From Candidatus Hydrogenedentota bacterium (lineage in GTDB: Bacteria; Hydrogenedentota; Hydrogenedentia; Hydrogenedentales; CAITNO01): a DNA stretch of 64,000 bases. Made by a program: the position numbers and the translations under genes. The notes under the pieces are model-generated. The model ran no database searches. It was not told the DNA's origin and saw only the letters and a program-made list of their open reading frames with translations. Positions 1-64,000 of this stretch are shown here, piece by piece. Numbering within the stretch: position 1 is the stretch's first letter; each line of letters starts with the position of its first letter. Where the stretch lies: contig JAGPFE010000016.1 of the NCBI GenBank assembly GCA_018056705.1, positions 370-64,369 on the forward strand, read 5' to 3'.

Positions 1-246
1 GGAGATACACCACGCCGGCAGGATCCATTCATGCCGGCGCGACACTTCATTGTACGTTTTTCGTGACTTGTCGGACAATCTGTCGTTTCGGGAAATCCTG
101 CCGGAAGAGGCGGGGTCGATCGGTGCTGTTTGCCCCGGGCAGGCGATTCGTGAAATAATAGTTTCCGGTCCGAGCGGCGTTCCGGCCGCGTCACGGGGCT
201 GGTTTCCAACGGTTTCCCATGTATCAACCGATAAGGAGCGTGCGGT

Positions 247-1458
247 ATGTCCCGACTGGAAGGCAAGGCATTGGTGGCCCAGGGTGGAGGCCCTACGGCC
301 GTAATCAACCAGAGCGTGGTGGGCGTGGTGCTCGAGGCACGGAAATACCCGTGGGTAACCCACGTGTACGGAGCGATTCACGGGGTCCGGGGCATCGTGG
401 ACGAAAACTTTTACGACCTGACCGAGGCGACCACCCACAACCTGGAACAGGTGGCGCAGACGCCGTCGGCGGCGTTGCTGTCCACCCGGGACAAGCCAGA
501 CGTGGAATACTGCAAGCGGATCTTCGAGGTCTGCCGGGCCCACGGTATCCGGTATTTCTTCTATTGCGGGGGGAACGACAGCGCGGACACCTGCCGCATC
601 GTTAACGAGCAGGCCCGGGAAGCGGGGTATGAGTTGCGGGTAATCCACGTGCCCAAGACCATCGACAACGACCTGAAAGTGACGGACCACTGCCCGGGAT
701 ACGGCTCGGCGGCCAAGTTCGTGGCCCAGGCCTTTGCCGGGGCGAACCTGGACAACCGGGCGATCCCCGGGGTGTACATTGCGGTGGTGATGGGACGTCA
801 CGCGGGCTTCCTCACGGCCGCGAGCGCCCTTGCCCGCAAGTATCCGGATGACGGTCCGCACCTGGTTTACCTGCCTGAACGTCCGTTCAACCGCGAGCAG
901 TTCAAGGCCGACGTGAAACGGGTGTACGAGCAGTATGGCCGTTGCGTGGTGGCAGTGTCCGAAGGGATCGTGGATGAAAGTGGCACGCCCATCGTGGCGG
1001 CGTTTACCGGCGGCGAGCGGGATGCCCACGGAAACATCCAGTTGTCGGGCACCGGCGCGCTGGGTGACGTCCTGGCGGCGGAAGTCAAGGGGATGGGCAT
1101 CAAGCGGGTTCGCAGCGACACGTTCGGATACCTGCAGCGTTCTTTCCTGGGGTGCGTCTCCGAAGTGGATCAGCGCGAGGCCCGCGAAGTGGGTGAGAAG
1201 GCCGCCCATTATGCCATCTGGCACAACGTGGATGGATCGGTGGCGATCAAGCGCGAGGGAGATTACGCCGTGTCCTATTTCCTTACGCCCCTTGAAACCG
1301 TGGCCCGGCATTCGACCTCCATGCCCGACGCGTTCATCAACGAGGCGGGCAACGACGTGACGGACGCGTTCATCCGTTACGCCCGGCCGCTGGTGGGCCA
1401 GTTACCCGGCGCCGAGCGGATTCAGGCGCCGAAGGTCAAGAAAATCCTGAATCCCTGA
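247..1458 (+). CDS. pfk: 6-phosphofructokinase (PFK family, likely PPi- or ATP-dependent group III type)
   Basis: 403 aa. Has the N-terminal GGGPTAVIN nucleotide-binding motif and the catalytic PKTIDNDL motif typical of the PfkA family. AAGGAG RBS lies 8 nt upstream of ATG 247. Confidence 0.8.
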
Positions 1459-1474
1459 AGCGGGCCCGATATAG

Positions 1475-3094
<1,620 letters not shown>

Positions 3095-3132
3095 GAAAGG
3101 TGGCCAAGGCCGCGAGCGCGACAGGACAAGCC

Positions 3133-4686
3133 ATGAAAAGAGATGACATTCGCCGTCCCATCGTGGTGCTGGATTTCGGGGCACAGTACAGCAAGTTGAT
3201 CGCCCGCCGGGTGCGCGAAGCCAGCGTGTACAGCGTGATCGTGCCCTACAACACGCCTTCGGAGACGCTCCGGGCGATGCGGCCCGCCGGGCTGATCTTC
3301 AGCGGTGGGCCGGCCAGCGTGCACCAACCGGGTGCCCCCCTGCCCGATCCGGGGGTATTCGAGCTGGGCGTGCCGATCCTGGGGATCTGCTACGGCGTGC
3401 AGTTGCTGGCCCACATGCTGGGCGGGCTGGTGACCCGGGCGGACCGCCGTGAATACGGGATCGCGTGGCTCGAACACGAGGATGTCTCGGGCTTGCTGAC
3501 CGGGGTGGACCGGCGTACCCAGGTATGGATGAGCCATGGCGACCGGGTGGAACGACTTCCCGATGGGTTCGTCGCGATCGGCCGGACCGACAATTCCCCC
3601 TATGCCGCCATCGCCCGCCCGGACAAGAAATGGTTTGGCGTCCAGTTTCACCCGGAAGTGGCGCATACGCCCCAGGGCATGATCATTTTCCGGAACTTTG
3701 TTCATAACATCTGCGGTTGCCACGGGGACTGGAAGATGGCGTCCTTCGTGGACGTGGCCATCGATGAGATCCGGGAGAAGGTCGGAGACGGGCGCGTGCT
3801 ATGCGCCTTGAGCGGCGGCGTCGATTCCAGCGTGGCCGCCACGCTGATCCACCGGGCCATCGGGGAACGGTTGACCTGCGTGTTCGTGAACAACGGCCTG
3901 TTGCGCAAGGGGGAACCGGAGATGGTGCAGCGGGTGTTCCGCGATCATTTCCACATGAATTTCGTGTACGTGAACGCGGAAGACCGCTTCCTGAGCGCCC
4001 TGCGCGGGGTGACCGATCCCGAACAGAAACGCAAGATCATCGGCGGGGTCTTCATTGACGTGTTCGAAGACGAGGCCCGGAAGATCGGGCGGGTGGAATT
4101 TCTCGCCCAGGGCACGCTGTATCCGGACGTGATTGAATCGACCTCGGCCACGGGTGGCCCCTCGGTGACCATCAAGAGTCACCACAATGTCGGTGGGCTG
4201 CCGGAAAAAATGAACCTTGCCCTGGTGGAGCCCCTGCGGGAGTTGTTCAAGGACGAGGTGCGGGCCCTGGGACGGGAACTGGGGTTGCCGGAAGAAATCG
4301 TCAGCAGGCATCCCTTCCCCGGTCCGGGCCTCGGCGTGCGATGCGTGGGCGAGGTAACCCGGGAACGGCTGGATACCCTGCGCGACGCGGACGCCATCTT
4401 CATTGAGGAGATCCGCGCGGCCGGGCTGTACGACGAAATCTGGCAGGCCCTGGTGTGCCTGCTGCCGGTCCGCAGCGTGGGCGTGCAGGGAGACGAGCGC
4501 ACGTACGAGGAGGTGTGCAGCCTGCGGGCGGTGACTTCCCAGGACGCCATGACCGCGGACTGGTACCGGTTTCCGCCGGACCTGCTGGCCCGGGTGGCCA
4601 ACCGGATCTGCAACGAGGTCCGGGGTATCAACCGGGTCCTGTATGACATCACGAGCAAGCCGCCCGGCACCATCGAATGGGAGTGA
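3133..4686 (+). CDS. guaA: GMP synthase (glutamine-hydrolysing)
   Basis: N-terminal [20 protein letters not shown] class-I glutamine amidotransferase domain, [10 protein letters not shown]-loop ATP pyrophosphatase motif, C-terminal dimerisation domain. 517 aa from ATG 3133. Confidence 0.9.
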
Positions 4687-5552
4687 CGTCTCGGGATGTC
4701 CCGGGAGGCCCGGTGCCGGGACGCGCGGATCCGGCGACCCGGGTTATCCTGGACCGGTTGTATCGGCGGTTCCACCGGTTTGAGTATGTTGCCATGGATC
4801 CCCTGGCCGTCGTGTACGACTACACGGATTGGGCGGACCGGGAACTGGCCGGGCTGATCGCGGCGGGCCTCGCGTTTGGGGACGCGACGCAGATCCAGCG
4901 GGCGGCCCGGGAGGTGCTCGGCCGGATAGGGCCGCGGCCCGCTGAAGTCTTGCGCGCGCTGTCGCCGCGCGATATCCGGCAGCGTGCCGCCGGGTTCCGG
5001 TACCGCTGGGTTTCGGACGAGGCCCTGGCCGCGTTTCTCCTGGGCCTTGGACGGTGCCTACGGGCGCATGGTTCCGTGGAGGCCTGGATGGCCGCGGGCG
5101 GGGGACAGCCGGCCCATCCCGCGGACGCGCCCGAAACGTTGCGCGCCGTGCTCATGAACTGGACCCGTGATTTCCTGCGCGCCATGGGCATCGCGAAACA
5201 CCCGATGTGGCCGGATCCGGAACGGGGCGGGGCCTGCAAACGGACGCTGCTTTACCTGCGGTGGATGGTTCGCCGGGACCAGGTGGACCCCGGGTGCTGG
5301 ACCCTGCTTACGCCCGCCATGCTGGTGTGCCCGGTGGACCGGCACGTGCACCGGTTCGCGCTCCGCGTGGGCATCACGCGGCGGGCCACGGCGGACTGGC
5401 GGACGGCCGTGGAAATCACCCGCTTTTTCCGCGCGCTGTGTCCCCGGGATCCCTGCCGGTGGGATTTCGCGCTGACCCGCGCGGCCATGCTGGACGCGCT
5501 GCCCGAGGCCTGGCGCGGGGGCTCCGGCGGCGTCGCTCATCCCGGCAGGTGA
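4677..5552 (+). CDS. conserved hypothetical protein, TIGR02757/DUF2400-like
   Basis: 291-aa ORF overlapping the guaA stop by 10 bp. The DPLAVVYDY...[13 protein letters not shown] region resembles the TIGR02757 family. Family assignment is from memory only. Confidence 0.45.
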
Positions 5553-6670
5553 GGCGGATCCTCTTCGAACAGGACGACTGGAAGATCCGGAAAATCCCCG
5601 CGCAGGTGTTCGGCCAGGCGACGCACGCCGGGGAATTCCGTTTCATGGTGACCAGCCTCGATGACGATCCGGCCCATCGTGACCGCGTCCAGGGCCTGGT
5701 GGTAGGACACTTCACCGGTAAGGTACGCGTCGATACCCGGGGGTATCCGCTGCACAAGGCTGCCGCCACTGCCGCCCAGCACGCCCACGACGCGCAGGGT
5801 ACGGTTTTCCGCGTCCCGGGGCATGGCCAGTCGGGCGGCTGGCGCGGACAGTTTTTCGCGCGCGTGCGCCAGCAGTCGCGCCGGCGTCATGGGTTCAGGC
5901 AACAGGCCCGCGCGGCCCAGTCCCACGTCCGGCCGGGTATTTTCCAGGGGCACCACGTCGTACGCCGGCTCCTCGTAAGGATGCGCCGCGCGCATGGCGG
6001 CTACCACGGCATCCGCCAGGTATCGCGGCGCGATCATTTCCAGCCGGACTTCCGGTTCCTCGTTGAGTTGTCCCCGGCTGCCGGTGAAGGGACTGGCCTC
6101 GTCCGGCGCGAAGAAGGAACCGGTACCCGGGCTTGAAAAAGCGCACTCGCGGTAGATGCCGATCATGCCCGCGCCCGCCTCACCCATGGCGCGCCGCACG
6201 GGGGCGACGTGATCCGCCGGAAGGAAGGTGATGATTTTTACCTGCCGGGCCTCTTCCGACGGGAACAGGGGCCGGGTTTCGGTTAATCCCAGGGCATCCG
6301 CGAGGGCGTCGTTGATGCCCCCGGGCGCGACGTCCAGGCAGGTGTGGGCGGCGAGGCAATGCATGTCCAGGGCGGCCGCGCGGACAAGGGTCAGCGTCCC
6401 GGGATGATCGGTGCGCAGGGCCTTGACCGGATCCCAGACGGGGGGATGATGCGCGATGAACAGGTTGGCGCCGTGCTCCCGGGCGAAATCGATGACCTCG
6501 GGTCGCAGGTTCAGGCAGACGCATATGCCCGTGACCGTGGCGTCGGGACGTCCAACCTGCAATCCCCCCCGGTCCCAGGACACGCCCCAGGCCGGAGGAG
6601 CCAGCTGGTCCAGCCACGCGCGGACATCGGCAACCGTGTGTTCCCGCTTTGCGCCGGTCGGGTCAGTCAT
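5537..6670 (-). CDS. Nif3-like dinuclear metal centre protein (YqfO/GTP cyclohydrolase 1 type 2 family)
   Basis: Conserved HHP, CLDVAPGG-type His/Asp metal ligands and an inserted PII-like middle domain, typical of the ~370-aa Nif3 family. Start placed at ATG 6670 (MTDPTG), overlapping the upstream gene by 8 bp. Confidence 0.75.
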   Translation of the reverse strand: MTDPTGAKREHTVADVRAWLDQLAPPAWGVSWDRGGLQVGRPDATVTGICVCLNLRPEVIDFAREHGANLFIAHHPPVWDPVKALRTDHPGTLTLVRAAALDMHCLAAHTCLDVAPGGINDALADALGLTETRPLFPSEEARQVKIITFLPADHVAPVRRAMGEAGAGMIGIYRECAFSSPGTGSFFAPDEASPFTGSRGQLNEEPEVRLEMIAPRYLADAVVAAMRAAHPYEEPAYDVVPLENTRPDVGLGRAGLLPEPMTPARLLAHAREKLSAPAARLAMPRDAENRTLRVVGVLGGSGGSLVQRIPPGIDAYLTGEVSYHQALDAVTMGRIVIEAGHHETEFPGVRRLAEHLRGDFPDLPVVLFEEDPPHLPG

Positions 6671-7490
6671 GGTTCGATTCCTCGCTGTTGCCGGGACACG
6701 TCGCGGCAAACGCGCCGTAGCCGACCACCCGGGAGGTGTCGCCCGAAGCGTCCGCGCTCGTGCGGTAATCCACCAGGTGCCATTTCGCCCCGCGTGCCCC
6801 GGCGAAGGCCATGGCCGCGGCTACGGCCGGCGCGCCGCACAGGTCCCGGTCCCGTCCGATAAGCGCGCGGGGATCGTTGCCGAGTACCGCCTGGATGGAC
6901 GCGCGGTCAACCCGTTCCGCCTCTGGCAGGCTGAGGTAATGCGACAGGTCCGTGGAGGCCAGCACGGCGTCACCAGGCTGCAGGAGCCGGGCGAGTCGTT
7001 CGCCGAAAGCGATGTGATCGCTGCTGGTATCCGATCCGAACAGGATTCCCACCACCGTGAAGCGTTCCAGGGCGACCTGCAGAAAAGGCAACTGTACTTC
7101 CAGCGTGTGTTCATCGTAATGGGCCTGGACCGGACCTGCCTTGGCGAGAGCGGCAACCTGTCGCGCCAGTTCCCGGTCTGTCGGCACGATACCCAGGGGC
7201 GTTTCCCAGTCCTCGTCGGCCAGCACGGCCGCGCCGTCGAATCGGTACCGATGGGACCTTCCCAGGAGAACGACCCGCCGGATGGAAGCGTTCCGCCAGC
7301 AGTGGTGGGCCCGTCCAGCGCAGGCCCCCGAGTAGACGTACCCCGCGTGGGGCGCGACCAGGGCCACGACGAGCGGCGAGCCTGTCAGCGTCGTTTCGGG
7401 CGGCGCCAGGAACTCCTCCACGAGACGTCGCAACACCACGGGGTCGCCGGGGTAGAACATGCCGTTGACTGCCGGGGGACGGGGCCGCAT
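6663..7490 (-). CDS. MEMO1 family protein (AmmeMemoRadiSam system protein B homologue)
   Basis: MFYPGD...VAPHAGYVYSGACAG and DLSHY motifs of the MEMO1/DUF52 family. GGAGAG RBS lies 7 nt before ATG 7490 (MRPRPPAVNGMFYP). Confidence 0.7.
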   Translation of the reverse strand: MRPRPPAVNGMFYPGDPVVLRRLVEEFLAPPETTLTGSPLVVALVAPHAGYVYSGACAGRAHHCWRNASIRRVVLLGRSHRYRFDGAAVLADEDWETPLGIVPTDRELARQVAALAKAGPVQAHYDEHTLEVQLPFLQVALERFTVVGILFGSDTSSDHIAFGERLARLLQPGDAVLASTDLSHYLSLPEAERVDRASIQAVLGNDPRALIGRDRDLCGAPAVAAAMAFAGARGAKWHLVDYRTSADASGDTSRVVGYGAFAATCPGNSEESNHD

Positions 7491-7587
7491 AGGGGACTCT
7501 CCATGCCGGGGTTTCATCCCGCGCGTTCACTCATATTATAATAGGCGTGGGATCGGGGTGGGGGATTCTACCGCGAAAGGACCGTCC

Positions 7588-8355
7588 ATGACGCCGCAAC
7601 CGATCATTCTCGAGCAACTGGTCAACATGTCCCATTACCTTGGCGATCCGTCCCGGCCTTACGCGATACTCGGCGAGGGCAACACGTCGGCCCGGATTGA
7701 CGAAGATTCGTTTTTTATCAAGGCGTCCGGCACGACACTGGCCACCATGAAACCCGGGGATTTTCTACCCGTTTCCATTTCCCGGGTCACGGCCGTGCTG
7801 GACGATCCGGACGCGGATGACGCCGTGGTGGCAGAGGTGTTGCGGGAGTCCCTGCTGACCCCGGGGGAAAAGCGCATGCCATCCGTGGAGACGGTGCTTC
7901 ACGCGGTGCTTTACAAGTACCCGGAAATCAATTTCATTGGCCACTGCCACCCCGAGGCGATCAACATGCTGATGTGCTCGGCGCGCGCCGAAGAAGCGGC
8001 CCTTGGGCGGTTGTGCCCGGACCACATTGTCGTCGTGGGGCGCAGTTCGGTCTACGTGCCCTATACCGACCCGGGCCTGCAGCTGGCTCGGGCCATCCGC
8101 CAGCTGGTCCGGGAATACATTGAGCGGGAAGGCGAACTACCCAAGTCGATTTACCTGCAGAATCATGGATTTTTTGCCCTGGGCGCCACGCCCAAGGCCG
8201 TGTGCAACATCTTTGACATGGCCGAGAAGATGGCCCGCATCCTCGTGGGCGCCTACAGCGTGGGCGGACCGAGGTTCATGTCGGAGGCTGACATCAACCG
8301 TATTCACACCCGCCCGGATGAACACTACCGCCAGAAACTGCTGAGCCTGAAGTGA
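7588..8355 (+). CDS. class II aldolase/adducin family protein (fuculose-/ribulose-phosphate aldolase or epimerase-like)
   Basis: GNTS phosphate-binding motif plus the SVETVLH and HCHP metal-ligand motifs of the class II aldolase fold. First gene of a four-gene same-strand cluster. Confidence 0.7.
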   Translation: MTPQPIILEQLVNMSHYLGDPSRPYAILGEGNTSARIDEDSFFIKASGTTLATMKPGDFLPVSISRVTAVLDDPDADDAVVAEVLRESLLTPGEKRMPSVETVLHAVLYKYPEINFIGHCHPEAINMLMCSARAEEAALGRLCPDHIVVVGRSSVYVPYTDPGLQLARAIRQLVREYIEREGELPKSIYLQNHGFFALGATPKAVCNIFDMAEKMARILVGAYSVGGPRFMSEADINRIHTRPDEHYRQKLLSLK

Positions 8356-8393
8356 AAGGATCCGGGACCGGGTTCCCAACAGAGGAAACAAGC

Positions 8394-10007
8394 ATGAACA
8401 AGCTGGAAGCGTACAAGCGCGCGGACGCGCCGTTGCCCTCCACCTACCGCGCGTGGTGGGTGTACGGGGCTGGCCTGGAAAACGTGGGCCGGGATGGTAA
8501 ACCGGTGGAAAAGCCGTTGCGTCCACCCCGGGAAGACGAAGTGCTGGTCCGGGTGGACGCCCTGGGCTTGTGCCTTTCCGACATGAAGATCATCGCCCAG
8601 GGCAGTGCCCATCCCCGGTTGCGAGGTCGGGACCTCGCGTCGGACCCGACGGTCCTGGGTCATGAATGTGCCTGTACCCTGGTGGCCGCCGGGGCGCGAT
8701 GGCAGGACAGGTTCCTGCCAGGGCAGCGGTTCATCGTGCAGGCCGACATCTATTACAAGGGCGTGAACGATGCCTTCGGGTACATGATTCCCGGCGGGCT
8801 GGGCGAGTTCACGTACCTGGACTATCGCGCCCTGGACGGCGACGAGGGATGCTACCTGTTACCGGTGCGGCCCCATGTCGGGTACAGCCAGGCCGCGCTC
8901 TCGGAACCCTGGGCCTGCGTGGAAATGTCCTACAGCGTGGAGGACCGGGTCACCCCCAGACCGGACGGACGGATGCTGATTGTTGCCGCCATTCCGTCGG
9001 CGTGGAAGGCGCGTTTTCCCGGCGCGACGGTGGTGACGCCCGATGCCCCGCTGCCCGAAGGCGAGTCATGGGACGACATCATCCTCGAGCATCCCGCGCC
9101 TGCCATGCTCGAGGGGTGTTCGGACCGGTTGAACCCGGGCGGATGCGTCTTTCTTATCGGGGACGCCGCGGAAGAAGGGTATGTTTCCCTGGATGTGGGC
9201 GCGGTGCACTACCAGAACAAGCGGTACTATGGCGGGTCGTCGCTGGAGGACATCGCCACGAAGTGCCGTCGCCAGGACCTGCTGCCCGGGGGCGCGTCAC
9301 TTTTTATCGGCGCGGGGGGACCCATGGGCCAGATGCACGTGCAACGGGCGATCGAGAAAGATAACACGTCCGCCCGGGTGGTGGCGACGGACCTTGACCG
9401 GGGGCGGTTGAATCACATTGAACGGCGTTTTGGCGCGCTGGCCCGTCAGCGGGGCGTGGAGTTCATCACGCTTTGCCCGGCGGATTTTCCATCTCCCGAG
9501 GCTTACGACGCGAAGGTCAGGGAACTGGGCGGTCCAGGGGGATACGACGACGTGTGCGTGCTGGTGCCGGTTCCCGCGCTGGTGCGCCAGGCGATCGACC
9601 TTGCCGGCGATCACGCCCTGGCGAACCTTTTCGCGGGGATTCCCACGGGAACCCGGGCACAGGTACGGTTGAGCCGGTTGTGCGCCGGGGTCAAGATGGT
9701 CGGCACCAGTGGCTCACGCATCAGTGACCTGCGCAAGATCCTGTCCCTTGTGGAGGCTGGCGCGCTGGACACTAACCGAAGCGTGGCGGCCATCGGCGGA
9801 CTGGAAGCCGCTCACGATGGCCTGCGCGCGGTAAAAGAAGCGCGTTTCCCGGGGAAAACGGTGATCTATCCGCAGATTTCCGGGTTGCCGCTGATGACGC
9901 TGGAAGAAGTGGCGACGCGTTTTCCGTCGGTCGGGGCGAAGATGAGCGCGGAGGGAAACTGGACCGTTGAGGCGGAAGCCCAACTGCTGGAGGAACTGCT
10001 GCCATGA
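8394..10007 (+). CDS. medium-chain dehydrogenase/reductase (zinc ADH-like), long form
   Basis: GHECACTLVAAG catalytic-domain motif and a C-terminal Rossmann region. 537 aa is unusually long for the MDR family. GAGGAAA RBS before ATG 8394. Confidence 0.6.
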   Translation: MNKLEAYKRADAPLPSTYRAWWVYGAGLENVGRDGKPVEKPLRPPREDEVLVRVDALGLCLSDMKIIAQGSAHPRLRGRDLASDPTVLGHECACTLVAAGARWQDRFLPGQRFIVQADIYYKGVNDAFGYMIPGGLGEFTYLDYRALDGDEGCYLLPVRPHVGYSQAALSEPWACVEMSYSVEDRVTPRPDGRMLIVAAIPSAWKARFPGATVVTPDAPLPEGESWDDIILEHPAPAMLEGCSDRLNPGGCVFLIGDAAEEGYVSLDVGAVHYQNKRYYGGSSLEDIATKCRRQDLLPGGASLFIGAGGPMGQMHVQRAIEKDNTSARVVATDLDRGRLNHIERRFGALARQRGVEFITLCPADFPSPEAYDAKVRELGGPGGYDDVCVLVPVPALVRQAIDLAGDHALANLFAGIPTGTRAQVRLSRLCAGVKMVGTSGSRISDLRKILSLVEAGALDTNRSVAAIGGLEAAHDGLRAVKEARFPGKTVIYPQISGLPLMTLEEVATRFPSVGAKMSAEGNWTVEAEAQLLEELLP

Positions 10008-10798
10008 ACCACCCGGTGCTGGAAGGTCGCAAGGCGATTGTCACGGGAGGCGCCCAGGGCCTTGGCGCGGCCATTTCCGAGCATCTCGCCGAGGAGGGGT
10101 GTGATGTCATCATCTGGGACATCAACGCCGCCCAGGCGGAACAGACGGCCCGGGAAATCGCGGCGAAAACCGGGCGCCATCTCGAGGGACGCGCCGTCGA
10201 CGTAACCGACGCGGAAGGCGTGCGCCGCGCGGTGGACGAAGCGGTCCAGGTCATGGGCCGGCTGGACATCATGGTGTGCAACGCCGGCATTCTTATTTCG
10301 GGCGATTCCATTACCTTCGATATCGAGAAATGGCGCAAGGTGATTGACGTGGACCTGACGGGTTATTTCATCTGCGCCCGCGAGGCCGCCCGGGTGATGC
10401 TGCCCAACCGGAAAGGGGTTATCATCCAGATCAATTCGAAGTCCGGAAAGAAAGGCAGTTTCCGGAACAGCGCGTACGCCGCCGCGAAATTCGGGGGCAT
10501 CGGCGTGACCCAGAGCCTTGCCCTGGAATTCGCGGAACAGGGTATCCGGGTCAACGCCGTGTGCCCGGGCAACCTGCTGAACTCGCCACTGTGGGTCAAC
10601 AGCCTGTTCAAGCAGTATGCCGCCAACCAGGGCATCACGGAAGGAGAAGTGCGACAGAAATACATCGACCAGGTGCCCATGAAGCGGCCCTGCGAGTATC
10701 GCGACGTTACCAACGTGGTGGTTTTTCTCGCGTCCGACGCGTCGTCCTACATGACCGGCCAGGCGATCAACGTGACCGGCGGCCAGGAGATGCGCTGA
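10004..10798 (+). CDS. SDR family oxidoreductase, sorbitol-6-phosphate 2-dehydrogenase (SrlD)-like
   Basis: TGGAQGLG cofactor motif and the YAAAK active site. The CPGNLLNSPLW...SLFKQYA...KYIDQVPMKRPCEYRDV stretch is close to the SrlD/GutD signature. Start overlaps the upstream stop (ATGA). Confidence 0.75.
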   Translation: MNHPVLEGRKAIVTGGAQGLGAAISEHLAEEGCDVIIWDINAAQAEQTAREIAAKTGRHLEGRAVDVTDAEGVRRAVDEAVQVMGRLDIMVCNAGILISGDSITFDIEKWRKVIDVDLTGYFICAREAARVMLPNRKGVIIQINSKSGKKGSFRNSAYAAAKFGGIGVTQSLALEFAEQGIRVNAVCPGNLLNSPLWVNSLFKQYAANQGITEGEVRQKYIDQVPMKRPCEYRDVTNVVVFLASDASSYMTGQAINVTGGQEMR

Positions 10799-10839
10799 AC
10801 CGGCGGTGGGGCGGTGCCCACCTGGAGGATAGCCTGTCC

Positions 10840-11511
10840 ATGTCTACCGATTATGACCTGCCGGAACCGGAAATTCACCTCATCCAGGCCATGCTGGTGC
10901 GAAGGCCGGACCTGCATGCCTGCGTGGATGAACTCATCGCCGCGCACAAGGCACTGGTCACCTGCTTTTCCCGGGGCGGCACGCTGTTTACCTGCGGGAA
11001 CGGTGGCTCGTGGGCGGATGCCCTGCACATCGTGGGCGAACTCTGCAAGAGTTTCGAGCGGAGGCGGCCCCTCGACGAGGATTACGCGGCGGCCCTGCGG
11101 TTGTTGCCCTTCGGCGAAGACCTGGCAGATAACCTGGAATCCGGACTGCGGGCGATCACGCTGGGACTGAACGGCGCGCTCAAGACCGCCGTCGAAAACG
11201 ACTGCCCGCTGCGGGACATCGCCTTCGCCCAGGAGTTGAACGTCATGATGCGGCCGGGAGACGTGCTGCTGGCCCTGTCGACCAGCGGCAAGGCCGTCAA
11301 CTGCCGCATGGCCATGTCCGTGGCCCGGGCGAAAGGCGGCGTGACCATTGCCATGACCGGACCTCAAGGCGGTCCCATGGGCGAGTTTGCCGATATCGTC
11401 ATCCGCGCGCCCGGCGACTCCACCAAGGTTATCCAGGAAGCCCACGCGACCCTGTGGCACACCCTGTGCTGCCTGGTGGAAATCCGGTTCTTCCCCGAAA
11501 AACGCGCCTGA
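10840..11511 (+). CDS. SIS-domain sugar-phosphate isomerase (GmhA/DiaA-like phosphoheptose isomerase family)
   Basis: CGNGGSWADALH..EL and LALSTSGKA motifs of the SIS fold. GGAGGA RBS upstream of ATG 10840. Confidence 0.7.
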   Translation: MSTDYDLPEPEIHLIQAMLVRRPDLHACVDELIAAHKALVTCFSRGGTLFTCGNGGSWADALHIVGELCKSFERRRPLDEDYAAALRLLPFGEDLADNLESGLRAITLGLNGALKTAVENDCPLRDIAFAQELNVMMRPGDVLLALSTSGKAVNCRMAMSVARAKGGVTIAMTGPQGGPMGEFADIVIRAPGDSTKVIQEAHATLWHTLCCLVEIRFFPEKRA

Positions 11512-11541
11512 CCGCGCATTGTCCCGGGAAAAACGGGCGGT

Positions 11542-14500
11542 TCACGGGGCGGAAGCCTGCGCGGGCGTGAGATATACCCAGCGGCCGGAGGCCGCCGCCG
11601 GAAGATCGACGCGCAGCACCCGGTTTTCCACGGTCACGGGGAGTTCCGTTCCCCGGCTGCCCGGGATGACCCCTTCAATCCACGCGCGGGCACCGTGGTC
11701 CAGTTCGGGAACGGCGGGCACGCTCACCCGGCCTTCGCCCTTGGCGAATAGGGTCATCACCGCGCCGTTCGGCACCCTGCGCGCGCTGGCGACCGGCGCC
11801 CACGACACGAAGGACATTTTGCGATCGGCGAAGACGGTTTCCTGTCCGTCCACGGTGATCCGGTCACAGTCACTGCCGGCGAAGGCGATCAGGCGGTTTG
11901 TCTCATCCAGCCGGAACGCCATCGCGTCGATCCCGGAAAAGTCGATGACGTGTCCCGCCGCGTGGAACTGCCGGAGATCCAGCCGGTTCTCGGGCAGGTT
12001 GAGGGCCTGGACGATGGCGTTGTCCTCCTCGGCCTTCCGCGCGAAGCCACCCGGCCAGTTTTCCTTCAGCCGGGCCAGGTGGGGGGCGACGGTTACCGCG
12101 CCGTTCGGGAATCGGCACACCATGTACGGTCCTGTGCGGGACACGAAATCGGGATTGTCGTTGATGCCTTCAAACCGGCCCGTGGGAGGATACGCTCCCA
12201 TCCGGCACAGGATGTCGAACCAGTACCGGGTTTCATAGCCCAGCGACGCGGCCTGATCGTCCCGGGGCCGGAAGCCCAGGAAGGCCACCAGGCCTTTTTC
12301 CGGCACCTGCCGTACCGTGCCGATTACCGTGTTGTCCCGCAGTCGGGCGACAGGCGCCGACCCTTCCCGGGGTGCCACGGGATAGACGCGGTCGACCACG
12401 AAGTCGGTCAGGATGGTCATGGGGGGCAAGCCCTCGAGCGGGCCCTCGAAGGTTATTTCCTGGCCGGGCGCGGGCAGACCTTCGTAGGGTCCCGGCGCGT
12501 ATTCCACGCCGAACAGGTCGCGCCAGGTATCCAGCGCCGGCGATCCATCGTCGCGTAGCAGGGGGGGAGGCCCTGACCACAGGACCCGTCCACCGTGGCG
12601 CGCGAAATCTGAGAGCAGGTCGAGCAAGGCCCGTGATGGGAAAGGCTCAAACTGGACCACGATCGTGCCGAACCGCCGTCCCGCCACGTCCACGAACCCA
12701 TCCATGACCTTGCCCCGTTCCACCAGCTTGGCCGCGGTGATGAGGTTGGCGTAAGCGTACTGGCTCATCCAGCTGCCGAAACGCGCGTCCATGGCTACCA
12801 GGTCCAGGGGATACAGCATCAGCACGTCCGTGTCCCGGTGTTCCATGTCCTGAACCGTCGCGAAAGGCGGCCAGGCACTTGCCCCGAAGGCGTTGACCAG
12901 GGCAGACCGGCGGCGGCTGATTTCGCCGGGCATGCCCCAGTGCGCTCCGTAGGAGTACGGGACGTCGTTCAGGATGCCGGTGGAACAGGCCAGGGCGAGT
13001 CCCACGTAGTTCCGATCGAGCCATCCGCCCTCGGCGTGGTCATTGCCATTACCCGTTAAGAACTCGCCCCACTTGAAATAGTCGTAGCAGGCGGACGCCG
13101 CCTGGTGCACCGTGTTGGACCAGACAAAGTTCGGGGTATATTCATACTTGAACTGGTTTTCCGGTAATCCGAAGGTGTTCCACCGGTCACAGGTTGGACT
13201 TTCCGCCCAGGTGGCATGGGCCCGGGCTTCCAGGCGATACCCGACCCGCGATTCCAGGTAATGCTTTGCTTCGGTGAACAGGTCTACCACCCCATCCTGC
13301 AGCATCCGGTAATAGCGGGCCCGAAACAGCGCCGTCTGGCGGATGGCTTCCGGCGAATCGCCAAACACGTGCGATACGTCTTCCCTGGCGGTCAGGTCGT
13401 TGGACCAGTCTTCCTGGCCCTGGCAGAAATACAGCAGGTACCTGGCGAAATCGGCGTATTCCGCGCCATAGCGCTCCGAGAACTTCCGCGCCAGGCCCGG
13501 ACTGACATATCGCAGGGCAAACTCCCCGTGATCGTGATGGCTGAAGTAGCCCCAGTCCTGTTGAATGTGCATTTCGTCGGAATACAGGCCATGCAGTTTC
13601 ACCCCGGCGTCCACGTAGCGGTCACACAGTCGCTTGAGATAAGGCAGGGCCTGGTCACTGAAGTAGTCCATTTCAGGAACGCGGTACATCTGCACTACCA
13701 GCACCCGGTTCCGGGGTCCCGCCTCGGGATGTCCCGACCCGTACACCCGAACCCGGACCGCTTCATAATCCCCCGAGCGTTGCCGCATTCCTTCCACCGT
13801 TTCCACTTCGACGCCACCGGTCAGTTCCACGATATCCGCCGGGTCGACCACCCGGAAGGACGTTCCCGGAATACGGCGTTCCCGGAAGGCGAACACCCGA
13901 ACTCCGCCATCCGCGATATCCAGCGGGCCCTTGTTGTTGGCCCATCGCGTCTGCCGCCAGAATTCCACGCTGAACCGCCCGGTTTCCGGGTCTCGCGGGC
14001 CTTTTCGATACTGCATCCAGATCCCTGATTCTCCGGTTTCTTCCACGTAACCGGGGCCGATTTCCAGGGGGCTCAACAGGCTGAGTTCCAGGCCAAGCCC
14101 ATACTGGGCGGCAAAGTCGCTGATGCGGGCGATCCGTTCCACGTATTCCGGCTTGTCGGGGGTAAGGCGTCGGGGCTTGCCGTGTTGTCCCGGGCGGTAT
14201 TGCGAGAAGAAATGGTCAAAGGCAAGGATGAGGGTATGGTGTCCCGCGGCCTGGGCCTGCTCACAGACTTCGCGCAGGCTCTGTTCCCGTTTCTCGAAGG
14301 TCAGGCTGAGATCCACCCGCGCGTCCGGGTCCGACAGCGCCTCCAGTTGTTCATCCGAGACCAGGATAATGTGGGGCTTGTGCAGCATGAAAGACCAGGG
14401 GGGCGGAAAGTTGACCAGTTCACCAGGCCAGACCAGGTGAGGCGGGGAAGCCGGCACTTCCTGGGACTGGGCCGCGATCGGTAGAACGGGGATTGTCACG

Positions 14501-14559
14501 ATACCCAGCAGGATGATGAAGGGTAAGATCCGGCAGAAACGTTCGCGCGTGTGGCACAT
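11542..14559 (-). CDS. large secreted protein of unknown function (1005 aa), possibly carbohydrate-active
   Basis: Uninterrupted 3-kb ORF with an N-terminal signal peptide (ILPFIILLGIVTIPVLPIAAQSQE) and GGAGGA RBS. I recognise no family. Confidence 0.6.
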   Translation of the reverse strand: MCHTRERFCRILPFIILLGIVTIPVLPIAAQSQEVPASPPHLVWPGELVNFPPPWSFMLHKPHIILVSDEQLEALSDPDARVDLSLTFEKREQSLREVCEQAQAAGHHTLILAFDHFFSQYRPGQHGKPRRLTPDKPEYVERIARISDFAAQYGLGLELSLLSPLEIGPGYVEETGESGIWMQYRKGPRDPETGRFSVEFWRQTRWANNKGPLDIADGGVRVFAFRERRIPGTSFRVVDPADIVELTGGVEVETVEGMRQRSGDYEAVRVRVYGSGHPEAGPRNRVLVVQMYRVPEMDYFSDQALPYLKRLCDRYVDAGVKLHGLYSDEMHIQQDWGYFSHHDHGEFALRYVSPGLARKFSERYGAEYADFARYLLYFCQGQEDWSNDLTAREDVSHVFGDSPEAIRQTALFRARYYRMLQDGVVDLFTEAKHYLESRVGYRLEARAHATWAESPTCDRWNTFGLPENQFKYEYTPNFVWSNTVHQAASACYDYFKWGEFLTGNGNDHAEGGWLDRNYVGLALACSTGILNDVPYSYGAHWGMPGEISRRRSALVNAFGASAWPPFATVQDMEHRDTDVLMLYPLDLVAMDARFGSWMSQYAYANLITAAKLVERGKVMDGFVDVAGRRFGTIVVQFEPFPSRALLDLLSDFARHGGRVLWSGPPPLLRDDGSPALDTWRDLFGVEYAPGPYEGLPAPGQEITFEGPLEGLPPMTILTDFVVDRVYPVAPREGSAPVARLRDNTVIGTVRQVPEKGLVAFLGFRPRDDQAASLGYETRYWFDILCRMGAYPPTGRFEGINDNPDFVSRTGPYMVCRFPNGAVTVAPHLARLKENWPGGFARKAEEDNAIVQALNLPENRLDLRQFHAAGHVIDFSGIDAMAFRLDETNRLIAFAGSDCDRITVDGQETVFADRKMSFVSWAPVASARRVPNGAVMTLFAKGEGRVSVPAVPELDHGARAWIEGVIPGSRGTELPVTVENRVLRVDLPAAASGRWVYLTPAQASAP

Positions 14560-14670
14560 GATGAATCCTCCAACGGGATGGTTTGCACCCCGGAACGTTA
14601 CTCAGACCATCTCCCGTTCGACCGCGTTTCCATTCCGCTTGGATGCGGGCCAGGAGTTTCGCGGATTCGT

Positions 14671-14913
14671 CTAGCGTCCCGCGATCAGCATGCGGATCAG
14701 CCAGAGCACCATCAGCAGGGCAGGGAAAGACCAGTCCATCGCGCCGCCCATGTCAGGCATCATCCGCCGCACCTGCCGCAGGGCGGGGTCCGTGCCGACG
14801 CGGATCCAGTTCCACGCGCGGGCGCGCAGGTCCAGCCGGATCCACGGTGCCGCCCAGCGGGCCAGCACCATGAGCATGTAGAAAGAGATCAACCCATACG
14901 CGATCGAATTCAT
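14671..14913 (-). CDS. YggT family small membrane protein
   Basis: 80 aa. Matches the YggT/Ycf19 pattern: a hydrophobic N-terminus, then W..P...LDxRA...W..V.TDP.L.P.RR..P, then DxS and a second TM helix. Confidence 0.65.
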   Translation of the reverse strand: MNSIAYGLISFYMLMVLARWAAPWIRLDLRARAWNWIRVGTDPALRQVRRMMPDMGGAMDWSFPALLMVLWLIRMLIAGR

Positions 14914-15030
14914 GGGATGGTTCCCGAGAAAACTATATCCAAGGCGCCCGGGCGCAGTTCAATTTCTTTCGGATGGGCGCGTGAAAGGCGTGCGGAAGGC
15001 AACGCGGGGTAATGTCAGTACTGGGCCCCA

Positions 15031-15063
15031 TGTCATTTCGACGAACGCAGTGAGGAGAAATCT
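15031..15063 (+). repeat. dispersed intergenic repeat, 33-bp form A (TGTCATTTCGACGAACGCAGTGAGGAGAAATCT)
   Basis: One of five copies in the window (with 15087-15113, 24555-24587, 51794-51826, 51995-52021). Confidence 0.7.
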
Positions 15064-15086
15064 TGTGCGCTTCTTGATCCGGGTTA

Positions 15087-15113
15087 AGATTTCTCGCTTC
15101 GCTCGAAATGACA
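15087..15113 (-). repeat. dispersed intergenic repeat, 27-bp form B, inverted partner of 15031-15063
   Basis: AGATTTCTCGCTTCGCTCGAAATGACA. Its termini GTCATTTCGA and GAGAAATCT are exact inverted matches to the upstream copy 23 bp away, giving a MITE/REP-like hairpin. Confidence 0.7.
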
Positions 15114-15181
15114 ACCGTAAAACCGACCACTTAAACTTGAATCCAGGCTGGATTTTCGCAGAAAAGAAAAAAATAAAATAC

Positions 15182-15210
15182 TTGTCAAGAAATTACTTCC
15201 GTGTTACAAT
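15182..15210 (+). promoter_or_regulatory. near-consensus sigma70 promoter (TTGTCA-17-TACAAT) upstream of the fapA-like gene
   Basis: TTGTCA 15182-15187, 17-nt spacer, TACAAT 15205-15210, inside an AT-rich island of a 65%-GC genome. ~70 nt upstream of start 15278. Confidence 0.45.
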
Positions 15211-15277
15211 TTACATGGCGTTCTGGGGGTGATGGCGGAACCAGCAACCTGAGTCGGAAAGGAAAGAAAGGAGTCTA

Positions 15278-16690
15278 TTGGCGGGTAATCAGCCAACAGG
15301 TGGCCCGGTTCTGACGGTACGGTTGTCTGACAACCGCGCGCGGGTGCTGGTGGATTGCTCCGCCCGCAAGGGTGAGGAGGAGACGCTGGTACTCCAGCTT
15401 CGGGAGGAGTTGGTGCGCCTCGGCCTGGGGGACACGGCATCCGAGGAAGCGGCTACCACCGCGTTCCGGGAAGCCCTGTCCCGGGTGGAAGGCACGCGGA
15501 TCTCCCTGGAATCGGTGACCGTATTGCGAGGAGAGGAACCCACGGATCCCGTGGATGCCCATCTCGAATGGACGGACAATTTTTTCGACCAGTCTTTCGT
15601 GGTGGATGAGGCCACCGGCCAGATCAATTACCGGGAGCGGGCGGGTAAACTGTCCGTCGTCACGGGGCAGAAACTGGCGGAGTTGGTGCCCGCCGTGGAG
15701 GGGACGCCGGGCCGGGACGTCTACAACAAGCCGATTCCTCCCCGAAAACCGAAAACGCTGAATCTGCGCCTGGGTCCCGGTGTCCAGTTCGATGAGACCA
15801 CCCGGACCTACACGGCGACCACGTCGGGCAGATTACGTTACAGCGGAGGGATCCTGGCCGTCGATAACGTGCTGGTGATCGACACGGTAGACCTGGCCTC
15901 CGGAAATATTCATCATCCCGGCATGCTCTCGGTCATGCAGAATATCGAGAGCGGTTGCGTGGTCGAAACGGAAGGGGATATCGAGGTCAGCGGCTACGTG
16001 GAAAATTCGGAGATTCGCTGCGGTGGCACCTTGTCCGTGCGCGGCGGGATCATCGGTGGTTGTAAGGTCCGGGCCAATGGCGATGTGCACGCGCGGTTTC
16101 TGCAGCAGGTCGAGGTCCGGGCCCTGGGTTCGGTGGTAGTCGAGCGGGAAATCGCGAACGCCCGGGTGTGGGCGCGGGGCAAGGTGAACGTGTTGCGCGG
16201 CAGAATCGTTGGAGGGGAAGTGACCGGCCACGGCGGCGTCTACATGGACCAGGCCGGCAGTGACGCGGCGGTCCTGACCGATATCATCGCCGGAGAGGAC
16301 TTTTACTGGAAGGAACAGAGCGATCCATTACACCGCGAAGCCAGGGAACTGGAAGATACCCTGGAACGGATCATGGAAAAACTGGATCCATTCCTGCACA
16401 AGGGTGTGCGGGTTCCCGATGCCGCCAAGACGGCGGTGAAACAACTCTTAGAAAAAACCGGACAGATCAAGGAACGACTCAGGGAAATCGAACAGACCCT
16501 TGAGATGCTCTGGGAAGAATCCCAGGCCATCCGGGTCAACGAGATCATCGCGCGGGTCAAAATTTGCCCCAATGCCCGGTTCCGGGTACTCGGGCTGACC
16601 CTGCGCGCTACCGAAGAGGTCCCCGGGCCGGTGAAGGTCGGTATCGCGGAAGGGGATATTCACTTCATCGAGACCAAGCTCAAGCGGTAG
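15278..16690 (+). CDS. FapA family protein (DUF342, flagellar assembly protein A-like)
   Basis: Central beta-helix-like repeats (GDIEVSGYVENSEIRCGGTLSVRGGIIGGCKVRANGDVH...) and a C-terminal coiled-coil region, as in DUF342/FapA. Confidence 0.65.
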   Translation: MAGNQPTGGPVLTVRLSDNRARVLVDCSARKGEEETLVLQLREELVRLGLGDTASEEAATTAFREALSRVEGTRISLESVTVLRGEEPTDPVDAHLEWTDNFFDQSFVVDEATGQINYRERAGKLSVVTGQKLAELVPAVEGTPGRDVYNKPIPPRKPKTLNLRLGPGVQFDETTRTYTATTSGRLRYSGGILAVDNVLVIDTVDLASGNIHHPGMLSVMQNIESGCVVETEGDIEVSGYVENSEIRCGGTLSVRGGIIGGCKVRANGDVHARFLQQVEVRALGSVVVEREIANARVWARGKVNVLRGRIVGGEVTGHGGVYMDQAGSDAAVLTDIIAGEDFYWKEQSDPLHREARELEDTLERIMEKLDPFLHKGVRVPDAAKTAVKQLLEKTGQIKERLREIEQTLEMLWEESQAIRVNEIIARVKICPNARFRVLGLTLRATEEVPGPVKVGIAEGDIHFIETKLKR

Positions 16691-17357
16691 CGTCCTGTTC
16701 GCTCGTGGGAGACATGTCCGCCAGGATTTGCTGGGCAAGGTCCCACAGTCGAGGAAATAAGGGACCGGCGGCCTGGTCATGGGGCGCGCGTAAGCGCGTT
16801 TCGGAGAGGCGAGTCAACTGCCTGGCGAAGGGGATCAGTGTCCGGGTTGCCGGGAAACGCAGGTATCGGGGGTTGAGGTCGCCAAGCCGGGTACGGTCCA
16901 GGCCGTCGCAGTCTTTCAGCAGGGCGGTCAGCACGCGGAAAGGGTGACTCCCGGGCACTTCTTTCGGCAGGCAGTGATGTTCCACGGCGAAGAAAATGGC
17001 GTTCCAGTCCTCCTCCCGGACTCCCCCCCTGGACAGCAGGTTCTGTATGGATGGCGATTGAGAGACGCGCTTAACGGCGTTGCGACCATGCTTTTCACAG
17101 TATCCGTCGTGGGTCCGTCCGATGTCGTGCAGCCATGCCGCCGCCCACAGCCGGACGCTTTCCCCCTCGTGGCCGGTCAGGCGGGTCAGCAGAAACCCGT
17201 GGATGATCACCCGGGCCACGTGGAATTCTCCGTGGATGTAACTGGGATGCTGAAACCGGTCAGGGGTCGGCGCGATCTCGTGAAGCGGCAGGGGGATGGG
17301 GTTTTCCAGTACAAGCGGCTGAGAAGGCATGGGCGGTTTCCATGGGTTAGTGGACAA
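16680..17357 (-). CDS. HD-domain phosphohydrolase
   Basis: H..LHDIGR..DG HD motif. 225 aa; the 3' end overlaps fapA by 11 bp (convergent). Confidence 0.55.
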   Translation of the reverse strand: MSTNPWKPPMPSQPLVLENPIPLPLHEIAPTPDRFQHPSYIHGEFHVARVIIHGFLLTRLTGHEGESVRLWAAAWLHDIGRTHDGYCEKHGRNAVKRVSQSPSIQNLLSRGGVREEDWNAIFFAVEHHCLPKEVPGSHPFRVLTALLKDCDGLDRTRLGDLNPRYLRFPATRTLIPFARQLTRLSETRLRAPHDQAAGPLFPRLWDLAQQILADMSPTSEQDATA

Positions 17358-17631
17358 CGGACATTCCCGGGAGCCAGAACGTGAACAGGCCGTACACCGC
17401 CAGCAGGACCAGGAAACCCGCCGCGAAAGTCCAGAGCAGCCGACGGTCTTCCCGGCGGGTGAGGTTCAGGTATCCGCCCCGCAAGCCACCCCAGACGCCG
17501 GCAAGCATCAGGATGGCGCCAATCCCGAATTCGCACAACAGCGGCAGTAATCTCGACAGGTCCACGCACGATCCTTTCCACGCGCAGGGTACAATCATTA
17601 TAACCGGTCGCGTGCCGGGAAAGGAGGTGTC

Positions 17632-19437
17632 ATGCCCAGTTTTCCTCGCTGGTTCCTGGGGATGGGGCTGGTGGTATGCCTGTTCCAGGCCTGGTCCGGA
17701 TCGACGGAATTTCCCTGCGCGCACGGCACGGGGGACGCGCTGTTCGTGCCTGATATGGCCATGGACAAGGCGGCGGACCTGTCCGGAAAGGTCAAGGCGG
17801 TGGAGCCAGTCAATACCGCTGATTATCACGAGGTGGTGGAAGCGGGATCGGGCGTGATCCTGACCTGTTACTTCAAGGACGCGGACGGTTCTGGGTTCAG
17901 AGACGCGTTATCCGGCGCGACGCGGCGGGAACGGCTGTACGACGCGGTGCGTTACATCGCGAGCGTGCTGGCTTCCGGGGAGTCCAGGACCCTGACCATC
18001 GTGGTGAATCCATCGGAAAATTCCGGGGTGTCGGGCATTCCGGTGGCCTATTGCGGTCCCGTGCTGATTCCGTCGGGGGGGATCCTTGTGCCCATGGCCC
18101 GCTATAGCCTGGTTCATGGCGTGGCTCCGGCCGGTTACGAGTCATACCCGGATATGCTGCTGACCGTGAACTGGGCCGCGCCCTGGCATGAGGAAACGTC
18201 TCCCCCGCCAGCCGACCGGCTGGACCTGGTTTCCGTCATGATTCATGAACTGACCCATGGCCTGGGGTTCAACGGGGTGTTAAGTGACACGACCCCCGCG
18301 GGAAGCGGGATATTCACGCCCTTTGATCGACTGATCGGGAAGGTAGATGGAACGCCACTGATCAACAACGCGTCCAGTTACGAGGGTGTCCCGGGCGACC
18401 TGATATCCGGAGCCCTGGTGTTCCTGGGCAGTGAAGCCGCTGCCACCTATGGCGGGTTTCCCCCCTTGTACGCGCCGGATCCATTTCTCCAGGGCACGAG
18501 CCTCCAGCATTGGGATCCCGGCCGGCTGAGCGTCCCGGACGTGGTGATGGCCCCTTCTTACCTCGTGGGTTCCTCCCTGCGGCAGTACGCGGGGTTCGAG
18601 GTTGCCGCCCTGCGCGATCTCGGTTACGCCGCGGAGAACTCAACCGGACTGTCCGCGTGCCCGCTGACAGGCATCACGATACTTGAGCCGAGGGAAAATC
18701 CGGCGATTGTTTCGGGGGATGACGTGGCGATTACCGTGACCGCGCAGCCGGCATACGCGGAAGGTAACTGTTCACTGGTGACCACCGCCACCCGGGTGGC
18801 CTATTACCTGGACGGCGCGCACATAGGGGACTCCACCCAGGACGCCTTGCGGTTTCCGCTCCTGGTCCGGGTGACAGCGGGATCCCACACGTTGCGCGCG
18901 GTGGCCACGGAGCAACTTGCCGGCAGTCTCGCGGAGACGACCACAACCTTCACGGCGTACTACAATCCGGGCGAGGATGCCCTGGCATGGACGCCGGACG
19001 GTTCCGCCATGGATTTCGGAGGGGTGGTTCGGGGTAAAACGGCCCGTCACGCGTTCCAGGTGGTGAACCGGGGGAACGTGCCCGCGGGGGTTCACGTCAC
19101 CATCGAAGGGGACGACGCGTTCACGCTGGAATCGGACCCGCCGAGCCGGGTGGAAGCGGGAGAGACGGTACCCCTGAACGTGACTTTCCGGCCCGCGGCA
19201 GCGGGAAAAACCTACCAGGCCACGCTGCGGGTCGCGGCCGATCACGGCCAGGTCCTGGAAATTTCCCTGGCGGGTCGGGGTCGCGCCTTCAGCCTGTTCC
19301 GCTGTGGCGAGGCAGGGCTGGTTGCCGGGTCTGCTTCCGGAGCTGGCGACGCGGTGATCCTGGTGCTGGCCCTGTTCGTGCTATGGCAGGGCCAGCGGCG
19401 GGGTACCGGGAAGGTAGCGACACGTCCTCACCCATGA
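17632..19437 (+). CDS. secreted zinc metalloprotease (HExxHxxGF zincin, leishmanolysin/M8-like motif)
   Basis: Signal peptide, HELTHGLGFNG zincin motif, C-terminal hydrophobic stretch plus RRG tail. AGGAGG RBS. Confidence 0.6.
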   Translation: MPSFPRWFLGMGLVVCLFQAWSGSTEFPCAHGTGDALFVPDMAMDKAADLSGKVKAVEPVNTADYHEVVEAGSGVILTCYFKDADGSGFRDALSGATRRERLYDAVRYIASVLASGESRTLTIVVNPSENSGVSGIPVAYCGPVLIPSGGILVPMARYSLVHGVAPAGYESYPDMLLTVNWAAPWHEETSPPPADRLDLVSVMIHELTHGLGFNGVLSDTTPAGSGIFTPFDRLIGKVDGTPLINNASSYEGVPGDLISGALVFLGSEAAATYGGFPPLYAPDPFLQGTSLQHWDPGRLSVPDVVMAPSYLVGSSLRQYAGFEVAALRDLGYAAENSTGLSACPLTGITILEPRENPAIVSGDDVAITVTAQPAYAEGNCSLVTTATRVAYYLDGAHIGDSTQDALRFPLLVRVTAGSHTLRAVATEQLAGSLAETTTTFTAYYNPGEDALAWTPDGSAMDFGGVVRGKTARHAFQVVNRGNVPAGVHVTIEGDDAFTLESDPPSRVEAGETVPLNVTFRPAAAGKTYQATLRVAADHGQVLEISLAGRGRAFSLFRCGEAGLVAGSASGAGDAVILVLALFVLWQGQRRGTGKVATRPHP

Positions 19438-19518
19438 GTTGAGCAGGGGAAGGATCAGGTTCGGGCAGGGGTTCCCTTTTTATATTCCGGGGAAGACTGA
19501 TAATTCTGAAAAAAGATA

Positions 19519-19570
19519 TTGCACGGAATGGAAGGCGTCTGTTATCATGTTTACCGGTCAGTAGGTAAAC
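19519..19570 (+). promoter_or_regulatory. putative promoter (TTGCAC-17-TTATCA) with overlapping palindromic operator GTTTACC-N8-GGTAAAC
   Basis: AT-rich island upstream of the acyl-CoA dehydrogenase gene. Perfect 7-bp inverted repeat at 19549-19570, immediately downstream of the putative -10. Confidence 0.35.
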
Positions 19571-19591
19571 GGAGAGCGCGCAACGAAAAGG

Positions 19592-21634
19592 ATGAAAGCC
19601 ATGGCAGACGACAAAGGCAAAGATGTGGCCATGCAGTTGGCCGAGGATGCCCGGGAAGCGGAGTGGAAATTTCCCAGTTTTACCGCTGAAATGTTCAAGG
19701 GCAATTTCCGGTGGGACCTGTTGCATCCTTTCCCCGTCCAGAGCGAAGAAGACAAGCGGATAGGCGATGAATACATCGCCAAGGTCAAAGAGGTGCTTGA
19801 GCAGTACGTCGATCCGTACGAAATCGACGCGAAAGGCCAGTATCCGCCCGAAGCCCTGGACGCGCTGGCGAAGATCGGCATTTTCGGGATGAAGATTCCC
19901 AAGGCATACGGTGGCGTGGGCCTGTCGATTACCAATTACGCCCGGGTGCTGAGCGTGGTCGGCAGTTACTGCATGAATACCGTCACGTACCTGTCCGCGC
20001 ACCAGAGTATCGGGGTGCCACAGCCGCTCAAGGAATTCGGCACGGAAGAACAGAAGAAGAAATTTTTCCCCCGGCTGGCGGCGGGTGAGATCTCCGCGTT
20101 CGCCCTCACGGAACCGGACGTGGGTTCGGATCCCGCGCGGATGGTCTGCAAGGCGGACCTGTCTGAAGACGGCAAGTACTACATCCTGAACGGCGACAAG
20201 TTGTGGACCACTAACGGGATGGATCCCAAGACCACGCTTATCGTGGTGCTGGCCCGCACGCCGGACAAGATTTCCAAGAGCGGCAAGCCCATTCCGCAGA
20301 TCACGGCGTTTATCGTGGACCTCAAGGACGGCCTGAACAAGGTGTACGATGGCGGCGACGGCAAGGAAGACGGCTTCCACCGGGTCCGTCGGTGCCAGTT
20401 CATGGGGTTGCGGGGCATCGCCAACGGCGCGCTGGTACTGCGCAACGTGAAGGTGCCGGTGGAGAACATGATCGGCAAGCCCGGCCAGGGTCTGAAGATC
20501 GCCCTTTCCACCCTGAACGTCGGTCGCCTGGGCCTGCCGGCGGCAAGCATTGGCGGCGTGAAGACCCTTGTGGAGGAATGCCAGTGGTGGATCACCAACC
20601 GCGTGCAGTGGGGGGTACCCATCGGCAAGCACCAGGCGATCGCGAAAATGGTGGCCAACATGGCCGCGCACGTGTTCGCCATGCAGAGCATCGTTTCGCT
20701 GACCTGCGCGTTCGCCGACAAGAGCAACGCGGATATCCGGCTCGAGGCCGCGGCGGCCAAGTATTTCTGCTCCGAGGTGACGTGGAAATGCCTGGACGAC
20801 TACGTGCAGGTGAAGGGTGGACGGGGTTACGAAAACGCCCTGTCCCTGTACGCCCGGGGAGAGCGGCCTTCGGCCCTGGAGATGGGACTGCGGGATGGCC
20901 GTATTGGCCGGATTTTCGAAGGCTCTTCCCAGGTGATGCACCTGATCATGGCCCGCGAAGCCATGGACACCCATTTCAGCCTGGTCATGCCGTTGCTGCA
21001 GCCTAAGCCGGGCCAGAAAGAGAGCAAGGTCGCGCTGATCATGAAGGCCCTCAAGTTCTACGCCACGTGGTACCCGGGGACCTGGATGCCGGCATCCACC
21101 AGTTTCAACGTGCGGCATCTCAACGGGGCCAACCGGGCCCACCTGGCCTACGCAGCCAAGACCTGCAAGCGCCTGGCGCGGCGGTTGTTCCACACCATGG
21201 CCAAGTATGGTCCGAAACTGGAATACGAGCAACTGATCCTGGGGAACTTCGTGGATATCGGCGTGGATATTTTCGCCATGGCGGCGTCCCTGGCTTACTG
21301 TGAAAGCCTGCTGGCCCAGAACCCGCAGGACCAGTCGATTCAGGACGTGTGCGACCTGTTCTGCCGCGAAGCCCGGAAGCGCATCGAGGACAACTTCAAG
21401 GCGGTCAAGAAGAACCACAACAGTTTCTACAAGCGGGTTACCGGCGCGCTCATGGAAGGCAAACTGAACTGGCTGCGCCGGGATATCGTGGACAACCCGA
21501 TTCCGCCCAAGTACCGCGACTGGACGAAGAACGATTACACCCACCCGGCGAAGGAAATTATGGACCGCGAGGCCGCCGCGAAGGGCGATGGCAAGACGTC
21601 CGCGCCCGCCGGAGAAAAAGCAGCGGTCAAGTAG
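19592..21634 (+). CDS. acyl-CoA dehydrogenase, long (FadE-like) form with C-terminal extension
   Basis: ACAD N-, middle and C-terminal domain motifs (GMKIPKAYGG, FALTEPDVGSDPA, GGRGYENA) plus a ~200-aa C-terminal extension. Alternative start at ATG 19601. Confidence 0.85.
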   Translation: MKAMADDKGKDVAMQLAEDAREAEWKFPSFTAEMFKGNFRWDLLHPFPVQSEEDKRIGDEYIAKVKEVLEQYVDPYEIDAKGQYPPEALDALAKIGIFGMKIPKAYGGVGLSITNYARVLSVVGSYCMNTVTYLSAHQSIGVPQPLKEFGTEEQKKKFFPRLAAGEISAFALTEPDVGSDPARMVCKADLSEDGKYYILNGDKLWTTNGMDPKTTLIVVLARTPDKISKSGKPIPQITAFIVDLKDGLNKVYDGGDGKEDGFHRVRRCQFMGLRGIANGALVLRNVKVPVENMIGKPGQGLKIALSTLNVGRLGLPAASIGGVKTLVEECQWWITNRVQWGVPIGKHQAIAKMVANMAAHVFAMQSIVSLTCAFADKSNADIRLEAAAAKYFCSEVTWKCLDDYVQVKGGRGYENALSLYARGERPSALEMGLRDGRIGRIFEGSSQVMHLIMAREAMDTHFSLVMPLLQPKPGQKESKVALIMKALKFYATWYPGTWMPASTSFNVRHLNGANRAHLAYAAKTCKRLARRLFHTMAKYGPKLEYEQLILGNFVDIGVDIFAMAASLAYCESLLAQNPQDQSIQDVCDLFCREARKRIEDNFKAVKKNHNSFYKRVTGALMEGKLNWLRRDIVDNPIPPKYRDWTKNDYTHPAKEIMDREAAAKGDGKTSAPAGEKAAVK

Positions 21635-21748
21635 CCCATTTTCGTACGCGCGTTTACCGGGTCGTCGCCGCGGGCGGCGGCCCGGTTTCATTCAGGACAC
21701 CATTTCAAGAATGTGCTATACTGCCGCGCTTTCCATGGAGGCGGAAAC

Positions 21749-22078
21749 ATGAACCTGCTGAGCAGCGGACAACGCCGGTTTCTACGGGGACTGGCCAACA
21801 ACCTGGACCCTGTGATCCTGATTGGCAAGGGCGGGGTGAGCGAGGCCGTGCTGAACGCCGTGGACGAGGCGCTCGACGCCCACGAACTGATCAAGATCCG
21901 GTTCAACGACTTCAAGGACGAGAAAAACGCGCTGATCGACCTGATTGCCCGCGAAACCCAGGCCGAAGTGGCCGGCCGGATTGGCCACGTGGCCATCCTG
22001 TATCGGCGGCACGAAGACCCGGAACAACGCAAGATCCAGTTGCCCGAACCTTCCGGGAAGGTATCCGGCCAGCAGTGA
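21749..22078 (+). CDS. yhbY: YhbY/CRS1 family RNA-binding protein (CRM domain)
   Basis: LSSGQRRFLRGLANNLDPVILIGKGGVSEAVLNAVDEALDAHELIKI matches the YhbY signature. GGAGG RBS 8 nt upstream of ATG 21749; an extended -10 (TGCTATACT) lies upstream. Confidence 0.75.
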   Translation: MNLLSSGQRRFLRGLANNLDPVILIGKGGVSEAVLNAVDEALDAHELIKIRFNDFKDEKNALIDLIARETQAEVAGRIGHVAILYRRHEDPEQRKIQLPEPSGKVSGQQ

Positions 22079-22113
22079 CGGCCGCGCGCAGCGACCTGAT
22101 CGACCCCGGGTGC

Positions 22114-22911
22114 TTAGCCGGACACGGGGGACGGCAGGCCGGCGCGCAGGACGGGAGTTTCATTGTTCAGCCAGTGCCACACGCCGGGTACCGCGCGGGC
22201 GATATCGACCTGGGCGCACCACGCTACCTCGTGGCCGAGTCCTACCCGCCGGAGTTTTTCGGCGTGGGGGGCCGATTCGAACAACCTGACGAGGCCATCC
22301 GGGGCGTCCAGGTCGGGCCCGTACCGGGATTCCATGGCCGCGACGGTGTCGGCCGGCTCGAAGAGGTCCGGTCGGCTCCGTGTCAGGCTTCGGCCGAGAT
22401 AGAGGGCCGCGACCTCGTCTTCCTGGGCGCTGAAACACGGATCATCCATCAGGCCCGCGGGAATGAGCACGACGCGGCGCGCGGGGATGGTTTCCCGGGC
22501 GGCCCAGTTCGCGAGGGTTTCGCACAGCGCGGAGGCATGCAGGGGCGTTCCCATCAGGATGATCGACGCTCCCCGGCAGGCGATAACCCTTCCCGCCCCG
22601 GTAGTTGTCGTGAACACGATACGCCTGCCACGGGCCTTGCCGGTATCCAGGGGACTGTTGCCTCCATCAAATCCCTCGGGAGGCAGGCCTCCCCGTTCTC
22701 CAAAAAGCAGCGTTTCCGGAAACCGTTCCCGCTGGGCGAAGGCCTGGGCCACCTCGCGGGTGATCAGGATTTCCAGCGCGCCGGATTCCAGCAGCATGGT
22801 AGCGGTCGCGCTGGCCCGCAACGCGTCGATGACCACGGCTGCCGCGCCGGTTTTCGCGGCAAGGGCGGTTCCCTCCGCTCCAGTCACAATGTCCACGGGA
22901 ACGCGCGGCAT
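22114..22911 (-). CDS. 2-phosphosulfolactate phosphatase (ComB) family protein
   Basis: VVIDALRASATATMLLESGA and FDGGNSP motifs characteristic of ComB/PF04029. Confidence 0.6.
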   Translation of the reverse strand: MPRVPVDIVTGAEGTALAAKTGAAAVVIDALRASATATMLLESGALEILITREVAQAFAQRERFPETLLFGERGGLPPEGFDGGNSPLDTGKARGRRIVFTTTTGAGRVIACRGASIILMGTPLHASALCETLANWAARETIPARRVVLIPAGLMDDPCFSAQEDEVAALYLGRSLTRSRPDLFEPADTVAAMESRYGPDLDAPDGLVRLFESAPHAEKLRRVGLGHEVAWCAQVDIARAVPGVWHWLNNETPVLRAGLPSPVSG

Positions 22912-22916
22912 GCGGA

Positions 22917-24134
22917 TCAGGGTTTCCCCGGGCCGAAGACCGTCCGGATGGCCTCGAGATACGCCATGCCGTTGCGGGTGTCAGGTTCCAGGTAACTGCC
23001 CTCGGTCCATTCGTTCCACGCGTTAACGGTCAGGATCCGTTGTGCCGGGGGACGATCGCGCAGCAATGCGCGGGCGGCTTCCAGGGCTTGGCGGAACAGT
23101 TCGGGGGTGTTGCCGGTGATGATGGAGGTGTAGGGATAACCGATGTTTTCGTAAGGGCCGTCCTGCGTGGTGCGTGGGGAGGGGTCCCATCCCATGCTGA
23201 CGTTGGGGAAATAGGGAACCGGCCACTGCTTTTCGAACGCGGGCCACATGGCGATCGATGCTTCCATCCAGGGCCGGTACGGGGCCGTGGGAAACGAGTC
23301 CGGGTAGACATGGTGGATCCAGCAGTAGGATGTCACGCTGTCGATTCCCAGGGCGGGCAGCAGTTCCTCCGGTTTTCGGATGGTCTGCTCGCCGGGAAGG
23401 ATCTGCACGCCCCAGACCACGGCGTTCAGGTGGAGGGGTCCCACTCCGGCGGCGTCCGCCCGTTTCCGGAAGTCGTCCAGGGCCGCCCGGGTTTTTTCCA
23501 CGCCCCCCAGTCCATCCACGAGGGTCATTAATTCGTAAATGGAAAAGTACGCCCCGCCGTTTACCCGCCAGTAGTTGGGCCGGGTCATGTACGTACGAAT
23601 CACGTGATCCGTGAGGGTTTTGAACGTCTCCGCGGATACCCGTCCGGGGTGCAACAGGGGATGCTGACGTTCGGGCCGCGCGGGGTGGATGTGGTACCAG
23701 TCATGGTTGGCCCACATCAGGGCGAACTTGAGTTTCTGGTTGTTGGGGGCTGCCAGGAAGCCCTTTTCCAGGGCAAGATGGAGAAAAGGCCCCGTGCCTT
23801 CGTGCCAGTACCAGTCGAAGATGAACACGTCGACGCCATGGTTAGCGGCGGCATCGATTCTCATGGCCATGCGCGCGGGATCGGACTCGTCATCGAACCC
23901 CCAGAGGGGGGCCTTGGGCTGATCGTGTCCTTCGAAGCGGGGCCGGGCCGCGCGGACGAGATCCCATTCCGTGAACCCTTTTCCGTAATCCCGGTCATAC
24001 GCGGGATTGGGGTGATAACTTGGGAAGTAGTACGCCGCCACGGTGTAATCGTCATTTTCCCGTGGCGTGTTGCCGGCAGGAGCCAGTCCGGGAATTCCCA
24101 CCAGCAGGATCACCAGGAGCCATCGTGCGTTCAT
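22917..24134 (-). CDS. secreted WbsX-like glycosyl hydrolase/transferase family protein (PF14307-like)
   Basis: Signal peptide. AAYYFPSYHPNPAYDRDYGKGFTEW matches the WbsX-family N-terminal signature, and a NEWTEG motif sits near the C-terminus. Confidence 0.55.
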   Translation of the reverse strand: MNARWLLVILLVGIPGLAPAGNTPRENDDYTVAAYYFPSYHPNPAYDRDYGKGFTEWDLVRAARPRFEGHDQPKAPLWGFDDESDPARMAMRIDAAANHGVDVFIFDWYWHEGTGPFLHLALEKGFLAAPNNQKLKFALMWANHDWYHIHPARPERQHPLLHPGRVSAETFKTLTDHVIRTYMTRPNYWRVNGGAYFSIYELMTLVDGLGGVEKTRAALDDFRKRADAAGVGPLHLNAVVWGVQILPGEQTIRKPEELLPALGIDSVTSYCWIHHVYPDSFPTAPYRPWMEASIAMWPAFEKQWPVPYFPNVSMGWDPSPRTTQDGPYENIGYPYTSIITGNTPELFRQALEAARALLRDRPPAQRILTVNAWNEWTEGSYLEPDTRNGMAYLEAIRTVFGPGKP

Positions 24135-24169
24135 GCCATTACCTTTCTCCGCGCGCGAGAGAGGGGAGA

Positions 24170-24352
24170 TCAGGACCTTTCACGCGCCGCGCGTATCCGG
24201 TTCAGTACGGCTTCCCGTTCGGTCGGTTGCAGGGACGCGAGCCATCGTTTCCAGCCGGGACACCAGCCCGTGTGCCAGAGCCACAGCCTGCCCAGTAGTG
24301 ACCGGGGATTCCGTTCGAACCGTTTTCGCATGGGGCAGGTGTCGCATGCCAT
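24170..24352 (-). CDS. small cysteine-rich protein (60 aa), unknown function
   Basis: GGAGAAAA RBS 6 nt upstream of ATG 24352. Sequence MACDTCPMRKRFERNPRSLLGRLWLWHTGWCPGWKRWL... carries CxxCP and WCPGW motifs. It sits 35 bp upstream of the WbsX-like gene on the same strand. Confidence 0.35.
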   Translation of the reverse strand: MACDTCPMRKRFERNPRSLLGRLWLWHTGWCPGWKRWLASLQPTEREAVLNRIRAARERS

Positions 24353-24554
24353 GGTCGTTTTCTCCATTCGGGCCCGACTACATGGTACTGGAACGACGCG
24401 GTCCAGGGAAATTCGACGGGCGGTCGGCCGTGAGTGGAACTTCAAATATGAAAGCGCGCGTTTCGAGGGATGTCCCGGGCGGACGTGGGTTCAAGGGCGA
24501 GCGATTGTGGGCGCATGGTCCTGGGGTATCCCCGGGGAGTTCGGGGGGACGAGA

Positions 24555-24587
24555 AGATTTCTCCTCACTTCGTTCGTCGAAATGACA
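24555..24587 (-). repeat. dispersed intergenic repeat, form A copy
   Basis: AGATTTCTCCTCACTTCGTTCGTCGAAATGACA is the reverse complement of the 15031 copy with 1 mismatch. It lies between the WbsX-like gene and rfbD. Confidence 0.7.
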
Positions 24588-24674
24588 GAGGGTGTGGCGT
24601 GGTAGTACGTGGAGACGATGGAGGACTTGGCGGGGCCCGGCACGAGAAACTAAAATAGGCGAAGGGAGCATATC

Positions 24675-25532
24675 ATGCGCGTACTGATTCTCGGCAGCAG
24701 GGGCCAGTTGGGCCGCGATCTTGAACGGGTTTTTTCCGGCGAAGGCGAGGTTCGGGGCCTGGACCTGCCTGAACTGGATATCACGGACGAGGCCGCCCTG
24801 GAGCGGATCGTGGACGACTTCCAGCCGGACCTGGTCTTGAACGCCGCGGCCTACACCGACGTGGAGGCCGCGGAATCCCACTTCGAAGAAGCCCTTCGGG
24901 TCAACGCCCTGGGACCCCGCGTGGTGGGGCGGGTCTGCGCGCGTCACGACGTTCCCGTGGCGCACTATTCCACGGATTACGTGTTTCCAGAGCGCGAAGC
25001 CGGGGCATGGTCGGAAGACGACCCGGTGGATCCAGACGCCGCGCTGAACGCGTACGGCCGGTCCAAGGCCCTGGGAGAGATCGCCCTGCGCGCGGAAACC
25101 GACCGTTTTTACATCATCCGCACGGCCTGGCTGTTCGGTCCCGGGGGCAACAACTTTGTGGAGAAGATCCTTCGGGCCGCGGCGGCACGACCCGAACTGC
25201 GGGTAGTGGAGGATGAAACGGGTTGCCCGACCCACACGTGGGACCTGGCCGAGGCTACCCGGCTCCTTGCCCGCGCGGGGCGTTTCGGCGTGTACCACGT
25301 GGTCAATCGAGGGGAATGCTCCCGGTACGTTTACGCCAGGGAGATCCTGCGGCTGGCAGGAATAAACACGCCGGTGGTTCCTTGTTCTTCATCGGAGTAT
25401 CCGACGGCAGCCCGTCGAGCCAGGCGCAGCGTGCTGGCCATGGAACGATACGAGGCAGCGACGGGGTCGCGCACGCGCCCGTGGCAGGAGGCGCTGGCCC
25501 ATTACCTGGAAAGGAGATCGCGATCGTCATGA
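24675..25532 (+). CDS. rfbD: dTDP-4-dehydrorhamnose reductase
   Basis: MRVLILGSRGQLG NAD(P)-binding start, YxxxK active site (YGRSKALGE), ~285 aa, directly upstream of rfbB. Confidence 0.85.
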   Translation: MRVLILGSRGQLGRDLERVFSGEGEVRGLDLPELDITDEAALERIVDDFQPDLVLNAAAYTDVEAAESHFEEALRVNALGPRVVGRVCARHDVPVAHYSTDYVFPEREAGAWSEDDPVDPDAALNAYGRSKALGEIALRAETDRFYIIRTAWLFGPGGNNFVEKILRAAAARPELRVVEDETGCPTHTWDLAEATRLLARAGRFGVYHVVNRGECSRYVYAREILRLAGINTPVVPCSSSEYPTAARRARRSVLAMERYEAATGSRTRPWQEALAHYLERRSRSS

Positions 25533-26530
25533 AACGCCTACTGGTTACCGGGGGCGCGGGATTCATTGGTTCGGCATTCACGCGCTGGCAACTGGACCAC
25601 TATCCCGAGGTCCACGTGGTGGTCTACGACAAGTTGACCTATTCGGGGCGCAGGGAGAACCTTGAAGGGCTGGACGCGAGCCGGGTGACCTTTGTCCAGG
25701 GAGATATCGCCGACGGGGACATGCTGGGCCGGGCCCTGGAAGGGTGCGACGCCCTGGTCAACTTTGCCGCGGAAAGTCACGTGGATCGCAGCCTGCACGG
25801 CGCCACGGATTTCATCAACACCAACGTGATGGGCACCTACGTGGTGCTCGAACAGGCCCGGCGCGCGGGGCTGTCCCGGGTGCTGCTGGTGTCCACCGAC
25901 GAGGTATACGGCAGCATCGAACAAGGGGCGTTCCGCGAGACCGACCCCACGCATCCACGAAATCCCTACGCCGCCAGCAAGGCATCGGGGGAACTATTCG
26001 GCGTGGCCTTTTTTGAAACCTATGGCTTACCGGTGCTGATCACGCGGGGGTCCAATACCTATGGCCCAAGGCAATATCCCGAGAAGGTACTGCCCCTGTT
26101 CGTGACCAACGCGATCGACGATCAGCCGTTGCCGCTTTACGGCGACGGACGGAACGTCCGGGACTGGCTGTACGTGGACGATCACTGCTCGGCCATTGAC
26201 CTGGTGCTGCGAAAGGGCACGCCCGGGGAGGTGTACAACATTCCCGGCGGCAACGAGCGGGAAAATATCGTCCTTACCCGGAAGATCCTGGAAGTGCTGG
26301 GGAAACCGGAATCGCTGATCCGGCACGTGCCCGACCGGGTGGGCCACGATCGCCGCTACGCCATCGACGGAACAAAACTCCGGGCACTGGGCTGGTCGCC
26401 GTCCATGCCGTGGGACATGGGCATTGAACGGACCGTCCGGTGGTACGTGGAAAATGAATGGTGGTGGCGGCCCATCAAGTCCGGGGAATTCCGCGCGTTT
26501 TATGAAAAGCATTACGGCAAACTCGCCTGA
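25529..26530 (+). CDS. rfbB: dTDP-glucose 4,6-dehydratase
   Basis: MKRLLVTGGAGFIGS Rossmann start, STDEVYG and YAASKA catalytic motifs. 333 aa from ATG 25529, overlapping the rfbD stop by 4 bp. Confidence 0.9.
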   Translation: MKRLLVTGGAGFIGSAFTRWQLDHYPEVHVVVYDKLTYSGRRENLEGLDASRVTFVQGDIADGDMLGRALEGCDALVNFAAESHVDRSLHGATDFINTNVMGTYVVLEQARRAGLSRVLLVSTDEVYGSIEQGAFRETDPTHPRNPYAASKASGELFGVAFFETYGLPVLITRGSNTYGPRQYPEKVLPLFVTNAIDDQPLPLYGDGRNVRDWLYVDDHCSAIDLVLRKGTPGEVYNIPGGNERENIVLTRKILEVLGKPESLIRHVPDRVGHDRRYAIDGTKLRALGWSPSMPWDMGIERTVRWYVENEWWWRPIKSGEFRAFYEKHYGKLA

Positions 26531-26560
26531 GCCGGGCGGACGGCTCCCGGTATTCGCGCG

Positions 26561-27457
26561 ATGACGCGACCTGAAACGCGGCCCTGCTGGCGGGCGTCGT
26601 TACATGGGGGGCATAGCGCCGCGTATTGCGATCACGCCCGCTCTTCCCTGCGGGACCTGCTGGACGCGGCGGTGGCGCGGGACATGTGCCTGTTCGGGAT
26701 AACCGAGCACGCGCCCCGCGTGGAGCCCGGGCGGCTGTACGACGAAGAGTGCGCCATGGGCTGGACCATCGAAACCCTGGCGGCGTTATTTGCTGCTTAC
26801 GCGCGGGAAGTGGAAAGCCTCAGGGAAACCTACGCCGACCGGTTGATCGTGCTGAAGGGATTCGAGTCGGAGGTTGTGCCGGTTACCCGATGGGAAACCT
26901 TGATGCTCCAGTGGAAACGGGAGTACGGTTTCGATTACGTGGTCGGGTCGGTTCATTACGTGGCCGGCCATATCATCGACTACAAGGAGGAGCATTTCCT
27001 CCGGGCCGTGGAAGCGGCAGGCGGGATGGAACAAGCCGCGGTCCGGTATTTCCGGGCCGTGGCGGAGATGGCGGAGCGGTTACGTCCGGAAGTAGTGGGG
27101 CATTTCGACCTGATCCGGAAACAGTTCCCTGACGACGAGACCCTGTACACGCCCGCCACGCGGAGGGCAGCCCTGGAGGCCCTGGAAGCCGTTCGCGACG
27201 CGGGGTGTATCCTGGACATCAACACGGGCGGATACCGCAAGGGATTGGGACGGCCTTATCCCGCCGCGTTTATCGTTCGGGCGGCGGCAGACATGGGGAT
27301 TCCCGTGTGTCCCGGTGATGACAGCCACGCCGTGGAAGAGGTCGGGTACGGGCTGGAAGCGGCCCGGGCGTACCTTCTGGCGCATGGAATCCGAGAGGTG
27401 ACGCTGCTGTGGCCCGGAGGTAGCGGGCTGGAACGACGGAAGGTACCCCTGGCCTGA
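26561..27457 (+). CDS. PHP-family phosphatase (HisJ-type histidinol-phosphatase-like)
   Basis: LHGGHS, ITEH, GHFD and INTGG metal-ligand motifs of the PHP domain. Start codon uncertain. Confidence 0.65.
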   Translation: MTRPETRPCWRASLHGGHSAAYCDHARSSLRDLLDAAVARDMCLFGITEHAPRVEPGRLYDEECAMGWTIETLAALFAAYAREVESLRETYADRLIVLKGFESEVVPVTRWETLMLQWKREYGFDYVVGSVHYVAGHIIDYKEEHFLRAVEAAGGMEQAAVRYFRAVAEMAERLRPEVVGHFDLIRKQFPDDETLYTPATRRAALEALEAVRDAGCILDINTGGYRKGLGRPYPAAFIVRAAADMGIPVCPGDDSHAVEEVGYGLEAARAYLLAHGIREVTLLWPGGSGLERRKVPLA

Positions 27458-27464
27458 GGTCCGG

Positions 27465-28337
27465 TCAGGGTTGCGGCGGTTCGGCGGGTGTTTCTCCCCT
27501 GGGTGGGACCTGGCCCATGAGTTCACGAATCTGGGCCGCGGGAATGACCACCGCCAGCAGGTCGTTGTCTTCGTCATCATTCCGGTTTTGCCGGGCGACG
27601 CCAAAGCCGATCAGGTGTCCCCCGGGGGTGAACAGCGGCGAACAGAGAATCTGCTGGATGCGGGTCCGGGAAACCAGGTAATAGGTTCTGGGACGTTCCA
27701 CGACGCCTTCAATCCGGTCGATGAACGCCGTGTGGGCCCGCTGCACCACGGGCCCTTCCTGGCCGATGCACACGTAGGGATCCAGTATCCGTACCGAATC
27801 CGCCGCCTGGGCGGGGTCCGCGAAGGGCAATGGCTCCGCGGGAACTTCTTTCAGCCGGACGAACACCACGTCAAGGTCCTTGTCGCGCAATACCACCTCG
27901 GCCTCCCGTTCTTCCCCGCTGGGAAGAATCATCTTGAGCGAGACCACCCGAAGGGAAAACGGATTGTCCGGGTCCGCGGTGATTTCGGCGCCGAGGAGGG
28001 CCGTTGGATCTATGGCCGAAAGTGCCAGGACCGCCAGCCCATCCGGCGTGAGCATGGTCGCGTTAGCCTCGGTTTCGTTTTCGCTTTCATTGTTACCGAA
28101 AGAAACGCTCACCACGATTTTCAGCGTGACCACGGCCTTGCGATAGCGATCCAGTACCGCCCGGGCGGCATCACCCAAGGGATCGGATGGTTCCCCGGCA
28201 AGGGGCGTGTCTGCCGGCGGGGCATCCTGGGAGACCTCCGCGGAAGCGGGATCGGGTGGGGTATCCTGGGCAAGGGCTGGCGTTGCCCAAGGCAACAGCG
28301 CAACCATGAGCAGAAAACAGACACTGAAAGCGCGCAT
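27465..28337 (-). CDS. secreted hypothetical protein
   Basis: Signal peptide MRAFSVCFLLMVALLPWATPALA, followed by a Pro/Asp-rich low-complexity linker and a ~200-aa domain of unknown family. Confidence 0.45.
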   Translation of the reverse strand: MRAFSVCFLLMVALLPWATPALAQDTPPDPASAEVSQDAPPADTPLAGEPSDPLGDAARAVLDRYRKAVVTLKIVVSVSFGNNESENETEANATMLTPDGLAVLALSAIDPTALLGAEITADPDNPFSLRVVSLKMILPSGEEREAEVVLRDKDLDVVFVRLKEVPAEPLPFADPAQAADSVRILDPYVCIGQEGPVVQRAHTAFIDRIEGVVERPRTYYLVSRTRIQQILCSPLFTPGGHLIGFGVARQNRNDDEDNDLLAVVIPAAQIRELMGQVPPRGETPAEPPQP

Positions 28338-28412
28338 GCATATAACCTTTCTGCACCCGGGTGGATTGCCGTGACTATACGCCATCGAGCCAGGGAAAAT
28401 CTATTTTCAGGA

Positions 28413-29717
28413 CTACCCGGCAACGAGCCCGAAATATGGCTTGCTGGAAGCCCACGCGCCGTCAGTGAAATCGGGGAACGGCACGGACGCGCCCCCCGCG
28501 GCGATGGACTGTCCGGAGAGATCCACCACCGCGCTCATGGTGACGCCGTCTATGAGGTCCAGGGGGAAAGGCTTGTCTTCCAGCAGGGCGTCCACGAAGA
28601 GGCGCGCTTCGATGTAATCGGCCCCGCCGTGGCCGTGTTTCAGGGCTTCCTGTCCCATGGCTTTCCACCAGGGATGGCGGTACTTTTCGAGCCATGGTTC
28701 GAAGGGAGACCAGTCGTGGCTGTCGCCGGTCTGTCCTTCGATCATCACGGCGTTGTGCTCGTGGCTGTACACGCCAAGAGTGCCCTGTACCAGCCACTGG
28801 TTATCGTAAGGCCGGGGCAGGTTGATATCGTAGGTAACCACGACCGTTTTACCTTTTCGGGAACGGATCACGCTGGTGACGATGTCGCCTTGCGCGAACT
28901 TTCGGGTGGCGTTGGGGTGATCGGGACCAAATTTTCTCCGGAAATAGGCGTTGAGTCCCACGGAGGCCGTCGCGGTGGCCGTGAGGGACTCGAACGCGTC
29001 CCCGCGGTTGATGTCCAGCCAGCTGAGCACGGGGCCAAGGCCGTGGGTGGGGTACTGGTCCCGGTTGTAGCGTTCCAGGAACTTAGCGGGCCAGCGGTCC
29101 CGCCCCTCGGCGTCGAAGGCCCAGTATCCCGCGCAGTAGTGGGCGTACGCGCACTGGCTGTGGAGGATGTCGCCCAGCAATCCGTCCCGGATCATGTTGA
29201 GCACGGCCAGGTTATCTTCGCGGAAGGACCAGTTTTCGAGCATCATGCAGGTTTTACCCGTTTCCCGTTCCGTCCGGACCAGGTCCCGGCATTCCTCCAC
29301 GCTGATGGCCGCGGGTACTTCCACGCCGACCCGTTTGCCCGCCCGCATGGCCTCGATGGCCATGGGCGCATGCCAGTCCCACGGCGTGGCGATGATCACC
29401 GCGTCCAGGTCATCCCGGGTCAGCAGGTTCCGGTAGGCGTGTTCGTCTCCCGCGTAGGTTTCCGGCCGGGGACGGCCGCTCTTTTCCACGGTATCTGCCG
29501 CGCGGTTCGCCGCGTCGGCCAGCAGGTCACAGACCGCGGGGATGGCCACCTCCGGAAACTGGCAGAGCAGGCTGGTCCAGTAGCCGCCGCGGTTTCCCGT
29601 GCCGATTATGCCGACGTGAACCGCTTTTGCCTCGGCAGCCTGGGTAAGACGGGGTAATCCCGTCGCCGCCAGGGCAAGGCCGGTCATGCCCGCCCGCATG
29701 AAATCCCGTCGATTCAT
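28413..29717 (-). CDS. Tat-exported Gfo/Idh/MocA family oxidoreductase (GH109-like)
   Basis: Twin-arginine signal MNRRDFMRAGMTGLALAATG, VGIIGTGNRG NAD-binding motif. 434 aa from ATG 29717. Confidence 0.7.
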   Translation of the reverse strand: MNRRDFMRAGMTGLALAATGLPRLTQAAEAKAVHVGIIGTGNRGGYWTSLLCQFPEVAIPAVCDLLADAANRAADTVEKSGRPRPETYAGDEHAYRNLLTRDDLDAVIIATPWDWHAPMAIEAMRAGKRVGVEVPAAISVEECRDLVRTERETGKTCMMLENWSFREDNLAVLNMIRDGLLGDILHSQCAYAHYCAGYWAFDAEGRDRWPAKFLERYNRDQYPTHGLGPVLSWLDINRGDAFESLTATATASVGLNAYFRRKFGPDHPNATRKFAQGDIVTSVIRSRKGKTVVVTYDINLPRPYDNQWLVQGTLGVYSHEHNAVMIEGQTGDSHDWSPFEPWLEKYRHPWWKAMGQEALKHGHGGADYIEARLFVDALLEDKPFPLDLIDGVTMSAVVDLSGQSIAAGGASVPFPDFTDGAWASSKPYFGLVAG

Positions 29718-29904
29718 GACACCATCCTCCACGGGTTGAAGAAAGAGACACGCCCGTTCCGCCCACATGATAACACGAGCGGAAATACCGCTTGCGCCCA
29801 CGCCCCGTTTGGGGGATAATAATGAAGAGGACAGGCAAGGGGCAGGCAGGAAGCGGTAGCGTGCCGGAAATATTCCGGGAGAGCCGTTCAAGGAGGTACA
29901 GGTT

Positions 29905-31140
29905 GTGACAACGTATCCGTTCGTGGAACTCCCTGCCGTGCTGGGTGGAGACCCGGTACGGGGTCCGGAGAAATCGTGGCCCCGCTGGCCCATGTATGAC
30001 GCCGCGGAACTGGCCGCGGTGCATGCCGTGCTCGAAAGCAGGCGGTGGTTCCAGGGACCTCGGGTATCGCGTTTTGAAGACGCCTTTGCCCGGTTCCAGG
30101 GTGCCAGGCACTGCGTGGCCTGCAACAGTGGAACAGCCGCCCTGGAAATCGCCCTGCAGGCCGTGGGCGTGAAACCGGGCGACGAAGTCATCGTCCCACC
30201 TTACACCTTCGTGGCGACGGCTTCGGCGGTGTTGCGAGTGGGGGCAGTGCCGGTGTTCGTGGACGTGGATGAAAGCTGGTGCATCGACCCTGACCGGGTG
30301 GCCGAGGCGATCACTCCCCGGACCCGGGTCATTGTGCCGGTCCATTTCGGCGGAAGAATCTGCGACATGGACCGGCTCAAGGACATTGCCACGGATCACG
30401 GTCTCCGGATCGTGGAAGACGCCTGCCACGCGTGGGGCGGACGCTGGGTAGGCCGGGGCGCGGGCACCCTCGGCGACTGCGGCGTGTTCAGTTTCCAGGA
30501 ATCCAAAAATATTACCGCCGGAGAAGGCGGCGCGATCGTGACCAATGACGGCGCGCTGGCCGAGGTGTGCCGCTCGATCACCAACTGTGGCCGCGAGACC
30601 GGCATGCCGTGGTATCACCACGTGCGGGTGGGCACCAACGCCCGGATGCCTGAACTGGTGGCCGCGGTGCTGTTGTGCCAACTGGATCGGGCCGTGGACC
30701 AGTTGTTGCGCCGCGAACGGAACGCCGCGTGGCTGGAAGCCAACCTGTCCGGTATTCCCGGCCTGTCCATGCAGGTACGGAGCAACCGGATTACCCGGTG
30801 GGCCCGGCATCTGTTCTGTTTCCGTCTGGATCCCGAGGTGTTCGGCTGCGATCGGGATCGCTTTGTCGCGGCGGCCCGGGCGGAGGGGTTACCCGTGTCG
30901 CCGGGGTACCCGGTGCCGCTGTACCGTCAGCCTCTCTTTGAAAAACTGCCCGCGGACGCCTACCGCGCGTGTTCCTGCCCAGTGGCAGAGGACCTGTGCC
31001 GTCGTTCCGGGTTGTGGTTGCCCCATTACGTGCTGCTGGGAGACGAAATGGACATGGCGGACGTGGTGGCGATTGTGCGCAAGACGCGGGAAAACGCCGA
31101 GAAACTCCGGGCATGGACACCTCCCCCCGTGACGCCGTGA
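29905..31140 (+). CDS. DegT/DnrJ/EryC1/StrS family PLP-dependent sugar aminotransferase
   Basis: SFQESKNITAGEGGAI carries the PLP-lysine. The overall AAT-I fold motifs are present. AGGAGG RBS 8 nt before the GTG start. Confidence 0.85.
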   Translation: MTTYPFVELPAVLGGDPVRGPEKSWPRWPMYDAAELAAVHAVLESRRWFQGPRVSRFEDAFARFQGARHCVACNSGTAALEIALQAVGVKPGDEVIVPPYTFVATASAVLRVGAVPVFVDVDESWCIDPDRVAEAITPRTRVIVPVHFGGRICDMDRLKDIATDHGLRIVEDACHAWGGRWVGRGAGTLGDCGVFSFQESKNITAGEGGAIVTNDGALAEVCRSITNCGRETGMPWYHHVRVGTNARMPELVAAVLLCQLDRAVDQLLRRERNAAWLEANLSGIPGLSMQVRSNRITRWARHLFCFRLDPEVFGCDRDRFVAAARAEGLPVSPGYPVPLYRQPLFEKLPADAYRACSCPVAEDLCRRSGLWLPHYVLLGDEMDMADVVAIVRKTRENAEKLRAWTPPPVTP

Positions 31141-31182
31141 ATCCGTACCATTGCTGCCCGGGATTCCGTGGAGGATCGTGAA

Positions 31183-32313
31183 ATGGATAGTTCGCCCAGT
31201 GAATCGATGCCCCAGAAGACCAAGCTGCGCCGCTTGCTGGGATACGCGGTGAAAAATGGCGCGTCGGACCTTCACCTGACGGTAGGGTGTCCCCCCGCCC
31301 TGCGCATCGACGGTGAAATCCGTTTTCTGCCCGCGGATCCGCTCACGATGGAGGACATGGAGGAATTCCTGCGGGAAATGATGAAACCCGCGCAACTGGA
31401 GGCGTTTGAGAGCCGCGGGGATTTCGACCTTGCCTTTGGGGTTCCCGGGCTGGGACGGTTCCGGGTGAACGCCCTCAAGCAACGGGGAACGCCGGGACTG
31501 GTGATGCGCCACGTGAAAAACAAGATCCTCAGTTTCGAGGAACTGCACCTGCCACCGGCGATGGAAAAAATCGCCGACTTTCCCCGTGGGCTGGTGCTGA
31601 TCACCGGCACGACGGGCAGTGGTAAATCCACCACCCTCGCGGCCCTGGTGGACTGGATCAACGCGCGCAAGCGCCTGCACATCATCACGCTGGAAGACCC
31701 GATCGAATACCTGCACACCAACAAGAAAAGCGTGATTACCCAGCGGGAGATCGCCATCGATACTCAGGACTTCATGATCGCCCTGCGCGCGGCCATGCGC
31801 GAAGATCCCGACGTGATCCTCATCGGTGAGATGCGCGACGCCGAAACCTTTACGGCCGCCATCGCGGCGGCGGAAACCGGCCACCTGGTCTTCTCCACCC
31901 TGCACACCACCAACGCGATGATGACCATTGACCGGATCATCGACCTGTTTCCCGCGAACATGCACCAGCAGGTGCGCTCCCAGCTGGCGTTGCAGTTGCG
32001 CGCGGTGGTGTCACAGCGCCTGATTCCCGCCGCGGACGGAAAGGGACGGATGCCCGCGGTCGAGGTGATGATCAATAACCCGGGCATTGCCAGCCTGATC
32101 CGCGAGAACAACATCAAGCAGATTCCAACGGCGATTATCGCCGGAGCCGAAGAAGGCATGCAGACCTTCAACATGAGCCTGGTGCACCTGCTCAGGCAGA
32201 AACTGATCCGGGAAGAGGATGCCATGATTGCCTCGGACAACCCGGACGAACTCAAGATGAACCTGCAGGGCATCTATTTAAGCCAGTCCCGTGGCGGCAT
32301 CTTAAAACGGTGA
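31183..32313 (+). CDS. pilT: type IV pilus twitching-motility ATPase PilT
   Basis: Walker A GTTGSGKST, Asp box, Walker B and His box (LVFSTLHT), with a PilT-type C-terminus. GGAGGA RBS 7 nt before ATG 31183. Confidence 0.9.
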   Translation: MDSSPSESMPQKTKLRRLLGYAVKNGASDLHLTVGCPPALRIDGEIRFLPADPLTMEDMEEFLREMMKPAQLEAFESRGDFDLAFGVPGLGRFRVNALKQRGTPGLVMRHVKNKILSFEELHLPPAMEKIADFPRGLVLITGTTGSGKSTTLAALVDWINARKRLHIITLEDPIEYLHTNKKSVITQREIAIDTQDFMIALRAAMREDPDVILIGEMRDAETFTAAIAAAETGHLVFSTLHTTNAMMTIDRIIDLFPANMHQQVRSQLALQLRAVVSQRLIPAADGKGRMPAVEVMINNPGIASLIRENNIKQIPTAIIAGAEEGMQTFNMSLVHLLRQKLIREEDAMIASDNPDELKMNLQGIYLSQSRGGILKR

Positions 32314-32339
32314 TGGTAAGGCAACCTGGGAGGGCGGTC

Positions 32340-33239
32340 ATGGCGCGCGGTATGTTGACAGGGATAACGCTGCTGGCGTTGGTTTCCCCGGGGTTGTTTG
32401 CCGTGGAATCCGTTTCCGGGGCGGGAGCGCCAGGTGCGCGACGGGTGCTCGTGTCGCTGTGGAGTGGGGAAGCAGGCAAGCCGGAGGATGGTGTGCTGCC
32501 GTCGGAATCCACCTTGTCCCTGTTTCTGCTTCCCGGGGAAGGCCATGGATTCGTGGTGGTATGTCCGGGCGGTGGATACGGCATGCTGGCCTGGGACTAC
32601 GAGGGAGAGGACCTCGCGCGGTGGTTCAACACGCTGGGGATGTCCGCGGGCGTTCTGCGTTACCGGGTGAGCCCGAACCGTCACCCGGCCCCGCTGGACG
32701 ATGCCCGACGGGCTCTGCGGCTGGTTCGTTTTCACGGGGCGGACTGGGGCATTGATCCCCACCGGGTCGGCATCATGGGCTTCTCCGCGGGCGGTCATCT
32801 CGCCTGCATGGCGGCCGTTCACGGTGATGCCGGTAACCCGGACGCGGAGGACCCTGTGGAAAGGCAGGCTTCCCGGCCGGATTTCGCCGTTCTGATTTAC
32901 CCCGTGGTGTCGATGTCCGAACCCTGGGGGCATGCCGGGTCACGGGACAACCTTACCGGTGGGACCGCGGACCCCGATCTGCTGCGGTGGCTCAGCGGCG
33001 AAAAACAGGTGGGGCCCGACACGCCCCCGATGTTCCTGGTGCATTCCCGCGCGGACACCGTGGTGTCGTGGCGCAACAGCGCGGAATTATTTCTTGCCCT
33101 GAAGCGCCACAACGTGCCCGTCGAGATGCACCTGTTTGAACGGGGCGAGCACGGTTACGGCATGGCGCTGAACGATCCCGTGATCGGTCGCTGGCCGGAA
33201 TTCCTGGCGCGGTGGCTTGAACGCCTGGGCAAGCGCTAA
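32340..33239 (+). CDS. secreted alpha/beta-hydrolase (carbohydrate esterase-like)
   Basis: Signal peptide, HGFVVVCPGGGY oxyanion region, GFSAGGHL nucleophile elbow, C-terminal His. Confidence 0.7.
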   Translation: MARGMLTGITLLALVSPGLFAVESVSGAGAPGARRVLVSLWSGEAGKPEDGVLPSESTLSLFLLPGEGHGFVVVCPGGGYGMLAWDYEGEDLARWFNTLGMSAGVLRYRVSPNRHPAPLDDARRALRLVRFHGADWGIDPHRVGIMGFSAGGHLACMAAVHGDAGNPDAEDPVERQASRPDFAVLIYPVVSMSEPWGHAGSRDNLTGGTADPDLLRWLSGEKQVGPDTPPMFLVHSRADTVVSWRNSAELFLALKRHNVPVEMHLFERGEHGYGMALNDPVIGRWPEFLARWLERLGKR

Positions 33240-33344
33240 AGGTTTTCCGCCGAACTGCCGAAAACTTCCCATGGAATCGCGACGCGAACGCGGTTCCGGC
33301 CGATGCAAGGAGGCAAAGGCCTAACGACACGGAGGATCAACGTT

Positions 33345-34166
33345 ATGGGTCTTCGCATCAACACCAACGTGGCGGCCCTCAATGCCGCGCGCACCCTGCG
33401 CAATTCCACCACCGACCTGAACCGCTCCCTCGAACGCCTCTCCAGCGGACTCCGGATCAACCGCGCGGCCGATGACGCCGCCGGCCTGGCCATCGCTGAA
33501 GGGTTCCGTTCCGTGGTACGCGGTTCGCGCGTCGCCAGCCGGAACTCCCAGGATGGGATCAACCTCGTGCAGACGGCGGAAGGCGCCCTGACCGAGGCCG
33601 CCAACGTGCTCCAGCGCATCCGCGAACTGGCGATCCAGGCGGCCAACGGCACCAACAGTGACGCCAACCGCACCGCCCTGGACCTCGAAGTGCGCCAGTT
33701 GCTGGGCCAGATCGACGTGATTGCCCTGGACACCGAGTTCAACGGCATCTACGTGCTGAGCGCGGCACAGACCATTACGCTGCAGTCGGGCGCGCAACCT
33801 GGTCAGACGCTGAACATCGTCGTCCGGGGCGCCAAGACCAATGATCTCGGCGTCAACACGGTCAGCATTTCGACCATGGCCCTGGCGGTTTCCACCATCA
33901 GCACGGTGGATATTGCCCTGCGCAGCCTGAACAACCTGCGCGCCGAACTGGGCGCGATCCAGAATCGCCTGGAGTTCACCATCAACACGCTGGCCATCCA
34001 GGAAGAAAACTCGGCGGCCTCCGAAAGCGCCATCCGCGACGCGGACATCGCCCAGGAAACGATCCGCTTTACCCGGAACCAGATCCTGGTTAACGCTGGC
34101 ACCAGCGTGCTGGCCCAGGCGAACATCGTGCCGCAAACCGCCCTGCAGTTGCTCGGCGGCCGGTAA
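33345..34166 (+). CDS. fliC: flagellin
   Basis: N-terminal MGLRINTNVAALNAARTLR...LSSGLRINRAADDAAGLAIAE and C-terminal LGAIQNRLEFTINTL...LAQANIVPQTALQLLGG D0/D1 segments. Short (273-aa) flagellin. GGAGGA RBS. Confidence 0.9.
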   Translation: MGLRINTNVAALNAARTLRNSTTDLNRSLERLSSGLRINRAADDAAGLAIAEGFRSVVRGSRVASRNSQDGINLVQTAEGALTEAANVLQRIRELAIQAANGTNSDANRTALDLEVRQLLGQIDVIALDTEFNGIYVLSAAQTITLQSGAQPGQTLNIVVRGAKTNDLGVNTVSISTMALAVSTISTVDIALRSLNNLRAELGAIQNRLEFTINTLAIQEENSAASESAIRDADIAQETIRFTRNQILVNAGTSVLAQANIVPQTALQLLGGR

Positions 34167-34410
34167 TCCGGTCGCTGAAACGCCCGCGCGGCGGCACCGC
34201 GACCGGTTCCTCCGAGCCGACGTGGTCTCCCGTGTACGCGCGCCTCCCGCAACGGCCACGCTCAAGGATTCAGACGACTTATCCAATGGCCCGCTCCGGC
34301 GACATTCCCCGGAGGCGGGCCATGGTGTTTATGATCCCCGCGTGAAAAAACTGGTTCCTGGCAAGGAGGGTCTATAATGTAGGTACAAACCCGGAAGCGG
34401 AGAGTAACGC

Positions 34411-35784
34411 ATGCGTTCTGAAAAAGAAAATACATGGGTATTGACCCGTCGGGCGTTTCTGGCGGCGGCAACGACCACGGCGTGCGTGGCCGCGGCGGCC
34501 GCGCCCAATACCGCGCGCGTGGTGCCCCGCAAAGTGTCGCCGAACGAGAAACTGAACGTCGCGGGCATTGGCGTGGGGGGCAAGGGCATTCACGACATCA
34601 TGTCCTACAAGCGGGAAAACGTGGTGGCCCTGTGCGACGTGGACTGGAAACGGGCGGAAGAAGCCTTCTACCGGTTGCCTAAAGCGAAAAAGTACAAGGA
34701 CTACCGGAAAATGTTCGACGAGATGAGCGACCGGATCGACATGGTCACCGTTGCCACGCCGGACCACACCCACGCGCCCGCCGCCTGGATGGCCATGAAG
34801 CTGGGCAAGCACGTGTACGTGGAAAAGCCCATGGCCCATACCATCGCCGAAACGCGCCTGCTGACCCGTACCGCCCGGGAAACGGGCGTGGCCACCCAGA
34901 TGGGAAACCAGGGCCATTCCGGCAATGGCGTGCGGGACCTGGCCGAGATGATCTGGTCCGGGGCGATAGGCCCGGTCCGGGAAGTACACGCGTGGACGGA
35001 CCGTCCCTCGGGTCGCTGGCCCCAGGGCCTCACCACGCCGCCGCCCGAAGAACCGGTGCCTGACGGCCTCGACTGGGACCTGTGGCTGGGATCGGGCCCC
35101 GAACGGCCTTACAGTTCCCTGATCGCGCCCTTCAAGTGGCGGGGCTGGCTGGACTACGGCTGCGGCGGCCTGGGCGACATGGGCTGTCACATTCTCGATC
35201 CCGTGTTTTTTGCCCTGAAACTGGGCGAGGCAAAAACCTTCACTGCCGCGCCGGTCCGCGCGGAAGATGTCAATCCCCTCACGTTTCCGAAAAACGCGGT
35301 GGTCAAGTATTCCTTTCCCGCGCGGGGTGACATGCCGCCCGTGGACATCTACTGGTACGAAGATGGCCAGCAGCCCCCCCGGCCGGAGTCGATCCCCCCC
35401 GAACAGCAGCTGGGAGATGGCAAAAATGGATCGCTCTTTATCGGCGAAAGCGGTTTCGCTATCGCGGGCGAATACGGTGGCGAAGCCCGGCTGCTGCCCG
35501 ATGAGCGGATGAAGGCCTACACCCGTCCCGAGCCGACCCTGGAGCGGGTGCCGGGCGCGAATCACTACCGGAACTTTCTCGAAGCCTGCAAGGGGGGCAA
35601 ACCGGCCGTTTCCAGTTTCGACTACGCGGGACCGCTGACCGAGTTCGTGTTGCTGGGGACGATTGCCTTGCGGGCCGGGCGGGCGGTAACCTATGACGTG
35701 GACAAGATGGAAATTGTCGGCGACACGGAAGCCAGCCGGTTGATCCGCGGCGCCTATCGTTCTGGCTGGGAATTGCCCGTGTGA
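34411..35784 (+). CDS. Tat-exported Gfo/Idh/MocA family oxidoreductase
   Basis: TRRAFLAAATT Tat motif, GIGVGGKG NAD-binding motif, EKP catalytic region. Confidence 0.8.
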   Translation: MRSEKENTWVLTRRAFLAAATTTACVAAAAAPNTARVVPRKVSPNEKLNVAGIGVGGKGIHDIMSYKRENVVALCDVDWKRAEEAFYRLPKAKKYKDYRKMFDEMSDRIDMVTVATPDHTHAPAAWMAMKLGKHVYVEKPMAHTIAETRLLTRTARETGVATQMGNQGHSGNGVRDLAEMIWSGAIGPVREVHAWTDRPSGRWPQGLTTPPPEEPVPDGLDWDLWLGSGPERPYSSLIAPFKWRGWLDYGCGGLGDMGCHILDPVFFALKLGEAKTFTAAPVRAEDVNPLTFPKNAVVKYSFPARGDMPPVDIYWYEDGQQPPRPESIPPEQQLGDGKNGSLFIGESGFAIAGEYGGEARLLPDERMKAYTRPEPTLERVPGANHYRNFLEACKGGKPAVSSFDYAGPLTEFVLLGTIALRAGRAVTYDVDKMEIVGDTEASRLIRGAYRSGWELPV

Positions 35785-35807
35785 CGCACCGGGCGGGAGG
35801 TCCAAAC

Positions 35808-37001
35808 ATGAATAACGGCAGCGGAGTGGATCGGAGGACGTTCTTGCGGCTGGGCATGGTGTCTGGGGCCCTGGCTGGGGCGGCGTGCCTGGCGGACGAC
35901 ACGGCGGTCACCCCGCCTAAAGGGTTCAAGCCCGCCGCGGGAGATGAACCGGCCCAGGCGCCAAAAGGCCCGGCCAGCCGGGTGCTTGGTCGTACCGGCA
36001 TGCGGGTTAACGTCATTGGCATCGGCACCCTGCAGATCACCGAGGAGTCGGTGATCCAGGCCGCCATGAACATGGGGGTGAACTACATCGATACCGCCCG
36101 GGTGTATCTCAACGGGCGCAGCGAGGAAACGGTGGGGCGCGCGGTAAAGGGCCGCCGCGAGAAGGTGTTCATCGCCACCAAGACCCCACCTGCCTGCGCG
36201 TCGAAGGAGGATATTTTCAAGCATGTCGACGCCAGCCTGCAGGCCATGGGCCTGGATTACGTGGACGTGATCCAGTTGCACGTGGTGGAGGACCGGGACA
36301 AGGTCATGAACCCGGAGTTGCGCGAGGCCCTGCTGACCGTCCGCGAACAGGGCAAGGCGCGTTTTCTGGGCCTGACCACCCATAAGAACCAGGTCCAGGT
36401 GCTCGACGCCGTGGCGGAAGACCCCGAACACTTTTTCGATGTGGTGCTGGTAGCCTACAACTACCAGTCCCCGCCCGAGGTGGGTGATGCCATCGCCCGG
36501 GTGGCGGCGAAAGGCGTGGGGGTGGTGGCCATGAAGACCCAGCAGGGAGGATACAAGACCGAGGAACTTGGCAAGATCAGCCCCCACCAGGCCTCGCTCA
36601 AGTGGGTGTTACGGAATCCTCACGTGGCCTGCGCGGTGCCCGGCATGCTGGACATCGGCCAGTTGCGGGAAGACGTGGCCGTGGCGAACATGCTCGAACT
36701 GACCCGGACCGAGGAACAGGTGCTCGAGCGGTACGCCGAAGCGGTGCGGTCGTACCATTGCGTCATGTGCGGCTCCTGCGACGGGACCTGCCCGTTCGGC
36801 GTGCGGGTGAGCGACGTGAACCGCTGCCTCATGTATATGAAAGGGTACGGCGACGTGACCCTGGCCCGGTCCGCTTACGCGGAAATTCCGACGGAATGCT
36901 CTCCCGAACGGTGCCTGACCTGTCCCGGTTGCCAGGTCCGCTGCGTTCGGGATCTGCCCATCGCCGAGCGGATGCGGGCAGCCCACGCCCTGCTTGCCTG
37001 A
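35808..37001 (+). CDS. Tat-exported aldo/keto reductase with C-terminal 4Fe-4S ferredoxin-like Cys cluster
   Basis: DRRTFLRLG Tat motif, AKR core (IDTARVY, catalytic Y/K), C-terminal CVMCGSCDGTCP...CLTCPGC. GGGAGG RBS before ATG 35808. Confidence 0.7.
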   Translation: MNNGSGVDRRTFLRLGMVSGALAGAACLADDTAVTPPKGFKPAAGDEPAQAPKGPASRVLGRTGMRVNVIGIGTLQITEESVIQAAMNMGVNYIDTARVYLNGRSEETVGRAVKGRREKVFIATKTPPACASKEDIFKHVDASLQAMGLDYVDVIQLHVVEDRDKVMNPELREALLTVREQGKARFLGLTTHKNQVQVLDAVAEDPEHFFDVVLVAYNYQSPPEVGDAIARVAAKGVGVVAMKTQQGGYKTEELGKISPHQASLKWVLRNPHVACAVPGMLDIGQLREDVAVANMLELTRTEEQVLERYAEAVRSYHCVMCGSCDGTCPFGVRVSDVNRCLMYMKGYGDVTLARSAYAEIPTECSPERCLTCPGCQVRCVRDLPIAERMRAAHALLA

Positions 37002-37033
37002 AGGGGTTGAACGATGACTGGGAGTAACGGAAT

Positions 37034-37966
37034 ATGAAGTGGTGGGTTGGCCTGCTGGTCCTGGCGCTGACGATCGCGGCGCGAGGCGATGACCTGAAGG
37101 AAAAACTTGGCGCGGTCACCTTTGGTGACGGCTGGAAGGTGGTGGAACCCATTGCCGAGTATACCGCCGACAACCTGTACGATTACATCGACGGGGAAGC
37201 GGAATTCTTCCTGCCCTACGGTTTCGAGCGGCTGTACGCGATCCGACTGGGTACCGCGCCGGACGCGCCGGTGACCCTCACGGCGGACGTGTACGTGCTG
37301 GGCTCCACCATGGACGCGTGGGGAGTATACCGGGCCATCCGGCGGCAGGACGCCCAGACCATGGCGGTCGGCATGGAAGGCGCGCGCACGGATACCCTGG
37401 GACTTTTCTGCCAGGGCAGGTACTTTGTCCGAATGTTGCTCTCCGGGGGACGCCGGGCGGAACCGGGCCAGTTCGACGCGGCGGCAAAGGCGGTTGCCGC
37501 CGTTCTTCCCCAGGCGGATCGCCCCCCGGAACTGGCCCTGCTCGACACGGAAGGCGTGGACCGGAACAGCGCGAAATACATCGCCAAGAGCGTGCTTGCC
37601 TACCCGTTTTTCCCCCGGGGGCTGGTGGCGGACGCGGCGTGGAAGGTCGGGGACCGTGAACAGCGGGGACGGATAATTGTGCTTACCACCCGGGACGACG
37701 CCGAAGCCCGGTCGGTGTTCGAGGACTACGCGAAGTGGCTGACCGACGACAAGGGGGGCAGCATCGCGCGCCGGTCCGACGCGGAACTGGCCGCGGACGA
37801 CGCGCTCTACCGGGGCGTGCTGCTGCGCAGGGAAGGCCTGCTGATTTTTGGCGTGATCCAGGACGGCCCCCCGGACGACGGGGCCGCCATGATGGATCGC
37901 CTGGTAGGCAAGTACTGCGAATTGACCAGTTCACCCGCGCCCGCGGACCGCGCTCCCGCGCCCTGA
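37034..37966 (+). CDS. secreted hypothetical protein
   Basis: Signal peptide MKWWVGLLVLALTIAARG, GGGAG RBS. No recognisable family. Confidence 0.45.
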   Translation: MKWWVGLLVLALTIAARGDDLKEKLGAVTFGDGWKVVEPIAEYTADNLYDYIDGEAEFFLPYGFERLYAIRLGTAPDAPVTLTADVYVLGSTMDAWGVYRAIRRQDAQTMAVGMEGARTDTLGLFCQGRYFVRMLLSGGRRAEPGQFDAAAKAVAAVLPQADRPPELALLDTEGVDRNSAKYIAKSVLAYPFFPRGLVADAAWKVGDREQRGRIIVLTTRDDAEARSVFEDYAKWLTDDKGGSIARRSDAELAADDALYRGVLLRREGLLIFGVIQDGPPDDGAAMMDRLVGKYCELTSSPAPADRAPAP

Positions 37967-38035
37967 GGACGGACGCGGTTGAGCTGGAACTTTCCGGCAG
38001 GGTAAGATAAGGGCCCATGGGGGCCGGTTCCGTTT

Positions 38036-38902
38036 TTGGAGATTTCCGTGGATTCTTTACCCGAGCACATCAGTCCGCCCGCGAACGAGACCACTTTCGA
38101 TGCCTTGACGCAGGGGGGGACCTTGAAAGGGGAAAATGGGACCATCCGCCTGCGGCTGGACCAGTTCGAGGGACCCTTCGAGGTACTGCTTTACCTGATC
38201 AAGGAACAGGAAATCGATATTTTTGATATTCCGATCGTCCAGATCACGGAACAGTACCTTGCCGTGCTCGATCTCATGCGGCAGGAGCACCTGGATATCG
38301 CGGGTGAATTCCTGGTAATGGCCGCGACCCTGATCCACATCAAGTCCCGGATGCTGATTCCCATCGAGGCGGACACGGACGACGAGGAACCGCTCGAAGA
38401 AGAGGATCCCCGGCTGGAACTGGTGGAAAAACTGCTCGAATACCGCAAGTTCCGGGACCTGGCCGAACTGCTCGGGAAGCGATGGGATCTCCACGCCGAA
38501 CGGTTTGCCAGGCGGGTGGCTCCGCCCCGTTTCGAGGACGAACCGGAAGAGGAAGAAGGGATTATCGAGGTCAGCCTGTACGACCTGATCCGGGTGACGC
38601 GGGGGGTGCTGCGCTTCCTGGGCGAGGACCTGTTCCACCGGGTGGTCATGGAGGGGGCGTCCGTCGAAGAAAAAATTGACCGGCTGAACGCGCTGCTGGT
38701 GGAGCGGCAGTCGGTCTGCTGGTCGGATCTGGCCAGGGAATGCCAGTCCCGGGTGGAGATGGTCTGTTACCTGCTGGCCATTCTGGAGTTGTGCCGGATG
38801 AGCCGGGTTCGGGTGCATCAGCATGGCGCGTTTGGAGAAATCAGGATTGTGGCCCGCGATCCTGGGCTGCCTGTGGGCCCGGTGGTGGAATCGGGGTCCT
38901 GA
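38036..38902 (+). CDS. scpA: segregation and condensation protein A
   Basis: LRLDQFEGPFEVLLYLIKEQEIDIFDIPIVQITEQYL is the ScpA N-terminal signature. TTG start at 38036; GTG 38048 is an alternative. Confidence 0.8.
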   Translation: MEISVDSLPEHISPPANETTFDALTQGGTLKGENGTIRLRLDQFEGPFEVLLYLIKEQEIDIFDIPIVQITEQYLAVLDLMRQEHLDIAGEFLVMAATLIHIKSRMLIPIEADTDDEEPLEEEDPRLELVEKLLEYRKFRDLAELLGKRWDLHAERFARRVAPPRFEDEPEEEEGIIEVSLYDLIRVTRGVLRFLGEDLFHRVVMEGASVEEKIDRLNALLVERQSVCWSDLARECQSRVEMVCYLLAILELCRMSRVRVHQHGAFGEIRIVARDPGLPVGPVVESGS

Positions 38903-39275
38903 CGCGGAGTCTTCCCTTAAGGAAAAGGGTGACCTGGGCGAATCAATCGCCCTGCGGTATCTTCGCTGGCGGGGGTGGCGCCTGCTGGACCGGAACTGGC
39001 GGGTGCCCGGCGGGGAAATCGACCTGGTAGTCCGGCGGGGCCGGGTGGTGGCCTTCGTCGAGGTGCGTGGCAGGGAAGACGGTAGCGTGGTGGAACCGGA
39101 AAGGACGGTAACGCCGGAAAAGCAGCGGCACGTACGCTTTGCCGCGAAGCAGTACCTTGCCCGGAAGGGGATTGATCCCCGGTTGTATTACCGGTTTGAC
39201 GTAATCGCCGTGAATTTTTCCGGAAAAGGACGTCCCCGGGTAACCCATTATCCAGACGCGTTCAGGGACGCCTGA
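38823..39275 (+). CDS. yraN: YraN family (UPF0102) predicted endonuclease
   Basis: GESIALRYLRWRGWRLLDRNWRVPGGEIDLVV...VAFVEVR core. The annotated ATG overlaps scpA by 80 bp; the true start may be a downstream TTG (38850). Confidence 0.7.
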   Translation: MARLEKSGLWPAILGCLWARWWNRGPDAESSLKEKGDLGESIALRYLRWRGWRLLDRNWRVPGGEIDLVVRRGRVVAFVEVRGREDGSVVEPERTVTPEKQRHVRFAAKQYLARKGIDPRLYYRFDVIAVNFSGKGRPRVTHYPDAFRDA

Positions 39276-39279
39276 GGGG

Positions 39280-40032
39280 TTATTCCAGCGCCGGCTTCCG
39301 TCCCAGGCACACGTAATCCGGCGAGTCCTCCGGGATGTACGGTTCCAGGACCATGCCGCCCCAGCGGGATTCGGGTAAAAGTCCAGTCGCGCGGGCCTGG
39401 GCCTCCAGAAACTCGGGATACCACAACCGGAGCAGGGTTTCCACCCGTTCCGCGGGCGTGTCCCGGGGTGGATCCCATCGTTCCACGGTGAGCAGCACGT
39501 TCAGGGAGATGTCCGTCGCTTCCTGGAATTGCCAGCGTTTTCTGATGGTGACCGGCATGCCGTTCAGCGTGGCATGTACTTCTCGATCGCGGTCCAAGCG
39601 CCAGGCTGTTCCCGCTCCATTCAGGAGTTGTGCCAGCAGGGCGCCACCCGGCGCGAGGACATCGGCTGCCCGTTGAAAAAAGCGCGTCACGTCATCCGGA
39701 GAGGCCAGCAGGGCGATTGAATTGCCCAGGCAGGTAACCAGGTCCCAGGGGCCGGATGGCGGGTCCAGCATGGATCCCTGAACCCACCGGATTGCCGGGT
39801 GATCCCGGATCGCGCGGGCTGCCCGCAGCATGGCCTCGCTGAGATCCACGGCCGTAACGGACGCGCCGTGGTCCGCGAAAAACCGGGCGTGTAATCCCGT
39901 GCCACAGGCCAGGTCAAGTACCCGCTGGCCGGGGCCCAGCGCGAGGAGGAGCAGGTTGCTTTCCCGCTCCACCCGCGCCGGCCCTCCGGCCAGCAGGTCG
40001 TACCATGCCGCCACGGCATCAAAGTCGCTCAT
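39280..40032 (-). CDS. class I SAM-dependent methyltransferase
   Basis: VLDLACGTG motif I and a downstream acidic motif II. Confidence 0.65.
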   Translation of the reverse strand: MSDFDAVAAWYDLLAGGPARVERESNLLLLALGPGQRVLDLACGTGLHARFFADHGASVTAVDLSEAMLRAARAIRDHPAIRWVQGSMLDPPSGPWDLVTCLGNSIALLASPDDVTRFFQRAADVLAPGGALLAQLLNGAGTAWRLDRDREVHATLNGMPVTIRKRWQFQEATDISLNVLLTVERWDPPRDTPAERVETLLRLWYPEFLEAQARATGLLPESRWGGMVLEPYIPEDSPDYVCLGRKPALE

Positions 40033-40038
40033 GCGGCA

Positions 40039-41688
40039 TTATCCGAGCATCGCGGCCAGGTCCTGCTCCGGGGTGCCGATCGGCGTCAGGCCAAACTGTT
40101 CCACGAGCACCTTGAGCACGTTCGGGCCGATGAAGGCGGGCAGGGAGGGTCCAATGCGCATGTTCCTGATGCCCAGGTACAGCAGGGTCAGCAGGATGCA
40201 TACCGCCTTCTGTTCGTACCACGACAGCACGATGGACAGGGGCAGGTCGTTCACGCCGCATTCGAAGGCATTCGCGAGGGCCACGGCGATCTGGATCGCG
40301 GAGTACGCGTCGTTGCACTGGCCAACGTCCAGCAGTCGGGGGATACCGCCGATGTCGCCGAAGTCCAGCTTGTTGAACCGGTACTTACCGCAGGCCAGCG
40401 TCAGGATCACGCAGTCGTCCGGCACAGACTGGGCCAACTGCGTGTAGTAATCCCGCCCGGGCTTGTTACCGTCGCAACCGCCAATGAGGAAGAACCGACG
40501 GATGGCACCGGCCTTGACGGCCTCGATGACCTTGTCCGCCACGCTCAGCACGGCGTTGCGGCCGAATCCCGTCAGGATCTTCTTTTCCGGGGCATCTTCG
40601 GTGAATCCCGGTTCGGCGAGAGCGGCCTCGATAACCGGCGTGAAATCGCGGCCCTCGACGTGGCGCACGCCCGGCCAGCGCACCAGGCCGCAGGTAAAGA
40701 TGCGGTGCTGATAACTCTGGCGGGGCCGTTGTATGCAGTTGGTCGTCATGAGGATGGCACCGGGAAACGCGTCGAACTCTGCCGCCTGGTCCTGCCACGC
40801 GCCGCCGTAATTGCCGACGAGGTGCGGATGTTTCTTCAGTTCGGGGTAACCATGGGCGGGGAGCATTTCCCCGTGGGTGTAGATGTTGATCCCCTTCCCG
40901 GCGGTCTGTTCGAGCAGGGCTTCCAGGTCCCGCAGGTCATGCCCCGACACCAGGATGCATTTGCCTTTCACCGGGGTGATCCGCACGGGGGTGGGTTCCG
41001 GGTGTCCGTACCGGCTGGTGTGGGCGTGGTCAAGCATCTCCATGACATGGAGATTGACCCGCCCGACTTCCAGCGCGCGAGAGGTCAGGGCATTGATATC
41101 CCGCGGATTATCTGCCAGGAAGGACAAGGTTTCGTGGGTGAAGGCGTAGACCTCCGGGTCTTCGCTGCCCAGCACCGCCGAGTGGTGGGCGTATGCCGCC
41201 ATGCCCTTGATACCGTAGAAGATCAGCTCCTGGAGACCGCCCGCGTCCTTGCCGAACCGTTCCAGGCGTTCTTCGATGCCCACCTTTCCACCCAGCCGCA
41301 CCATCTCTTCCTGGCTGTCGGGAATATCCGCCACGGCCGGACCGGTCAGGGTGGCGGGGGTCACGCCATTTTCGAGGCACAGCCGTTCATACAGGCCCCG
41401 GGCCCGTTCCCGGATTTCCACGCCCGCGCGGATCATGGCCGCCACGGCCGCCGGATCAAAGTTGACGTTGGTAACGGTGGTAAAGAGCGCGTCGTGCACA
41501 AACCGGTCGATGTCTATGTCCACGCCGCCCAGGCCGCGGGCCCGGTGCGCCCACTGGGCAATGCCCTCGGCCAGCCAGTTCAGCAGGTCCTGCAAGGCGG
41601 CCGTTTCCGGGTCCTTGCCGCACACGCCATACGACGTGCATCCGGTCATTCTCGACGTCTGTTCACATTGAAAGCAGAACATACCCAT
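40039..41688 (-). CDS. hcp: hydroxylamine reductase / hybrid-cluster protein
   Basis: N-terminal MFCFQCEQT cubane-cluster Cys motif and conserved hybrid-cluster ligands. 549 aa. Confidence 0.9.
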   Translation of the reverse strand: MGMFCFQCEQTSRMTGCTSYGVCGKDPETAALQDLLNWLAEGIAQWAHRARGLGGVDIDIDRFVHDALFTTVTNVNFDPAAVAAMIRAGVEIRERARGLYERLCLENGVTPATLTGPAVADIPDSQEEMVRLGGKVGIEERLERFGKDAGGLQELIFYGIKGMAAYAHHSAVLGSEDPEVYAFTHETLSFLADNPRDINALTSRALEVGRVNLHVMEMLDHAHTSRYGHPEPTPVRITPVKGKCILVSGHDLRDLEALLEQTAGKGINIYTHGEMLPAHGYPELKKHPHLVGNYGGAWQDQAAEFDAFPGAILMTTNCIQRPRQSYQHRIFTCGLVRWPGVRHVEGRDFTPVIEAALAEPGFTEDAPEKKILTGFGRNAVLSVADKVIEAVKAGAIRRFFLIGGCDGNKPGRDYYTQLAQSVPDDCVILTLACGKYRFNKLDFGDIGGIPRLLDVGQCNDAYSAIQIAVALANAFECGVNDLPLSIVLSWYEQKAVCILLTLLYLGIRNMRIGPSLPAFIGPNVLKVLVEQFGLTPIGTPEQDLAAMLG

Positions 41689-41718
41689 TGTATAAACCTC
41701 CTTTTGTTGTGGTTTGGG

Positions 41719-42579
41719 TCATCGGGTTGTTGTATGTTTACCGGCGGCCCCGGTGGCCCCGGTTGGGGTGACGTGATCGGGCGTGTCACGGACAGGGGTT
41801 GCCCAGGGTGACGGGTGTTCCTGGCGCCGCAGGATTTCTCCCCGGACGGAAACGATGACTTCTTCGATGGTCAGCGGGGACCGGGCGGCATTCCGGGCCT
41901 CCACGGCCAGCCGCGTCAGGCCCGCGCAGCAGGGAACTTCCATCCGGGCCACCACGCAGGATGCAGGACGCGCCTGCTGAAACAAGGTAGCCAGTTTCTC
42001 CAGGTATCCATCGGAGTCGTCCAGCTTGGGACAGGCGATGGCCAGGGCCCGGCCCCTGAGCAGCCGCTGGTGGAACGCGCCCAGCGCGAAGGCGGTGCAG
42101 TCCGCTGCCAGCAGCAGGTCGGCGCCCTGGTACTGGGGGGCCATGGAATAGACCAGGTGCAACTGAATCGGCCAGTGTCCCAGCGCTGAAGCCTCGTGAC
42201 CATTGCCGTTGTCCTGGTGATCAACCCTGGGTCTGGCGGGCTGGTTGAACGCGAAGGTCGCACTCCCGGGGCAGGGCGTCCGGCTGGGTCCCGCGGAAGG
42301 ACAGCCCGACTCGAAAGCTGCCGACGGGGAGGAGGTACCGTGGGCCTGAACCGCCGCCTCATCGAAGGGATCCGCCTCGCGGTATTCCAGGGACAGCGCG
42401 CCCGTGGGACAGGTTCCGAGGCAGGCACCCAGGCCATCGCAGAAATTTTCCCTGACCAGTTTCGCCTTGCCATCCACGATGGCGAGGGCGCCCTCGGCGC
42501 AGCCTACCACGCACTGACCGCATCCGTTGCACCGTTCTTCGTCGATCCGAATGACCAGTCGCCGGGTTTTCATAAGCAT
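41719..42579 (-). CDS. 4Fe-4S dicluster ferredoxin-domain protein, putative Hcp redox partner
   Basis: CNGCGQCVVGC and CDGLGACLGTCP motifs. Directly upstream of hcp on the same strand. Confidence 0.55.
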   Translation of the reverse strand: MLMKTRRLVIRIDEERCNGCGQCVVGCAEGALAIVDGKAKLVRENFCDGLGACLGTCPTGALSLEYREADPFDEAAVQAHGTSSPSAAFESGCPSAGPSRTPCPGSATFAFNQPARPRVDHQDNGNGHEASALGHWPIQLHLVYSMAPQYQGADLLLAADCTAFALGAFHQRLLRGRALAIACPKLDDSDGYLEKLATLFQQARPASCVVARMEVPCCAGLTRLAVEARNAARSPLTIEEVIVSVRGEILRRQEHPSPWATPVRDTPDHVTPTGATGAAGKHTTTR

Positions 42580-42630
42580 GCTCCCATGTGGGTCGCGACG
42601 CTTGTCGTCGCTCTCTGACCAGATTCTGCC

Positions 42631-42664
42631 GGTTTTTCCCGGGAAAAACCTTGACCCCCGTCAA
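42631..42664. promoter_or_regulatory. perfect 20-bp palindrome GGTTTTTCCCGGGAAAAACC abutting an FNR/CRP-type box TTGAC-N4-GTCAA
   Basis: Both are exact inverted repeats in the divergent intergenic region between the ferredoxin-hcp operon (-) and clpC (+). The box centre is ~78 bp upstream of the ferredoxin start codon. Confidence 0.4.
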
Positions 42665-42845
42665 ATTTTGTGATTTTTTTAAAAAAATTCGCTGGGCGGG
42701 AGGCGCCGGGGAAATTTGCCCGTTCATGCCGCCGTGCATTATGCTTATGTCAGCCTGGCCGCCAGGGTATGGGCCGGGAAATCTGTTCGGGCTGAAAAAC
42801 CTTAACGTTGCGGGCGGGATTTCTGTCCCGCCCGGGGCTGTGCAT

Positions 42846-45302
42846 ATGTGGGAACGCTTTACTGAACGGGCGAAACATGTCGTGGCCACGGCGCGGGAAG
42901 AGGCGGTGCGCCTGGGCAGCGAATACGTGCGTACGGAACACATCCTGCTGGGCCTGTGCAAGGAAACCGAGGGCGTGGCCGCGCGGGCCCTGGAAAACCT
43001 GGGCCTTTCACCGGAATCCATCATCGCGGAAATCGAAACCCAGGTGCGGCCTGGTGCCAGCAATATCTCCTCGGACGAGATTTCTTTCACCCCCCGGGCG
43101 AAAAAGGTGCTGGAGTTGTCCGTGGAGGAAGCCCGCCGGCTCGGGCATAACTACATTGGCACGGAACACATCCTGCTCGGGTTGCTCAAGGAAGGGGAAG
43201 GCATCGCCGCCAAGGTGCTTCAGGACATGAAGGTGGACCTGGGGCGGGTACAGGCCGAGATCCTGAAACTCGTGGGCGAGCAGGGTGGCGGTACGGGGGA
43301 GGCCAGGGCTGGCCGGCGTTCTAATACGCCCGCGCTGGACGCGTTCGGTCGGGATCTTACACAACTGGCCCGCGAAAACAAGCTGGACCCGGTGATCGGC
43401 CGGGAGGCCGAGATTGAACGGGTGATCCAGATTCTCAGCCGACGCGCGAAAAACAACCCCGTGCTGATCGGTGAGGCGGGCGTGGGCAAAACCGCCATCG
43501 TGGAAGGGCTCGCGCAGGCCATCGTGAATGGCGACGTGCCCGACCTGCTGCTGAACCGCCGCGTGCTGACCCTCGACCTGGCGGGCGTGGTGGCGGGCAC
43601 CAAGTACCGCGGCCAGTTCGAAGAACGCCTGAAGACCGTGATGAAGGAAATCCGGCGGGCGGACAACATCATCCTGTTCATCGACGAGTTGCACACCATC
43701 GTGGGTGCGGGGGCCGCCGAGGGGGCGGTGGACGCCGCCAACATTCTCAAGCCGGCGCTGGCCCGGGGGGAACTCCAGTGCATCGGCGCGACCACGATGG
43801 ACGAGTTCCGCAAGCACATCGAAAAGGACGCCGCGCTGGCCCGCCGGTTCCAGACCGTGATCGTTAACGCACCCTCGGTGGACATGACGATCCGGATTCT
43901 TCAGGGACTCAGGGATAAATACGAGGCCCATCACCGGGTCAAGTTTTCGGACGAAGCCATCGAGGCGGCCGCCCGCCTGGCCGACCAGTACATTACCGAT
44001 CGTTTCCTGCCGGACAAGGCGGTGGACGTGATCGATGAGGCCGGCGCGCGCGCCCGGCTGCAGATCACTACCCGGCCGCCCGAACTCAAGCAGCTCGAAC
44101 AGGAAATTGAACAGACCACCAAGGCCAAGGAAGAAGCCATCCGGTTGCAGGAATACGAAAAGGCCGCCAGCCTGCGCGACAAGGAACGCGGCCTGATCGC
44201 GCGACTGGAAGAGGCCCGGCGCGAATGGGAAAAGAGACGGGATTCCTCCGAAACCGTGGTGACGGCGGAAGACGTGGCGTATATCGTCTCCCGGATGACC
44301 GGCGTACCCCTGACGAAGATCGAGGAGGAAGAATCAGCCCGCCTGTTGCGCATGCGCGAAGAACTCCACAAGGTGGTGGTGGGCCAGGATGAAGCGGTTG
44401 ACGCCATTACCCGGGCGATTCAACGGTCCCGGGCGGGATTGCGCGACCGGAACCGGCCAGTGGGATCCTTCCTGCTGCTCGGCCCGACGGGCGTCGGGAA
44501 GACGTTGCTGGCCAAGGCCCTCGCGGAGTTCCTGTTCGGCAGTCGCGAGGCGCTCATCACCATCGACATGTCGGAATACATGGAAAAATTCGCCGTCTCC
44601 CGGCTGATGGGCGCGCCTCCCGGGTACATCGGTTACGATGAAGGGGGACAACTGACCGAACAGGTGCGTCGGCGTCCCTACTCGGTGGTGCTGTTCGATG
44701 AGATTGAAAAAGCGCACCCGGACGTGTTCAACGCCCTGCTGCAGGTCCTCGAAGAAGGACACATGACCGATGCTTCGGGGCGAAAGGTCGATTTCCGCAA
44801 CACGGTGGTCATGATGACGTCCAACGCGGGAGCCAAGCGGATCGGACGGACGGCCCCGCTCGGATTCCGCTCCGATGATGAAGGCGAAGAACACGGCCGC
44901 CTCCGGGACCGGGTGCTGGAAGAAGCGCGCAAGATTTTCAATCCCGAGTTCCTGAACCGGATCGATGAAATTGTCGTGTTCCACCGGTTGAACCGGGAGC
45001 ACCTGCTCAAGATCGTCGATATCGAGACGGCGGGCGTCGTGAACCGGTTGCAGGAACGGGGCATCCGTCTCGAACTGACCGAGGAAGCCCGGGATTTTCT
45101 GGTGCGGGAAGGCACCAGCGAAGAATATGGCGCGCGGCCATTGCGACGGGCCGTGCAGCAGTACCTGGAAGACCCGCTAGCGGAACTGCTGTTGCGGGGT
45201 GGAACAAAATCGGGAACGACCATCCTGGTCCGGCCCAGCGACATTGGCGACCGGCTGATGTTCGAGGCCCGGGAACCTGTCACAGAAGGGGTTCAGCATT
45301 GA
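42846..45302 (+). CDS. clpC: ATP-dependent Clp protease ATP-binding subunit ClpC
   Basis: Two Clp_N repeats, two AAA+ modules ([16 protein letters not shown]) and a UVR-like middle motif. 818 aa from ATG 42846. Confidence 0.9.
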
Positions 45303-47617
45303 ACGCGAAACATCTGGTTGGCATGCTGGTGTGGGTGCTGGTCGCGGCAGGCGTGTCGGTCGCCCAGGACTACGAGGGCCGGAACGTGGACGAGGTCCGG
45401 TTCAGGGGCCTGGAACGGGTGAGTGAACAGGCCGTGCTGTCTAAAATGGAGCTCAAGCCTGGCGCGCCGTTCAGCCGCGGGGCGGTGACCCGGGATATCC
45501 GCCGGCTGTACGAACTCAATTACTTCGACACCGTCAACATCGGGGTAACCGAGGAAGCCGGAAAGCTCGTGCTCCAGGTGGATGTGAAGGAGAAACGGGT
45601 GGTCGAAGAAGTGCGGATCATCGGTAACCGCAAGATCAAGGACCGTGCCATCCGGGCTGTCCTTTCCATGCGCGAAGGGGATTCGTTCCTGCCCGAGTCC
45701 TATGACCAGGAACGGCAGGCCATCCTGAACCTGTACGAAAGCAAGGGGTTCGCCAATACCATCGTGGACGCCGTGGCCGAAAACATCGGGGCTTCGCGGG
45801 TGCGCCTGATCTATACCATCACGGAAGGGAAAAAGGCCCGGATCCGGAGCATTAACATCGAAGGCAACCAGGCCCTGTCGGATCGCCGGTTGCGCAAGTC
45901 CATGAAAACGAAAAAGGCCTGGTGGTTCCTGGGTGGCAAGTACGAGGAGGAAAAATTCGAAGCCGACCTGGAAACCATCGTGAACGAGTATGGCAACATT
46001 GGTCGACTGGAAGCCCAAGTGACCAAGACCGACCTGGTGTACACCCCCAATGGCAAGGGCATCAACGTGACCATCTTCGTGGAAGAAGGCCCGGAATACA
46101 CCATGGACAGCCTGGAAGTCGCCGGGAACAAAGTGTATGACACCGATGAACTGATGGACCAGGTGAAGGTGAAGCCCGGTGCGATCCACAACAAGGGCCA
46201 GGTCGCGAAGGACATCGAAAACCTGCAGAAAACCTACCAGGACAGCGGGTACGTGGATGCCGCCGTTACCCCCCAGGTGGTGCTTGACCGGGATCGCAAG
46301 GTCACGCGTGTCACGTACCGCGTCGAGGAAGGCGACCTCAAGTACCTGCATGAAATCCGCGTCACGGGCAACTCCGTGACCAAGGACGAGATCATCCGGC
46401 GCCAGATGCTGGTGATCCCCGGGGACCGCTACGACGGCGAAGCCGTGGAAAAAAGCCGCCAACGGATTCAGAATACCCAGTTCTTCGACACGGTCCGCGT
46501 GACCCTCGAAGATCCCTCCGCGGGATCGGTCAGCAAGGACCTCTTTACCGACCTGAACGTGGACGTGGAGGAAGGTAAAACCGGTACGTTCAACTTCGGT
46601 GGCGGCTACAGCACCGAAGATGGCGTCGGCGTTTACACAGAACTGCGGCTGAACAACTTCGACATCGGCAACTGGCCAAAGTTTTCCGGTGGCGGGCAAC
46701 AGTTGCGCCTGCGGATCAACACCGCTACCCGGCGCGACAATTACGCCATCAGTTTCACCGAGCCCCAGTTCCTGGGGTATCCCATCTCCTTTGGCGTGGA
46801 CGCGTACCGCGAAACCTACGAGGTCCGTGGCGGGGCCAACTACACCGAGGATTCCACAGGCGGCCAGTTGCGACTGGGTAAGAACCTGTCTCCTTACGTG
46901 TTTACCCAGGTGGGGTTCCGTGCCCAGAACACCGATATCAGCGATCTGCCCACCTTCATTAACCGGGAAATCAAGCGGCAGGAAGGCGATTCCACCACGC
47001 TGAGTACCACGTGGCGCATCGAACGCAACACGCTGGACAGTCGCATTGACGCTACTTCCGGCGCGGTACATGCGCTGACCGTGGAAGTGGCCGGGTTTGG
47101 CGGGGACCACAACTTTATCAAGGCTGAACATGACAGCACCTGGTATAAATCTCTCGGTGAAAAGAAGAAGTGGGTGTTGTCCCTGCGGACCCGTGAGGGA
47201 GTGATGACCGAGTACGGTGATTCCGATTACGTGCCGTTGCAGGACCGGTTCTACGCTGGTGGATCGAATACCGTGCGCGGTTACCGGAACCGGGATATCG
47301 GCCCCAAGGTCCGCGAATACTGGTTCTGGGGAGATACCTTCTCCGTGGGGGGTAACGCCCGACTGCTGGGAACCGTCGAAGCCAAGTACAAGATCACGGA
47401 TATCCTCCGCGTGTACGCCTTCATGGACGCGGGCGGTGTCTGGGCGGACACCGGCGAGTTCGACTTCGGCGACATGCGGTACAGCGCGGGGGTCGGTCTC
47501 GGCTTCAACGTGCCCATGCTCGGGCCTATTCGAGTCGATTACGGCTATCCCCTCAACCCGGATGATGACCAGAGTTCCAGCGGTCGCCTGCACCTGGCCA
47601 CCGGGTACAAGTTCTGA
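45299..47617 (+). CDS. bamA: outer membrane protein assembly factor BamA
   Basis: Signal peptide, five POTRA-like repeats, C-terminal Omp85 beta-barrel ending GYKF. Start is TTG 45299 (overlapping the clpC stop) or ATG 45323. Confidence 0.9.
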   Translation: MNAKHLVGMLVWVLVAAGVSVAQDYEGRNVDEVRFRGLERVSEQAVLSKMELKPGAPFSRGAVTRDIRRLYELNYFDTVNIGVTEEAGKLVLQVDVKEKRVVEEVRIIGNRKIKDRAIRAVLSMREGDSFLPESYDQERQAILNLYESKGFANTIVDAVAENIGASRVRLIYTITEGKKARIRSINIEGNQALSDRRLRKSMKTKKAWWFLGGKYEEEKFEADLETIVNEYGNIGRLEAQVTKTDLVYTPNGKGINVTIFVEEGPEYTMDSLEVAGNKVYDTDELMDQVKVKPGAIHNKGQVAKDIENLQKTYQDSGYVDAAVTPQVVLDRDRKVTRVTYRVEEGDLKYLHEIRVTGNSVTKDEIIRRQMLVIPGDRYDGEAVEKSRQRIQNTQFFDTVRVTLEDPSAGSVSKDLFTDLNVDVEEGKTGTFNFGGGYSTEDGVGVYTELRLNNFDIGNWPKFSGGGQQLRLRINTATRRDNYAISFTEPQFLGYPISFGVDAYRETYEVRGGANYTEDSTGGQLRLGKNLSPYVFTQVGFRAQNTDISDLPTFINREIKRQEGDSTTLSTTWRIERNTLDSRIDATSGAVHALTVEVAGFGGDHNFIKAEHDSTWYKSLGEKKKWVLSLRTREGVMTEYGDSDYVPLQDRFYAGGSNTVRGYRNRDIGPKVREYWFWGDTFSVGGNARLLGTVEAKYKITDILRVYAFMDAGGVWADTGEFDFGDMRYSAGVGLGFNVPMLGPIRVDYGYPLNPDDDQSSSGRLHLATGYKF

Positions 47618-47819
47618 TTTCCATCCGCGACGGGGCTTTGACCGGAGGAATACTCCGGATTCATTCCCGTTGTTGTGAAGCCATCCATGGCCGGATCCGG
47701 TTCATTCGGGTCCGGTCATCTGGTTATCTGCCACCTGTTTCGCGGGAACACACCTGGTCAGCGGTTGTGGATGCGCTTCGGTTACAACTTTTCGTGTATT
47801 TCAAAGTAAAATTATATAC

Positions 47820-47848
47820 TTGAAAAATAGTAAAAAATTCTATATACT
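47820..47848 (+). promoter_or_regulatory. sigma70-like promoter TTGAAA-17-TATACT
   Basis: Sits in an AT-rich island carrying a direct repeat of TATATACT. ~20 nt upstream of ATG 47868. Confidence 0.4.
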
Positions 47849-47867
47849 GTCGGGTGGAGACGAAACC

Positions 47868-48497
47868 ATGCTTGGCGAACTGGAAACCCTGATCAGGAAA
47901 CTGGAAAACCGGGAAGACACCTGGGTGGCCCGGAGGGATGCCGCTGAAACCCTGGGAAAAGTAATTCATGCCGCCCTGGCCGCCCTGGTAGCCCATCGGA
48001 CTGATCCCGACATGGACGTGCAACTGCAGGTGGAGCGATCGCTGGAGGGGCTCCGGGCGATCGCCCTGCCGCCCACCGTGGGTACCCGGGAATTCACGCT
48101 GCGCGAACTGGCGTACGCCTGCGAAAAACGCCCGGTCCGGGTGGTGGAACCCTGGGAGAATGGTTTTGCCGTGACCGTGAAACTCAGCGAGGACCGTTCT
48201 CAGCGCGTGATGGTGACCAGTTACGATACCCGCGAAAACCGTCTGGTCCGTATTTACACGCCCTGCGGGAGCGCTTCACCCGAAATGTATGAATGGGCCC
48301 TGAAAGCGAACGGGCGCATGACCATGGGCTTTTTCGCCCTGGTACGGACCCGTTCTGGCGATCGGCAACTGGTACTGCTGCACACCATTCCCCGCAAGGA
48401 TGCCACGCCCCAGCTGGTCAAGACGGCCGTGAAGCATATCGCGGCGCTTGGGGACGAAATGGAACGGCATATTCACGGGGGAGAGGATAAACTCTGA
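47868..48497 (+). CDS. hypothetical protein with N-terminal HEAT-like repeats and a YbjN-like C-terminal domain
   Basis: ARRDAAETLGKV is a HEAT_PBS-like repeat. The ORF-track start at 47820 is actually the promoter; ATG 47868 follows GGTGGAGA. Confidence 0.45.
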   Translation: MLGELETLIRKLENREDTWVARRDAAETLGKVIHAALAALVAHRTDPDMDVQLQVERSLEGLRAIALPPTVGTREFTLRELAYACEKRPVRVVEPWENGFAVTVKLSEDRSQRVMVTSYDTRENRLVRIYTPCGSASPEMYEWALKANGRMTMGFFALVRTRSGDRQLVLLHTIPRKDATPQLVKTAVKHIAALGDEMERHIHGGEDKL

Positions 48498-48498
48498 A

Positions 48499-49056
48499 TC
48501 ACGGGGTCGGGGCCCCACCACCGCGCTTCCGGTGCCGGCCGGGCGGCATGGCGAGACCGTATGCGCGCATTTTCCGCCAGAGGGTGTTTCGGCCGATGCC
48601 GAGGCGCCGGGCCGCGTGGCTTCGGTTGCCGCCGCAGGCCTTGAGTGCGGCCAGAATGGCTTCCCGTTCCAGGTGACGCAGAGGGGAGGGTGTCGCGTCG
48701 GGGAGGGGTACGGCCGATCCGCTGGCGGCGGGAGCGTCCGGCGTGGCGGGGGGCAAGGCATTTCCCGAGGCCGCGGCCCGGGATACCATCAGTTCGAGTT
48801 CGCCCGCCTGCAGGGGCAACAGCACGTAACCGAACGCTCCCGCCCGCATGACGGTTACGGCTTCGGCCACGTCGGCCACCCCGGCAAACATGAGCACGGG
48901 ACGATGGCGGTCCATGAGTGCCCGCGCGCGCCGGGGCGACTGCGCCAGGAGCACGTCACCACCATGGTCCTGTACGTGGTGTCCCGCCCGCTCCAGCAGC
49001 AGCCGGACGGTTTCCCGCAGCGATGGATCGTCGATGTACAGTTCAACGTTGGCCAC
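48499..49056 (-). CDS. Fis-family transcriptional regulator with receiver-like N-terminal domain
   Basis: C-terminal HTH_8 (LKACGGNRSHAARRLGIGRNTLWRKMRAYGL). GTG start with GGAGA RBS. The N-terminal domain resembles a degenerate receiver. Confidence 0.5.
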   Translation of the reverse strand: MANVELYIDDPSLRETVRLLLERAGHHVQDHGGDVLLAQSPRRARALMDRHRPVLMFAGVADVAEAVTVMRAGAFGYVLLPLQAGELELMVSRAAASGNALPPATPDAPAASGSAVPLPDATPSPLRHLEREAILAALKACGGNRSHAARRLGIGRNTLWRKMRAYGLAMPPGRHRKRGGGAPTP

Positions 49057-49080
49057 GTTTTGTCTCCAGATGCCCCGGTT

Positions 49081-51453
49081 TCATGAAAAGACGTCTTCCC
49101 GACCCGTGCCGTGGACCAGTACCACGTCCGGTCCGGCCGGCATCAGGGACGCCTGGTGGCGCGCCCATTCCGTAAAGGTTTCTTCCGTCGGCAGTTCGAA
49201 GCCCAGCATGACCAGGGTCGCGTCTGCCGACTCCCGATGAATGATCTCCGCGATGGGATCGCGGGACACGATTACCGTGAAGTCGACGTCCATGCGGGCG
49301 CGGTGTATCAGGGATTCGAGATCCGCCTGGGCCTCCGGCACTTCCGCGGTATCGGAAACCACCCGCAGGACCCGGATTCGGGACCGCTTCCATTCCCAGT
49401 TCCAGGTGAGCAGGTGGGCCAGCAGCAGCATCAGCGCACCATTTTTCAGTCCCCGCCACCAGATATCTATCCGCTTGGGGATTTCCGGCCGGATTTCCGA
49501 GCGTCCCGGGCGCAGCAGCAGGACGCCCATGTCCAGGCCGCGCGCGAACCGGAGAATACCCGGGCGCAGGGATCCCATGCCCGGTTGGCGGGTCGACCAG
49601 CCAAACAGGACCAGGTTGGGCGCTGCCGGCGTGGAAGCCATGGTCTGCATGACGGCCCGAATGCCAGAATCCAGGTCCGGGGCTGCCATTACGATCGGAA
49701 AAGCGGGCACGCGCCGCTCACGGCAGAACTGCCTCAACTGGTTTTCGGCGTTTCCGCGGCGTTCTTGCAGATGATCCGGGTCGCCCTCGAGTACGCGGAC
49801 AAGGTAGACCAGTCCCGCCCCGGCCTCGAACCAGCAGCCGTAGGAGACCAGGTGTAACCTCGATTCGGGGTATCCCGAGAACACCAGGCAGACCGGACGC
49901 CAGTTTCGAGGCGCGTCAGGACGCTCCGCCAGGGCCAGAAGACTGGTCCGCAGGTTGCGGTAATACAGTCCCCGGCGCGCGTCGCCATAGACCGTCTCCA
50001 GCCCCCGGCTCCGCAGGTACCGGTGCAGCAGCACGAGGATAACCACTACCACGGCGGTACCCCACGGGTTGATCAGGACGCTCGCTCCGGCGCACAGCAG
50101 GCATCCTGCCAGGGCGGTGCCCCAGTGAAAGAACCGGAAGCGAGGACGGAACGAAGGACTTTTCGCGTAAGATTCCACAAAGGCCGCAAGGTTCAACAGA
50201 AAATACGTGGAGAGGAAAAACTGCGTAAGCAGTCCGGCCACCTGGTTCAGGGACTCACCAACCCGTGATAAGGATGCCCAGGCCAGGATACTTCCCGCGA
50301 TGATCCCGGTAAGCAGCGTGGCCCGTCGGGGTTCGTCATTGGCGTGACCCTTGGCGAAGTACCGCAAAGACGGCAGGAGATCATCCCGGGCTACTGCCTG
50401 CAGCACCCTGGGCGCGGACAGGTGCGTGCCCAGCGCGCTGGAGATACTGGCCGCGATGATCCCCACGCTGACGGTCCAGCGCAGGTACGCGGGCAGGACA
50501 TCATGGAAACAGCGGTAGGGCTCTTCGGTCAGGGTGGTTCCCGGAAACGCCCCGGCGAACAGGCAGATCGTGAGCAGGTAGACGGCCGCGGCCGAACCGA
50601 TGGCGAACAACATTCCCCTGGGTATGGAACGTGCTGGATCCGCGAGGTCACCTGACATGTTGAGTCCGACAAGGAATCCCGTCGCGGCCGGAAAGAGTAT
50701 GGCGAAATAAGTCCAGAAATGGCGCCCATCATAAGACGCTGGCGGCATGAGGTTTGACAAAAAAATATCCGGAGTGAACCGGAACAGGGCGCCGCCCAGG
50801 AAGAACAGGATGGATCCTGCGAGGAGGCCGAAAATGACGTATTGTCCCCGGATGGACCAGTCCGCGCCCAGCCACGTAATAAACAATACCGCGATGCCCG
50901 TGCCGAGGGTGATTTCCCTGAACCAGGGAGCCAGGCCAGGAAAATCGAGCACCAGGGCCTCCGTGAACCCTAAAATGTAGAAGACCACGGAAACGGACTG
51001 GGCAAGGTAAAGGGTAAGCCCAATCGCCCCTCCGGACTCCGGTCCCAGCACCCGGGAGATCAGAAAGTAGGCCCCGCCACCACGTATTTCCATGTTGGTG
51101 ACCACCGCGCAAACGGAGAGTATGGTCAGCAGAGCGATGCTGATGGCGATGATCATCATGATCAGCGTGAGGCCAAGACCTGCCATCCCCGTCACGTAGT
51201 TCATGCGCAGGTACAGCACCACGCCCAGTATACTCAGAAGGCAGGGTACATATACACCTGAAAAGGTGCCGAAACGATAGCCGCCAGCCTGTGATCTCTG
51301 CCCGCTTTCGCGCACGGGCGTCCTCCTTTGGATCGTGTGAGTCCTGGACAGCGGTATCCATGATACCATAAGGGTGTCCGTCCCGATTGTCCCGGTGGAA
51401 GGTTGGGCGATCGAACCATGGAACCGGCTTATGCTGATGGACTGGGTAAACAT
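49081..51453 (-). CDS. APC-superfamily transporter of the SLC12 (cation-chloride cotransporter)-like type with cytoplasmic C-terminal domain
   Basis: ~12 TM helices with FGTFSGVYVPCLLSILGV and GGAYFLISR motifs, followed by a ~330-aa soluble C-terminal domain. Alternative start at 51369. Confidence 0.65.
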   Translation of the reverse strand: MFTQSISISRFHGSIAQPSTGTIGTDTLMVSWIPLSRTHTIQRRTPVRESGQRSQAGGYRFGTFSGVYVPCLLSILGVVLYLRMNYVTGMAGLGLTLIMMIIAISIALLTILSVCAVVTNMEIRGGGAYFLISRVLGPESGGAIGLTLYLAQSVSVVFYILGFTEALVLDFPGLAPWFREITLGTGIAVLFITWLGADWSIRGQYVIFGLLAGSILFFLGGALFRFTPDIFLSNLMPPASYDGRHFWTYFAILFPAATGFLVGLNMSGDLADPARSIPRGMLFAIGSAAAVYLLTICLFAGAFPGTTLTEEPYRCFHDVLPAYLRWTVSVGIIAASISSALGTHLSAPRVLQAVARDDLLPSLRYFAKGHANDEPRRATLLTGIIAGSILAWASLSRVGESLNQVAGLLTQFFLSTYFLLNLAAFVESYAKSPSFRPRFRFFHWGTALAGCLLCAGASVLINPWGTAVVVVILVLLHRYLRSRGLETVYGDARRGLYYRNLRTSLLALAERPDAPRNWRPVCLVFSGYPESRLHLVSYGCWFEAGAGLVYLVRVLEGDPDHLQERRGNAENQLRQFCRERRVPAFPIVMAAPDLDSGIRAVMQTMASTPAAPNLVLFGWSTRQPGMGSLRPGILRFARGLDMGVLLLRPGRSEIRPEIPKRIDIWWRGLKNGALMLLLAHLLTWNWEWKRSRIRVLRVVSDTAEVPEAQADLESLIHRARMDVDFTVIVSRDPIAEIIHRESADATLVMLGFELPTEETFTEWARHQASLMPAGPDVVLVHGTGREDVFS

Positions 51454-51793
51454 AGACGCCGTCTTCCAATTTATCGTGGCTCACAAGTGGTGGCTGGCCG
51501 CGCTGGTGCCCTTCATGATCGCCGTAGTAGTGCTCAAGGCGCGCGGTTGATGCTGTGGCATATGGTTCGAGCGGGAAGACGATCCCCGGTGGCCTGTCCT
51601 GGTGGTCGCGGGGGCGAAGCGCGCACGCAAGTTTAAGTCGCGCTGCGCGGTTTTGCTGGATTTCGTGCGGGCTGCATGGAGGGTAGGCGTTCGGGTGCCT
51701 GGTTGGGGTGTCTTGAGAAGTTCTATCTATCGGAACGTTGCGCTATCAATTGAATCGGTATCATTGTCATGTGGTGAGGCATGTATCCTGTCA

Positions 51794-51826
51794 GGATTTC
51801 TCCTCACTTCGTGCGTCGCAATGACA
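51794..51826 (-). repeat. dispersed intergenic repeat, form A copy
   Basis: GGATTTCTCCTCACTTCGTGCGTCGCAATGACA. Confidence 0.7.
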
Positions 51827-51994
51827 ACGCATTGTCCGCGCTACCCGCCATGTTCCTTTCATCCCTTATCAATCGTGGCGTGGTATTTGAACCAGTGCTG
51901 TCCTTTCAACCGGCACATTGTCCTTTCGACCCGCGCACTGTCCTTTTGCCACACATTGTCATGTTTGCTCATGCATTGTCATTCGCCCATACAT

Positions 51995-52021
51995 TGTCAT
52001 TTCGAGCGCAGCGAGAAATCT
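51995..52021 (+). repeat. dispersed intergenic repeat, form B copy (inverted partner of 51794-51826)
   Basis: TGTCATTTCGAGCGCAGCGAGAAATCT. The ~170-bp spacer between the pair is a decayed tandem array of CATTGTC(A/C)TTTCG-like units. Confidence 0.7.
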
Positions 52022-52121
52022 TCCCCCACGCCCCACGCCCAACGCCGACATCGCATTCACCGATCCCTGGTCGGGTGGAATCTTCGCGCGGAATCTGCTA
52101 TAATGAGTTCACTTTACGAGC

Positions 52122-52198
52122 GTGCCCATAGCTCAGTTGGATAGAGCGCTTGCCTCCGGAGCAAGAGGCCGCAGGTTCAAGTCCTGCTGGGCACGCCA
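52122..52198 (+). tRNA. tRNA-Arg (anticodon CCG)
   Basis: Cloverleaf folded by hand: acceptor GTGCCCA/TGGGCAC, anticodon loop CTCCGGA, T-loop TTCAAGT, 3' CCA encoded. TATAAT sits ~20 nt upstream. Confidence 0.9.
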
Positions 52199-52425
52199 TT
52201 TTCTTTTATACCCCCGCGCGACATGCGCGCGAATGATGGCCTGTCTTCCGCGCGAGAAGGGAGAACATACGGGAACCGCGTTTTTCCAGGATACCCTTCC
52301 CCCCCGCCTTGCCGGGAGTACGCGCGCCCGAAATCCGTTTTTTATAGAGTTGCGGTTTAATCGGAATTCTGATATGATTATAAAAGTGTAATTCAGATTT
52401 CAAGGGTCTAAGAAGGAGTGGAATC

Positions 52426-54744
52426 ATGGAATACGGGTGGTTTGGTCGACGGTTGAGGGTAGCATTGTTTCTGGCGCTGGCAGGCGTACTGCTGGCGCAG
52501 GGTGTCGCCGGCGCGGACCGGATTCCGCGTATCATGTTCGTCGGGGACAGCTGGTGCGGGTTTATGTTCGGTTTCCGGTCCATCAAGAAGGCTTTGGATG
52601 ATCCGGAATTCGCGTCTGATGGCTTATCCCGCTGGATCGAAACTGGCGCCAGCACGGCGATCATGGGCGCGAAGGCGTACGAGTACCTCTGGCCCCAGCG
52701 TCGGCAGGACGTGATCGACGCGCTGCAGGCTTTACCCACGGTGGACATCGTGGTGATGACTCTGGGTGGTAATGACTTTTCCGGTAGTTTCCCGGTGACC
52801 TTTCCGGGGGGGTACGTACGGGAGGTGGACTGGTACGACTGGTACCGGGAAAACCACGATGGAGATCCCAACAACGACTGGCCGGAATCCATCCTGCACA
52901 ATCAGTTCAAGAATGACATGCGCCAGATTATCCAGTACATTCTGGGCGTCAGGCCGGACATCAAGATTGCCCTGTGCGGTTATGATTTCACCTGCCGCAG
53001 GGTCAACGATCGGTGCAACGGCCTGTTGACCATCCCCGAGCAGACTGGCGGGCTGGTACGTTTCGAACAGGTCAAGCGGGAACTGGCCGAGGAATTTCCC
53101 GGGCGGGTGATCTACGTGCAGACGGCCGGCCTGATGCAGCACCATTTTGGCTATTTCACCAGCAACGAATGGGGCACGGGAACCAGCGGTCCGTGGCCCG
53201 CGCCGCGATCCCTGAGCGAGGTGGACGTGCCGCCGGGTGTGGCGCCGTTGCCGGGAGATCACCGGAACGGTTACACCCCGTGGCCGGGTGGCGATCCCAA
53301 CTGGCAGGACCCCCGGGCCGCGTATATCGATGATGATATTCACCTCGTCGAGGAAGGGTACGACGTGTTCGCCAAGCACATCGTGCGGACCATCGTGCGG
53401 GAGTGGCTTAATTACCCGCGGGCGCTGTACATCCTGCCCCAGGCGCCGTCGGGAAACACGCAGCAGTTCCGGGTGATCTTTTCGCATCCGGTTACGGGCG
53501 TGGACGTGACGGATTTCAGCGCGACGGCGGCCAAGGCGGTTTCCGTGCAATCGGTGACACAGGGATCGACGGCGGAAGAATGGGTGGTTACGGTCGCCCT
53601 CAACGGGGCTCTCGAGGCCCAGTTACAGGTGGAAGACGACGACACGATCGTCCGGAGTGACGACAACACGCTTCCCCTGGGTGGGCCCGGCGTGGGGAAC
53701 GGGGTGTATGCCTACAACGGCGAGTGGACCTTCACGGATCTGCTGCGGCCCGCCGATGACGATTTCGTGGGATCGCTCGAATACCTCAACACGGTGATGG
53801 AGCCCTACATCAAGACCTTTGTTCCCGACATCAGTTTCGCGCCGGATCGCTTCGACGTGAACGGCAATTTCGTCATGGACGGTGGCAGCATGCAGGAGCC
53901 CTACAAGATTCCGGGCAACGCGGTGCTTGAGTCCTACGAGTTCGGGCTGATCCGGTACTGCCTGGATCATCCGACCATCGACCTGTCCGGACGGGGTGGC
54001 TTAAAGGCGGCCGACGTGGTGGCGGCGTGGCAGAACAATATCGTGAAGGCGCAGGCCTGCCTGGGTGGTCTGGGTAGCATTGCCGATTCCTTCCTGCCCG
54101 GGCTGGACACGCTGGTAGCGGGATATTACACGCTTGGAGATGGGGATTCCACGTTCTTCGCGACCACCCTTCTGACCCTGCTGGCAGCCATTGATAACTT
54201 CCCCGTGGGGGTTACGGCTCCCGATCCGGCGGATTTCATCGGTTTTCCAGACCTGCTGTCCCGGACCGCCGACGCGGACAAGGATGGCTGGACGAACGAA
54301 CAAGAATACGCCTATTTCTACCCGGATGGTATCGAGGCGTACGCGGCTGCCGCGCTGGATCCGTCCCGACAGCCCAGGCGCGGCGTGGGGATGTACGAAG
54401 AGGGGGAACACGTGCGCCTGGCCTTGCTGGACCACCCCGCGTATGACAGCACGTTCCAGTGGTACAGGGACGGCGTGGCCCTTGCGGCGAAGAGCATGAA
54501 TGCAGGCGTCAACGAGCGATGCCTGGACCTGTTCCCCGTGACGGAAGCCGACGCGGGCAGTTACACCTGCGTGTACCAGGTGGGACAGGGTGTGGGCGTG
54601 AACCGTGTGCTGGTGAACCGCACCTACGGGCCGATTCAGATCCGCGTGGGGGCGACCATCCCCGCGGCGTCCGGTCTTGGCCTCCTGGCGCTGGGCGGCG
54701 TGCTGGCGGCCGTTGCCACGCGCCGGGCTCGCGGGTCCCGCTGA
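52426..54744 (+). CDS. secreted SGNH/GDSL hydrolase-domain protein with Ig-like domain and IPTL/PEP-CTERM-like C-terminal sorting signal
   Basis: Signal peptide, FVGDSW (GDSx block I) and GGND (block III), Ig-like DAGSYTC motif. C-terminus IPAASGLGLLALGGVLAAVATRRAR (motif, TM helix, Arg cluster). AAGGAG RBS. Confidence 0.6.
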   Translation: MEYGWFGRRLRVALFLALAGVLLAQGVAGADRIPRIMFVGDSWCGFMFGFRSIKKALDDPEFASDGLSRWIETGASTAIMGAKAYEYLWPQRRQDVIDALQALPTVDIVVMTLGGNDFSGSFPVTFPGGYVREVDWYDWYRENHDGDPNNDWPESILHNQFKNDMRQIIQYILGVRPDIKIALCGYDFTCRRVNDRCNGLLTIPEQTGGLVRFEQVKRELAEEFPGRVIYVQTAGLMQHHFGYFTSNEWGTGTSGPWPAPRSLSEVDVPPGVAPLPGDHRNGYTPWPGGDPNWQDPRAAYIDDDIHLVEEGYDVFAKHIVRTIVREWLNYPRALYILPQAPSGNTQQFRVIFSHPVTGVDVTDFSATAAKAVSVQSVTQGSTAEEWVVTVALNGALEAQLQVEDDDTIVRSDDNTLPLGGPGVGNGVYAYNGEWTFTDLLRPADDDFVGSLEYLNTVMEPYIKTFVPDISFAPDRFDVNGNFVMDGGSMQEPYKIPGNAVLESYEFGLIRYCLDHPTIDLSGRGGLKAADVVAAWQNNIVKAQACLGGLGSIADSFLPGLDTLVAGYYTLGDGDSTFFATTLLTLLAAIDNFPVGVTAPDPADFIGFPDLLSRTADADKDGWTNEQEYAYFYPDGIEAYAAAALDPSRQPRRGVGMYEEGEHVRLALLDHPAYDSTFQWYRDGVALAAKSMNAGVNERCLDLFPVTEADAGSYTCVYQVGQGVGVNRVLVNRTYGPIQIRVGATIPAASGLGLLALGGVLAAVATRRARGSR

Positions 54745-54768
54745 TAGGTTAACGGTAAATCAAAGAAA

Positions 54769-54815
54769 GGCTCCCGCCTGTTTCGAAGCGATTCGAAGAG
54801 GCGGGAGCCTTTTTT
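54769..54815. terminator. bidirectional Rho-independent terminator
   Basis: 10-bp stem GGCTCCCGCC/GGCGGGAGCC flanked by T-runs on both strands, between convergent genes. Confidence 0.6.
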
Positions 54816-54890
54816 GTCACGTCATCAAAAAAAAACGCCCATGGAACGGGCTTCCATCGGCGGTTTATCACGGTCATCGTAACAGCAACG

Positions 54891-55421
54891 TCAGGCCTCG
54901 GGAGGAGCGCCCTTGAGTCGTTCGGGATCGATGCTCGCCTGCCGCATGGCCTGGGCTTCGATCTGCTGCATCCGGGCGATGAAAATCTGCTGCAGTTCGG
55001 CCACGGTATCATTCAGCAGGGTTGCTTCACCCGGAGTCAGGTTGCCTTTCATCTTTTCCCGCAGCATGAGCAGCATTTCGATCGTCAGCCGGGCCTGGTC
55101 CAGGTTAACGACCACCCGGTCGGCGCCCTGCGAAATCATGCCAAGGGCAAACATGGCCTGCGTGGCCAGACTCCCCATGAGCATCTCGAAATAGGGATCA
55201 ACGTTACCTTCCGGGGCATCGGGTGCCCCGGTTGGGGCCGTTCGCGCGTCCGCGGGAGTCCTTGCATTACCAACTCCCCCGGTCGTGGCCGCTGACCCGG
55301 ATGATCCCGGCGCGTCCCGACCAGCGTCCGCGGCCAGACGACGAGCCAGTTCCTCCTTTTCCCGTTGTGCCCGGGCTTTCCAGTCTTCGTCCACGAATAG
55401 ATTTGGTCCGCTGTCGGCCAT
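54891..55421 (-). CDS. DUF1844 domain-containing protein
   Basis: LMGSLATQAMFALG...VNLDQARLTIEMLLMLREKMKGNLTPGEATLL matches the DUF1844 core. GGAGG RBS. Confidence 0.6.
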   Translation of the reverse strand: MADSGPNLFVDEDWKARAQREKEELARRLAADAGRDAPGSSGSAATTGGVGNARTPADARTAPTGAPDAPEGNVDPYFEMLMGSLATQAMFALGMISQGADRVVVNLDQARLTIEMLLMLREKMKGNLTPGEATLLNDTVAELQQIFIARMQQIEAQAMRQASIDPERLKGAPPEA

Positions 55422-55501
55422 GGAAAGACCTCCGCGTCAAACCGGTCCCGTGGCCGCGGACGGGATACGCTCCCGCCCCGGCCACGGGTTACCGGAACGC
55501 G

Positions 55502-55591
55502 TTACTTGTTCTTGTGCCGATTCGCGCGCCTGCGTTTCTTCCGCTTGTGCTTATTGATCTTCGCCTTGCGGACTTTTCTTCCGCCTGCCAT
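55502..55591 (-). CDS. 29-aa highly basic peptide (possible bS22-like small ribosomal/RNA-binding protein)
   Basis: MAGGRKVRKAKINKHKRKKRRRANRHKNK. AGGAGG RBS 8 nt upstream of the ATG. Lies between ndk and the DUF1844 gene on the same strand; too short to appear in the ORF track. Confidence 0.4.
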   Translation of the reverse strand: MAGGRKVRKAKINKHKRKKRRRANRHKNK

Positions 55592-55666
55592 CTGTCACCT
55601 CCTGGACGCGACAGCGTCCCTTTACGGAACGGGTTACGTTTTCAGACCGGGTTCCGGCAACTGGCG

Positions 55667-56119
55667 CTAGCGCGATCCGTCATCCTCCGGTAACGCGTAG
55701 TCCAGCAGTTCTTCCGGTTTGAAATACAAAGCAATTTCCCGCGCGGCCGTTTCAGGCGAATCGGACGCGTGGATGATGTTGCGCTGCTTGCTCAGGCTGA
55801 AATCCCCGCGAATCGTTCCCGGGTCCGCCTGGGCACTGTCGGTGGCTCCATTCATGCGGCGTACCACCGACACGGCGTCCCGTCCTTCCCACACCATCTG
55901 GACCGTGGGACCGGACGTTATGAACGCCACGAGGTCTTCGAAAAACGGTTTACCCTGGTGTTCGGCGTAATGGGTTTCCGCCATCTCTCTCGTCAGGCGT
56001 TGGAATTTCAGGCCGACCAGTTTCAGTCCCCGCCGTTCAAAACGGCGGATACATTCACCAACCAGGCCCCGCCCAACGCCGTCGGGCTTCACCATGACAA
56101 ATGTGCGTTCCACAGTCAT
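55667..56119 (-). CDS. ndk: nucleoside diphosphate kinase
   Basis: [15 protein letters not shown] start, NIIHASD active-site His region. 150 aa. Confidence 0.9.
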
Positions 56120-56230
56120 AAGAAACGGAAATGCCCTCTTTACACCGTTCCAAGGTTACTCGAGGACCCCTAGTTTAGCAAAAAAAAGCGCGTTTCCGCA
56201 AGTTCCCAAAAAGGATGGGCTGAGGCTGAA

Positions 56231-57979
56231 TCAGGGACAATCCCTTTGCACCTCGACTTCTCGGGCTATCAGGGCGGGAATGTGAATCGAGCAGGAATCG
56301 GAGTTAAGGGGATTTCCGGTACATTCCAGCACGCGAGGAAAAAGGGTGGTGTCCGCGTCGATGAACGTGACGCCCGTGGCTAATGGGCCGAGGTCCGCGA
56401 CCTGGTTGTCGCTGATGTCAAGATGCCGAAGTTTATTCAGGCCGGACAGGGGAGAGACGTCTACAACCTGGTTCCCCGCCAGGTACAGGGCCTGGAGGTT
56501 GCGGGCCGCTTCCAATCCTTGCAATGACGTGATGCCCATGTTAGGAATGTCCAGGGATGCGATGTTCAGCATGTTCTGTCGCGTGACAGGCGTGGCAGGG
56601 TCGGTAATGTTGAACAAACCCCGGATGAAACTCGACAGTGTCGTGTCGGTAATGGTCACGGGATCATCGCATCCTCCTGTCGCCAGCGTGAAGAACACGG
56701 TGGAGCCGGGAAGCATTGACGTGCCCGACGCGGGGGTTTGTGTCGCCACGATATCCGGGGGGAAGATCGGACTGCAGGTGTAAGACATTACGGGAACCAG
56801 TCCGACAGACTGGAGGGCGCTTTCCGCGTCATTTCGCGTCATGCCGACGAGATGCGGAACGGGTACGGGGCATGGTCCGGTGGAAATTTCGAGGTCCACC
56901 ACGGCTCCTGGCATGACAACCGACCCGCCGATCGGGGACTGGTTGGCAACGCTGTCTGCGGCATGTACATTACTGCAGGCCGTCGTGACGGTTCCGACGG
57001 TCAAGCCTACATTCGCGAGGAGATCCCGGGCGGTTTGCTCTGAAAGATGGACCAGGTTTGGCACGACCACGGGACACGGACCCGCGCTCACGACCAGGTG
57101 AACCACCGATCCTTCCAGCACGTTGCTTCCGGCAATTGGATCCTGGGTGATGACGGCATCCACGGTAGTGTTATTGTCACACCGCGTGGAAATACTCGCG
57201 CCAAGGTTTAAACCCTGTAGCGTGAAAGTGGCAGTTCCCATGTCCACGTTTGACAGGTCGGGCACGGATACACAGGATCCCGCCGCAAAGTCAAAGTCGA
57301 CGGCGGTGCCCAGGGTAACCTGTGTTGCCGCCGCGGGGGACTGATGAATCACCGTGTCCAGGGGATCGGTGTTACTGCAGGCGGCGTTCGCGGTCCCAAC
57401 GGTAAGGCCAGCGGCGGTGATGGCGCTTTCGGCCTCGCCCCGGCTCATGCCCGAAAGGTTCGGCACCGCCGTGATCACGGGACAAGGCCCGGAGGACAAG
57501 GTAAAGTCCACGATGGAACCCGTGGTAACAGAGATGCCTGTACCGGGGTTTTGAGAAGCCACGGTGTCCGGTGCCGCGGTGTCACTGCAGGCGGTACTTA
57601 CCGATCCAACGACGAGGCCAGCGGCGGTGATGGCGCTTTCGGCCTCGCCCCGGCTCATGCCCGAAAGGTTCGGCACCGCCGTGATTACGGGACAAGGCCC
57701 GGAGGATATTTCCAGGTCGACCGCGGTCCCTTTTCGGACCCGGATTCCCCCCGCGGGCTGTTGCGTTATGACGCTTCCCGCGGGCACCGCGTCGTGACAG
57801 CGAAGGCTGATCTGGCCCACCTGTAAGCCCGCCCCGGTAATGGCGGTTTCGGCCTCGACCCGCGCAAGCCCCATGACATCGGGGGTTTTCGGCTTACAGC
57901 CCGTGGCGATCAGTACCAGCCCGGAAAGAACGACCCATCTACCCCGCCGCGTGGTCCAGAAACTCCCCATGAATTTCAT
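56231..57979 (-). CDS. lipoprotein with ~6 tandem PASTA domains and a C-terminal leucine-rich-repeat region
   Basis: Lipobox LIATGC. Repeated ~70-aa PASTA modules (VPNLSGMSRGEAESAITAAGLxVG...Q.P..G......V.L..S.GPCP). LRR segment LQALYLAGNQVVDVSPLSGLNKLRHLDISDNQV. Confidence 0.65.
   Translation of the reverse strand: MKFMGSFWTTRRGRWVVLSGLVLIATGCKPKTPDVMGLARVEAETAITGAGLQVGQISLRCHDAVPAGSVITQQPAGGIRVRKGTAVDLEISSGPCPVITAVPNLSGMSRGEAESAITAAGLVVGSVSTACSDTAAPDTVASQNPGTGISVTTGSIVDFTLSSGPCPVITAVPNLSGMSRGEAESAITAAGLTVGTANAACSNTDPLDTVIHQSPAAATQVTLGTAVDFDFAAGSCVSVPDLSNVDMGTATFTLQGLNLGASISTRCDNNTTVDAVITQDPIAGSNVLEGSVVHLVVSAGPCPVVVPNLVHLSEQTARDLLANVGLTVGTVTTACSNVHAADSVANQSPIGGSVVMPGAVVDLEISTGPCPVPVPHLVGMTRNDAESALQSVGLVPVMSYTCSPIFPPDIVATQTPASGTSMLPGSTVFFTLATGGCDDPVTITDTTLSSFIRGLFNITDPATPVTRQNMLNIASLDIPNMGITSLQGLEAARNLQALYLAGNQVVDVSPLSGLNKLRHLDISDNQVADLGPLATGVTFIDADTTLFPRVLECTGNPLNSDSCSIHIPALIAREVEVQRDCP
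57406..57715. repeat. 210-bp-period near-identical tandem duplication inside the PASTA-repeat gene
   Basis: A ~100-bp block (GGCCAGCGGCGGTGATGGCGCTTTCGGCCTCGCCCCGGCTCATGCCCGAAAGGTTCGGCACCGCCGTGAT[C/T]ACGGGACAAGGCCCGGAGGA) occurs at 57406-57505 and 57616-57715 with one mismatch. Confidence 0.65.
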
Positions 57980-58154
57980 GTTTACCTCCCCGGCCTCGGA
58001 ATTTCGGTCCTCGCCCTTGTTCCGTTGGCCTCTGCTCGCGCGCCCATGCGTTCAACCCCATTATACCACGTGTTCTTGACGAGGCATCCGAGGAGAGTGA
58101 ACCGGGCCGGATTATCACCACAACTACAAAATGTGATAAACTACGCCGTACCGG

Positions 58155-58231
58155 GGGCGGTTAGCTCAGTTGGTCAGAGCGCCTGCCTTACACGCAGGAG
58201 GTCGCAGGTTCGAGCCCTGCACCGCCCACCA
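58155..58231 (+). tRNA. tRNA-Val (anticodon TAC)
   Basis: Acceptor GGGCGGT/ACCGCCC, anticodon loop CTTACAC, T-loop TTCGAGC, CCA encoded. Confidence 0.9.
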
Positions 58232-58262
58232 TTTAACCAATGCTCTATTCGTAAAACCTTAC

Positions 58263-58306
58263 CGGTGTGCGCGTCCATCACCATGGATCGCACACCGTTC
58301 TTTATT
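58263..58306 (+). terminator. Rho-independent terminator after tRNA-Val
   Basis: 9-bp stem CGGTGTGCG/CGCACACCG, followed by TTCTTTATT. Confidence 0.5.
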
Positions 58307-58672
58307 GATGTGGGCTTCTTATGATGTGTCTTACCTGGTACCGTGCCGTATTCAACAAGTTTCTGATCATATATTCTGTTTTTTCAAATTCCGGTCCGTC
58401 TCTGTTCTCGCGCCCTTTTATTCGCTGTTAACCACAATAGGCAGGGGTGGATGGAGCCAGGTAAATGCCCGGAATGATTTTTTCCAAAGGATCTGGACGC
58501 ACCGCACAAGGAGGACGGCAGGCACGACGGATGTCCTGTTGGTCCTTGCGCGGCAGGGCCTGAGCGGATAGAATGACTTTCGCGCACAGCCCGCCCGGGT
58601 TGCAAAAAGCGCGGCGCCGTGGTGGAGGTAATCGAACCAGGCGCGACGGCACGTGTAAAAGGAATCTGGACC

Positions 58673-59914
58673 ATGGAAGACGACGCAGTCGTTTCACGTC
58701 GGACGATGCTTGCGGCGGGCGCGGCAGGATTGGCGGGGGTGTCTGCCTTCGGCGCGGAGGTTCCGCCCGCCGTCGCGCCGGTGTTCTCCGTGCGGGAGTT
58801 TGGCGCGAGGGGGGACGGCGTCGCCGATGATACGGAATCGGTTCAGGTAGCGGTGGATGCCGCCGTGAAGGCCAAGGGGGGCCGGGTGCATTTCCCCTCC
58901 GGCTCCTACCGGCTCACCAAGACCATCATCATTGCTTCGTCGGACCGCCTGGACCTCACGGGAGACGGTTTCAGTTCTGTGCTGCTGCACGCGGGGCCGG
59001 AGCACTGTCTGGCGTGGCAGGAAGGAAGTGCCTGCCGCGAGTCGTCCGTGCGCGACCTGTGCATCGCCGCCGCCGGGCAGAGCAAGGACCCCGGGACCGC
59101 TGCCATCGCGTGTCTCGGTGGCGTGGAGCGGTCTCTCTTCTCCCACCTGCTGCTCACCGGCGGGGATATCCGCATGGGCAGCGGTATCCTCACGCGCGGG
59201 GTGGCTGACACGACGACCCTGATCCAGTGCGTCATGTGGGGCGTCACCGGGACGGGCCTCGAAGTGGCCCGGGGTAGCGAGGTACGCATCCTCGGAGGCC
59301 GGATCATCGGGTTTACGCGGGACGAGCACCACAGCGTGGGCGTGGCCATCACGGGGAACAACGGCGGGGTCCACATCCTCACCACGGACATCATCGGCCT
59401 GGGCACGGCGGTGAAAATCGGCGGCGGGCCGGGCGCGCCGTCCAACCGGGAGATATTCATCACCCACGCGACAATAGACAGCTGCACCCACGGCATCCAC
59501 CAGACGGACAATGCCTACACCAGCATCGCGGGATGCTGGGCGGCCTCCTGCGACGAGGAACAGATCCTCGTGGAGGGAAGGGGCGCAATCCTCGCCGTGG
59601 CCGGGGGGACCATCTTCAACGGCGGCGCCTACGGCAAACCGGGTGGGCACCACGGCATGGTCGTACGCGGCGGCTCCTTCACCCTATCCGGGCTCACCAT
59701 CCGCCACAACAAGGGGACGGGTCTCCTCGTTGAGGGGAACGTGCGCGACTACGCGGTCACCGGCTGCCGCATCGCCGACAACGGCCGCGGCGTGGTCCTG
59801 GGTGGGAATAACTTTGTCTTCGCCAACAACACCCTCGCCCGTAACGGCGTCCAGATCGAGGACAACGGCGGTTCCAACAAAAACATATCGGGAAACATCC
59901 TGACCGACAGGTAA
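58673..59914 (+). CDS. Tat-exported right-handed beta-helix (pectate-lyase-fold) protein
   Basis: SRRTMLAAGAAGLAG Tat motif. FGARGDGVADDTESVQ is the N-terminal motif typical of Pectate_lyase_3/beta-helix glycosidases. Repeated G-rich beta-helix coils. Confidence 0.6.
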   Translation: MEDDAVVSRRTMLAAGAAGLAGVSAFGAEVPPAVAPVFSVREFGARGDGVADDTESVQVAVDAAVKAKGGRVHFPSGSYRLTKTIIIASSDRLDLTGDGFSSVLLHAGPEHCLAWQEGSACRESSVRDLCIAAAGQSKDPGTAAIACLGGVERSLFSHLLLTGGDIRMGSGILTRGVADTTTLIQCVMWGVTGTGLEVARGSEVRILGGRIIGFTRDEHHSVGVAITGNNGGVHILTTDIIGLGTAVKIGGGPGAPSNREIFITHATIDSCTHGIHQTDNAYTSIAGCWAASCDEEQILVEGRGAILAVAGGTIFNGGAYGKPGGHHGMVVRGGSFTLSGLTIRHNKGTGLLVEGNVRDYAVTGCRIADNGRGVVLGGNNFVFANNTLARNGVQIEDNGGSNKNISGNILTDR

Positions 59915-60119
59915 GACGTTTCCTTTCGTACGGGCCAGAAGGCGGGTGACGCCGCGCCCTTTTTCTTCGAGGCATGAGCGTATCCGCATTGCTCCGCCCA
60001 TGTTGCGGCGACGGTTCGGAAAGCGCGTCGTGGGGAAGGAACGTTGTCTGAACAGAAACCGATAGGGGTATTTACTTGATTCCTCCCCCGAAGAAGTAGT
60101 GGTTATGTCATGGGTAAGG

Positions 60120-60412
60120 ATTAACCGCGCTTCTGGATAAATTTCCGGTGTCGACTCATTGACGAGATCCCATGCGTCTACGTATGACCGGGTGAAGGCC
60201 CCCTCTTCAGCAATGTACTCAAGAATGCGTTTCCGCAATTGCGGCAAGTCTTCGCGCAAAGACTCTCCCCAGGGCTGCAGGTATTCGCGTCCGCGCCAGA
60301 CCATGCAAGGTCCCAGACGTGCCCCCTTCTCTTTGAGGCATTTCAGCGCCGCAAGGGTCTTTTCGCGCGTGAAACCCGGACCATAAGCGCCATGCCAGGC
60401 GATCCACTGCAA
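60120..60412 (-). pseudogene. GH10 (endo-xylanase family) gene remnant
   Basis: ORF fragment with MVWRGREYLQPW and KRILEYIAEEGAFTRSYVDAWDLVNE (the GH10 WDVVNE acid/base region). It degenerates immediately afterwards. The surrounding 59.9-60.8 kb is lower-GC with no intact ORF. Confidence 0.4.
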
Positions 60413-60790
60413 GTCTTTTTCAAGAACAGCACAATGGACAATTTGCGCACGTTTTCCTCGTAGCGATGTGGTCCGGTTCCTTTCCGGTAATGCGGTCCGC
60501 CGTCATCCAGGCGCCCCACAGAAAAGCGTGTCGCGTCATCTCGACATGTACAGACACATTGGACAAGGGCTTTCCACCGGCATCTTCGACACGCGTCACG
60601 AGATCGGCTTTGCGAAGCTGCTCAATCCGTTGTTCCGCCTTCCGTCAGGTATCCTCTAATCCAACCGCCTCCGCTGTCGCGCTCCCTGGAGCGACATAAG
60701 AACGATCAAGCCCAAGCCTTTTCGGAAAAGACCGGATGGGCCATCTGTCTTATTTCCCGTACAAATATCCGCGTGCGGCAGCCCGTTCTC

Positions 60791-62137
60791 TCAGGGTACG
60801 ATCTTCAACTCACCGTCTAATTCCAGGACCACGGTGGATGAAATGGGGTCGGGAGCGTTCTTTCCCACCTTTACCAGCACGCCCTCTCGCCCGGACTTTA
60901 CCTTCAAGCTCTTGTTTGGGTCGGCCAGCAGGTATGCCTTCGCCACGGGCGTCCGCAGCCCCGGCACCACGAGTTTTCCGTTAGCCGGCCAGTCAAACAC
61001 GTGCAGGTAAAGCGTTGTGCCGTTCGGGGTGACTTTCTTCGTGCATCGTCCCCACGGCAGTTTTTCAAAGGGGCTCGCCGTTGTGCCGTAAATGGCGTCG
61101 CCGTTCACTTTCATCCATTGGCCCATCTCTCGCAGTCGCTGGACGGACGCCTCGGGGATCAGGCCTTCCGAGGTCGGCCCCACGTTGAGCAGGTAGTTTC
61201 CGCCCTTGGACGCGATGTCCACCAGATTTCGGATGAGCGTTTTCGTGCTTTTCCATCTGTTGTCGAAGGATTTGTACCCCCAGGTATCGTTCATGGTCAT
61301 GCACACTTCAAAGTCTTGTCCGGGCGTGCCCGTGGCGGGGATATGCTGCTCGGGCGTGCCAAAGTCGCCCTCGTAGCCCCCGCCGAGCCGGTTGTTGGTA
61401 ATGATGCCCGGTTGCAGTCTGGTGAGCGGGTAAAGCAGGTCCGCCCGCTCCTTGGTCATGTTGACCGGGGTGTCCCACCACAGCACCGCTATCGGTCCGT
61501 AGTTCGTCAATAATTCGCGCACTTGCGGCACGGCGACATTCTTGATGTACTCATCCATGTCACCGTCCTGCTTGGGGTCCCAGTGCCCGTCCCTTGCGGC
61601 TGCCCCGCCTGGATTGACCCAGTCCTGCGCCTGGGAATAGTAGAATCCGAGTTTCATGCCGTGCCTCTGGCATGCCTCCGCCAGCGGTTTCAGCAGGTCT
61701 TTCCCGTACGGGGTGCTGTCAACGACATTCCAGTCGCTGGCCTTGGTTTCGAACAGGGCGAAGCCGTCGTGGTGTTTCGCGGTGATGACGATGTATTTCA
61801 TGCCGGCCTCTTTGGCCAGCCGCACCCACTCGTCCGGGTCATACTTGACGGGGTTGAACTCCCTGGCAAGCGCCCTGTACTCGTCCACGGGAATCCTGAG
61901 CGACAGCATAATCCACTCCCCAATTTCCGGCGTTCGCTTTCCCTTGTACTCGCCCGCCGGAACGCTGTACACGCCCCAGTGGATGAACATGCCAAAGCGC
62001 GCCTCCCGCCACCACTGCATCCGCGCGTCCCGCTGCGCGGGCGTTTCTTCGTCCGCCGAGGCGGTGACTGGGACTGACATCAGGACCGTCAGGGCAACCA
62101 GGCTGATCGAAAGCAACTTAGTGATGTGCATGGCCAT
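60791..62137 (-). CDS. alpha-L-fucosidase, GH29
   Basis: Signal peptide, WWREARFGMFIHWGVYSVPA GH29 signature, C-terminal beta-sandwich. GGAGA RBS before ATG 62137. Confidence 0.85.
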   Translation of the reverse strand: MAMHITKLLSISLVALTVLMSVPVTASADEETPAQRDARMQWWREARFGMFIHWGVYSVPAGEYKGKRTPEIGEWIMLSLRIPVDEYRALAREFNPVKYDPDEWVRLAKEAGMKYIVITAKHHDGFALFETKASDWNVVDSTPYGKDLLKPLAEACQRHGMKLGFYYSQAQDWVNPGGAAARDGHWDPKQDGDMDEYIKNVAVPQVRELLTNYGPIAVLWWDTPVNMTKERADLLYPLTRLQPGIITNNRLGGGYEGDFGTPEQHIPATGTPGQDFEVCMTMNDTWGYKSFDNRWKSTKTLIRNLVDIASKGGNYLLNVGPTSEGLIPEASVQRLREMGQWMKVNGDAIYGTTASPFEKLPWGRCTKKVTPNGTTLYLHVFDWPANGKLVVPGLRTPVAKAYLLADPNKSLKVKSGREGVLVKVGKNAPDPISSTVVLELDGELKIVP

Positions 62138-62542
62138 TCTCCGTGTTGAATGTTTTTGTGAGGGGTAGCCTGTCCCCAGGCACTCCACCAGGTGGGCTCC
62201 CCGGTCCTCCGAATCCTTGCGATTGATGTTCCAGAGCAGCGCCTACTGATCCTTAATACAGTGTAGATAAATACTCGGTGGTCTGGGCAATGTTCTCAGG
62301 GTAACTGTCTCATAACCGTCACGCGCGAACATCTCGCGCGCGCCATCCACGATTCGTTCAGGGCCTCACGCTTCCGCTCGCGGCGCGCCTTGGACCTGTT
62401 CTCCCTTTTATGTTTGAAACACCCTTTACAGTATGGCACAGGTTATAGCAGTTTTCAATCCATTTGCCAATTACGACTATTTCGGATGTGATTCTGGTCG
62501 ACTCGACGTGCATATGGCACCATACCCGTCGCGCCGTGGTTG

Positions 62543-62610
62543 TCGATCCCCAGTGCCGCCGGCTTGAACGGCGCCCGCCCGGTCAATCCCCCGTGCCGCC
62601 GGCTTGAACG
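62543..62610 (+). repeat. two-copy 28-bp direct repeat TC(G/A)ATCCCC(A/C)GTGCCGCCGGCTTGAACG
   Basis: Copies at 62543-62570 and 62583-62610, spaced 40 bp, in the ~630-bp non-coding region upstream of the tRNA operon. Confidence 0.4.
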
Positions 62611-62689
62611 TGACGGCCGTGGATGCTTCGGGGGAGGATCCCACTTGCCAGGAGATGCCCGGTACGGGTATAAATGCAAGTGAGCAGTG

Positions 62690-62722
62690 TTGACATCAAC
62701 GGTCACTTTCTGGTATGTTATA
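62690..62722 (+). promoter_or_regulatory. sigma70 promoter TTGACA-18-TATGTT for the tRNA-tuf operon
   Basis: Consensus -35 TTGACA at 62690-62695, -10 TATGTTATA from 62714. A CCGCGC/GCGCGG hairpin plus T7 run (62732-62760) lies between the promoter and the first tRNA. Confidence 0.4.
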
Positions 62723-62766
62723 CCGACCTGACCGCGCCGGGCGCGGGGAGGTATTTTTTTCGGGCC

Positions 62767-62842
62767 GCTGGCGTAGCTCAGTTGGCAGAGCAGCTGACTT
62801 GTAATCAGCAGGTCGGGGGTTCGATTCCCTTCGCCAGCTCCA
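62767..62842 (+). tRNA. tRNA-Thr (anticodon TGT)
   Basis: Acceptor GCTGGCG/CGCCAGC, anticodon loop CTTGTAA, T-loop TTCGATT, CCA encoded. Confidence 0.9.
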
Positions 62843-62894
62843 GCGGACGAACCAGTTGAAACATGAAGTCAATCCGCCAGGGCGGTTGGCGCGT

Positions 62895-62980
62895 GGTGGG
62901 ATGCCCGAGTGGCTAAAGGGGACGGGCTGTAAACCCGTTGGCTAGCGCCTACGTTGGTTCGAATCCAACTCCCACCACCA
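62895..62980 (+). tRNA. tRNA-Tyr (anticodon GTA)
   Basis: Acceptor GGTGGGA/TCCCACC, anticodon GTA, long variable arm (class II), CCA encoded. Confidence 0.9.
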
Positions 62981-63030
62981 TGCACATAGAACATAGCGCG
63001 TGGCGAGCGTGCGACGCGATTGCCCGCGAC

Positions 63031-63106
63031 GCGGGAGTAGCTCAGTTGGTAGAGCGTCAGCCTTCCAAGCTGAGGGTCGCGAGTTCGAGCCTCGTCTCCC
63101 GCTCCA
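63031..63106 (+). tRNA. tRNA-Gly (anticodon TCC)
   Basis: Acceptor GCGGGAG/CTCCCGC, anticodon loop CTTCCAA, CCA encoded. Confidence 0.9.
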
Positions 63107-63135
63107 TAACCGGATACCTCCCGTAAAGGGTTTGG

Positions 63136-63211
<76 letters not shown>

Positions 63212-63289
63212 GTTTGCCGAGAGAAATCGCGACGGCCGTGACACGGCGGCGCGGGGCGTGTGAAACAACGAAGGAAGGAAGACGAAACC

Positions 63290-64000
<711 letters not shown>

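Follow-up and report, generated by a model that had tools for sequence, protein, structure and literature searches.

G·A-mismatch hairpin repeats in a Candidatus Hydrogenedentota genome as probable members of the NTS-like Ssn-related motifs

Repeat copies and their genomic setting

The window, as the whole stretch of DNA analyzed here is called, comprises 64 kb of a Candidatus Hydrogenedentota MAG. Copies of a short repeat occupy three of its intergenic sites, each between divergent genes (yggT-like/fapA, wbsX/rmlD and SLC12 permease/tRNA-Arg). The initial annotation had reported five copies, all of them intergenic, and these copies were recovered at their coordinates: the gapped pattern GTCATTTCGA-N(4-24)-GAGAAATC yielded four exact matches in the window against 0.00 expected (100 shuffles), and the fifth copy is a diverged form A. 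The features are as follows.

15031..15063, plus strand: form A hairpin TGTCATTTCGACGAACGCAGTGAGGAGAAATCT, identified by gapped pattern and architecture
15087..15113, minus strand: form B hairpin TGTCATTTCGAGCGAAGCGAGAAATCT (minus-strand reading), identified by gapped pattern and folding
15031..15113, no strand assigned: convergent (tail-to-tail) A/B doublet, site 1
24555..24587, minus strand: solitary form A with loop GAA
51794..51826, minus strand: decayed form A TGTCATTGCGACGCACGAAGTGAGGAGAAATCC (minus-strand reading)
51898..51994, plus strand: degenerate tandem array of 5' half copies (CAYTGTCMTTT...), running into copy 5
51995..52021, plus strand: form B with loop GCA (copy 5)

The two inverted pairs have the orientations originally described, with gaps of 23 nt (15063-15087) and 168 nt (51826-51995). 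The length of the latter agrees with the earlier figure of about 170 bp, but it is not a neutral spacer, as it holds the half-copy array, for which TRF gave periods of 20 and 18 and a span of 51898-52001. The diverged form A at 51794-51826 (-) retains 94% identity to copy 3 (24555..24587), with one outer-stem pair and one G·A layer broken. Copy 5 lies 100 nt upstream of tRNA-Arg and is the exact breakpoint of two independent short-read assemblies. All five window copies share TGTC...ATC, the TGTCAT tag and a C right after the palindrome. The repeat family also accounts for the spurious ISPHFVRRND-type ORFs.

Hairpin architecture and covariation

Every single unit is a hairpin by itself, on one strand. 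Form A at 15031..15063 (+) consists of an outer stem of 5 bp (ATTTC/GAAAT), an inner stem (AC/GT), a GCA loop and two tandem G·A layers with a C-G pair between them, while form B at 15087..15113 (-) combines the outer stem with one CGAG/CGAG block (tandem G·A) and a GCGAAGC mini-hairpin. The termini had been regarded as exact inverted matches, which does not apply, since only ATTTC/GAAAT is complementary and the adjacent GA/GA positions are G·A mismatches. On one strand the general unit reads T-GTC / AT-YYY / G·A A·G / NC-GNA-GN / RRR-AT / C-T (slashes mark segment breaks), relative to which form A has a second G·A layer. Polar 5' half-copy arrays like the one preceding copy 5 recur across the hairpin family.

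Matches to the general pattern GTCATNNNGAGCGNAGCGANNNATC came from at least 120 viral contigs; in 144 of the 151 matches the three free stem positions were all complementary, with at least nine stem variants, and the inner stem of the hairpin covaries too. Across 116 distinct cores, 96.3% of cells were paired and covariation was present in all five variable stem pairs. Double-sided changes were found in 164 cells versus 46±12 in shuffles, none of the 500 shuffles reaching the score, and the covariation score was 0.544 compared with at most 0.19 for slid registers. Among 116 unbiased form-B cores the 5' tag was nearly invariant (G in 115/116, T in 116/116 and C in 114/116), and the cytosine after the palindrome was present in 116/116.

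Folding as a long hairpin, suggested for both inverted pairs, is possible for the first (-33 to -35 kcal/mol, z about -2.6) and not for the second. Standard nearest-neighbour folding of single units gave unremarkable energies (z about 0), and the stability claimed for them therefore rests on the G·A/GNA literature. There, GCGNAGC mini-hairpins and CGAG blocks are documented as ssDNA structures of unusual stability (PMC13037366, PMC10085684), the high stability of d(GCGNAGC) and CGAG blocks having been determined by NMR and melting (PMC13037366, PMC3201870, PMC10085684). Form B corresponds to GCGAAGC or GCGCAGC closed by a CGAG/CGAG block and form A to C-GNA-G with two G·A layers. These are physico-chemical motifs, whereas the hairpin repeats are a genetic element, and no link between them and Ssn-type repeats was reported in the literature found.

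Copies and strain variation in the source species

The failure to find further copies in the genome had been named as the observation that would speak against a mobile or REP-type element. More copies do exist at other loci of the same species: 42 distinct copies were present in 17 further loci with the tetranucleotide signature of the window, and protein clusters confirmed that four of these loci come from the same Hydrogenedentota species. At the other loci of the species, 17 of the 24 form A copies share one 31-mer, and this commonest 31-nt form A is identical to the solitary copy 24555..24587, which is kept in 6/6 strains examined. The convergent A/B doublet is the standard unit in the source species, and doublets with an identical 27-nt spacer occurred in six different contexts. 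Inverted doublets with a short spacer are typical of the hairpin family as a whole, in which tail-to-tail orientation was found for 53 of 94 neighbouring pairs, with gaps mostly of 12-40 nt. This bears out the earlier description of a dispersed intergenic repeat family with REP-like inverted doublets. This dispersal of doublets is REPIN-like behaviour, not membership of the REPIN family.

Strains with 99.5% identity to one another differ in the structure of site 1, which was observed as a single doublet, as a tandemly duplicated doublet and as a doublet split by a 112-nt insert near CRISPR-like repeats. The repeats thus mark a rearrangement-prone spot, in keeping with the recombination hotspot that had been proposed, and explain assembly breaks and strain differences at these spots in the source organism. 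Because no filled-versus-empty site pair was found among 448 element clusters, mobility is something we infer and do not demonstrate.

Distribution and genomic context

The repeats had been expected to be species-specific, a view that must be abandoned: genomes carrying the same motif represent at least 12 phyla, and metagenomes ranging in GC from 0.30 to 0.70 contain the motif too. Its hosts are mainly Bacteroidota, Chloroflexota, Desulfobacterota, Nitrospirota, Cyanobacteria and candidate phyla. The motif was absent from cultured-phage genomes, and the plasmids carrying it belonged to two cyanobacterial genera only (Planktothrix and Calothrix). About 80% of the family matches lie outside long ORFs as judged by a crude ORF call. 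Convergent gene pairs were enriched in intervening sites (62), and divergent pairs were depleted of them (28). With respect to the strand of flanking genes, 80 sites were sense and 85 antisense; neither transcription strand is preferred, which speaks for action at the DNA level. Among 129 hairpin-adjacent ORFs, a Pfam scan found ordinary housekeeping genes and no recurring transposase; a GIY-YIG domain in two of these ORFs was the lead to the Ssn connection described below. Searching the full text of the literature for the literal repeat sequences produced unrelated primer coincidences only.

Association with Ssn genes

Hairpins identical to forms A and B of the window flank Ssn homologues at five of 118 metagenomic loci that had been pulled with form A alone (L297, L365, L268, L375 and L340). 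Window-identical or near-identical hairpins were also located at ssn in further loci (L181, L177, L254, L379, L380 and L384-L387). The same association was observed in an isolate, Dissulfurimicrobium hydrothermale, where hairpins identical to forms A and B adjoin ssn. Here the 31-mer of 24555..24587 sits 1.3 kb upstream of ssn inside a split restriction-modification (R-M) ORF, and the copy beside ssn is identical to copy 5 of the window, including the 3' TTCCCC. Related G·A-type hairpins flank Ssn homologues in six more organisms; besides the isolate, ssn genes flanked by hairpins of this type are those of Mucilaginibacter, a Flavobacteriales MAG, a viral contig, a Nitrosomonas MAG and three further contigs.

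The flanked Ssn homologues match Pfam GIY-YIG at 1e-15 to 1e-17 and share about 40-47% identity with homologues flanked by canonical NTS-type hairpins. Eight Ssn ORFs were found, seven of them within about 250 nt of hairpins. The arrangement in other organisms is a doublet-ssn-doublet cassette. Four of five long-context ssn loci lie within or beside R-M systems, and in two strains a 434-bp unit of doublet plus ssn is present in one or two copies between the same Mod and Res genes. Ssn proteins from different phyla are 72-84% identical. PADLOC matched no defence family, and a sequence comparison with the PDB found no relative.

Hmmsearch of all six-frame ORFs detected no Ssn/GIY-YIG ORF in the 64-kb window, and the window copies may therefore be orphans without an active nuclease. 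Likewise, hmmsearch found no Ssn homologue in the same-species loci retrieved. Since ssn genes are typically located on roughly 1-kb contigs with repeats at their ends, and such contigs mostly fall below the size needed for binning, MAGs can lack ssn artefactually. Three Ssn homologues on long contigs were considered as the source genome's own ssn and rejected as genes of other organisms.

Comparison with NTS and the Ssn-related motif

The initial annotation had held that elements of this sort are often undescribed; their kind is in fact already known from the NTS or 'Ssn-related motif' (SRM) hairpins that go with Ssn, a family of GIY-YIG nucleases acting on ssDNA (Chenal et al. 2025, PMC11893778). 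Cleavage of NTS (CGTCATTCCCGCGMAVGCGGGAATCYRG) is controlled by the 3 nt that precede the palindrome, and SsnA binding depends most critically on the C that follows it; both sequence and structure matter in recognition, and RNA is not bound (PMC11893778). Strand-specific ssDNA binding and cleavage a few nt upstream, with dsDNA and RNA left untouched, has been demonstrated for the Neisseria and Wolbachia homologues only (PMC11893778). Since dRS3 is the palindromic core of NTS (PMC11893778), it is an older name for a portion of such elements.

The window family resembles NTS/SRM in its 20-50-nt inverted repeat forming a hairpin on one strand, in the orientation of a 5' (H)GTC-AT tag, hairpin and then ATC-Y, and in the conservation of those bases that control NTS cleavage and binding. 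Both are multi-copy, with dispersed, mostly intergenic and often clustered copies, and both display a repeat-ssn-repeat layout with homologous associated proteins, the flanked genes encoding single-domain GIY-YIG (cd10448-type) Ssn nucleases. Similar to the site 1 polymorphism, Neisseria dRS3 is tied to recombination and sequence diversity of nearby genes. In contrast, dRS3 (ATTCCC-N8-GGGAAT) is a perfect palindrome restricted to Neisseria, and NTS is a perfect GC-rich palindrome, whereas the stem of the window family includes a 2-bp/GNA mini-hairpin along with one or two tandem layers of G·A mismatches. The window family further differs in having two cognate forms, A and B, that are carried jointly in convergent doublets, and in the frequency of polar 5' half-copy arrays. 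Published emphasis has been on proteobacterial symbionts, whereas window-type hosts belong mainly to other phyla.

The published SRM search sequence, HGTCWYN(0-2)YYVSBRHN(0-5)WNVSBRGN(0-2)RNCYNB (PMC11893778), is an operational tool derived from 29 genomes and not a biochemical definition. It matched none of the five window copies. Nor did it match within 400 nt of ten Ssn genes with G·A-type hairpins, while the canonical-type flanks at four of five other Ssn loci tested were matched. The kind of hairpin is thus known, and the G·A structural form, which the published pattern misses, is new.

Alternative explanations

Taken together, we consider it probable (roughly 0.8) that the five elements belong to the NTS-like Ssn-related motif hairpins as a subtype with G·A mismatches. 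Hairpins of this motif accompany the small, single-domain GIY-YIG nucleases of the Ssn family, which bind and cut them where this has been assayed. A rather unlikely alternative is that they are inert relics of an Ssn cassette since lost, the copies providing only dispersed homology for recombination, duplication and assembly breaks. Such a history would be consistent with the lack of ssn within the 64-kb window, the decay of copy 4 (51794..51826) and the strain differences at site 1, which repeat-repeat recombination could explain, and among genomes carrying more than 200 SRMs, 19% were reported to have no Ssn homologue (PMC11893778). The forms A and B, however, are near-identical at many loci of the species, as illustrated by the 31-mer shared among most form A copies, and the tag bases are near-invariant, which argues for recent spread or ongoing constraint, and with ssn residing on short repeat-bounded contigs its absence from MAGs can be an artefact.

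Mobilization as classical REPs or REPINs by RAYT, an IS200/IS605-like Y1 HUH enzyme, is highly improbable despite extensive parallels. Like REP/BIME and REPIN elements (PMC3116915, PMC2817692), the repeats are imperfect palindromes of 20-40 nt with an unpaired 5' tag that form inverted doublets with short spacers, are dispersed as a unit, reach high copy number and favor intergenic sites, including the enrichment between convergent and depletion between divergent genes noted above; both systems also include a single-copy nuclease gene flanked by its own repeats, with action on ssDNA hairpins presumed. Their tag, however, is TGTC and not GTAG/CGTC, their enzyme is a GIY-YIG nuclease of about 95 aa and not a Y1 HUH transposase, and their sequence is shared between phyla, unlike that of the largely species-specific REPs. 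The 129 neighbouring ORFs contained no recurrent Y1 transposase family. E. coli RayT served as phmmer query against 27,533 ORFs; of the roughly 380 loci that supplied them, some 360 had been pulled in by the hairpin. The search gave two weak hits only, which lie 0.6 and 3.8 kb away from any hairpin and are not flanked by hairpins, in contrast to the Ssn ORFs, of which seven of eight lie close to hairpins. Derivation as MITEs from an insertion sequence with terminal inverted repeats, in line with the MITE-like behaviour seen in the initial annotation, would fit short, dispersed, intergenic repeats with two inverted pairs, yet is the most improbable reading of all. The repeated unit is a single hairpin of 27-33 nt that also occurs in solitary copies, pair spacers vary (20-27 nt, 112 nt and 168 nt), terminal inverted repeats around a body and target duplications at the doublet flanks are lacking, and no transposase family is shared by the neighbouring ORFs.

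A role at the RNA level as terminator, mRNA-stabilising 3' hairpin or small structured RNA is very unlikely. Covariation that includes G·U-compatible intermediates, the stability of tandem G·A and GNA loops in RNA too, and the good folding of the first doublet as RNA would be compatible with it. The terminator and mRNA stabiliser functions suggested earlier are contradicted by the lack of a T run and of any terminator-like site overlapping a copy, by the position of all three window sites upstream of divergently transcribed genes and by the even distribution between sense and antisense strands; SsnA, moreover, does not bind RNA. Rfam searches with E up to 10 returned just two chance C/D-snoRNA hits and no match for the repeats, and tRNAs alone reached the gathering score in the window. 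Readings of the CUGA/GA motifs as hammerhead, K-turn or C/D box were rejected upon inspection (no CUGAUGA core, no 3-nt bulge and no strand bias).

Among known dispersed hairpins, the cyanobacterial SDRs of Elhai et al. 2008 are reportedly 21-27-nt repeats with compensatory changes that often occur in nested or tandem-heptamer contexts. Compared by description only, they resemble the window family in these respects and as dispersed hairpins, and the window motif is carried by the Planktothrix and Calothrix plasmids. SDRs, however, are reported as confined to Nostocaceae (PMC5861425), whereas the window family extends across phyla.

Proposed mechanism and implications

For cleavage, the consequence in vivo and the mode of spread we reason by analogy. 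The TGTCAT...ATCT strand would become single-stranded during replication, repair, conjugation or transformation and would then fold into a compact hairpin, composed of the 5-bp stem, the C-GNA-G mini-hairpin and, as the CGAG block, one or two tandem layers of sheared G·A pairs. As with Neisseria SsnA, the cognate Ssn would bind the hairpin plus the C following it and nick the single strand a few nt 5' of the GTC tag, and the complementary strand, dsDNA and RNA would not be substrates. The elements would multiply and rearrange within genomes and cross phyla together with the nuclease gene, and the window copies would represent nuclease-less satellites in three divergent promoter regions, one of which marks a strain-variable junction.

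IS-like behaviour of Ssn systems has been raised as a hypothesis only (PMC11893778). It is possible, if doubtful, that the G·A hairpins and their Ssn clade constitute a self-propagating ssDNA-based mobile element that lodges preferentially in R-M loci and spreads between phyla. Observations pointing in this direction are the identical 31-mers in contigs of GC 0.30-0.70, the similarity of Ssn proteins across phyla, the same-spacer doublets in different contexts, the 434-bp unit and the placement of ssn at R-M loci. In such an element the nuclease may take the role of RAYT/TnpA in REPs and IS200/IS605, the A/B doublets may be non-autonomous derivatives and the half-copy arrays may be cut-and-copy footprints.

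Assignment to the Ssn-related motifs gives a formerly anonymous repeat an annotation, with predictions for its partner enzyme, its active strand and the position of the cut. The published SRM definition misses a large pan-bacterial subclass with sheared G·A stems and GNA mini-hairpins, and these hairpins flank Ssn homologues that would otherwise be scored as being without an SRM, a category that comprised 29% of the homologues in PMC11893778. Placement of the cassettes at R-M loci and the polar half-copy arrays provide leads on function outside Neisseria. Ssn enzymes are under development as site-specific ssDNA cutters. Recognition of a non-Watson-Crick hairpin that is compact and unusually stable would set this clade apart as a specificity class of its own, for which Dissulfurimicrobium hydrothermale is a cultured source.

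Structure of the repeat units

All five repeat copies described in the initial annotation were confirmed in the window sequence, where a gapped pattern made up of the ends common to the copies had four exact matches, versus none in 100 shuffles. They belong to a 33-nt hairpin unit with two G·A layers (form A) or a 27-nt unit with one (form B), and their intergenic placement was upheld as well, all three sites falling between divergently oriented genes.

Repeat copies in the window and their divergent gene pairs
Site 1: copy 1, 15031-15063, and copy 2, 15087-15113; yggT-like/fapA
Site 2: copy 3, 24555-24587; wbsX/rmlD
Site 3: copy 4, 51794-51826 (minus strand), a decayed copy, 94% identical, and copy 5, 51995-52021; SLC12 permease/tRNA-Arg

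On the GTCAT strand, the parts of form B are, in order, T-GTC, a 5-bp stem (AT+YYY), G·A/A·G, a 2-bp stem with a GNA triloop, the mirror half and C-T; form A has these parts plus one C-G pair and another G·A layer. The combination of G·A/A·G and a 2-bp stem with a GNA triloop gives form B a GCGNAGC mini-hairpin and, closing it, a CGAG/CGAG block; the two are documented as unusually stable ssDNA structures (PMC13037366, PMC3201870, PMC10085684). Nearest-neighbour folding misses such stability, with z ~0 for single units. The termini had been described as exact inverted matches; the complementary part is only ATTTC/GAAAT, and the flanking GA/GA are mismatches. Folding into long hairpins had been proposed for the inverted pairs (form A plus inverted form B, as at site 1); each unit is a hairpin by itself. 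Most of the 168 nt separating copies 4 and 5 is taken up by 5' half copies, which have the tag and 5' arm and lack the 3' arm, in a degenerate tandem array (TRF periods 20 and 18).

Distribution and covariation

When any base was allowed at the three outer-stem positions, the motif occurred in at least 120 IMG/VR contigs, and among the IMG/VR matches listed all three outer-stem pairs were complementary in 144 of 151, the outer stem taking at least nine variants and the loop centre any base. The window's TTC-stem version, with the inner part free, turned up in at least 12 phyla among GTDB species genomes; in the GTDB matches listed the inner stem covaried too (GC/GC, AC/GT, CC/GG and CT/AG). 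Over 116 distinct cores 96.3% of the cells were paired, double-sided changes were seen in all five variable pairs, and the covariation score was approached by none of 500 shuffles and by no slid register. The stem changes were limited to transitions, which keeps pyrimidines in the 5' arm and purines in the 3' arm. Searching with the exact 31-nt form A gave matches in metagenome contigs of GC 0.30-0.70, with the window locus absent among the matches listed. Given the multi-phylum spread and these wide-GC matches, the family is pan-bacterial and not species-specific, as had been supposed. Rfam searches returned no entry for it, and literature searches with the literal repeat sequences found nothing. 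What the initial annotation picked up is real, an unexceptional member of a repeat family with a very wide distribution.

Association with Ssn nucleases

A Pfam scan of 129 hairpin-adjacent ORFs returned unrelated housekeeping genes, save for two small GIY-YIG proteins. In a Mucilaginibacter MAG, a GIY-YIG gene of ~100 aa lies between form-A-like hairpins on both sides; the GIY-YIG gene of a Flavobacteriales MAG has a doublet just upstream, together with a half copy and another partial copy. The gene of the single-domain GIY-YIG nuclease SsnA is flanked by the Neisseria NTS repeats (CGTCATTCCCGCGMAVGCGGGAATCYRG), and related 'SRM' (Ssn-related motif) hairpins are arranged likewise (Chenal et al. 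2025, PMC11893778). SsnA binds the hairpin in ssDNA only and on one strand only and cuts a few nt upstream; in NTS, cleavage is governed by three bases upstream of the palindrome, and the key to binding is the C directly after it (PMC11893778). The window family and NTS have the frame (T)GTC-AT...AT-C-T in common, and the NTS-critical positions are near-invariant in an unbiased sample of the family (G 115/116, T 116/116, C 114/116 and downstream C 116/116).

An HMM of Ssn homologues identified five Ssn genes in 118 loci recovered with form A alone, and the hairpins flanking each gene match window forms A and B exactly or almost exactly. On one viral contig GTCATTCTGAGCGAAGCGAAGAATC stands on both sides of an Ssn gene, while other viral Ssn genes have canonical NTS-type hairpins as flanks. 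The Ssn of contig L297, which has A/B flanks, shares 47% identity with an Ssn that has canonical flanks and has at least 7,900 homologues, the closest of those listed being 72-84% identical and spread across Desulfobacterota, Cyanobacteria, Chloroflexota, Nitrosomonas, Ignavibacteriales and others. G·A-type hairpins flank Ssn in 5/5 clade members with genomic context examined. In the cultured Dissulfurimicrobium hydrothermale, whose ssn lies at ~1.80 Mb of CP085041, window copy 5 has an identical counterpart beside ssn, with a half-copy array after it.

The published degenerate SRM pattern matched neither the window copies nor the G·A-type flanks, whereas canonical flanks do match. Its sole match in the window, 27295-27323 (-), is attributed to chance, as it lies within a PHP-domain gene and forms no hairpin, and illustrates both false-positive and false-negative behaviour of the pattern here. 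The best place for the family is among the Ssn-related hairpin repeats, as a variant set apart in structure by its G·A mismatches; it is REP-like in behaviour, but its predicted partner is a GIY-YIG ssDNA nuclease.

Ssn cassettes with G·A-type hairpins lay inside or beside restriction-modification (R-M) loci in four of the five long-context loci examined.

R-M-associated loci
L380:1-4291
L379 (D. hydrothermale):7339-13964
L385:676-3411
L386:328-6153
L387:762-5424
Plasmid hit H27

Examples include a type I hsdS-(PIN/PhD)-ssn-hsdR arrangement, MmeI/Eco57I-like ORFs that are split, one of them containing a form A copy, a cassette with a BglII R-M pair, and a cassette that has Mod on one side and Res on the other in a type III-like system; on a Planktothrix plasmid a hairpin falls under an MmeI annotation. 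In the closely related contigs L386 (2472-3417) and L387 (2906-3417), the same methyltransferase and helicase genes enclose different numbers of a 434-bp unit made up of a hairpin doublet and ssn, one contig having one unit more; the entire cassette is polymorphic in copy number.

Arrangement and half-copy arrays

Relative to transcription, hairpins fell about equally on the two strands (80 sense vs 85 antisense) and were more frequent between convergent (62) than between divergent genes (28). Tail-to-tail doublets, as at window site 1, predominated (53 of 94 neighbouring pairs, with gaps mostly of 12-40 nt). Half copies form arrays directly upstream of full hairpins, window copy 5 being an example. 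Within 90 nt, same-strand 5' half copies were found upstream of 129/651 full hairpins (about one fifth) versus downstream of 31/651 (~5%), typically spaced at 18-27 nt. The text of the Ssn paper makes no mention of such polar arrays (PMC11893778).

Half-copy arrays
Window 51898-51994
L250 (Planktothrix agardhii plasmid AP017994):6389-6456 and 8048-8112
L379:9826-9950 and 10340-10450
L380:1906-1990

Two doublets with half-copy arrays in L250 (6435-6507 and 8091-8163) fall within an annotated hypothetical CDS of 1,546 aa (5132-9772), which is either wrongly annotated or tolerates the elements.

Alternative explanations

A REP system driven by a RAYT is disfavoured, because the tag is wrong for REP and only two weak, non-adjacent RayT-like (Y1 transposase) ORFs were present among 27,533, both on hairpin-bearing viral contigs and neither flanked by copies.

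Weak RayT-like ORFs
L035:1170-1817, nearest copy 3.8 kb
L053:1410-2165, nearest copy 0.6 kb

A MITE is likewise disfavoured by the lack of TIR/TSD organisation. Roles at the RNA level are disfavoured by the absence of strand bias and of T runs and by the promoter-side location; none of the window copies is terminator-like, contrary to the terminator role that had been suggested.

Within the preferred assignment to the Ssn-related repeats, a live partial alternative is that the copies in this particular genome are 'orphan relics'. A profile search found no Ssn gene in the 64-kb window. Two independent short-read assemblies start exactly inside copy 5 (L248:1 and L249:1, both corresponding to window 51997), and most Ssn homologues in the protein database are on ~1-kb contigs, which tend to be bounded by the repeats. 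As the repeats break assemblies, ssn is likely under-represented in MAGs, and its absence from them would be uninformative.

Copies and polymorphism in the source species

The window derives from a Candidatus Hydrogenedentota MAG lineage from anaerobic digesters. Its tetranucleotide signature (r >=0.95, the same level as the window's own chunks) selected 17 metagenomic loci, four of which were confirmed by 90%-identity protein clusters containing the same Hydrogenedentota MAG accession series. These loci carry 42 distinct copies (24 A and 18 B), mostly as convergent A/B doublets 20-27 nt apart, and one 27-nt spacer is common to six doublets in different contexts. Among strains ~99.5% identical, site 1 held a single doublet, two tandem units of 59 nt plus doublet, or a doublet split by 112 nt, the split version adjoining CRISPR-like repeats, and homology ended at the element edges; sites 2 and 3 were fixed among the strains compared. 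The CRISPR-like direct repeats (CCCCACCCGTTYAGCGGGAACAC, 35-nt spacer) lie directly against the cluster of hairpins at site 1 in two strains (L121:14-100 and the same in L122), a position occupied by the yggT-like gene in the window strain, and have a single match in the window (47730-47751, 3 mismatches). No filled/empty site pair was found, so that we can only infer the mode of spread.

Other features of the window

An ORF fragment at 24108-24519 (+) matches only the N-terminal 40% of an AlkZ-like DNA glycosylase domain (E 1.8e-5, just under the Pfam cutoff); its frame continues through hairpin copy 3 with a stop directly after the copy, and the fragment may be what remains of a gene cut off at the element. 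The direct repeats at 57334-57862, which are not related to the hairpins, have a period of 210 bp, with 163-nt copies 84% identical and a 36-nt core occurring three times.

What the first reader, a model, noticed from the sequence alone, without database searches (positions are those of the whole stretch)
42631..42688. Stack of three perfect palindromes, including an FNR/CRP-family TTGAC-N4-GTCAA box, in the hcp / clpC divergent promoter region
Within 60 bp there are three elements: a perfect 20-bp palindrome GGTTTTTCCCGGGAAAAACC (42631-42650), a perfect TTGAC-CCCC-GTCAA box (42651-42664) and an A/T palindrome ATTTTTTTAAAAAAAT (42673-42688). The TTGAC-N4-GTCAA architecture is the half-site spacing used by FNR/Dnr/HcpR-type CRP-family regulators. 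These regulators typically control hcp in response to NO or nitrosative stress. The box sits ~78 bp upstream of the ferredoxin-hcp operon start, which is consistent with a class II site near -41.5. No CRP/FNR-family regulator gene is in the window, so the cognate regulator must be encoded elsewhere.
Basis: partly seen in the sequence, partly recalled or inferred. Interest (0 to 1): 0.55.

Follow-up and report, generated by a model that had tools for sequence, protein, structure and literature searches.

The report
HcpR-type activator site at hcp promoter
The TTGAC-N4-GTCAA box is an ordinary binding site for an HcpR-like (FNR/CRP-family) activator, placed as in many other bacteria to switch on the nitrosative-stress operon frdX-hcp, and the two palindromes beside it are mostly lineage-specific by-products of conserved A/T-rich promoter flanks.

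Summary
All three elements are in the sequence exactly as described. They lie between frdX-hcp (minus strand) and clpC (plus strand) in a Candidatus Hydrogenedentes MAG.

The TTGAC-CCCC-GTCAA box matches the published HcpR1 motif (wyTTGACnnnnGTCAArw) for hcp and frdX promoters. Exact copies occur upstream of hcp or frdX-hcp in many distantly related genomes.

In 47 non-redundant promoters with this box, a -10-like hexamer starts exactly 22 nt after the box in 26. This puts the box centre at -41.5, the class II activator position. In the window the -10 is CAGAAT (42628-42623), the predicted start is A at 42616, and there is no usable -35.

In relatives, the CRP/FNR genes next to hcp carry the HcpR1 recognition helix (P-E-x-x-S-R). 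The window itself encodes no CRP/FNR protein.

The flanking palindromes are not conserved as palindromes:
- Only the GG start of the 20-mer recurs widely; a T-rich stretch after it recurs in some close relatives.
- Only the A7 half of the A/T palindrome matches a conserved feature, an A-tract at -64..-58 that resembles an UP element.
- A sister strain already carries changes in both palindromes.

This is a new member of a known kind, of low interest.

The parts
42651..42664 (-). HcpR1-type (FNR-like) box TTGAC-N4-GTCAA. It reads TTGACGGGGGTCAA in the frdX direction. Its centre at 42657.5 is -41.5 from the predicted start.
   Evidence: Sequence. Exact match expected 0.03 per window. Conserved in orthologous promoters. 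Published motif.
42631..42650 (.). Perfect 20-bp palindrome that fills promoter positions -34 to -15 (the spacer between box and -10, -34 to -13, continues with CC at 42629-42630). Only its box-proximal GG (-34/-33) is widely conserved; the T-rich stretch that follows recurs in some close relatives.
   Evidence: GG at -34/-33 in 30 and 41 of 47 promoters. Palindrome broken or replaced in relatives.
42623..42628 (-). Predicted -10 hexamer CAGAAT, at -12 to -7.
   Evidence: A hexamer of TAnnnT type starts exactly 22 nt after the box in 26 of 47 promoters. Relatives have CAAAAT, CACAAT or TAAAGT at the same offset.
42616..42616 (-). Predicted transcription start (A, preceded by C). This is an inference, not a measurement.
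   Evidence: C at -1 in 26 of 47 and A at +1 in 24 of 47. GTCAGA is conserved in L081.
42674..42680 (-). A7 tract in the frdX orientation, at -64 to -58. This is the conserved, UP-element-like half of the A/T palindrome.
   Evidence: A-rich run at -65 to -59, with A or T at -60 in 45 of 47 promoters. AAAAAAATCACAAAATTTGA is identical in L170, where clpC is not the neighbour.
42673..42688 (.). Perfect 16-bp A/T palindrome AT7A7T. The distal T7 half (-65 to -71) is not conserved.
   Evidence: T7A8 in L161, T5-C-A7 in L170, other A/T tracts in L081.
42581..42585 (-). Shine-Dalgarno sequence GGGAG, 7 nt before ATG 42573.
   Evidence: Sequence. The gene is called at 284 aa in relatives.
41719..42573 (-). 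frdX-type ferredoxin-like gene (2x[4Fe-4S] N-terminus plus an AF_0155 domain), first gene of the operon.
   Evidence: Pfam and NCBIfam. AF_0155 hit in relatives.
40039..41688 (-). hcp, hybrid cluster protein / hydroxylamine reductase.
   Evidence: Prismane E = 5e-171. NF003658 scores 800.9 bits against a cut-off of 367.
39280..40032 (-). SAM-dependent methyltransferase, third gene of the conserved frdX-hcp-methyltransferase operon.
   Evidence: Synteny in L161-L177.
42846..45302 (+). clpC, divergent neighbour. It is not part of the regulated unit.
   Evidence: Its own conserved promoter-like blocks lie at 42713-42749. The box promoter persists in L170-L172 without clpC.

Best explanation
The region is the promoter of the frdX-hcp-methyltransferase operon on the minus strand, and it is most likely activator-dependent. 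A dimer of an HcpR-like CRP/FNR-family regulator, encoded outside the window and presumably responsive to NO or nitrite, binds the TTGAC-N4-GTCAA box centred at -41.5. It recruits RNA polymerase by the class II mechanism to a promoter that has a -10 (CAGAAT) but no -35. Transcription starts near 42616.

The A7 tract at -64 to -58 acts like an UP element or bending tract upstream of the activator. The GG just after the box belongs to the extended site. The perfect symmetry of the 20-bp and 16-bp palindromes is lineage-specific and is probably not a separate functional signal.

Shown here: the sequence, its conservation, the fixed spacing to the -10, and the HcpR1-type recognition helices of the linked regulators in relatives. 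Inferred: the transcription start, activation rather than repression, the identity and signal of the regulator, and the UP-like role of the A tract.
For: - Motif: identical to the published HcpR1 consensus for hcp and frdX promoters.
- Association with hcp: all 14 exact boxes in 80 hcp loci lie upstream of hcp or of a gene preceding it, none elsewhere. By my own arithmetic, about 0.6 exact matches would be expected by chance in roughly 600 kb. Of 77 frdX loci, 21 carry the box.
- Spacing: a -10-like hexamer starts 22 nt after the box in 26 of 47 non-redundant promoters, against 0-5 at every other offset tested.
- Position profile: TA at -12/-11 and T at -7, GG at -34/-33, A or T at -60 in 45 of 47, C at -1 and A at +1. 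The window matches most of these; it has C instead of T at -12.
- Orthologous promoters from Hydrogenedentes relatives (Hcp 99.8%, 94%, 93%) and from more distant hcp relatives (Hcp 74%) keep the box, the 22-nt spacing and the -10, while the rest diverges.
- The promoter persists in L170-L172, where clpC is not the neighbour.
- CRP/FNR genes next to hcp in L046, L049, L062 and L056 have P-E-x-x-S-R and no FNR-type cysteine cluster. P/S at CRP position 180 is the signature reported for HcpR1.
- The organism uses canonical sigma-70 promoters, for example TTGTCA-N17-TACAAT at 15182-15210.
Against: - No regulator gene is in the window, and the rest of the genome could not be searched.
- The transcription start is not measured.
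- The box's inner spacer (GGGG in the frdX direction) departs from the ensemble preference yTAr, so affinity may be lower than for typical sites.
- The -10 has C instead of T at -12.
- DNA alone cannot tell HcpR from another FNR/DNR-type paralogue.
- In D. desulfuricans, an HcpR2 protein is proposed to repress hcp.
Confidence: 0.8

Rival explanations
1. The box is bound by a different CRP/FNR paralogue, such as an oxygen-sensing FNR or a DNR/NnrR-type regulator, rather than by an HcpR orthologue. The class II architecture is the same but the signal differs.
For: FNR-family sites share the TTGA-N6-TCAA core. Many related promoters have TTGAC...ATCAA or TTGAT...GTCAA variants. The paper notes that hcp is under FNR, NsrR, NorR or DNR control in other lineages.
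Against: Both half-sites have C at position 5, as in the HcpR1 consensus and unlike the FNR half-site TTGAT. The regulators physically linked to such boxes in relatives have the HcpR1-type helix and lack the N-terminal FNR cysteine cluster.
Confidence: 0.1
2. The 20-bp palindrome is an operator for a second, lineage-specific regulator, for example a repressor sitting between the activator site and the -10. That would give dual control, as with FNR plus NsrR at E. coli hcp.
For: It is the longest perfect palindrome in 64 kb and exactly fills the space between box and -10. L081 and L170 carry different small palindromes in the same spacer that differ by a paired G:C to A:T change. Spacer inverted repeats with arms of 4 or more occur in 23 of 47 promoters, against 12.7 in shuffles.
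Against: The register shifts by 5.5 bp between lineages, and L175 and L176 have no palindrome. A sister strain already carries a symmetry-breaking A-to-T change. Arms of 5 or more are not enriched, and control windows from the same promoters give 9-16 of 47. There is no other copy in the window, and by my recollection it matches no operator consensus (not searched).
Confidence: 0.1
3. The box is a repressor site: a CRP-family protein occludes the promoter until NO inactivates it, as in the HcpR2 model for D. desulfuricans.
For: This model is described in PMC5701242. A site overlapping the -35 region could block RNA polymerase.
Against: There is no usable -35 hexamer here or in the ensemble; -35 to -30 reads AGGnnn. 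The rigid -41.5 spacing is the established hallmark of class II activation. Repressor sites do not need such phasing.
Confidence: 0.06
4. The stack regulates clpC, or is a shared bidirectional control element.
For: It lies in the divergent intergenic region.
Against: clpC has its own conserved promoter-like blocks about 50-100 bp to the right, at 42713-42749. The box, A tract and -10 persist in L170-L172, where the upstream neighbour is a different gene. The box would sit near -95 of the putative clpC start.
Confidence: 0.03

Closest known systems
HcpR1-type sites (wyTTGACnnnnGTCAArw) upstream of hcp and frdX in Geobacter, Desulfuromonas, Desulfotalea and two cyanobacteria (Rodionov et al. 2005, PMC1274295)
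   Same: Same inverted repeat and the same target genes (frdX and hcp). The FNR-like regulators linked to the box in relatives have P at CRP position 180 and E at 181.
   Different: The host is a Candidatus Hydrogenedentes MAG. The regulator is not adjacent. The inner spacer GGGG is atypical. A SAM methyltransferase is the third gene of the operon.
Class II FNR/CRP-dependent promoters of E. coli (site at -41.5, no -35; established knowledge)
   Same: The box centre lies 41.5 bp from the predicted start, there is a -10 but no -35, and an A/T tract lies upstream of the activator.
   Different: The half-site is TTGAC, not TTGAT or TGTGA. The start site and the activation are inferred here, not measured.
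Desulfovibrio HcpR (TGTGA-N6-TCACA, CRP-like) controlling hcp-frdX
   Same: Same regulon core and the same protein family.
   Different: The DNA motif differs (G versus T at position 3, and N6 versus N4 as written). The Desulfovibrio proteins keep R180.
E. coli hcp-hcr promoter (FNR activation plus NsrR repression; enterobacterial NsrR and FNR sites are mentioned in PMC1274295)
   Same: An FNR-family site in front of hcp. It would be the model if the 20-bp palindrome were a second operator.
   Different: By my recollection the 20-mer does not resemble an NsrR-type site (A/T-rich 11-1-11 repeat; not scanned here). The 20-mer is not conserved.
UP element / phased A-tracts upstream of promoters (established knowledge)
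   Same: An A-rich run at about -65 to -59 is conserved across 47 promoters, the window included.
   Different: It lies upstream of an activator site rather than directly next to a -35. Contact with the alpha subunit C-terminal domain is untested.

Membership tests
HcpR1-type (FNR-like) regulator binding site | Inverted repeat TTGAC-N4-GTCAA (consensus wyTTGACnnnnGTCAArw) | tested here: met
   Both arms match exactly at 42651-42664. In the frdX direction the flanks are AT...GG, so one flank fits wy and the other starts with r.
HcpR1-type (FNR-like) regulator binding site | Located upstream of hcp and/or frdX | tested here: met
   The box lies 84.5 bp (78.5 bp to the alternative ATG) upstream of frdX, the first gene of frdX-hcp.
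HcpR1-type (FNR-like) regulator binding site | Conserved at orthologous promoters while the surrounding sequence diverges | tested here: met
   The box is kept in L161, L081, L170, L175 and L176 (Hcp 99.8% down to 74%).
HcpR1-type (FNR-like) regulator binding site | The genome encodes a cognate HcpR with S or P at CRP position 180 and E at 181 | not testable with these tools
In relatives the linked regulators meet the feature: P-E-x-x-S-R in L046, L049, L062 and L056.
HcpR1-type (FNR-like) regulator binding site | Induction of the target by NO or nitrite | not testable with these tools
   This needs expression data.
Class II CRP/FNR-dependent promoter | Activator site centred near -41.5 relative to the transcription start | tested here: inconclusive
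   The feature is met relative to the predicted -10 and start. The hexamer lies 22 nt after the box in 26 of 47 promoters and in the window. No start site was measured.
Class II CRP/FNR-dependent promoter | Weak or absent -35 hexamer | tested here: met
   The -35 position reads AGGTTT. The consensus scan found no sigma-70 promoter in the region, and the ensemble shows AGGnnn there.
E. coli-type FNR site (oxygen sensor) | Half-sites TTGAT / ATCAA, and a regulator with an N-terminal cysteine cluster | tested here: not met
   Both half-sites have C at position 5. The linked regulators in relatives lack the cysteine cluster. The window's own regulator is unknown.
Second operator (NsrR, MerR or other) at the 20-bp palindrome | A dyad conserved in sequence and register at orthologous promoters, or repeated at other loci | tested here: not met
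   The dyad is broken in L161, shifted and different in L081 and L170, and absent in L175 and L176. No other copy is in the window.
UP-like A/T element | An A/T-rich tract at a fixed position upstream of the core promoter or activator | tested here: met
   A or T at -60 in 45 of 47 promoters, with an A run at -65 to -59. The window has A7 at -64 to -58. Its function is untested.

The most novel reading that the evidence does not exclude
The perfect 20-bp palindrome, and the smaller dyads that relatives carry in the same spacer, could be operators for a second, fast-evolving regulator sitting between the HcpR site and the -10. That would make hcp dual-controlled in Hydrogenedentes. More generally, dyad symmetry in the spacer could be a hidden feature of HcpR-dependent promoters.
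Probability: 0.1. Interest if true: 0.4.

Novelty: new member of a known kind. Interest (0 to 1): 0.2.

Why it matters
It extends a regulon signature predicted in 2005 for delta-proteobacteria and cyanobacteria to an uncultured phylum, Hydrogenedentes. The 47-promoter comparison also gives a sharper promoter model: box at -41.5, GG at -34/-33, an A tract near -60, and no -35. That model could be used to scan MAGs for nitrosative-stress regulons. For this window it mainly allows confident annotation of the frdX-hcp promoter. It also warns against reading function into the two flanking palindromes.

Tried and rejected
- Exact-product look-ups for the window's FrdX (286-aa version) and Hcp found nothing. 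Relatives were reached through the Hcp 90% cluster instead.
- P0007 had no DNA on file.
- The generic promoter and terminator scan found nothing in 42400-43000. This is expected for a promoter without a -35. It also excludes a terminator reading of the palindromes.
- Rfam found only tRNAs in the window, none near the site.
- I looked by eye for sigma-54, CtsR, MerR-type and LysR-type readings of the palindromes and for a sigma-70 promoter using TTGACC or TTGACG as -35. Spacings or half-sites did not fit, and no tool support was found.
- Two-mismatch boxes elsewhere in the window are at or below chance. The pair at 15074 and 15108 precedes a FapA gene, so I dismissed it.
- A test for general dyad symmetry in the spacers gave only a weak signal.
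- A global alignment of the whole intergenic region with L081 misaligned the frdX-proximal half because of an insertion of about 90 bp. I replaced it with a box-anchored alignment.
- I ran no further search on finding a Hydrogenedentes HcpR, because the output carries no taxonomy filter.

Full report
**Observation.** GGTTTTTCCCGGGAAAAACC lies at 42631-42650 and is a perfect 10+10 palindrome. TTGAC-CCCC-GTCAA lies at 42651-42664; it has perfect 5-bp arms, but the spacer is not self-complementary. ATTTTTTTAAAAAAAT lies at 42673-42688 and is a perfect 8+8 palindrome.

An exact TTGACNNNNGTCAA is expected 0.03 times in the window. There is no one-mismatch copy. Two-mismatch copies are at or below chance, 10 against about 20. 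The 20-mer is the longest perfect palindrome in the 64 kb, where 0.135 of that length are expected. It has no second copy even with three mismatches. The region is identical in three loci from independent samples, L163-L165, so it is not an assembly artefact.

**Context.** The minus strand carries three genes. The first is a ferredoxin-like gene with two [4Fe-4S] motifs and, in relatives, an AF_0155 domain, so it is of the frdX type. The second is hcp, at 40039-41688, matching Prismane at E = 5e-171 and the NCBIfam hydroxylamine reductase model at 801 bits against a cut-off of 367. The third is a SAM methyltransferase. The gaps between these genes are 30 and 6 nt. clpC (42846-45302) and bamA follow on the plus strand.

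The Hcp 90% cluster names the organism as Candidatus Hydrogenedentes / Hydrogenedentota, from a 67-kb MAG contig. The true frdX start is probably ATG 42573, not 42579. A GGGAG lies 7 nt upstream of 42573, and relatives call a 284-aa product starting MKTR/MKSR.

**What the box is.** Rodionov et al. 2005 derived the FNR-like consensus wyTTGACnnnnGTCAArw for HcpR in delta-proteobacteria other than Desulfovibrio and in two cyanobacteria. They found it upstream of hcp and frdX paralogues. They tied it to a change of CRP residue R180 to Ser or Pro in the recognition helix.

I tested the association independently.
- In 80 GTDB loci encoding Hcp relatives (61-68% identity), all 14 exact boxes lie upstream of hcp. 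They sit either 66-200 nt before it or 880-1580 nt before it, in front of a preceding gene as in the window (about -970). None lies elsewhere. The recurrent one-mismatch hits inside hcp are a conserved coding motif, GTGACCAAYGTCAA.
- In 77 metagenomic loci encoding FrdX relatives, 21 have the box within 400 nt upstream.
- Six GTDB loci have a CRP/FNR gene beside hcp. Those in L046, L049, L062 and L056 read P-E-T/S-x-S-R at CRP positions 180-185 and lack the FNR N-terminal cysteine cluster, which is the HcpR1 signature. L015 keeps R180.

**Promoter architecture.** I collected 47 non-redundant promoters carrying the box (one mismatch or fewer, coding matches removed). A hexamer matching TATAAT in at least 4 of 6 positions, with A2 and T6, starts exactly 22 nt after the box in 26 of them. 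Every other offset from 10 to 35 gives 0-5. This places the box centre at -41.5 if the start lies 7 nt after the hexamer.

The per-position profile shows the following:
- T at -12 in 34 of 47, A at -11 in 45 of 47, T at -7 in 33 of 47.
- C at -1 in 26 of 47 and A at +1 in 24 of 47.
- GG at -34/-33 in 30 and 41 of 47.
- No -35 hexamer.
- A preferred inner spacer yTAr.
- An A-rich run at -65 to -59, with A or T at -60 in 45 of 47.

The window fits this model. The box occupies -48 to -35, GG is at -34/-33, and CAGAAT is at -12 to -7 (42628-42623). C and A occupy -1 and +1, which puts the start at 42616. A7 lies at -64 to -58 (42674-42680) and C at -54. Its deviations are the GGGG inner spacer and C at -12.

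The organism does use canonical sigma-70 promoters elsewhere, for example TTGTCA-N17-TACAAT at 15182-15210. The generic scan found no sigma-70 promoter at the hcp site, as expected for an activator-dependent promoter.

**Orthologous promoters.** Through the Hcp cluster I fetched syntenic loci, and I also fetched two more distant hcp relatives.

| Locus group | Hcp identity | Upstream neighbour |
|---|---|---|
| L161/L162 | 99.8% | clpC (L161; L162 neighbour not identified) |
| L081, L166-168, L174 | about 94% | clpC (ClpC 92%, FrdX 73% in L081) |
| L170-L172 | 93% | a different gene, not clpC |
| L175, L176/L177 | 74% | other genes |

 From the box onward these align without gaps. All keep the box, the 22-nt spacing and a -10 (CAGAAT, CAAAAT, CACAAT or TAAAGT). 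WIN and L081 also share GTCAGA at the predicted start.

L170 keeps AAAAAAATCACAAAATTTGA identically although clpC is not its neighbour. The A tract and the box therefore belong to the frdX-hcp promoter, not to clpC. clpC has its own conserved blocks, AAATTTGCCC-N17-TTATGCTTAT at 42713-42749.

**The two flanking palindromes.** Neither is conserved as a palindrome.
- By my comparison of the sequences printed, the sister strain L161/L162 differs from the window at six intergenic positions. Three fall inside the 58-bp stack and none in the box, GG or -10. They are A to T in the right arm of the 20-mer, which leaves a 14-bp core; A7 to A8; and A to C at -52.
- The 94% and 93% lineages have different small dyads in the spacer: CCGGA-T-TCCGG and CGAA-T-TTCG. 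Both are centred 16 nt after the box, against 10.5 in the window. They differ from each other by a paired G:C to A:T change. L175 and L176 have none.
- What recurs is the box-proximal GG and, in some relatives, a following T-rich stretch: GGTTTTT in WIN and L176, GGTATTT in L175.
- Across the 47 promoters, inverted repeats with arms of 4 or more in the spacer are somewhat more frequent than in shuffles (23 against 12.7 +/- 2.9) or in control windows (9-16). Arms of 5 or more are not enriched. I record this as weak and unexplained.
- For the A/T palindrome, only the box-proximal A7 coincides with the conserved A run. The distal T7 lies in non-conserved positions.

**Mechanism.** The best-supported reading, at confidence about 0.8, is a class II promoter dependent on an HcpR-like regulator. 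The regulator dimer binds at -41.5, an A tract upstream gives UP-like contact or bending, and RNA polymerase is recruited to a promoter with only a -10. The result is induction of frdX-hcp-methyltransferase under nitrosative stress. The signal (NO or nitrite), the regulator's identity, the start site and the activating direction are inferred.

The rivals are listed with their evidence:
- Another FNR/DNR paralogue binds the box (0.1).
- The 20-mer is a second operator (0.1).
- The box acts in repression, as proposed for D. desulfuricans HcpR2 in PMC5701242, (0.06).
- The stack controls clpC (0.03).

**Regulator.** No CRP/FNR protein is encoded in the window. A profile built from CRP, FNR and five hcp-linked regulators gives a best E-value of 4.6. 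The remainder of the genome could not be searched with the caps available.

**Novelty and interest.** The motif, its targets and the family are already described. A literature search found no paper linking Hydrogenedentes with the hybrid cluster protein. This is a new member of a known kind. The interest is low, because the finding is explained by a known regulon signature. The only open point is the modest, lineage-specific dyad symmetry in the spacer.

Noticed in passing
window 42811-42834 (+), just before clpC ATG 42846: A GC-rich stem-loop, CGGGCGGGA-TTTCTG-TCCCGCCCG, ends 11 nt before the clpC start. In L081 and L166 the stem is GGGCAGGA...TCCTGCCC with a different loop, which is one compensatory G:C to A:T change. 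It may be a structure in the clpC 5' UTR; whether it acts as a thermometer or stabiliser is unknown.
   Followed up: partly
window 42713-42749 (+): The blocks AAATTTGCCC-N17-TTATGCTTAT are conserved between the window and the 94% lineage. They are the likely clpC promoter (-35 TTGCCC, with an atypical -10 region).
   Followed up: partly
window 42573 vs 42579 (-): The mechanical ORF for frdX starts at ATG 42579 (MLMKTRR). GGGAG lies 7 nt before ATG 42573, and relatives aa (MKTRR). The start is therefore probably 42573.
   Followed up: yes
window 39280-42573 (-); L161-L177: A frdX-hcp-SAM-methyltransferase gene order is conserved in Hydrogenedentes relatives and in the 74% Hcp relatives L175-L177. 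Rodionov et al. 2005 mention only hcr or frdX as operon partners of hcp. The role of the methyltransferase is unknown.
   Followed up: partly
L001-L177, 47 non-redundant promoters aligned on the box: The extended promoter consensus has C at -49, an inner spacer yTAr, GG at -34/-33, C at -54, an A run at -65 to -59 (A or T at -60 in 45 of 47), G at -15/-14, and CA at the start.
   Followed up: yes
hcp coding sequence, about +219 nt from the start, in 11 GTDB loci (L004, L018, L020 and others): GTGACCAAYGTCAA is a conserved coding motif that differs from the box by one base. It would be a recurrent false positive in genome-wide HcpR-box scans. The window's own copy (41462-41475) has two mismatches.
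   Followed up: yes
L081 1042-1053 and L170 spacer; 47-promoter set: Small dyads centred 16 nt after the box in two lineages differ by a paired change. There is a weak overall excess of 4-bp-arm inverted repeats in the spacers. This is unexplained.
   Followed up: partly
window 15182-15210 (+): A near-consensus sigma-70 promoter, TTGTCA-N17-TACAAT, lies upstream of a FapA-family gene (15278-16690). It shows that this organism uses canonical -35 and -10 elements.
   Followed up: no
L170-L172 (Hcp 93% lineage): The upstream neighbour of frdX-hcp is a small DUF2726-like gene in an A/T-rich stretch, not clpC. A rearrangement breakpoint therefore lies just upstream of the A tract, and the promoter stays intact.
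   Followed up: partly
window 52122-63208 (+): Six tRNA genes, four of them clustered at 62767-63208.
   Followed up: no

What the first reader, a model, noticed from the sequence alone, without database searches (positions are those of the whole stretch)
55502..55591. Unlisted 29-codon gene for an Arg/Lys-rich peptide with a consensus RBS, between ndk and a DUF1844 gene
The minus-strand ORF MAGGRKVRKAKINKHKRKKRRRANRHKNK is preceded by AGGAGG at ideal spacing. It lies in an otherwise unexplained 245-bp gap inside a same-strand gene string. Composition and length resemble tiny basic ribosomal or RNA-binding proteins such as bS22 or bTHX-like peptides. It is too short to appear in the ORF track, and peptides of this kind are routinely missed by annotation.
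Basis: partly seen in the sequence, partly recalled or inferred. Interest (0 to 1): 0.55.

Follow-up and report, generated by a model that had tools for sequence, protein, structure and literature searches.

The report
Unannotated ribosomal protein bS22 gene
The 29-codon reading frame is a real, strongly conserved gene for bS22, a tiny, very basic small-subunit ribosomal protein already known from other bacteria but so far called only "hypothetical" or missed entirely in this candidate phylum (Hydrogenedentota).

Summary
A 29-codon minus-strand ORF (55502-55591, MAGGRKVRKAKINKHKRKKRRRANRHKNK) lies in the 245-bp gap between ndk and a DUF1844 gene. AGGAGG sits 6 nt before the ATG. The window is from a Candidatus Hydrogenedentes MAG whose recorded gene calls skip this ORF.

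The peptide aligns full length, without gaps, to bS22 chains built into cryo-EM ribosomes: F. johnsoniae 7JIL (17/29 identical) and B. burgdorferi 8FMW (16/26). None of 200,000 composition-preserving shuffles reached either score. A profile of the Hydrogenedentota peptides gives E = 1.3e-5 and 2.4e-4 against these chains.

All nine related loci keep the order ndk, small ORF, DUF1844 and a Shine-Dalgarno sequence. DUF1844 identity falls to 38%, while the peptide stays 83-100% identical in the peptide set compared. Variable columns by codon position are 9/5/28, and dN/dS is about 0.06-0.11. The two closest relatives differ only by synonymous changes (6 and 11).

The inferred role is that of known bS22: binding the 16S rRNA pocket at h44/h45 near the decoding centre and bridging to the 50S subunit. 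It is not THX-like and not a chance ORF. This is a new member of a known kind, a useful annotation fix of modest interest. A conserved stable hairpin follows the stop codon.

The parts
55502..55591 (-). rpsV-like CDS for ribosomal protein bS22 (29 aa, stop codon included)
   Evidence: ORF and translation. Full-length hits to bS22 chains 8fmw_V and 7jil_5. Shuffle control 0/200000. Conservation with dN/dS about 0.06-0.11.
55598..55603 (-). Shine-Dalgarno sequence AGGAGG, 6 nt upstream of the ATG
   Evidence: Read directly. A GGAG-core SD lies 6-8 nt upstream of the start in all 10 loci, while the surrounding flanks are at background identity.
55433..55501 (-). Long GC-rich hairpin that starts 1 nt after the bS22 stop codon and ends 1 nt into the DUF1844 SD (GGAGG, 55429..55433). 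Probably an intercistronic 3'-end, stabiliser or attenuating structure.
   Evidence: Fold -56.6 kcal/mol, z = -5.4, 0/200 shuffles as stable. In close relatives 91.7% of cells are paired, against about 40% when the partners are slid, and 4 pairs change on both sides, but there are only 3 distinct sequences. Six of ten loci have a long hairpin at this position. No U-tract, and not flagged as an intrinsic terminator.
55667..56119 (-). ndk (nucleoside-diphosphate kinase), the conserved upstream neighbour on the same strand
   Evidence: PF00334 E 8.6e-57 and NF001908 E 2.1e-62. ndk lies directly upstream of the small ORF in all nine related loci.
54891..55421 (-). DUF1844 gene, the conserved downstream neighbour on the same strand
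   Evidence: PF08899 E 2.1e-16. It lies directly downstream of the small ORF in all Hydrogenedentota-type loci.
54828..54851 (-). Intrinsic-terminator-like hairpin plus T9 run after DUF1844. Likely the end of the ndk-bS22-DUF1844 transcription unit.
   Evidence: GCCCGTTCCATGGGC followed by GTTTTTTTTT; fold.

Best explanation
The ORF is a genuine protein-coding gene for small-subunit ribosomal protein bS22, of the F. johnsoniae/Borrelia sequence type and related to the PF08213 AURKAIP1/COX24/mS38 domain. It is translated from its own Shine-Dalgarno site and probably sits on an ndk-bS22-DUF1844 transcript that ends at the T-run terminator after DUF1844. By analogy with solved ribosomes, the Lys/Arg-rich helix would insert into the 16S rRNA pocket formed by h2/h27/h44/h45, just below the decoding centre, and its basic C-terminus would contact 23S H68/H70 as an extra intersubunit bridge. 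Shown here: the ORF, its RBS, its homology to structurally verified bS22, purifying selection on the peptide, and conserved synteny. Inferred, not shown: ribosome incorporation, the binding site, the operon structure, and any role of the downstream hairpin in setting relative expression of bS22 and DUF1844.
For: (1) Homology. phmmer against the PDB returns only bS22/mS38-type chains: 8fmw_V bS22 E 0.004, 7jil_5 bS22 E 0.004, mS38 8a22_BC E 0.015, 9i5v_10 E 0.65. The three bacterial chains align collinearly over essentially the whole peptide (8fmw_V residues 2-27); mS38 aligns over residues 7-26. A profile of 16 Hydrogenedentota peptides improves the two bS22 hits to 1.3e-5 and 2.4e-4. (2) Not a composition artefact. 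The ungapped full-length score against Fjo bS22 is 91 (17/29 identical), against a shuffle mean of 21.9 and maximum of 77, 0 of 200,000. Against Bbu it is 16/26, 0 of 200,000. (3) Purifying selection. Variable columns by codon position are 9/5/28, and synonymous versus non-synonymous codon differences are 321 versus 76. NG86 dN/dS is 0.06-0.11 with dS about 1 to saturated. The close relatives L085 and L087 have 6 and 11 nucleotide differences, all synonymous. ORF nucleotide identity is 0.71-0.81 while the flanks are at 0.48-0.59. (4) SD conserved in 10/10 loci. (5) The ndk-ORF-DUF1844 order is kept in all nine related loci, with DUF1844 identity as low as 38%. (6) A graded sequence series leads to peptides that pass the Pfam PF08213 cut-off (P0152, 66% identical to the window peptide, 26.1 bits). 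Mycobacterial bS22 scores 46.2 bits on the same model. (7) Literature. bS22 has been built into the density of M. smegmatis, C. acnes, F. johnsoniae, P. gingivalis and B. burgdorferi ribosomes. In the last three it was unannotated or 'hypothetical' beforehand, and the Borrelia paper predicted more such cases (PMC10618245, PMC7797042, PMC12123416).
Against: The window peptide itself scores only 14.6 bits on PF08213, below the gathering score of 23, and has no NCBIfam hit. Single-sequence E-values against the PDB are modest (0.004), as expected for 29 low-complexity residues. HMMER profiles built here did not reach mycobacterial bS22 directly. No ribosome, proteome or transcript data exist for this uncultivated lineage, so incorporation into the 30S subunit is inferred. 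The 16S rRNA is not in the window, so the binding pocket could not be inspected.
Confidence: 0.9

Rival explanations
1. It is a real, conserved, translated basic peptide, but not a ribosome constituent. One option is a leader or upstream cistron whose translation opens the hairpin that begins 1 nt after its stop codon, coupling DUF1844 translation to it. Another is a free nucleic-acid-binding peptide.
For: A very stable hairpin, conserved among close relatives, spans the whole spacer from the stop codon to the DUF1844 SD. The bS22-DUF1844 adjacency is conserved. Ribosome incorporation has not been shown.
Against: Regulatory leader peptides are not normally conserved residue by residue across saturated synonymous divergence. 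Here the amino-acid sequence stays 83-100% identical in the peptide set compared. The sequence matches proteins physically seen inside ribosomes. The hairpin sequence is not conserved in distant loci, and 3-4 of 10 loci lack a strong hairpin. A coupling role could also coexist with the peptide being bS22.
Confidence: 0.06
2. It is a chance ORF in the 3' UTR of ndk or in the intergenic spacer, with no coding function.
For: It is short (29 codons), no gene is called there in the record's gene table, and there are no Rfam or NCBIfam hits.
Against: The frame, length, start region and SD are conserved in nine loci. The ORF is far more conserved than its flanks, substitutions concentrate at third positions (9/5/28), and dN/dS is about 0.06-0.11. 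It is the only Lys-rich ORF of this kind in a 62.7% GC window. Other pipelines called the same 29-aa gene in L085 and L086.
Confidence: 0.01
3. It is a bTHX-like peptide or another small basic ribosomal protein (for example of the bL34/bL36 type) rather than bS22.
Against: Searches of all PDB chain sequences at E <= 10 return only bS22, mS38 and AURKAIP1/COX24 chains. No THX or other ribosomal protein appears. The only Pfam family touched is PF08213.
Confidence: 0.01

Closest known systems
bS22 of Flavobacterium johnsoniae (Fjoh_1533; PDB 7JIL chain 5) and Porphyromonas gingivalis (Bacteroidota)
   Same: Same length (29-30 aa) with a collinear, gap-free alignment; 17/29 identical to Fjo. Shared core K-x-x-x-HKRKK-x-x-x-NRHK. 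Those genes were also annotated only as 'hypothetical' before cryo-EM.
   Different: The N-terminus is MAGGRK rather than MPSGKK. The host lineage uses strong SD sequences, unlike Bacteroidia. The genomic context (ndk upstream, DUF1844 downstream) is shown here only for Hydrogenedentota-type loci.
bS22 of Borreliella burgdorferi (bb0822; PDB 8FMW chain V)
   Same: 16/26 identical, and the best profile hit (E 1.3e-5). That gene was unannotated and uses a non-ATG start. Two Hydrogenedentota-type homologues also start with TTG or GTG. It binds the h2/h27/h44/h45 pocket and contacts H68.
   Different: A different phylum and context. Borrelia bS22 is a candidate essential gene; nothing is known here.
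bS22 of Mycobacterium smegmatis/tuberculosis (MSMEG_0945 / Rv0550B; PDB 5O5J, 5O61), the founding member
   Same: A tiny, very basic 30S protein. Both touch Pfam PF08213: Msm 46.2 bits, window peptide 14.6 bits, intermediates 22-26 bits. The papers report that Fjo-type and Msm bS22 occupy the same pocket.
   Different: No direct HMMER hit between the Hydrogenedentota profile and Msm bS22. The mycobacterial protein is 33 aa with a different C-terminal half (…LLRRTRVQRRKLGK). Deleting it in M. smegmatis is tolerated and raises kanamycin sensitivity; this is untested here.
Mitochondrial mS38 (AURKAIP1 / Cox24) C-terminal domain, and cytosolic eL41
   Same: An mS38 chain (8a22_BC) is hit at E 0.015 over residues 7-26, and PF08213 is the only Pfam family matched. 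The papers describe the same pocket and a bent-helix fold.
   Different: mS38 proteins are much longer, with the basic helix only at the C-terminus. The similarity here is sub-threshold.
bTHX (Thermus 30S peptide)
   Same: A small, basic 30S peptide.
   Different: No detectable sequence similarity. From general knowledge, it binds a different site, at the top of the 30S head.

Membership tests
bS22 (bacterial small-subunit ribosomal protein, Fjo/Bbu sequence type) | A stand-alone peptide of about 28-33 aa, extremely basic (about 55-60% or more Lys+Arg) | tested here: met
   29 aa, 55% K+R and 62% K+R+H. For comparison, Bbu bS22 is 61% K+R.
bS22 (bacterial small-subunit ribosomal protein, Fjo/Bbu sequence type) | Full-length sequence similarity to a bS22 chain built into ribosome density, beyond what composition explains | tested here: met
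   Single sequence: 8fmw_V and 7jil_5, E 0.004. Profile: E 1.3e-5 and 2.4e-4. 0 of 200,000 shuffles reach the observed score.
bS22 (bacterial small-subunit ribosomal protein, Fjo/Bbu sequence type) | Conserved as a coding gene (purifying selection, translation signals) across the lineage | tested here: met
   Codon-position variability 9/5/28, dN/dS 0.06-0.11, SD in 10/10 loci, peptide 83-100% identical in the set compared.
bS22 (bacterial small-subunit ribosomal protein, Fjo/Bbu sequence type) | Physically present in the 30S subunit, in the h2/h27/h44/h45 pocket, contacting 23S H68/H70 | not testable with these tools
   Needs cryo-EM or mass spectrometry of ribosomes from an uncultivated phylum. 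The 16S rRNA is not in the window.
bS22 (bacterial small-subunit ribosomal protein, Fjo/Bbu sequence type) | Single (bent) alpha-helix fold | not tested
   The peptide is below the 30-aa minimum of the structure predictor. A prediction without rRNA would also say little.
Pfam PF08213 (COX24_C / DUF1713; AURKAIP1-COX24-mS38 domain, includes mycobacterial bS22) | Score at or above the Pfam gathering threshold (23 bits) | tested here: inconclusive
   Window peptide: 14.6 bits, E 0.031, the only family hit. 14/16 Hydrogenedentota peptides hit it below threshold. P0152, 66% identical to the window peptide, scores 26.1 bits and passes; Msm bS22 scores 46.2. The structurally proven Fjo and Bbu bS22 get no hit at all, so this criterion has a high false-negative rate for this subtype.
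bTHX | Sequence similarity to Thermus THX | tested here: not met
   No THX chain among PDB hits at E <= 10, with either the single sequence or the profile.
Regulatory leader peptide / attenuator uORF | Peptide sequence largely free to vary, with conservation residing in RNA structure or a few regulatory codons | tested here: not met
   The peptide is conserved at the amino-acid level while synonymous sites are saturated. The downstream hairpin sequence is not conserved in distant loci.

The most novel reading that the evidence does not exclude
The ndk-bS22-DUF1844 module, with a structured spacer between bS22 and DUF1844, may be kept by selection across Hydrogenedentota because DUF1844 works with bS22 or the ribosome. 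DUF1844 might be an assembly or escort factor for this extremely basic peptide, or a ribosome-associated factor, and the hairpin might set their expression ratio. That would give the first functional handle on DUF1844. A second, milder reading concerns the graded sequence series found here: Hydrogenedentota type, then M[AP]SVKKKRR type, then PF08213 and the mycobacterial type. It argues that bacterial bS22 and mitochondrial mS38 are one ancient homologous family rather than convergent, as one structural paper speculated.
Probability: 0.1. Interest if true: 0.5.

Novelty: new member of a known kind. Interest (0 to 1): 0.25.

Why it matters
The result adds a candidate phylum with no cultured representatives (Hydrogenedentota) to the lineages that encode bS22. 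Structure papers still describe bS22 as found in mycobacteria and Bacteroidia (with Borrelia added in 2023) and absent from many bacteria. It supports the published prediction that bS22 is under-annotated because it is short, low in complexity and sometimes uses non-ATG starts. It also exposes a concrete annotation gap. NCBIfam returned no match for the window peptide. Pfam PF08213 misses the structurally proven F. johnsoniae and Borrelia proteins, and scores this one below threshold. Because bS22 sits next to the aminoglycoside site on h44, its presence affects how ribosome composition and antibiotic susceptibility are inferred from genomes. The practical gain is a corrected annotation, plus a profile (alignments A3 and A4) that finds the gene cleanly in six-frame translations. 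The biology itself is expected rather than surprising.

Tried and rejected
The representative search, the structure predictor and the exact-contig look-up also need at least 30 aa, so I did not use them on the peptide. Padding it with a non-native residue was considered and rejected as uninformative: against 1.8 billion sequences a 20-28-bit hit could never be significant.
- Workaround: a 41-aa over-called homologue (P0128) was used as the query. It gave only 24 candidates, because the word index suits low-complexity peptides poorly, but it did yield the graded series.
- Rfam found nothing in 54800-56300 at E <= 1. The region is not a known RNA element.
- No sigma-70-like promoter was found in the ndk-ORF spacer or upstream of ndk. 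The promoter question stays open, and the consensus may not apply to this phylum.
- The ndk-ORF spacer fold is not significant (z = -1.7).
- The broader profile A4 is circular for the three PDB chains it contains, and it did not reach Msm bS22 or mS38.
- DUF1844 side-quest: no PDB sequence hit. The AlphaFold model has a confident three-helix C-terminal domain (mean pLDDT 70.7; residues ~76-161 at 80-93) but no significant Foldseek match in the PDB (best E 0.45, generic helical bundles). Its neighbours in Planctomycetota are variable: an FAD-binding oxidase, IGPS, SmpB, CTP synthase. Nothing therefore supports a ribosome link beyond the synteny in Hydrogenedentota.
- The THX hypothesis was rejected.

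Full report
**1. The observation**

Reading the minus strand and listing ORFs confirms an ORF at 55502..55591. It runs ATG…TAA and encodes MAGGRKVRKAKINKHKRKKRRRANRHKNK.
- AGGAGG lies at 55598..55603, 6 nt from the ATG.
- An in-frame TGA two codons upstream leaves no alternative start.
- The upstream gene (55667..56119, -) is ndk (PF00334, E 8.6e-57; NF001908, E 2.1e-62).
- The downstream gene (54891..55421, -) carries DUF1844 (PF08899, E 2.1e-16).
- The gap between them is exactly 245 nt.
- The window is 62.7% GC, and this is its only small ORF with at least 40% K+R and at least 15% K.

**2. Source and annotation status**

The DUF1844 protein is encoded identically on contig DAORZW010000038.1 of GCA_035360015.1, a Candidatus Hydrogenedentes MAG.
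- The gene table on record for that contig lists NDK and DUF1844 with nothing between them.
- The exact peptide is not in a collection of about 15 billion proteins.
- Near-identical peptides are present, in a cluster of 14. One is MDQ1257603.1, seen on 241 contigs. Those that carry a name are all called 'hypothetical protein'.

**3. What it is**

phmmer against all PDB chains returns four sequences, all of one kind:
- 8fmw_V, '30S ribosomal protein bS22' (B. burgdorferi), E 0.004
- 7jil_5, bS22 of F. johnsoniae, E 0.004
- 8a22_BC, mS38, E 0.015
- 9i5v_10, 'AURKAIP1/COX24 domain-containing protein', E 0.65

The three bacterial chains align over essentially the whole peptide without gaps (8fmw_V over residues 2-27); mS38 aligns over residues 7-26.

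Two Lys/Arg-rich peptides will always align to some degree, so I ran a control that keeps composition and fixes Met1:
- Against Fjo bS22 the ungapped full-length BLOSUM62 score is 91 (17/29 identical). The shuffle mean is 21.9, sd 10.7, maximum 77. None of 200,000 shuffles reached it.
- Against Bbu bS22 it is 16/26 identical, again 0 of 200,000.
- Against 9i5v_10 it is 15/29 identical, reached by 1 of 200,000.

A profile of 16 Hydrogenedentota peptides (A3) sharpens the hits to E 1.3e-5 (Bbu) and 2.4e-4 (Fjo). No THX chain or any other ribosomal protein appears at E <= 10.

**4. Relation to Pfam and to the founding member**

- The only Pfam family touched is PF08213 (COX24_C, formerly DUF1713), at 14.6 bits against a cut-off of 23.
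- NCBIfam has no hit.
- A search seeded with an over-called 41-aa homologue (P0128) returned a graded series: MAGGRK…, then MGSIKKRR… / MVSDKKRKR…, then M[AP]SVKKKRRAKIAKHKRKK….
- On PF08213, mycobacterial bS22 scores 46.2 bits. I recalled its sequence from memory and verified it as identical to chains in 5o5j, 5o61 and others.
- P0152, which is 66% identical to the window peptide, scores 26.1 bits and passes the cut-off. P0153 scores 22.1 bits.
- The structurally proven Fjo and Bbu bS22 get no hit at all.

Failing the Pfam cut-off is therefore not evidence against membership. The window peptide is in fact closer to the Pfam model than two proven bS22 proteins. My profiles did not reach mycobacterial bS22 directly. 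That link rests on Pfam and on the published structural superpositions.

**5. Conservation**

A DUF1844 alignment (A1) retrieved 80 loci from species-representative genomes.
- A 29-codon ORF of the same type lies just upstream of DUF1844, on the same strand, in all seven Hydrogenedentota-type loci (L005-L009, L011, L046). It is absent from the roughly 70 Planctomycetota loci.
- An HMM search of all stop-to-stop translations gave the same picture: 13 loci hit at E <= 1e-12 (L001-L003, L005-L009, L011, L046, L085-L087), then noise at E of about 8.
- ndk lies directly upstream in every one of the nine related loci.
- ndk is 62-87% identical and DUF1844 38-78% identical. Across the peptide set compared, the peptide is 83-100% identical to the window's.
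- Variable alignment columns by codon position are 9/5/28. Synonymous versus non-synonymous codon differences over all pairs are 321 versus 76.
- Nei-Gojobori dN/dS against the distant loci is 0.06-0.11, with dS from about 1 to saturated.
- ORF nucleotide identity is 0.71-0.81, while the flanks are at 0.48-0.59, which I take as background for this aligner.
- In closer relatives from metagenomes (L085/L086 and L087; DUF1844 78% and 72% identical) the peptide is identical, and all 6 and 11 nucleotide differences are synonymous.
- A GGAG-core Shine-Dalgarno sequence lies 6-8 nt upstream of the start in all ten loci. Starts are ATG in eight, TTG in L006 and GTG in L046.
- Other pipelines did call a 29-aa gene at this position in L085 and L086.

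**6. How it most likely works**

This part comes from the literature plus inference.
- bS22 was first seen in mycobacterial ribosomes. It was later found in C. acnes, F. johnsoniae (Fjoh_1533, 'hypothetical'), P. gingivalis ('hypothetical') and B. burgdorferi (unannotated, GUG start).
- It is a basic helix inserted between 16S h44 and h45, in a pocket formed with h2 and h27. Its C-terminus touches 23S H68/H70, adding an intersubunit bridge (PMC10618245, PMC7797042, PMC12123416).
- It occupies the position of mitochondrial mS38 and cytosolic eL41.
- In M. smegmatis the gene can be deleted without a growth or translation phenotype, but the mutant is more sensitive to kanamycin through a Lys16-h44 contact (PMC10081302).
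- In F. johnsoniae bS22 is lost from isolated 30S subunits but present in 70S complexes (PMC13000457).

I infer the same role here: an rRNA-embedded, charge-neutralising peptide near the decoding centre. This step has not been shown for Hydrogenedentota.

**7. Surroundings**

- Immediately after the stop codon, the 80-nt spacer folds into a long GC-rich hairpin (55433..55501): -56.6 kcal/mol, z = -5.4, with none of 200 shuffles as stable.
- Its 3' end overlaps the DUF1844 SD (GGAGG, 55429..55433) by one nucleotide.
- Among close relatives 91.7% of cells stay paired, against about 40% when the partners are slid. Four pairs change on both sides, for example GTGGCC/GGCCAC to GCGTCC/GGACGC. Only three distinct sequences are available.
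- Six of ten loci have a long hairpin at this position, but the sequence is not conserved at distance.
- It has no U-tract and is not flagged as an intrinsic terminator. A canonical terminator-like hairpin with a T9 run follows DUF1844 at about 54828..54851.
- My reading is inference only. ndk, bS22 and DUF1844 are co-transcribed, and the hairpin acts as a 3'-end stabiliser or partial stop that uncouples the abundant ribosomal protein from DUF1844.

**8. DUF1844**

This is the only unexplained partner in the locus.
- It has no relative in the PDB by sequence.
- Its C-terminal domain is modelled confidently as three helices but has no significant fold match.
- Its neighbours in Planctomycetota are variable.

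The bS22-DUF1844 linkage is thus specific to the Hydrogenedentota-type loci. It is weak evidence for a functional tie.

**9. Novelty and verdict**

- No paper in the searchable library mentions bS22 together with Hydrogenedentes or Hydrogenedentota.
- The protein family, its binding site and its tendency to be missed by annotation are all established, and the Borrelia paper predicted further cases.

Noticed in passing
window 55433..55501 (-): A very stable hairpin (-56.6 kcal/mol, z = -5.4) starts 1 nt after the bS22 stop codon and ends 1 nt into the DUF1844 Shine-Dalgarno sequence. Close relatives show compensatory changes, and six of ten loci have a hairpin at the same position. It has no U-tract. 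Its function is unknown (3'-end stabiliser, attenuator or translational coupling).
   Followed up: partly
window 55604..55619 (-): A small hairpin, GGACGC-TGTC-GCGTCC, abuts the bS22 SD. It is nearly invariant in the three closer relatives (alignment A2), but the fold of the whole spacer is not significant (z = -1.7).
   Followed up: partly
L006 2306..2395; L046 802..891: The bS22 homologues in these two loci start with TTG and GTG. This echoes the GUG start of Borrelia bS22 and helps explain why gene callers miss the family.
   Followed up: no
L009, L011, L046: These three MAG contigs are labelled 'uncultured Nitrospiraceae/Nitrospirales' but carry the Hydrogenedentota-type ndk-bS22-DUF1844 trio (ndk 64-75% identical to the window's). 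This suggests mislabelled or mis-binned contigs in the public records.
   Followed up: no
Pfam PF08213 / NCBIfam: The structurally proven F. johnsoniae and B. burgdorferi bS22 sequences get no PF08213 hit at E <= 1, and the window peptide has no NCBIfam hit. This bS22 subtype therefore lacks a working model in these annotation libraries.
   Followed up: partly
PDB chain 7jil_5 and entries 9oz9, 9ozn, 9ozz, 9p0e: The same 30-aa sequence carries two molecule names across entries, '30S ribosomal protein S22' and '50S ribosomal protein L38'. This is probably a depositor labelling inconsistency.
   Followed up: no
window 54891..55421 (-), DUF1844: The predicted structure has a disordered, low-confidence N-terminal half after a conserved [ILV][FI][IV]DEDWK motif, then a confident three-helix C-terminal domain. 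There is no PDB match by sequence or fold. Neighbours in Planctomycetota are variable.
   Followed up: partly
window 56231..57979 (-): A 582-aa protein has six PASTA repeats (E 6.5e-70) followed by leucine-rich repeats. Two PASTA units share a long near-identical stretch (CPVITAVPNLSGMSRGEAESAITAAGL appears twice). It lies on the same strand upstream of ndk.
   Followed up: no
window 52426..54744 (+): A 772-aa protein has weak GDSL-lipase and Ig-domain hits, all below the Pfam cut-offs, and a C-terminal hydrophobic stretch plus Arg-rich tail that resembles a sorting signal. It is convergent with DUF1844 and conserved next to it in close relatives.
   Followed up: no
window 62767..63211 (+); also 52122..52198 and 58155..58231: A tRNA cluster Thr(tgt)-Tyr(gta)-Gly(tcc)-Thr(ggt), from memory the arrangement that often precedes tuf in bacteria. 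There are also isolated tRNA-Arg(ccg) and tRNA-Val(tac) genes.
   Followed up: no

What the first reader, a model, noticed from the sequence alone, without database searches (positions are those of the whole stretch)
56231..57979. Orphan lipoprotein with ~6 PASTA domains fused to a leucine-rich-repeat module, with one very recent in-gene duplication
PASTA domains normally occur on Ser/Thr kinases (PknB/StkP) or class B penicillin-binding proteins, where they sense muropeptides. Here ~6 PASTA modules sit on a lipoprotein (lipobox LIATGC) with no kinase or transpeptidase domain, and the protein ends in an internalin-like LRR region. Two adjacent modules are nearly identical at the DNA level (57406-57505 vs 57616-57715, 1 mismatch over ~100 bp). 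That indicates an ongoing repeat expansion and a potential phase- or length-variable surface protein.
Basis: partly seen in the sequence, partly recalled or inferred. Interest (0 to 1): 0.6.

Follow-up and report, generated by a model that had tools for sequence, protein, structure and literature searches.

The report
Kinase-less six-PASTA lipoprotein with LRR tip
This is a real, complete gene from an uncultured Hydrogenedentota bacterium for a membrane-anchored envelope protein: six cell-wall-type PASTA beads ending in a small internalin-like binding domain. It belongs to a large uncharacterised family and is mildly unusual rather than a fresh duplication or a phase-variable gene.

Summary
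ORF 56231-57979 (-) encodes 582 aa: signal peptide with a lipobox (Cys28), six contiguous Pfam PASTA domains (E 6.5e-70), and a 145-aa capped LRR cassette whose confident model best matches InlB/InlA. No kinase or PBP domain has been split off. The gene has a GGAGG ribosome site, faces a tRNA-Val, and sits in the same tRNA-Val | gene | ndk | DUF1844 | GDSL-Ig synteny on independent contigs, one from a Hydrogenedentota MAG.

- **Not an orphan.** More than 1,400 kinase-less multi-PASTA proteins were found; the best 120 carry 5-15 modules each.
- **Not a recent duplication.** The identical stretch is 92 nt (1 mismatch) inside two old modules that are about 59% identical elsewhere. Module 3 has its own orthologue in relatives only 55-61% identical. 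This points to gene conversion.
- **Length does vary.** A strain 98% identical in DNA carries seven modules.
- **The six-module allele is stable.** The same protein is on 11 contigs; the seven gene copies compared are identical to one another. The repeat unit is in frame, so there is no phase variation.

New detail: each module carries a co-occurring cysteine pair, probably a disulfide. The protein evolves 3-5 times faster than its neighbours. The function is inferred: an envelope rod presenting an LRR adaptor.

The parts
56231..57979 (-). Complete CDS, 582 aa: lipoprotein signal, six PASTA modules, one LRR cassette
   Evidence: ORF list; Pfam. The identical protein is on 11 independent contigs.
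57985..57989 (-). Shine-Dalgarno GGAGG, 5 nt upstream of the ATG
   Evidence: Read directly from the sequence.
57896..57979 (-). Signal peptide with lipobox (residues 1-28, ...LIATG-C28)
   Evidence: The sequence fits the PROSITE PS51257-type pattern (my reading). An [AG]-C-K motif is conserved in the orthologues P0002, P0004 and L005. No dedicated lipoprotein predictor was available.
57692..57895 (-). PASTA module 1 (residues 29-96; Cys61, Cys96)
   Evidence: Pfam PASTA; AF2 pLDDT above 90; module split.
57482..57691 (-). PASTA module 2 (residues 97-166; Cys131, Cys166). This is the module duplicated in the seven-module allele of L003.
57272..57481 (-). PASTA module 3 (residues 167-236; Cys201, Cys236)
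   Evidence: Its C-terminal part is orthologous to module 3 of L004.
57074..57271 (-). PASTA module 4 (residues 237-302; Cys267, Cys302)
56870..57073 (-). PASTA module 5 (residues 303-370; Cys335, Cys370)
56669..56869 (-). PASTA module 6 (residues 371-437; Cys402, Cys437)
56234..56668 (-). C-terminal LRR cassette (residues 438-582): N-cap helix, four LRR strands of 22-residue type, C-cap helix
   Evidence: LRR_4. AF2 pLDDT 92, pTM 0.86. Foldseek best matches are InlB, InlF and InlA, TMq 0.70-0.75. phmmer against InlA: query residues 442-535 align to InlA residues 12-105. 55,653 homologues.
57615..57706 (-). Copy A of the 92-nt near-identical tract (end of module 1 and start of module 2)
57405..57496 (-). 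Copy B of the 92-nt near-identical tract (end of module 2 and start of module 3); 1 mismatch to copy A
55667..56119 (-). ndk, the conserved downstream neighbour on the same strand, 111 nt after the stop codon. The spacer holds a weak hairpin followed by T8.
   Evidence: Pfam NDK, E 8.6e-57; synteny; spacer read.
58155..58231 (+). tRNA-Val(TAC), divergent upstream neighbour. It leaves no room for a split-off kinase or PBP.
   Evidence: ARAGORN; conserved in L001, L004 and L005.

Best explanation
The gene encodes a lipid-anchored, extracytoplasmic structural and adaptor protein of the cell envelope of a Hydrogenedentota bacterium.

**Proposed mechanism.**
- After export, Cys28 is lipidated, which tethers the protein to a membrane.
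- Six PASTA modules follow with almost no linker between them. Each is probably locked by an intramodule disulfide between the mid-module Cys and the Cys in the GPC linker. Together they would form a stiff beads-on-a-string rod. At roughly 3-3.5 nm per module, a figure I recall from the extended PknB and PrkC ectodomains and did not measure here, the rod would be about 20 nm long.
- The rod either lies along or through peptidoglycan, or simply acts as a spacer.
- A small capped internalin-type LRR cassette at the far tip binds a protein partner.
- The protein has no enzymatic or signalling output domain of its own.

**Repeat dynamics.** Recombination between neighbouring modules homogenises short tracts (the 92-nt tract). 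Occasionally it adds or removes a whole 70-aa module (six against seven), which changes the reach of the tip by one bead.

**Shown:** the architecture, the folds, gene completeness, the orthologue group and synteny, the 6/7 polymorphism, the both-or-neither cysteine pattern, and fast but purifying evolution.

**Inferred:** lipidation, the disulfides, rod geometry, compartment, peptidoglycan contact, and the existence of an LRR partner.
For: **Architecture and folds**
- Pfam gives six PASTA domains plus LRR_4.
- In the full-length model, residues 30-440 have pLDDT above 90. The best solved matches are the PASTA ectodomains of S. aureus PrkC/Stk1 (3py9, 3m9g) and M. tuberculosis PknB (5e12, 2kui).
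- The C-terminal model has pLDDT 92 and pTM 0.86, and best matches InlB, InlF and InlA.

**Completeness**
- The gene has a GGAGG ribosome site and a signal peptide, and a divergent tRNA-Val lies upstream.
- The same synteny is found on independent contigs from other samples.

**Anchor at one end, LRR at the other**
- P0074 and P0085 have the inverse order: signal peptide, LRR, six PASTA modules, then a C-terminal hydrophobic anchor.

**The PASTA array as a reusable module**
- The 120 best relatives have 5-15 contiguous modules.
- Of the 103 that start with Met, 24 have only a short N-terminal extension plus a further C-terminal region of at least 90 aa. The precomputed Pfam hits for such proteins include EF-hand, FGE-sulfatase, LamG, dockerin, PKD and FG-GAP.
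- 61 of the 103 are signal peptide plus array only.

**Cysteine pair**
- Of 988 modules, 164 have both Cys, 804 have neither, and only 20 have one (Fisher p = 7e-161; the modules are not phylogenetically independent).
- In the window protein, the 12 non-lipid Cys of the array can only pair mid-to-end within a module, because Cys28 is the lipidation site.

**Module dynamics**
- L003 is 98% identical in DNA over 14 kb but has seven modules.
- The 5' ends of modules 2 and 3 are also homogenised in L004, L001 and L005.

**Evolutionary rate**
- dN is 0.33-0.42, against 0.06-0.15 for ndk, DUF1844 and GDSL-Ig on the same contigs. dN/dS is about 0.2.

**Precedent for a non-sensing role of PASTA repeats**
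- StkP PASTA repeats are reported to control septal wall thickness independently of muropeptide binding (Zucchini et al. 2017, as cited in PMC5786024).
Against: - No experiment or genomic association ties the protein to a partner or to peptidoglycan.
- The conserved neighbours (ndk, DUF1844, a GDSL-Ig protein) give no functional clue, and co-transcription with ndk is uncertain.
- The full-length model has pTM 0.44, so the arrangement between modules (rod or compact) is not established.
- I could not read model coordinates, so the Cys-Cys distances were not measured.
- Most relatives are PASTA arrays with no head domain (61 of 103). This fits an intrinsic ligand-binding role for the array better than a pure spacer role.
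- The compartment (periplasm or cell surface) is unknown. The envelope type of Hydrogenedentota is assumed from its placement in Pseudomonadati, not shown.
Confidence: 0.45

Rival explanations
1. It is a surface-exposed adhesin whose length varies. The PASTA array is only a stalk that projects the LRR tip beyond the outer membrane to bind particles, other cells or polymers. Changes in module number and fast sequence change help it escape phages, predators or competitors. This would resemble the Rib/alpha-C or SasG-type repeat proteins of Gram-positive bacteria.
For: - The protein evolves 3-5 times faster than its flanking genes.
- Near-identical strains differ by one module, six against seven.
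- The LRR is of the internalin type, and internalins are adhesins.
- Relatives carry typical extracellular domains such as dockerin, PKD, LamG, FG-GAP and EF-hand.
- The whole LRR cassette recurs in giant multi-LRR proteins.
Against: - dN/dS is about 0.2, with no sign of diversifying selection at whole-gene or region level.
- The six-module protein is on 11 contigs, and the seven gene copies compared are identical to one another, so the gene is not hypervariable.
- Only one length variant was seen.
- Only 92 nt of the repeats are identical, unlike the perfectly identical tandem repeats of Rib/alpha-C proteins.
- No signal for surface export of a lipoprotein could be tested.
Confidence: 0.25
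2. It is a muropeptide or peptidoglycan sensor or tether, and the PASTA array is the functional part. In this reading the array binds peptidoglycan multivalently, and the LRR passes the signal on, or docks a hydrolase or synthase. This would be analogous to StkP PASTA4 with LytB, or to the LpoA/LpoB lipoproteins that reach across the periplasm to PBPs.
For: - PASTA domains of PrkC, PknB and StkP bind muropeptides in vitro (PMC5786024; PMC6448482).
- 61 of 103 complete relatives are PASTA arrays with nothing else attached, so the array must have a function of its own.
- PASTA is used as a peptidoglycan-associating module in other non-kinase architectures (PMC7159879).
Against: - PASTA has no conserved ligand-binding motif that could be checked.
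- The module sequences diverge quickly: orthologues are 53-60% identical across the array.
- No peptidoglycan enzyme or kinase lies in the conserved neighbourhood.
- Several PASTA domains are known not to bind muropeptides (from my own knowledge of the PknB and PBP2x literature).
Confidence: 0.2
3. It is an assembly or annotation artefact: the ectodomain of a PASTA kinase or PBP cut off from its catalytic domain, or a repeat collapsed by short-read assembly.
For: Repeats are a known source of assembly error. The 92-nt identical tract lies 210 nt from its copy.
Against: - The gene has its own ribosome-binding site, start codon and lipoprotein signal peptide.
- The upstream neighbour is a tRNA on the other strand.
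- The identical gene is found in independent assemblies from JGI, ENA and NCBI MAGs.
- Orthologues at 55-61% identity have the same six modules and the same flanking genes.
- The identical tract is shorter than a typical read, and the remainder of the two modules is only about 59% identical.
Confidence: 0.02

Closest known systems
Extracellular PASTA arrays of PknB/PrkC/StkP-type Ser/Thr kinases
   Same: - The domain family is the same (PF03793).
- The fold is the same; the best solved matches are 3py9, 3m9g, 5e12 and 2kui.
- Both have tandem modules with very short linkers, anchored to a membrane at the N-terminal side.
- In StkP the repeats are reported to act partly as a spacer and the distal end engages another protein (Zucchini et al. 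2017, via PMC5786024; the detail about the distal end is from my own knowledge).
   Different: - There is no kinase domain and no transmembrane helix; the anchor is a lipobox.
- It has six or seven modules instead of three to five.
- Every module has a conserved Cys pair. The canonical kinase PASTA domains lack it as far as I recall; here I only showed that most multi-PASTA relatives lack it.
- The distal domain is an LRR rather than a PASTA or Ig-like domain.
- The host is an FCB-group candidate phylum, not Firmicutes or Actinobacteria.
Uncharacterised 'PASTA domain-containing protein' / COG2815-type 'beta-lactam-binding protein with PASTA domain' entries from metagenomes
   Same: - They are kinase-less, PBP-less secreted or lipid-anchored arrays of 5-15 PASTA modules.
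- This gene belongs to that set. P0003 is annotated as coming from Candidatus Hydrogenedentes.
   Different: - Only the orthologue group (P0001, P0002, P0004) and P0074/P0085 combine the array with an LRR.
- Only about 25 of the 120 best hits have the Cys-pair module type.
Listeria internalins (InlA, InlB, InlF, InlH)
   Same: - Both have 22-residue LRRs with a helical N-cap.
- Foldseek gives TMq 0.70-0.75 at about 2.5 Å rmsd.
- phmmer aligns query residues 442-535 to InlA residues 12-105.
   Different: - There are only about four LRR strands.
- There is no Ig-like inter-repeat domain and no LPXTG or GW anchor.
- NCBIfam internalin scores are about 40 bits against cutoffs of 1050-1600.
- The closer relatives are environmental proteins in which this capped cassette of about 138 aa is repeated in tandem.
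Repeat-number-variable surface proteins (Rib / alpha-C, SasG/Aap type)
   Same: The repeats are in-frame domain-sized units whose number differs between close strains (six against seven).
   Different: - The repeats here are 60-75% identical apart from a 92-nt tract.
- Only one variant was seen, and the main allele is invariant in the seven gene copies compared.
- Surface exposure is unproven.

Membership tests
PASTA domain family (Pfam PF03793) | A match to the family profile above the gathering score | tested here: met
   231.5 bits against a cutoff of 23.2, six stretches.
PASTA domain family (Pfam PF03793) | A module of about 70 aa with one alpha helix packed on a three-stranded sheet | tested here: met
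   The AF2 model shows six helix-plus-strand modules with pLDDT above 90. Foldseek matches single and multiple PASTA structures, for example 3ouv TMt 0.82 and 5nod TMt 0.78.
PASTA Ser/Thr kinase (PknB/Stk1, NCBIfam NF033483) | An N-terminal Hanks-type kinase domain and a transmembrane helix before the PASTA array | tested here: not met
   Only profile positions 362-560 (the PASTA part) match, at 221 bits against a cutoff of 450. Residues 1-28 are a signal peptide, and the upstream DNA is a tRNA-Val on the other strand.
Class B penicillin-binding protein (PBP2x/SpoVD type) | A transpeptidase domain N-terminal to the PASTA domains | tested here: not met
   Pfam finds no transpeptidase. SpoVD scores 24.5 bits against a cutoff of 688, on the PASTA part only.
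Bacterial lipoprotein (SPase II substrates) | A positively charged n-region, a hydrophobic h-region, and a lipobox [LVI..][ASTG..][GAS]-C | tested here: met
   The N-terminus reads MKFMGSFWTTRRGRWVVLSGLVLIATG-C28. The motif is conserved as FVA-C and GFG-C in the orthologues. This is a pattern match only: no LipoP or SignalP run was possible.
Bacterial lipoprotein (SPase II substrates) | Actual acylation of the Cys and cleavage by signal peptidase II | not testable with these tools
   This needs mass spectrometry or globomycin sensitivity.
Class 1 internalins (NCBIfam NF033189 and related) | A cap, then six or more 22-residue LRRs, then an Ig-like inter-repeat domain and a wall anchor, scoring above the family cutoff | tested here: not met
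   Scores are about 40 bits against cutoffs of 1050-1600. The model has only four LRR strands and ends in a C-cap helix. The cap and LRR fold itself is internalin-like.
Leucine-rich repeat superfamily (Pfam LRR_4, PF12799) | A profile match above the gathering score, and a solenoid fold | tested here: met
   38.7 bits against 27; AF2 pLDDT 92; 87 PDB LRR matches at E <= 1e-3.
Phase-variable (contingency) genes | A simple-sequence tract, or a repeat whose change shifts the reading frame or promoter spacing | tested here: not met
   The only tandem repeat found is a 9-nt unit at 2.1 copies. The 210-nt unit is in frame, and the seven-module allele is an exact 70-aa insertion.
Repeat-number-variable surface proteins | Repeat number differs among close strains | tested here: met
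   L003 is 98% identical in DNA over 14 kb and has seven modules against six. This is one variant only; the seven other gene copies compared are invariant.
Repeat-number-variable surface proteins | Near-identical tandem repeats at the DNA level across whole units | tested here: not met
   Modules 2 and 3 are 74% identical, and only 92 nt are identical. In L003 the two copies of module 2 are 95% identical.

The most novel reading that the evidence does not exclude
The disulfide-locked PASTA array may be a molecular ruler in a diderm candidate phylum. In this reading a lipid-anchored rod of fixed length, about 20 nm, spans or gauges the periplasm or cell wall and places an LRR docking site at a set distance from the membrane. 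Gain or loss of a module (six or seven) would retune that distance. More broadly, kinase-less PASTA arrays of 5-15 modules, with or without head domains, would form an unrecognised class of envelope scaffolds outside the Gram-positive phyla where PASTA biology has been studied.
Probability: 0.15. Interest if true: 0.6.

Novelty: new variant of a known kind. Interest (0 to 1): 0.35.

Why it matters
PASTA domains have been studied almost only as the sensor ends of Gram-positive kinases and PBPs. This gene shows that a candidate phylum of the FCB group, together with many other metagenomic lineages, uses long PASTA arrays with no catalytic partner, sometimes tipped with unrelated binding domains. 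If the arrays prove to be rigid, disulfide-stapled spacers or multivalent wall binders, the working view of PASTA would widen from ligand sensor to structural envelope module, and the arrays would offer a natural set of length variants to test the ruler idea proposed for StkP. As it stands, the gene is an uncharacterised member of a large family and has no functional data.

Tried and rejected
- **Recent whole-module duplication: rejected.** The module-by-module nucleotide matrix shows that modules 2 and 3 each have their own orthologue.
- **Polarity of the 6/7 difference: unresolved.** The two copies of module 2 in L003 differ by 10 of 210 nt, and neither is clearly closer to the window's module (6 and 10 differences). 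All outgroups have six modules, so six is probably ancestral. A gain in the L003 lineage and a loss in the window lineage remain equally possible.
- **Looking up P0001 on its 457-kb contig: failed**. The metagenome scan recovered the same allele on L003 instead.
- **Word-indexed search with the C-terminal 145 aa: uninformative.** It returned a single hit. The exhaustive HMM search then gave 55,653 hits.
- **AlphaFold database search:** not available on the machine.
- **Cys-Cys distances:** model coordinates are not exposed, so I used the both-or-neither statistics instead.
- **Promoter and terminator scan:** no more sites than in shuffled sequence. By eye there is a TATAAT near 58061-58066 and a weak hairpin plus T8 after the stop codon. 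I draw no conclusion from these.
- **Literature searches:** I searched for PASTA with lipoprotein and LRR, with Hydrogenedentes, and with Planctomycetes. None returned a paper on this architecture.
- **Functional hints from neighbours (ndk, DUF1844, GDSL-Ig):** none found.
Full report
**1. What is in the sequence**

The window holds one long ORF at exactly the stated coordinates: 56231-57979 on the minus strand, 582 aa.
- A GGAGG ribosome-binding site lies 5 nt upstream of the ATG.
- The N-terminus is MKFMGSFWTTRRGRWVVLSGLVLIATG-C28. That is a charged n-region, a hydrophobic core and a lipobox.
- Pfam finds six PASTA domains (E 6.5e-70, 231 bits against a cutoff of 23.2) and LRR_4 at residues 494-534 (38.7 bits against 27). 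It finds nothing else.
- NCBIfam matches only the PASTA part of the PknB model (221 bits against a cutoff of 450) and the LRR part of the internalin models (about 40 bits against 1050-1600).

So the domain reading by the first-stage reader is correct.

**2. The gene is complete**

- The upstream neighbour is tRNA-Val(TAC) on the opposite strand, at 58155-58231.
- The downstream neighbours are ndk (55667-56119), a DUF1844 protein and a 772-aa GDSL/Ig protein.
- The same order recurs on independent contigs: tRNA-Val, this gene, ndk, DUF1844, GDSL-Ig.
- One of those contigs, L001, comes from a MAG labelled Candidatus Hydrogenedentota.
- The exact 582-aa protein is on 11 contigs from JGI, ENA and NCBI MAG assemblies.
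- In the seven gene copies I compared, the DNA is identical among them. It differs from the window at one synonymous position, gene position 1179.

**3. The DNA repeat**

- The tract with 1 mismatch is 92 nt: 57405-57496 against 57615-57706.
- It covers the junction SSGPC|PVITAVPNLSGMSRGEAESAITAAG. That is the end of one module plus the first 77 nt of the next.
- The rest of modules 2 and 3 is about 59% identical, and the modules are 74% identical overall (the 59% is my count from the difference strings).
- The chance of 91 of 92 matches at that background is about 5e-20 (my calculation). The tract is real.

It does not mark a recent duplication, for three reasons.
- The C-terminal two thirds of module 3 (…ACSNTDPLDTVIHQSPAAATQV…) has a clear orthologue in module 3 of the 61%-identical L004 protein (…ACSDSAPTGTVIHQSPAAASQV…).
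- Module-against-module identities are higher for orthologous pairs (68-70%) than for cross pairs (63-64%).
- Every orthologue outside the 98%-identical strain pair has six modules.

The 5' ends of modules 2 and 3 are also homogenised in L004, L001 and L005, with lineage-specific residues such as NQADAE in L001. That is the pattern expected from recurrent gene conversion between neighbouring modules.

**4. Length variation**

L003 (= P0001) is 98% identical to the window over about 14 kb. Its only structural difference is an exact 210-nt, 70-aa insertion, giving seven modules.
- The extra module is a copy of module 2. The two copies in L003 are 95% identical, and the window's module 2 is 97% and 95% identical to them.
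- The direction of change cannot be settled.
- However, the six-module allele is invariant in the seven gene copies compared. The unit is in frame, and the gene has no simple-sequence tract.

This is slow length polymorphism. It is not phase variation or active expansion.

**5. Folds**

- With a 53-sequence alignment, AF2 models residues 30-440 at pLDDT above 90 as six helix-plus-sheet modules.
- The best solved matches are the PASTA ectodomains of S. aureus PrkC/Stk1 and M. tuberculosis PknB.
- The overall pTM is 0.44, so the geometry between modules is not defined.
- In that run the C-terminal region was poorly modelled. With a dedicated 19-sequence alignment it reached pLDDT 92 and pTM 0.86. 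The model shows an N-cap helix, four LRR strands and a C-cap helix.
- Its best solved matches are InlB, InlF and InlA, with TMq 0.70-0.75 at about 2.5 Å rmsd.
- phmmer aligns residues 442-535 to the cap and first repeats of InlA.
- An exhaustive profile search found 55,653 proteins with this LRR type. In the top hits, the whole capped cassette of about 138 aa is repeated many times in giant proteins.

'Internalin-like' is fair at the level of fold. The protein fails the internalin family criteria: no inter-repeat domain, no wall anchor, and scores far below the cutoffs.

**6. The wider family**

The protein is not an orphan. The first search returned 1,432 significant kinase-less PASTA proteins among the 8,000 candidates scored. 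In the best 120:
- The arrays have 5-15 contiguous modules.
- Of the 103 that begin with Met, 61 are signal peptide plus array only.
- 24 of the 103 carry an extra C-terminal region of at least 90 aa. Six more have long extensions at both ends.
- Precomputed Pfam hits across the list include EF-hand, FGE-sulfatase, LamG, dockerin, PKD and FG-GAP.
- 46 of the 103 have a lipobox-like motif, and others have ordinary signal peptides.
- Source names include Hydrogenedentes, Pseudomonadota MAGs and the cyanobacterium Kaarinaea lacus.
- PASTA with LRR occurs only in the orthologue group and in P0074/P0085. Those two have the reverse order: LRR, six PASTA modules, then a C-terminal hydrophobic anchor. 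In both orders the LRR sits at the end far from the anchor.

**7.

Every module has two cysteines, one after the second strand (…ACS…) and one in the linker (…GPC).
- Across 988 modules of the 120 relatives, 164 have both, 804 have neither, and 20 have one (Fisher p = 7e-161; the modules are not phylogenetically independent).
- Cys28 is the lipidation site, so the 12 remaining array cysteines can only pair mid-to-end within each module.
- I infer one disulfide per module, which would staple the linker to the domain body.
- I could not measure the distances because model coordinates are not exposed.
- Cys564 and Cys581 in the LRR C-cap show the same both-or-neither pattern.

**8. Evolutionary rate**

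| Protein | dN against L004, L001 or L007 |
|---|---|
| This protein | 0.33-0.42 |
| ndk | about 0.08 |
| DUF1844 | 0.11-0.15 |
| GDSL-Ig | 0.06-0.075 |

- dN/dS is about 0.2 against L004. Synonymous sites are saturated against L001.
- The PASTA and LRR parts diverge alike.

The protein evolves fast but under purifying selection. That is typical of exposed envelope proteins.

**9. Interpretation**

The best-supported reading is a lipid-anchored envelope scaffold. A probably disulfide-stapled PASTA rod either contacts peptidoglycan or acts as a spacer, and it carries an LRR adaptor at its tip. It has no catalytic output. I put this at 0.45.

The rivals are:
- a surface adhesin with length variation (0.25);
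- a peptidoglycan or muropeptide binder in which the array itself is the functional part (0.20), favoured by the many head-less arrays;
- an artefact (0.02).

StkP gives a precedent for PASTA repeats acting by number rather than by ligand binding (Zucchini et al. 2017, as cited in PMC5786024). PASTA has also been listed as a wall-associating module outside kinases and PBPs (PMC7159879). No paper on this architecture was found.

**10. Verdict**

This is a genuine gene with an unusual but not unique architecture. It is a new variant of a known kind, and its function is unknown. The 'recent duplication' headline is replaced by gene conversion plus a six-against-seven module polymorphism. Interest is modest (0.35).

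Noticed in passing
window 58235-62706: This stretch lies between tRNA-Val and the tRNA-Thr/Tyr/Gly/Thr cluster. It holds a beta-helix (pectate-lyase-like) protein at 58619-59914 (+) and a probable GH29 alpha-L-fucosidase at 60791-62188 (-). L004 and L001 have tRNA-Val directly beside the tRNA cluster, and L012 has a metallophosphoesterase there instead. It looks like a variable insertion site next to tRNA-Val that carries glycan-degrading genes.
   Followed up: partly
window 52426-54744 (+): A 772-aa protein with weak GDSL-lipase and Ig-domain matches. It has a C-terminal hydrophobic stretch followed by RRARGSR, like a PEP-CTERM-type sorting tail but without a clear PEP motif. It is 89-92% conserved and syntenic in all orthologous loci.
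   Followed up: no
window 62767-63211: A tRNA cluster, Thr(TGT)-Tyr-Gly(TCC)-Thr(GGT). This is the arrangement that commonly precedes tuf in bacteria. The region is 90-92% identical in DNA to L004 and L001.
   Followed up: no
window 56234-56300 (residues 564 and 581) and relatives: Two cysteines in the LRR C-cap (DSC…RDCP) are both present in the window and L003 proteins and in unrelated LRR cassettes (P0135 and one other). Both are absent from the L004 and L001 orthologues. This suggests an optional disulfide in the cap.
   Followed up: partly
relatives P0003, P0006, P0008, P0013: These proteins consist of 13-15 PASTA modules and nothing else. At least one of them, P0006, has a lipobox. Such head-less arrays make up the majority of the family, and no function is known for them.
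   Followed up: partly
L003 8050-8052 region (DUF1844 gene): The tblastn match of the DUF1844 protein in L003 is broken into two pieces, residues 1-156 and 157-176. This suggests a frameshift or an assembly error in that contig.
   Followed up: no
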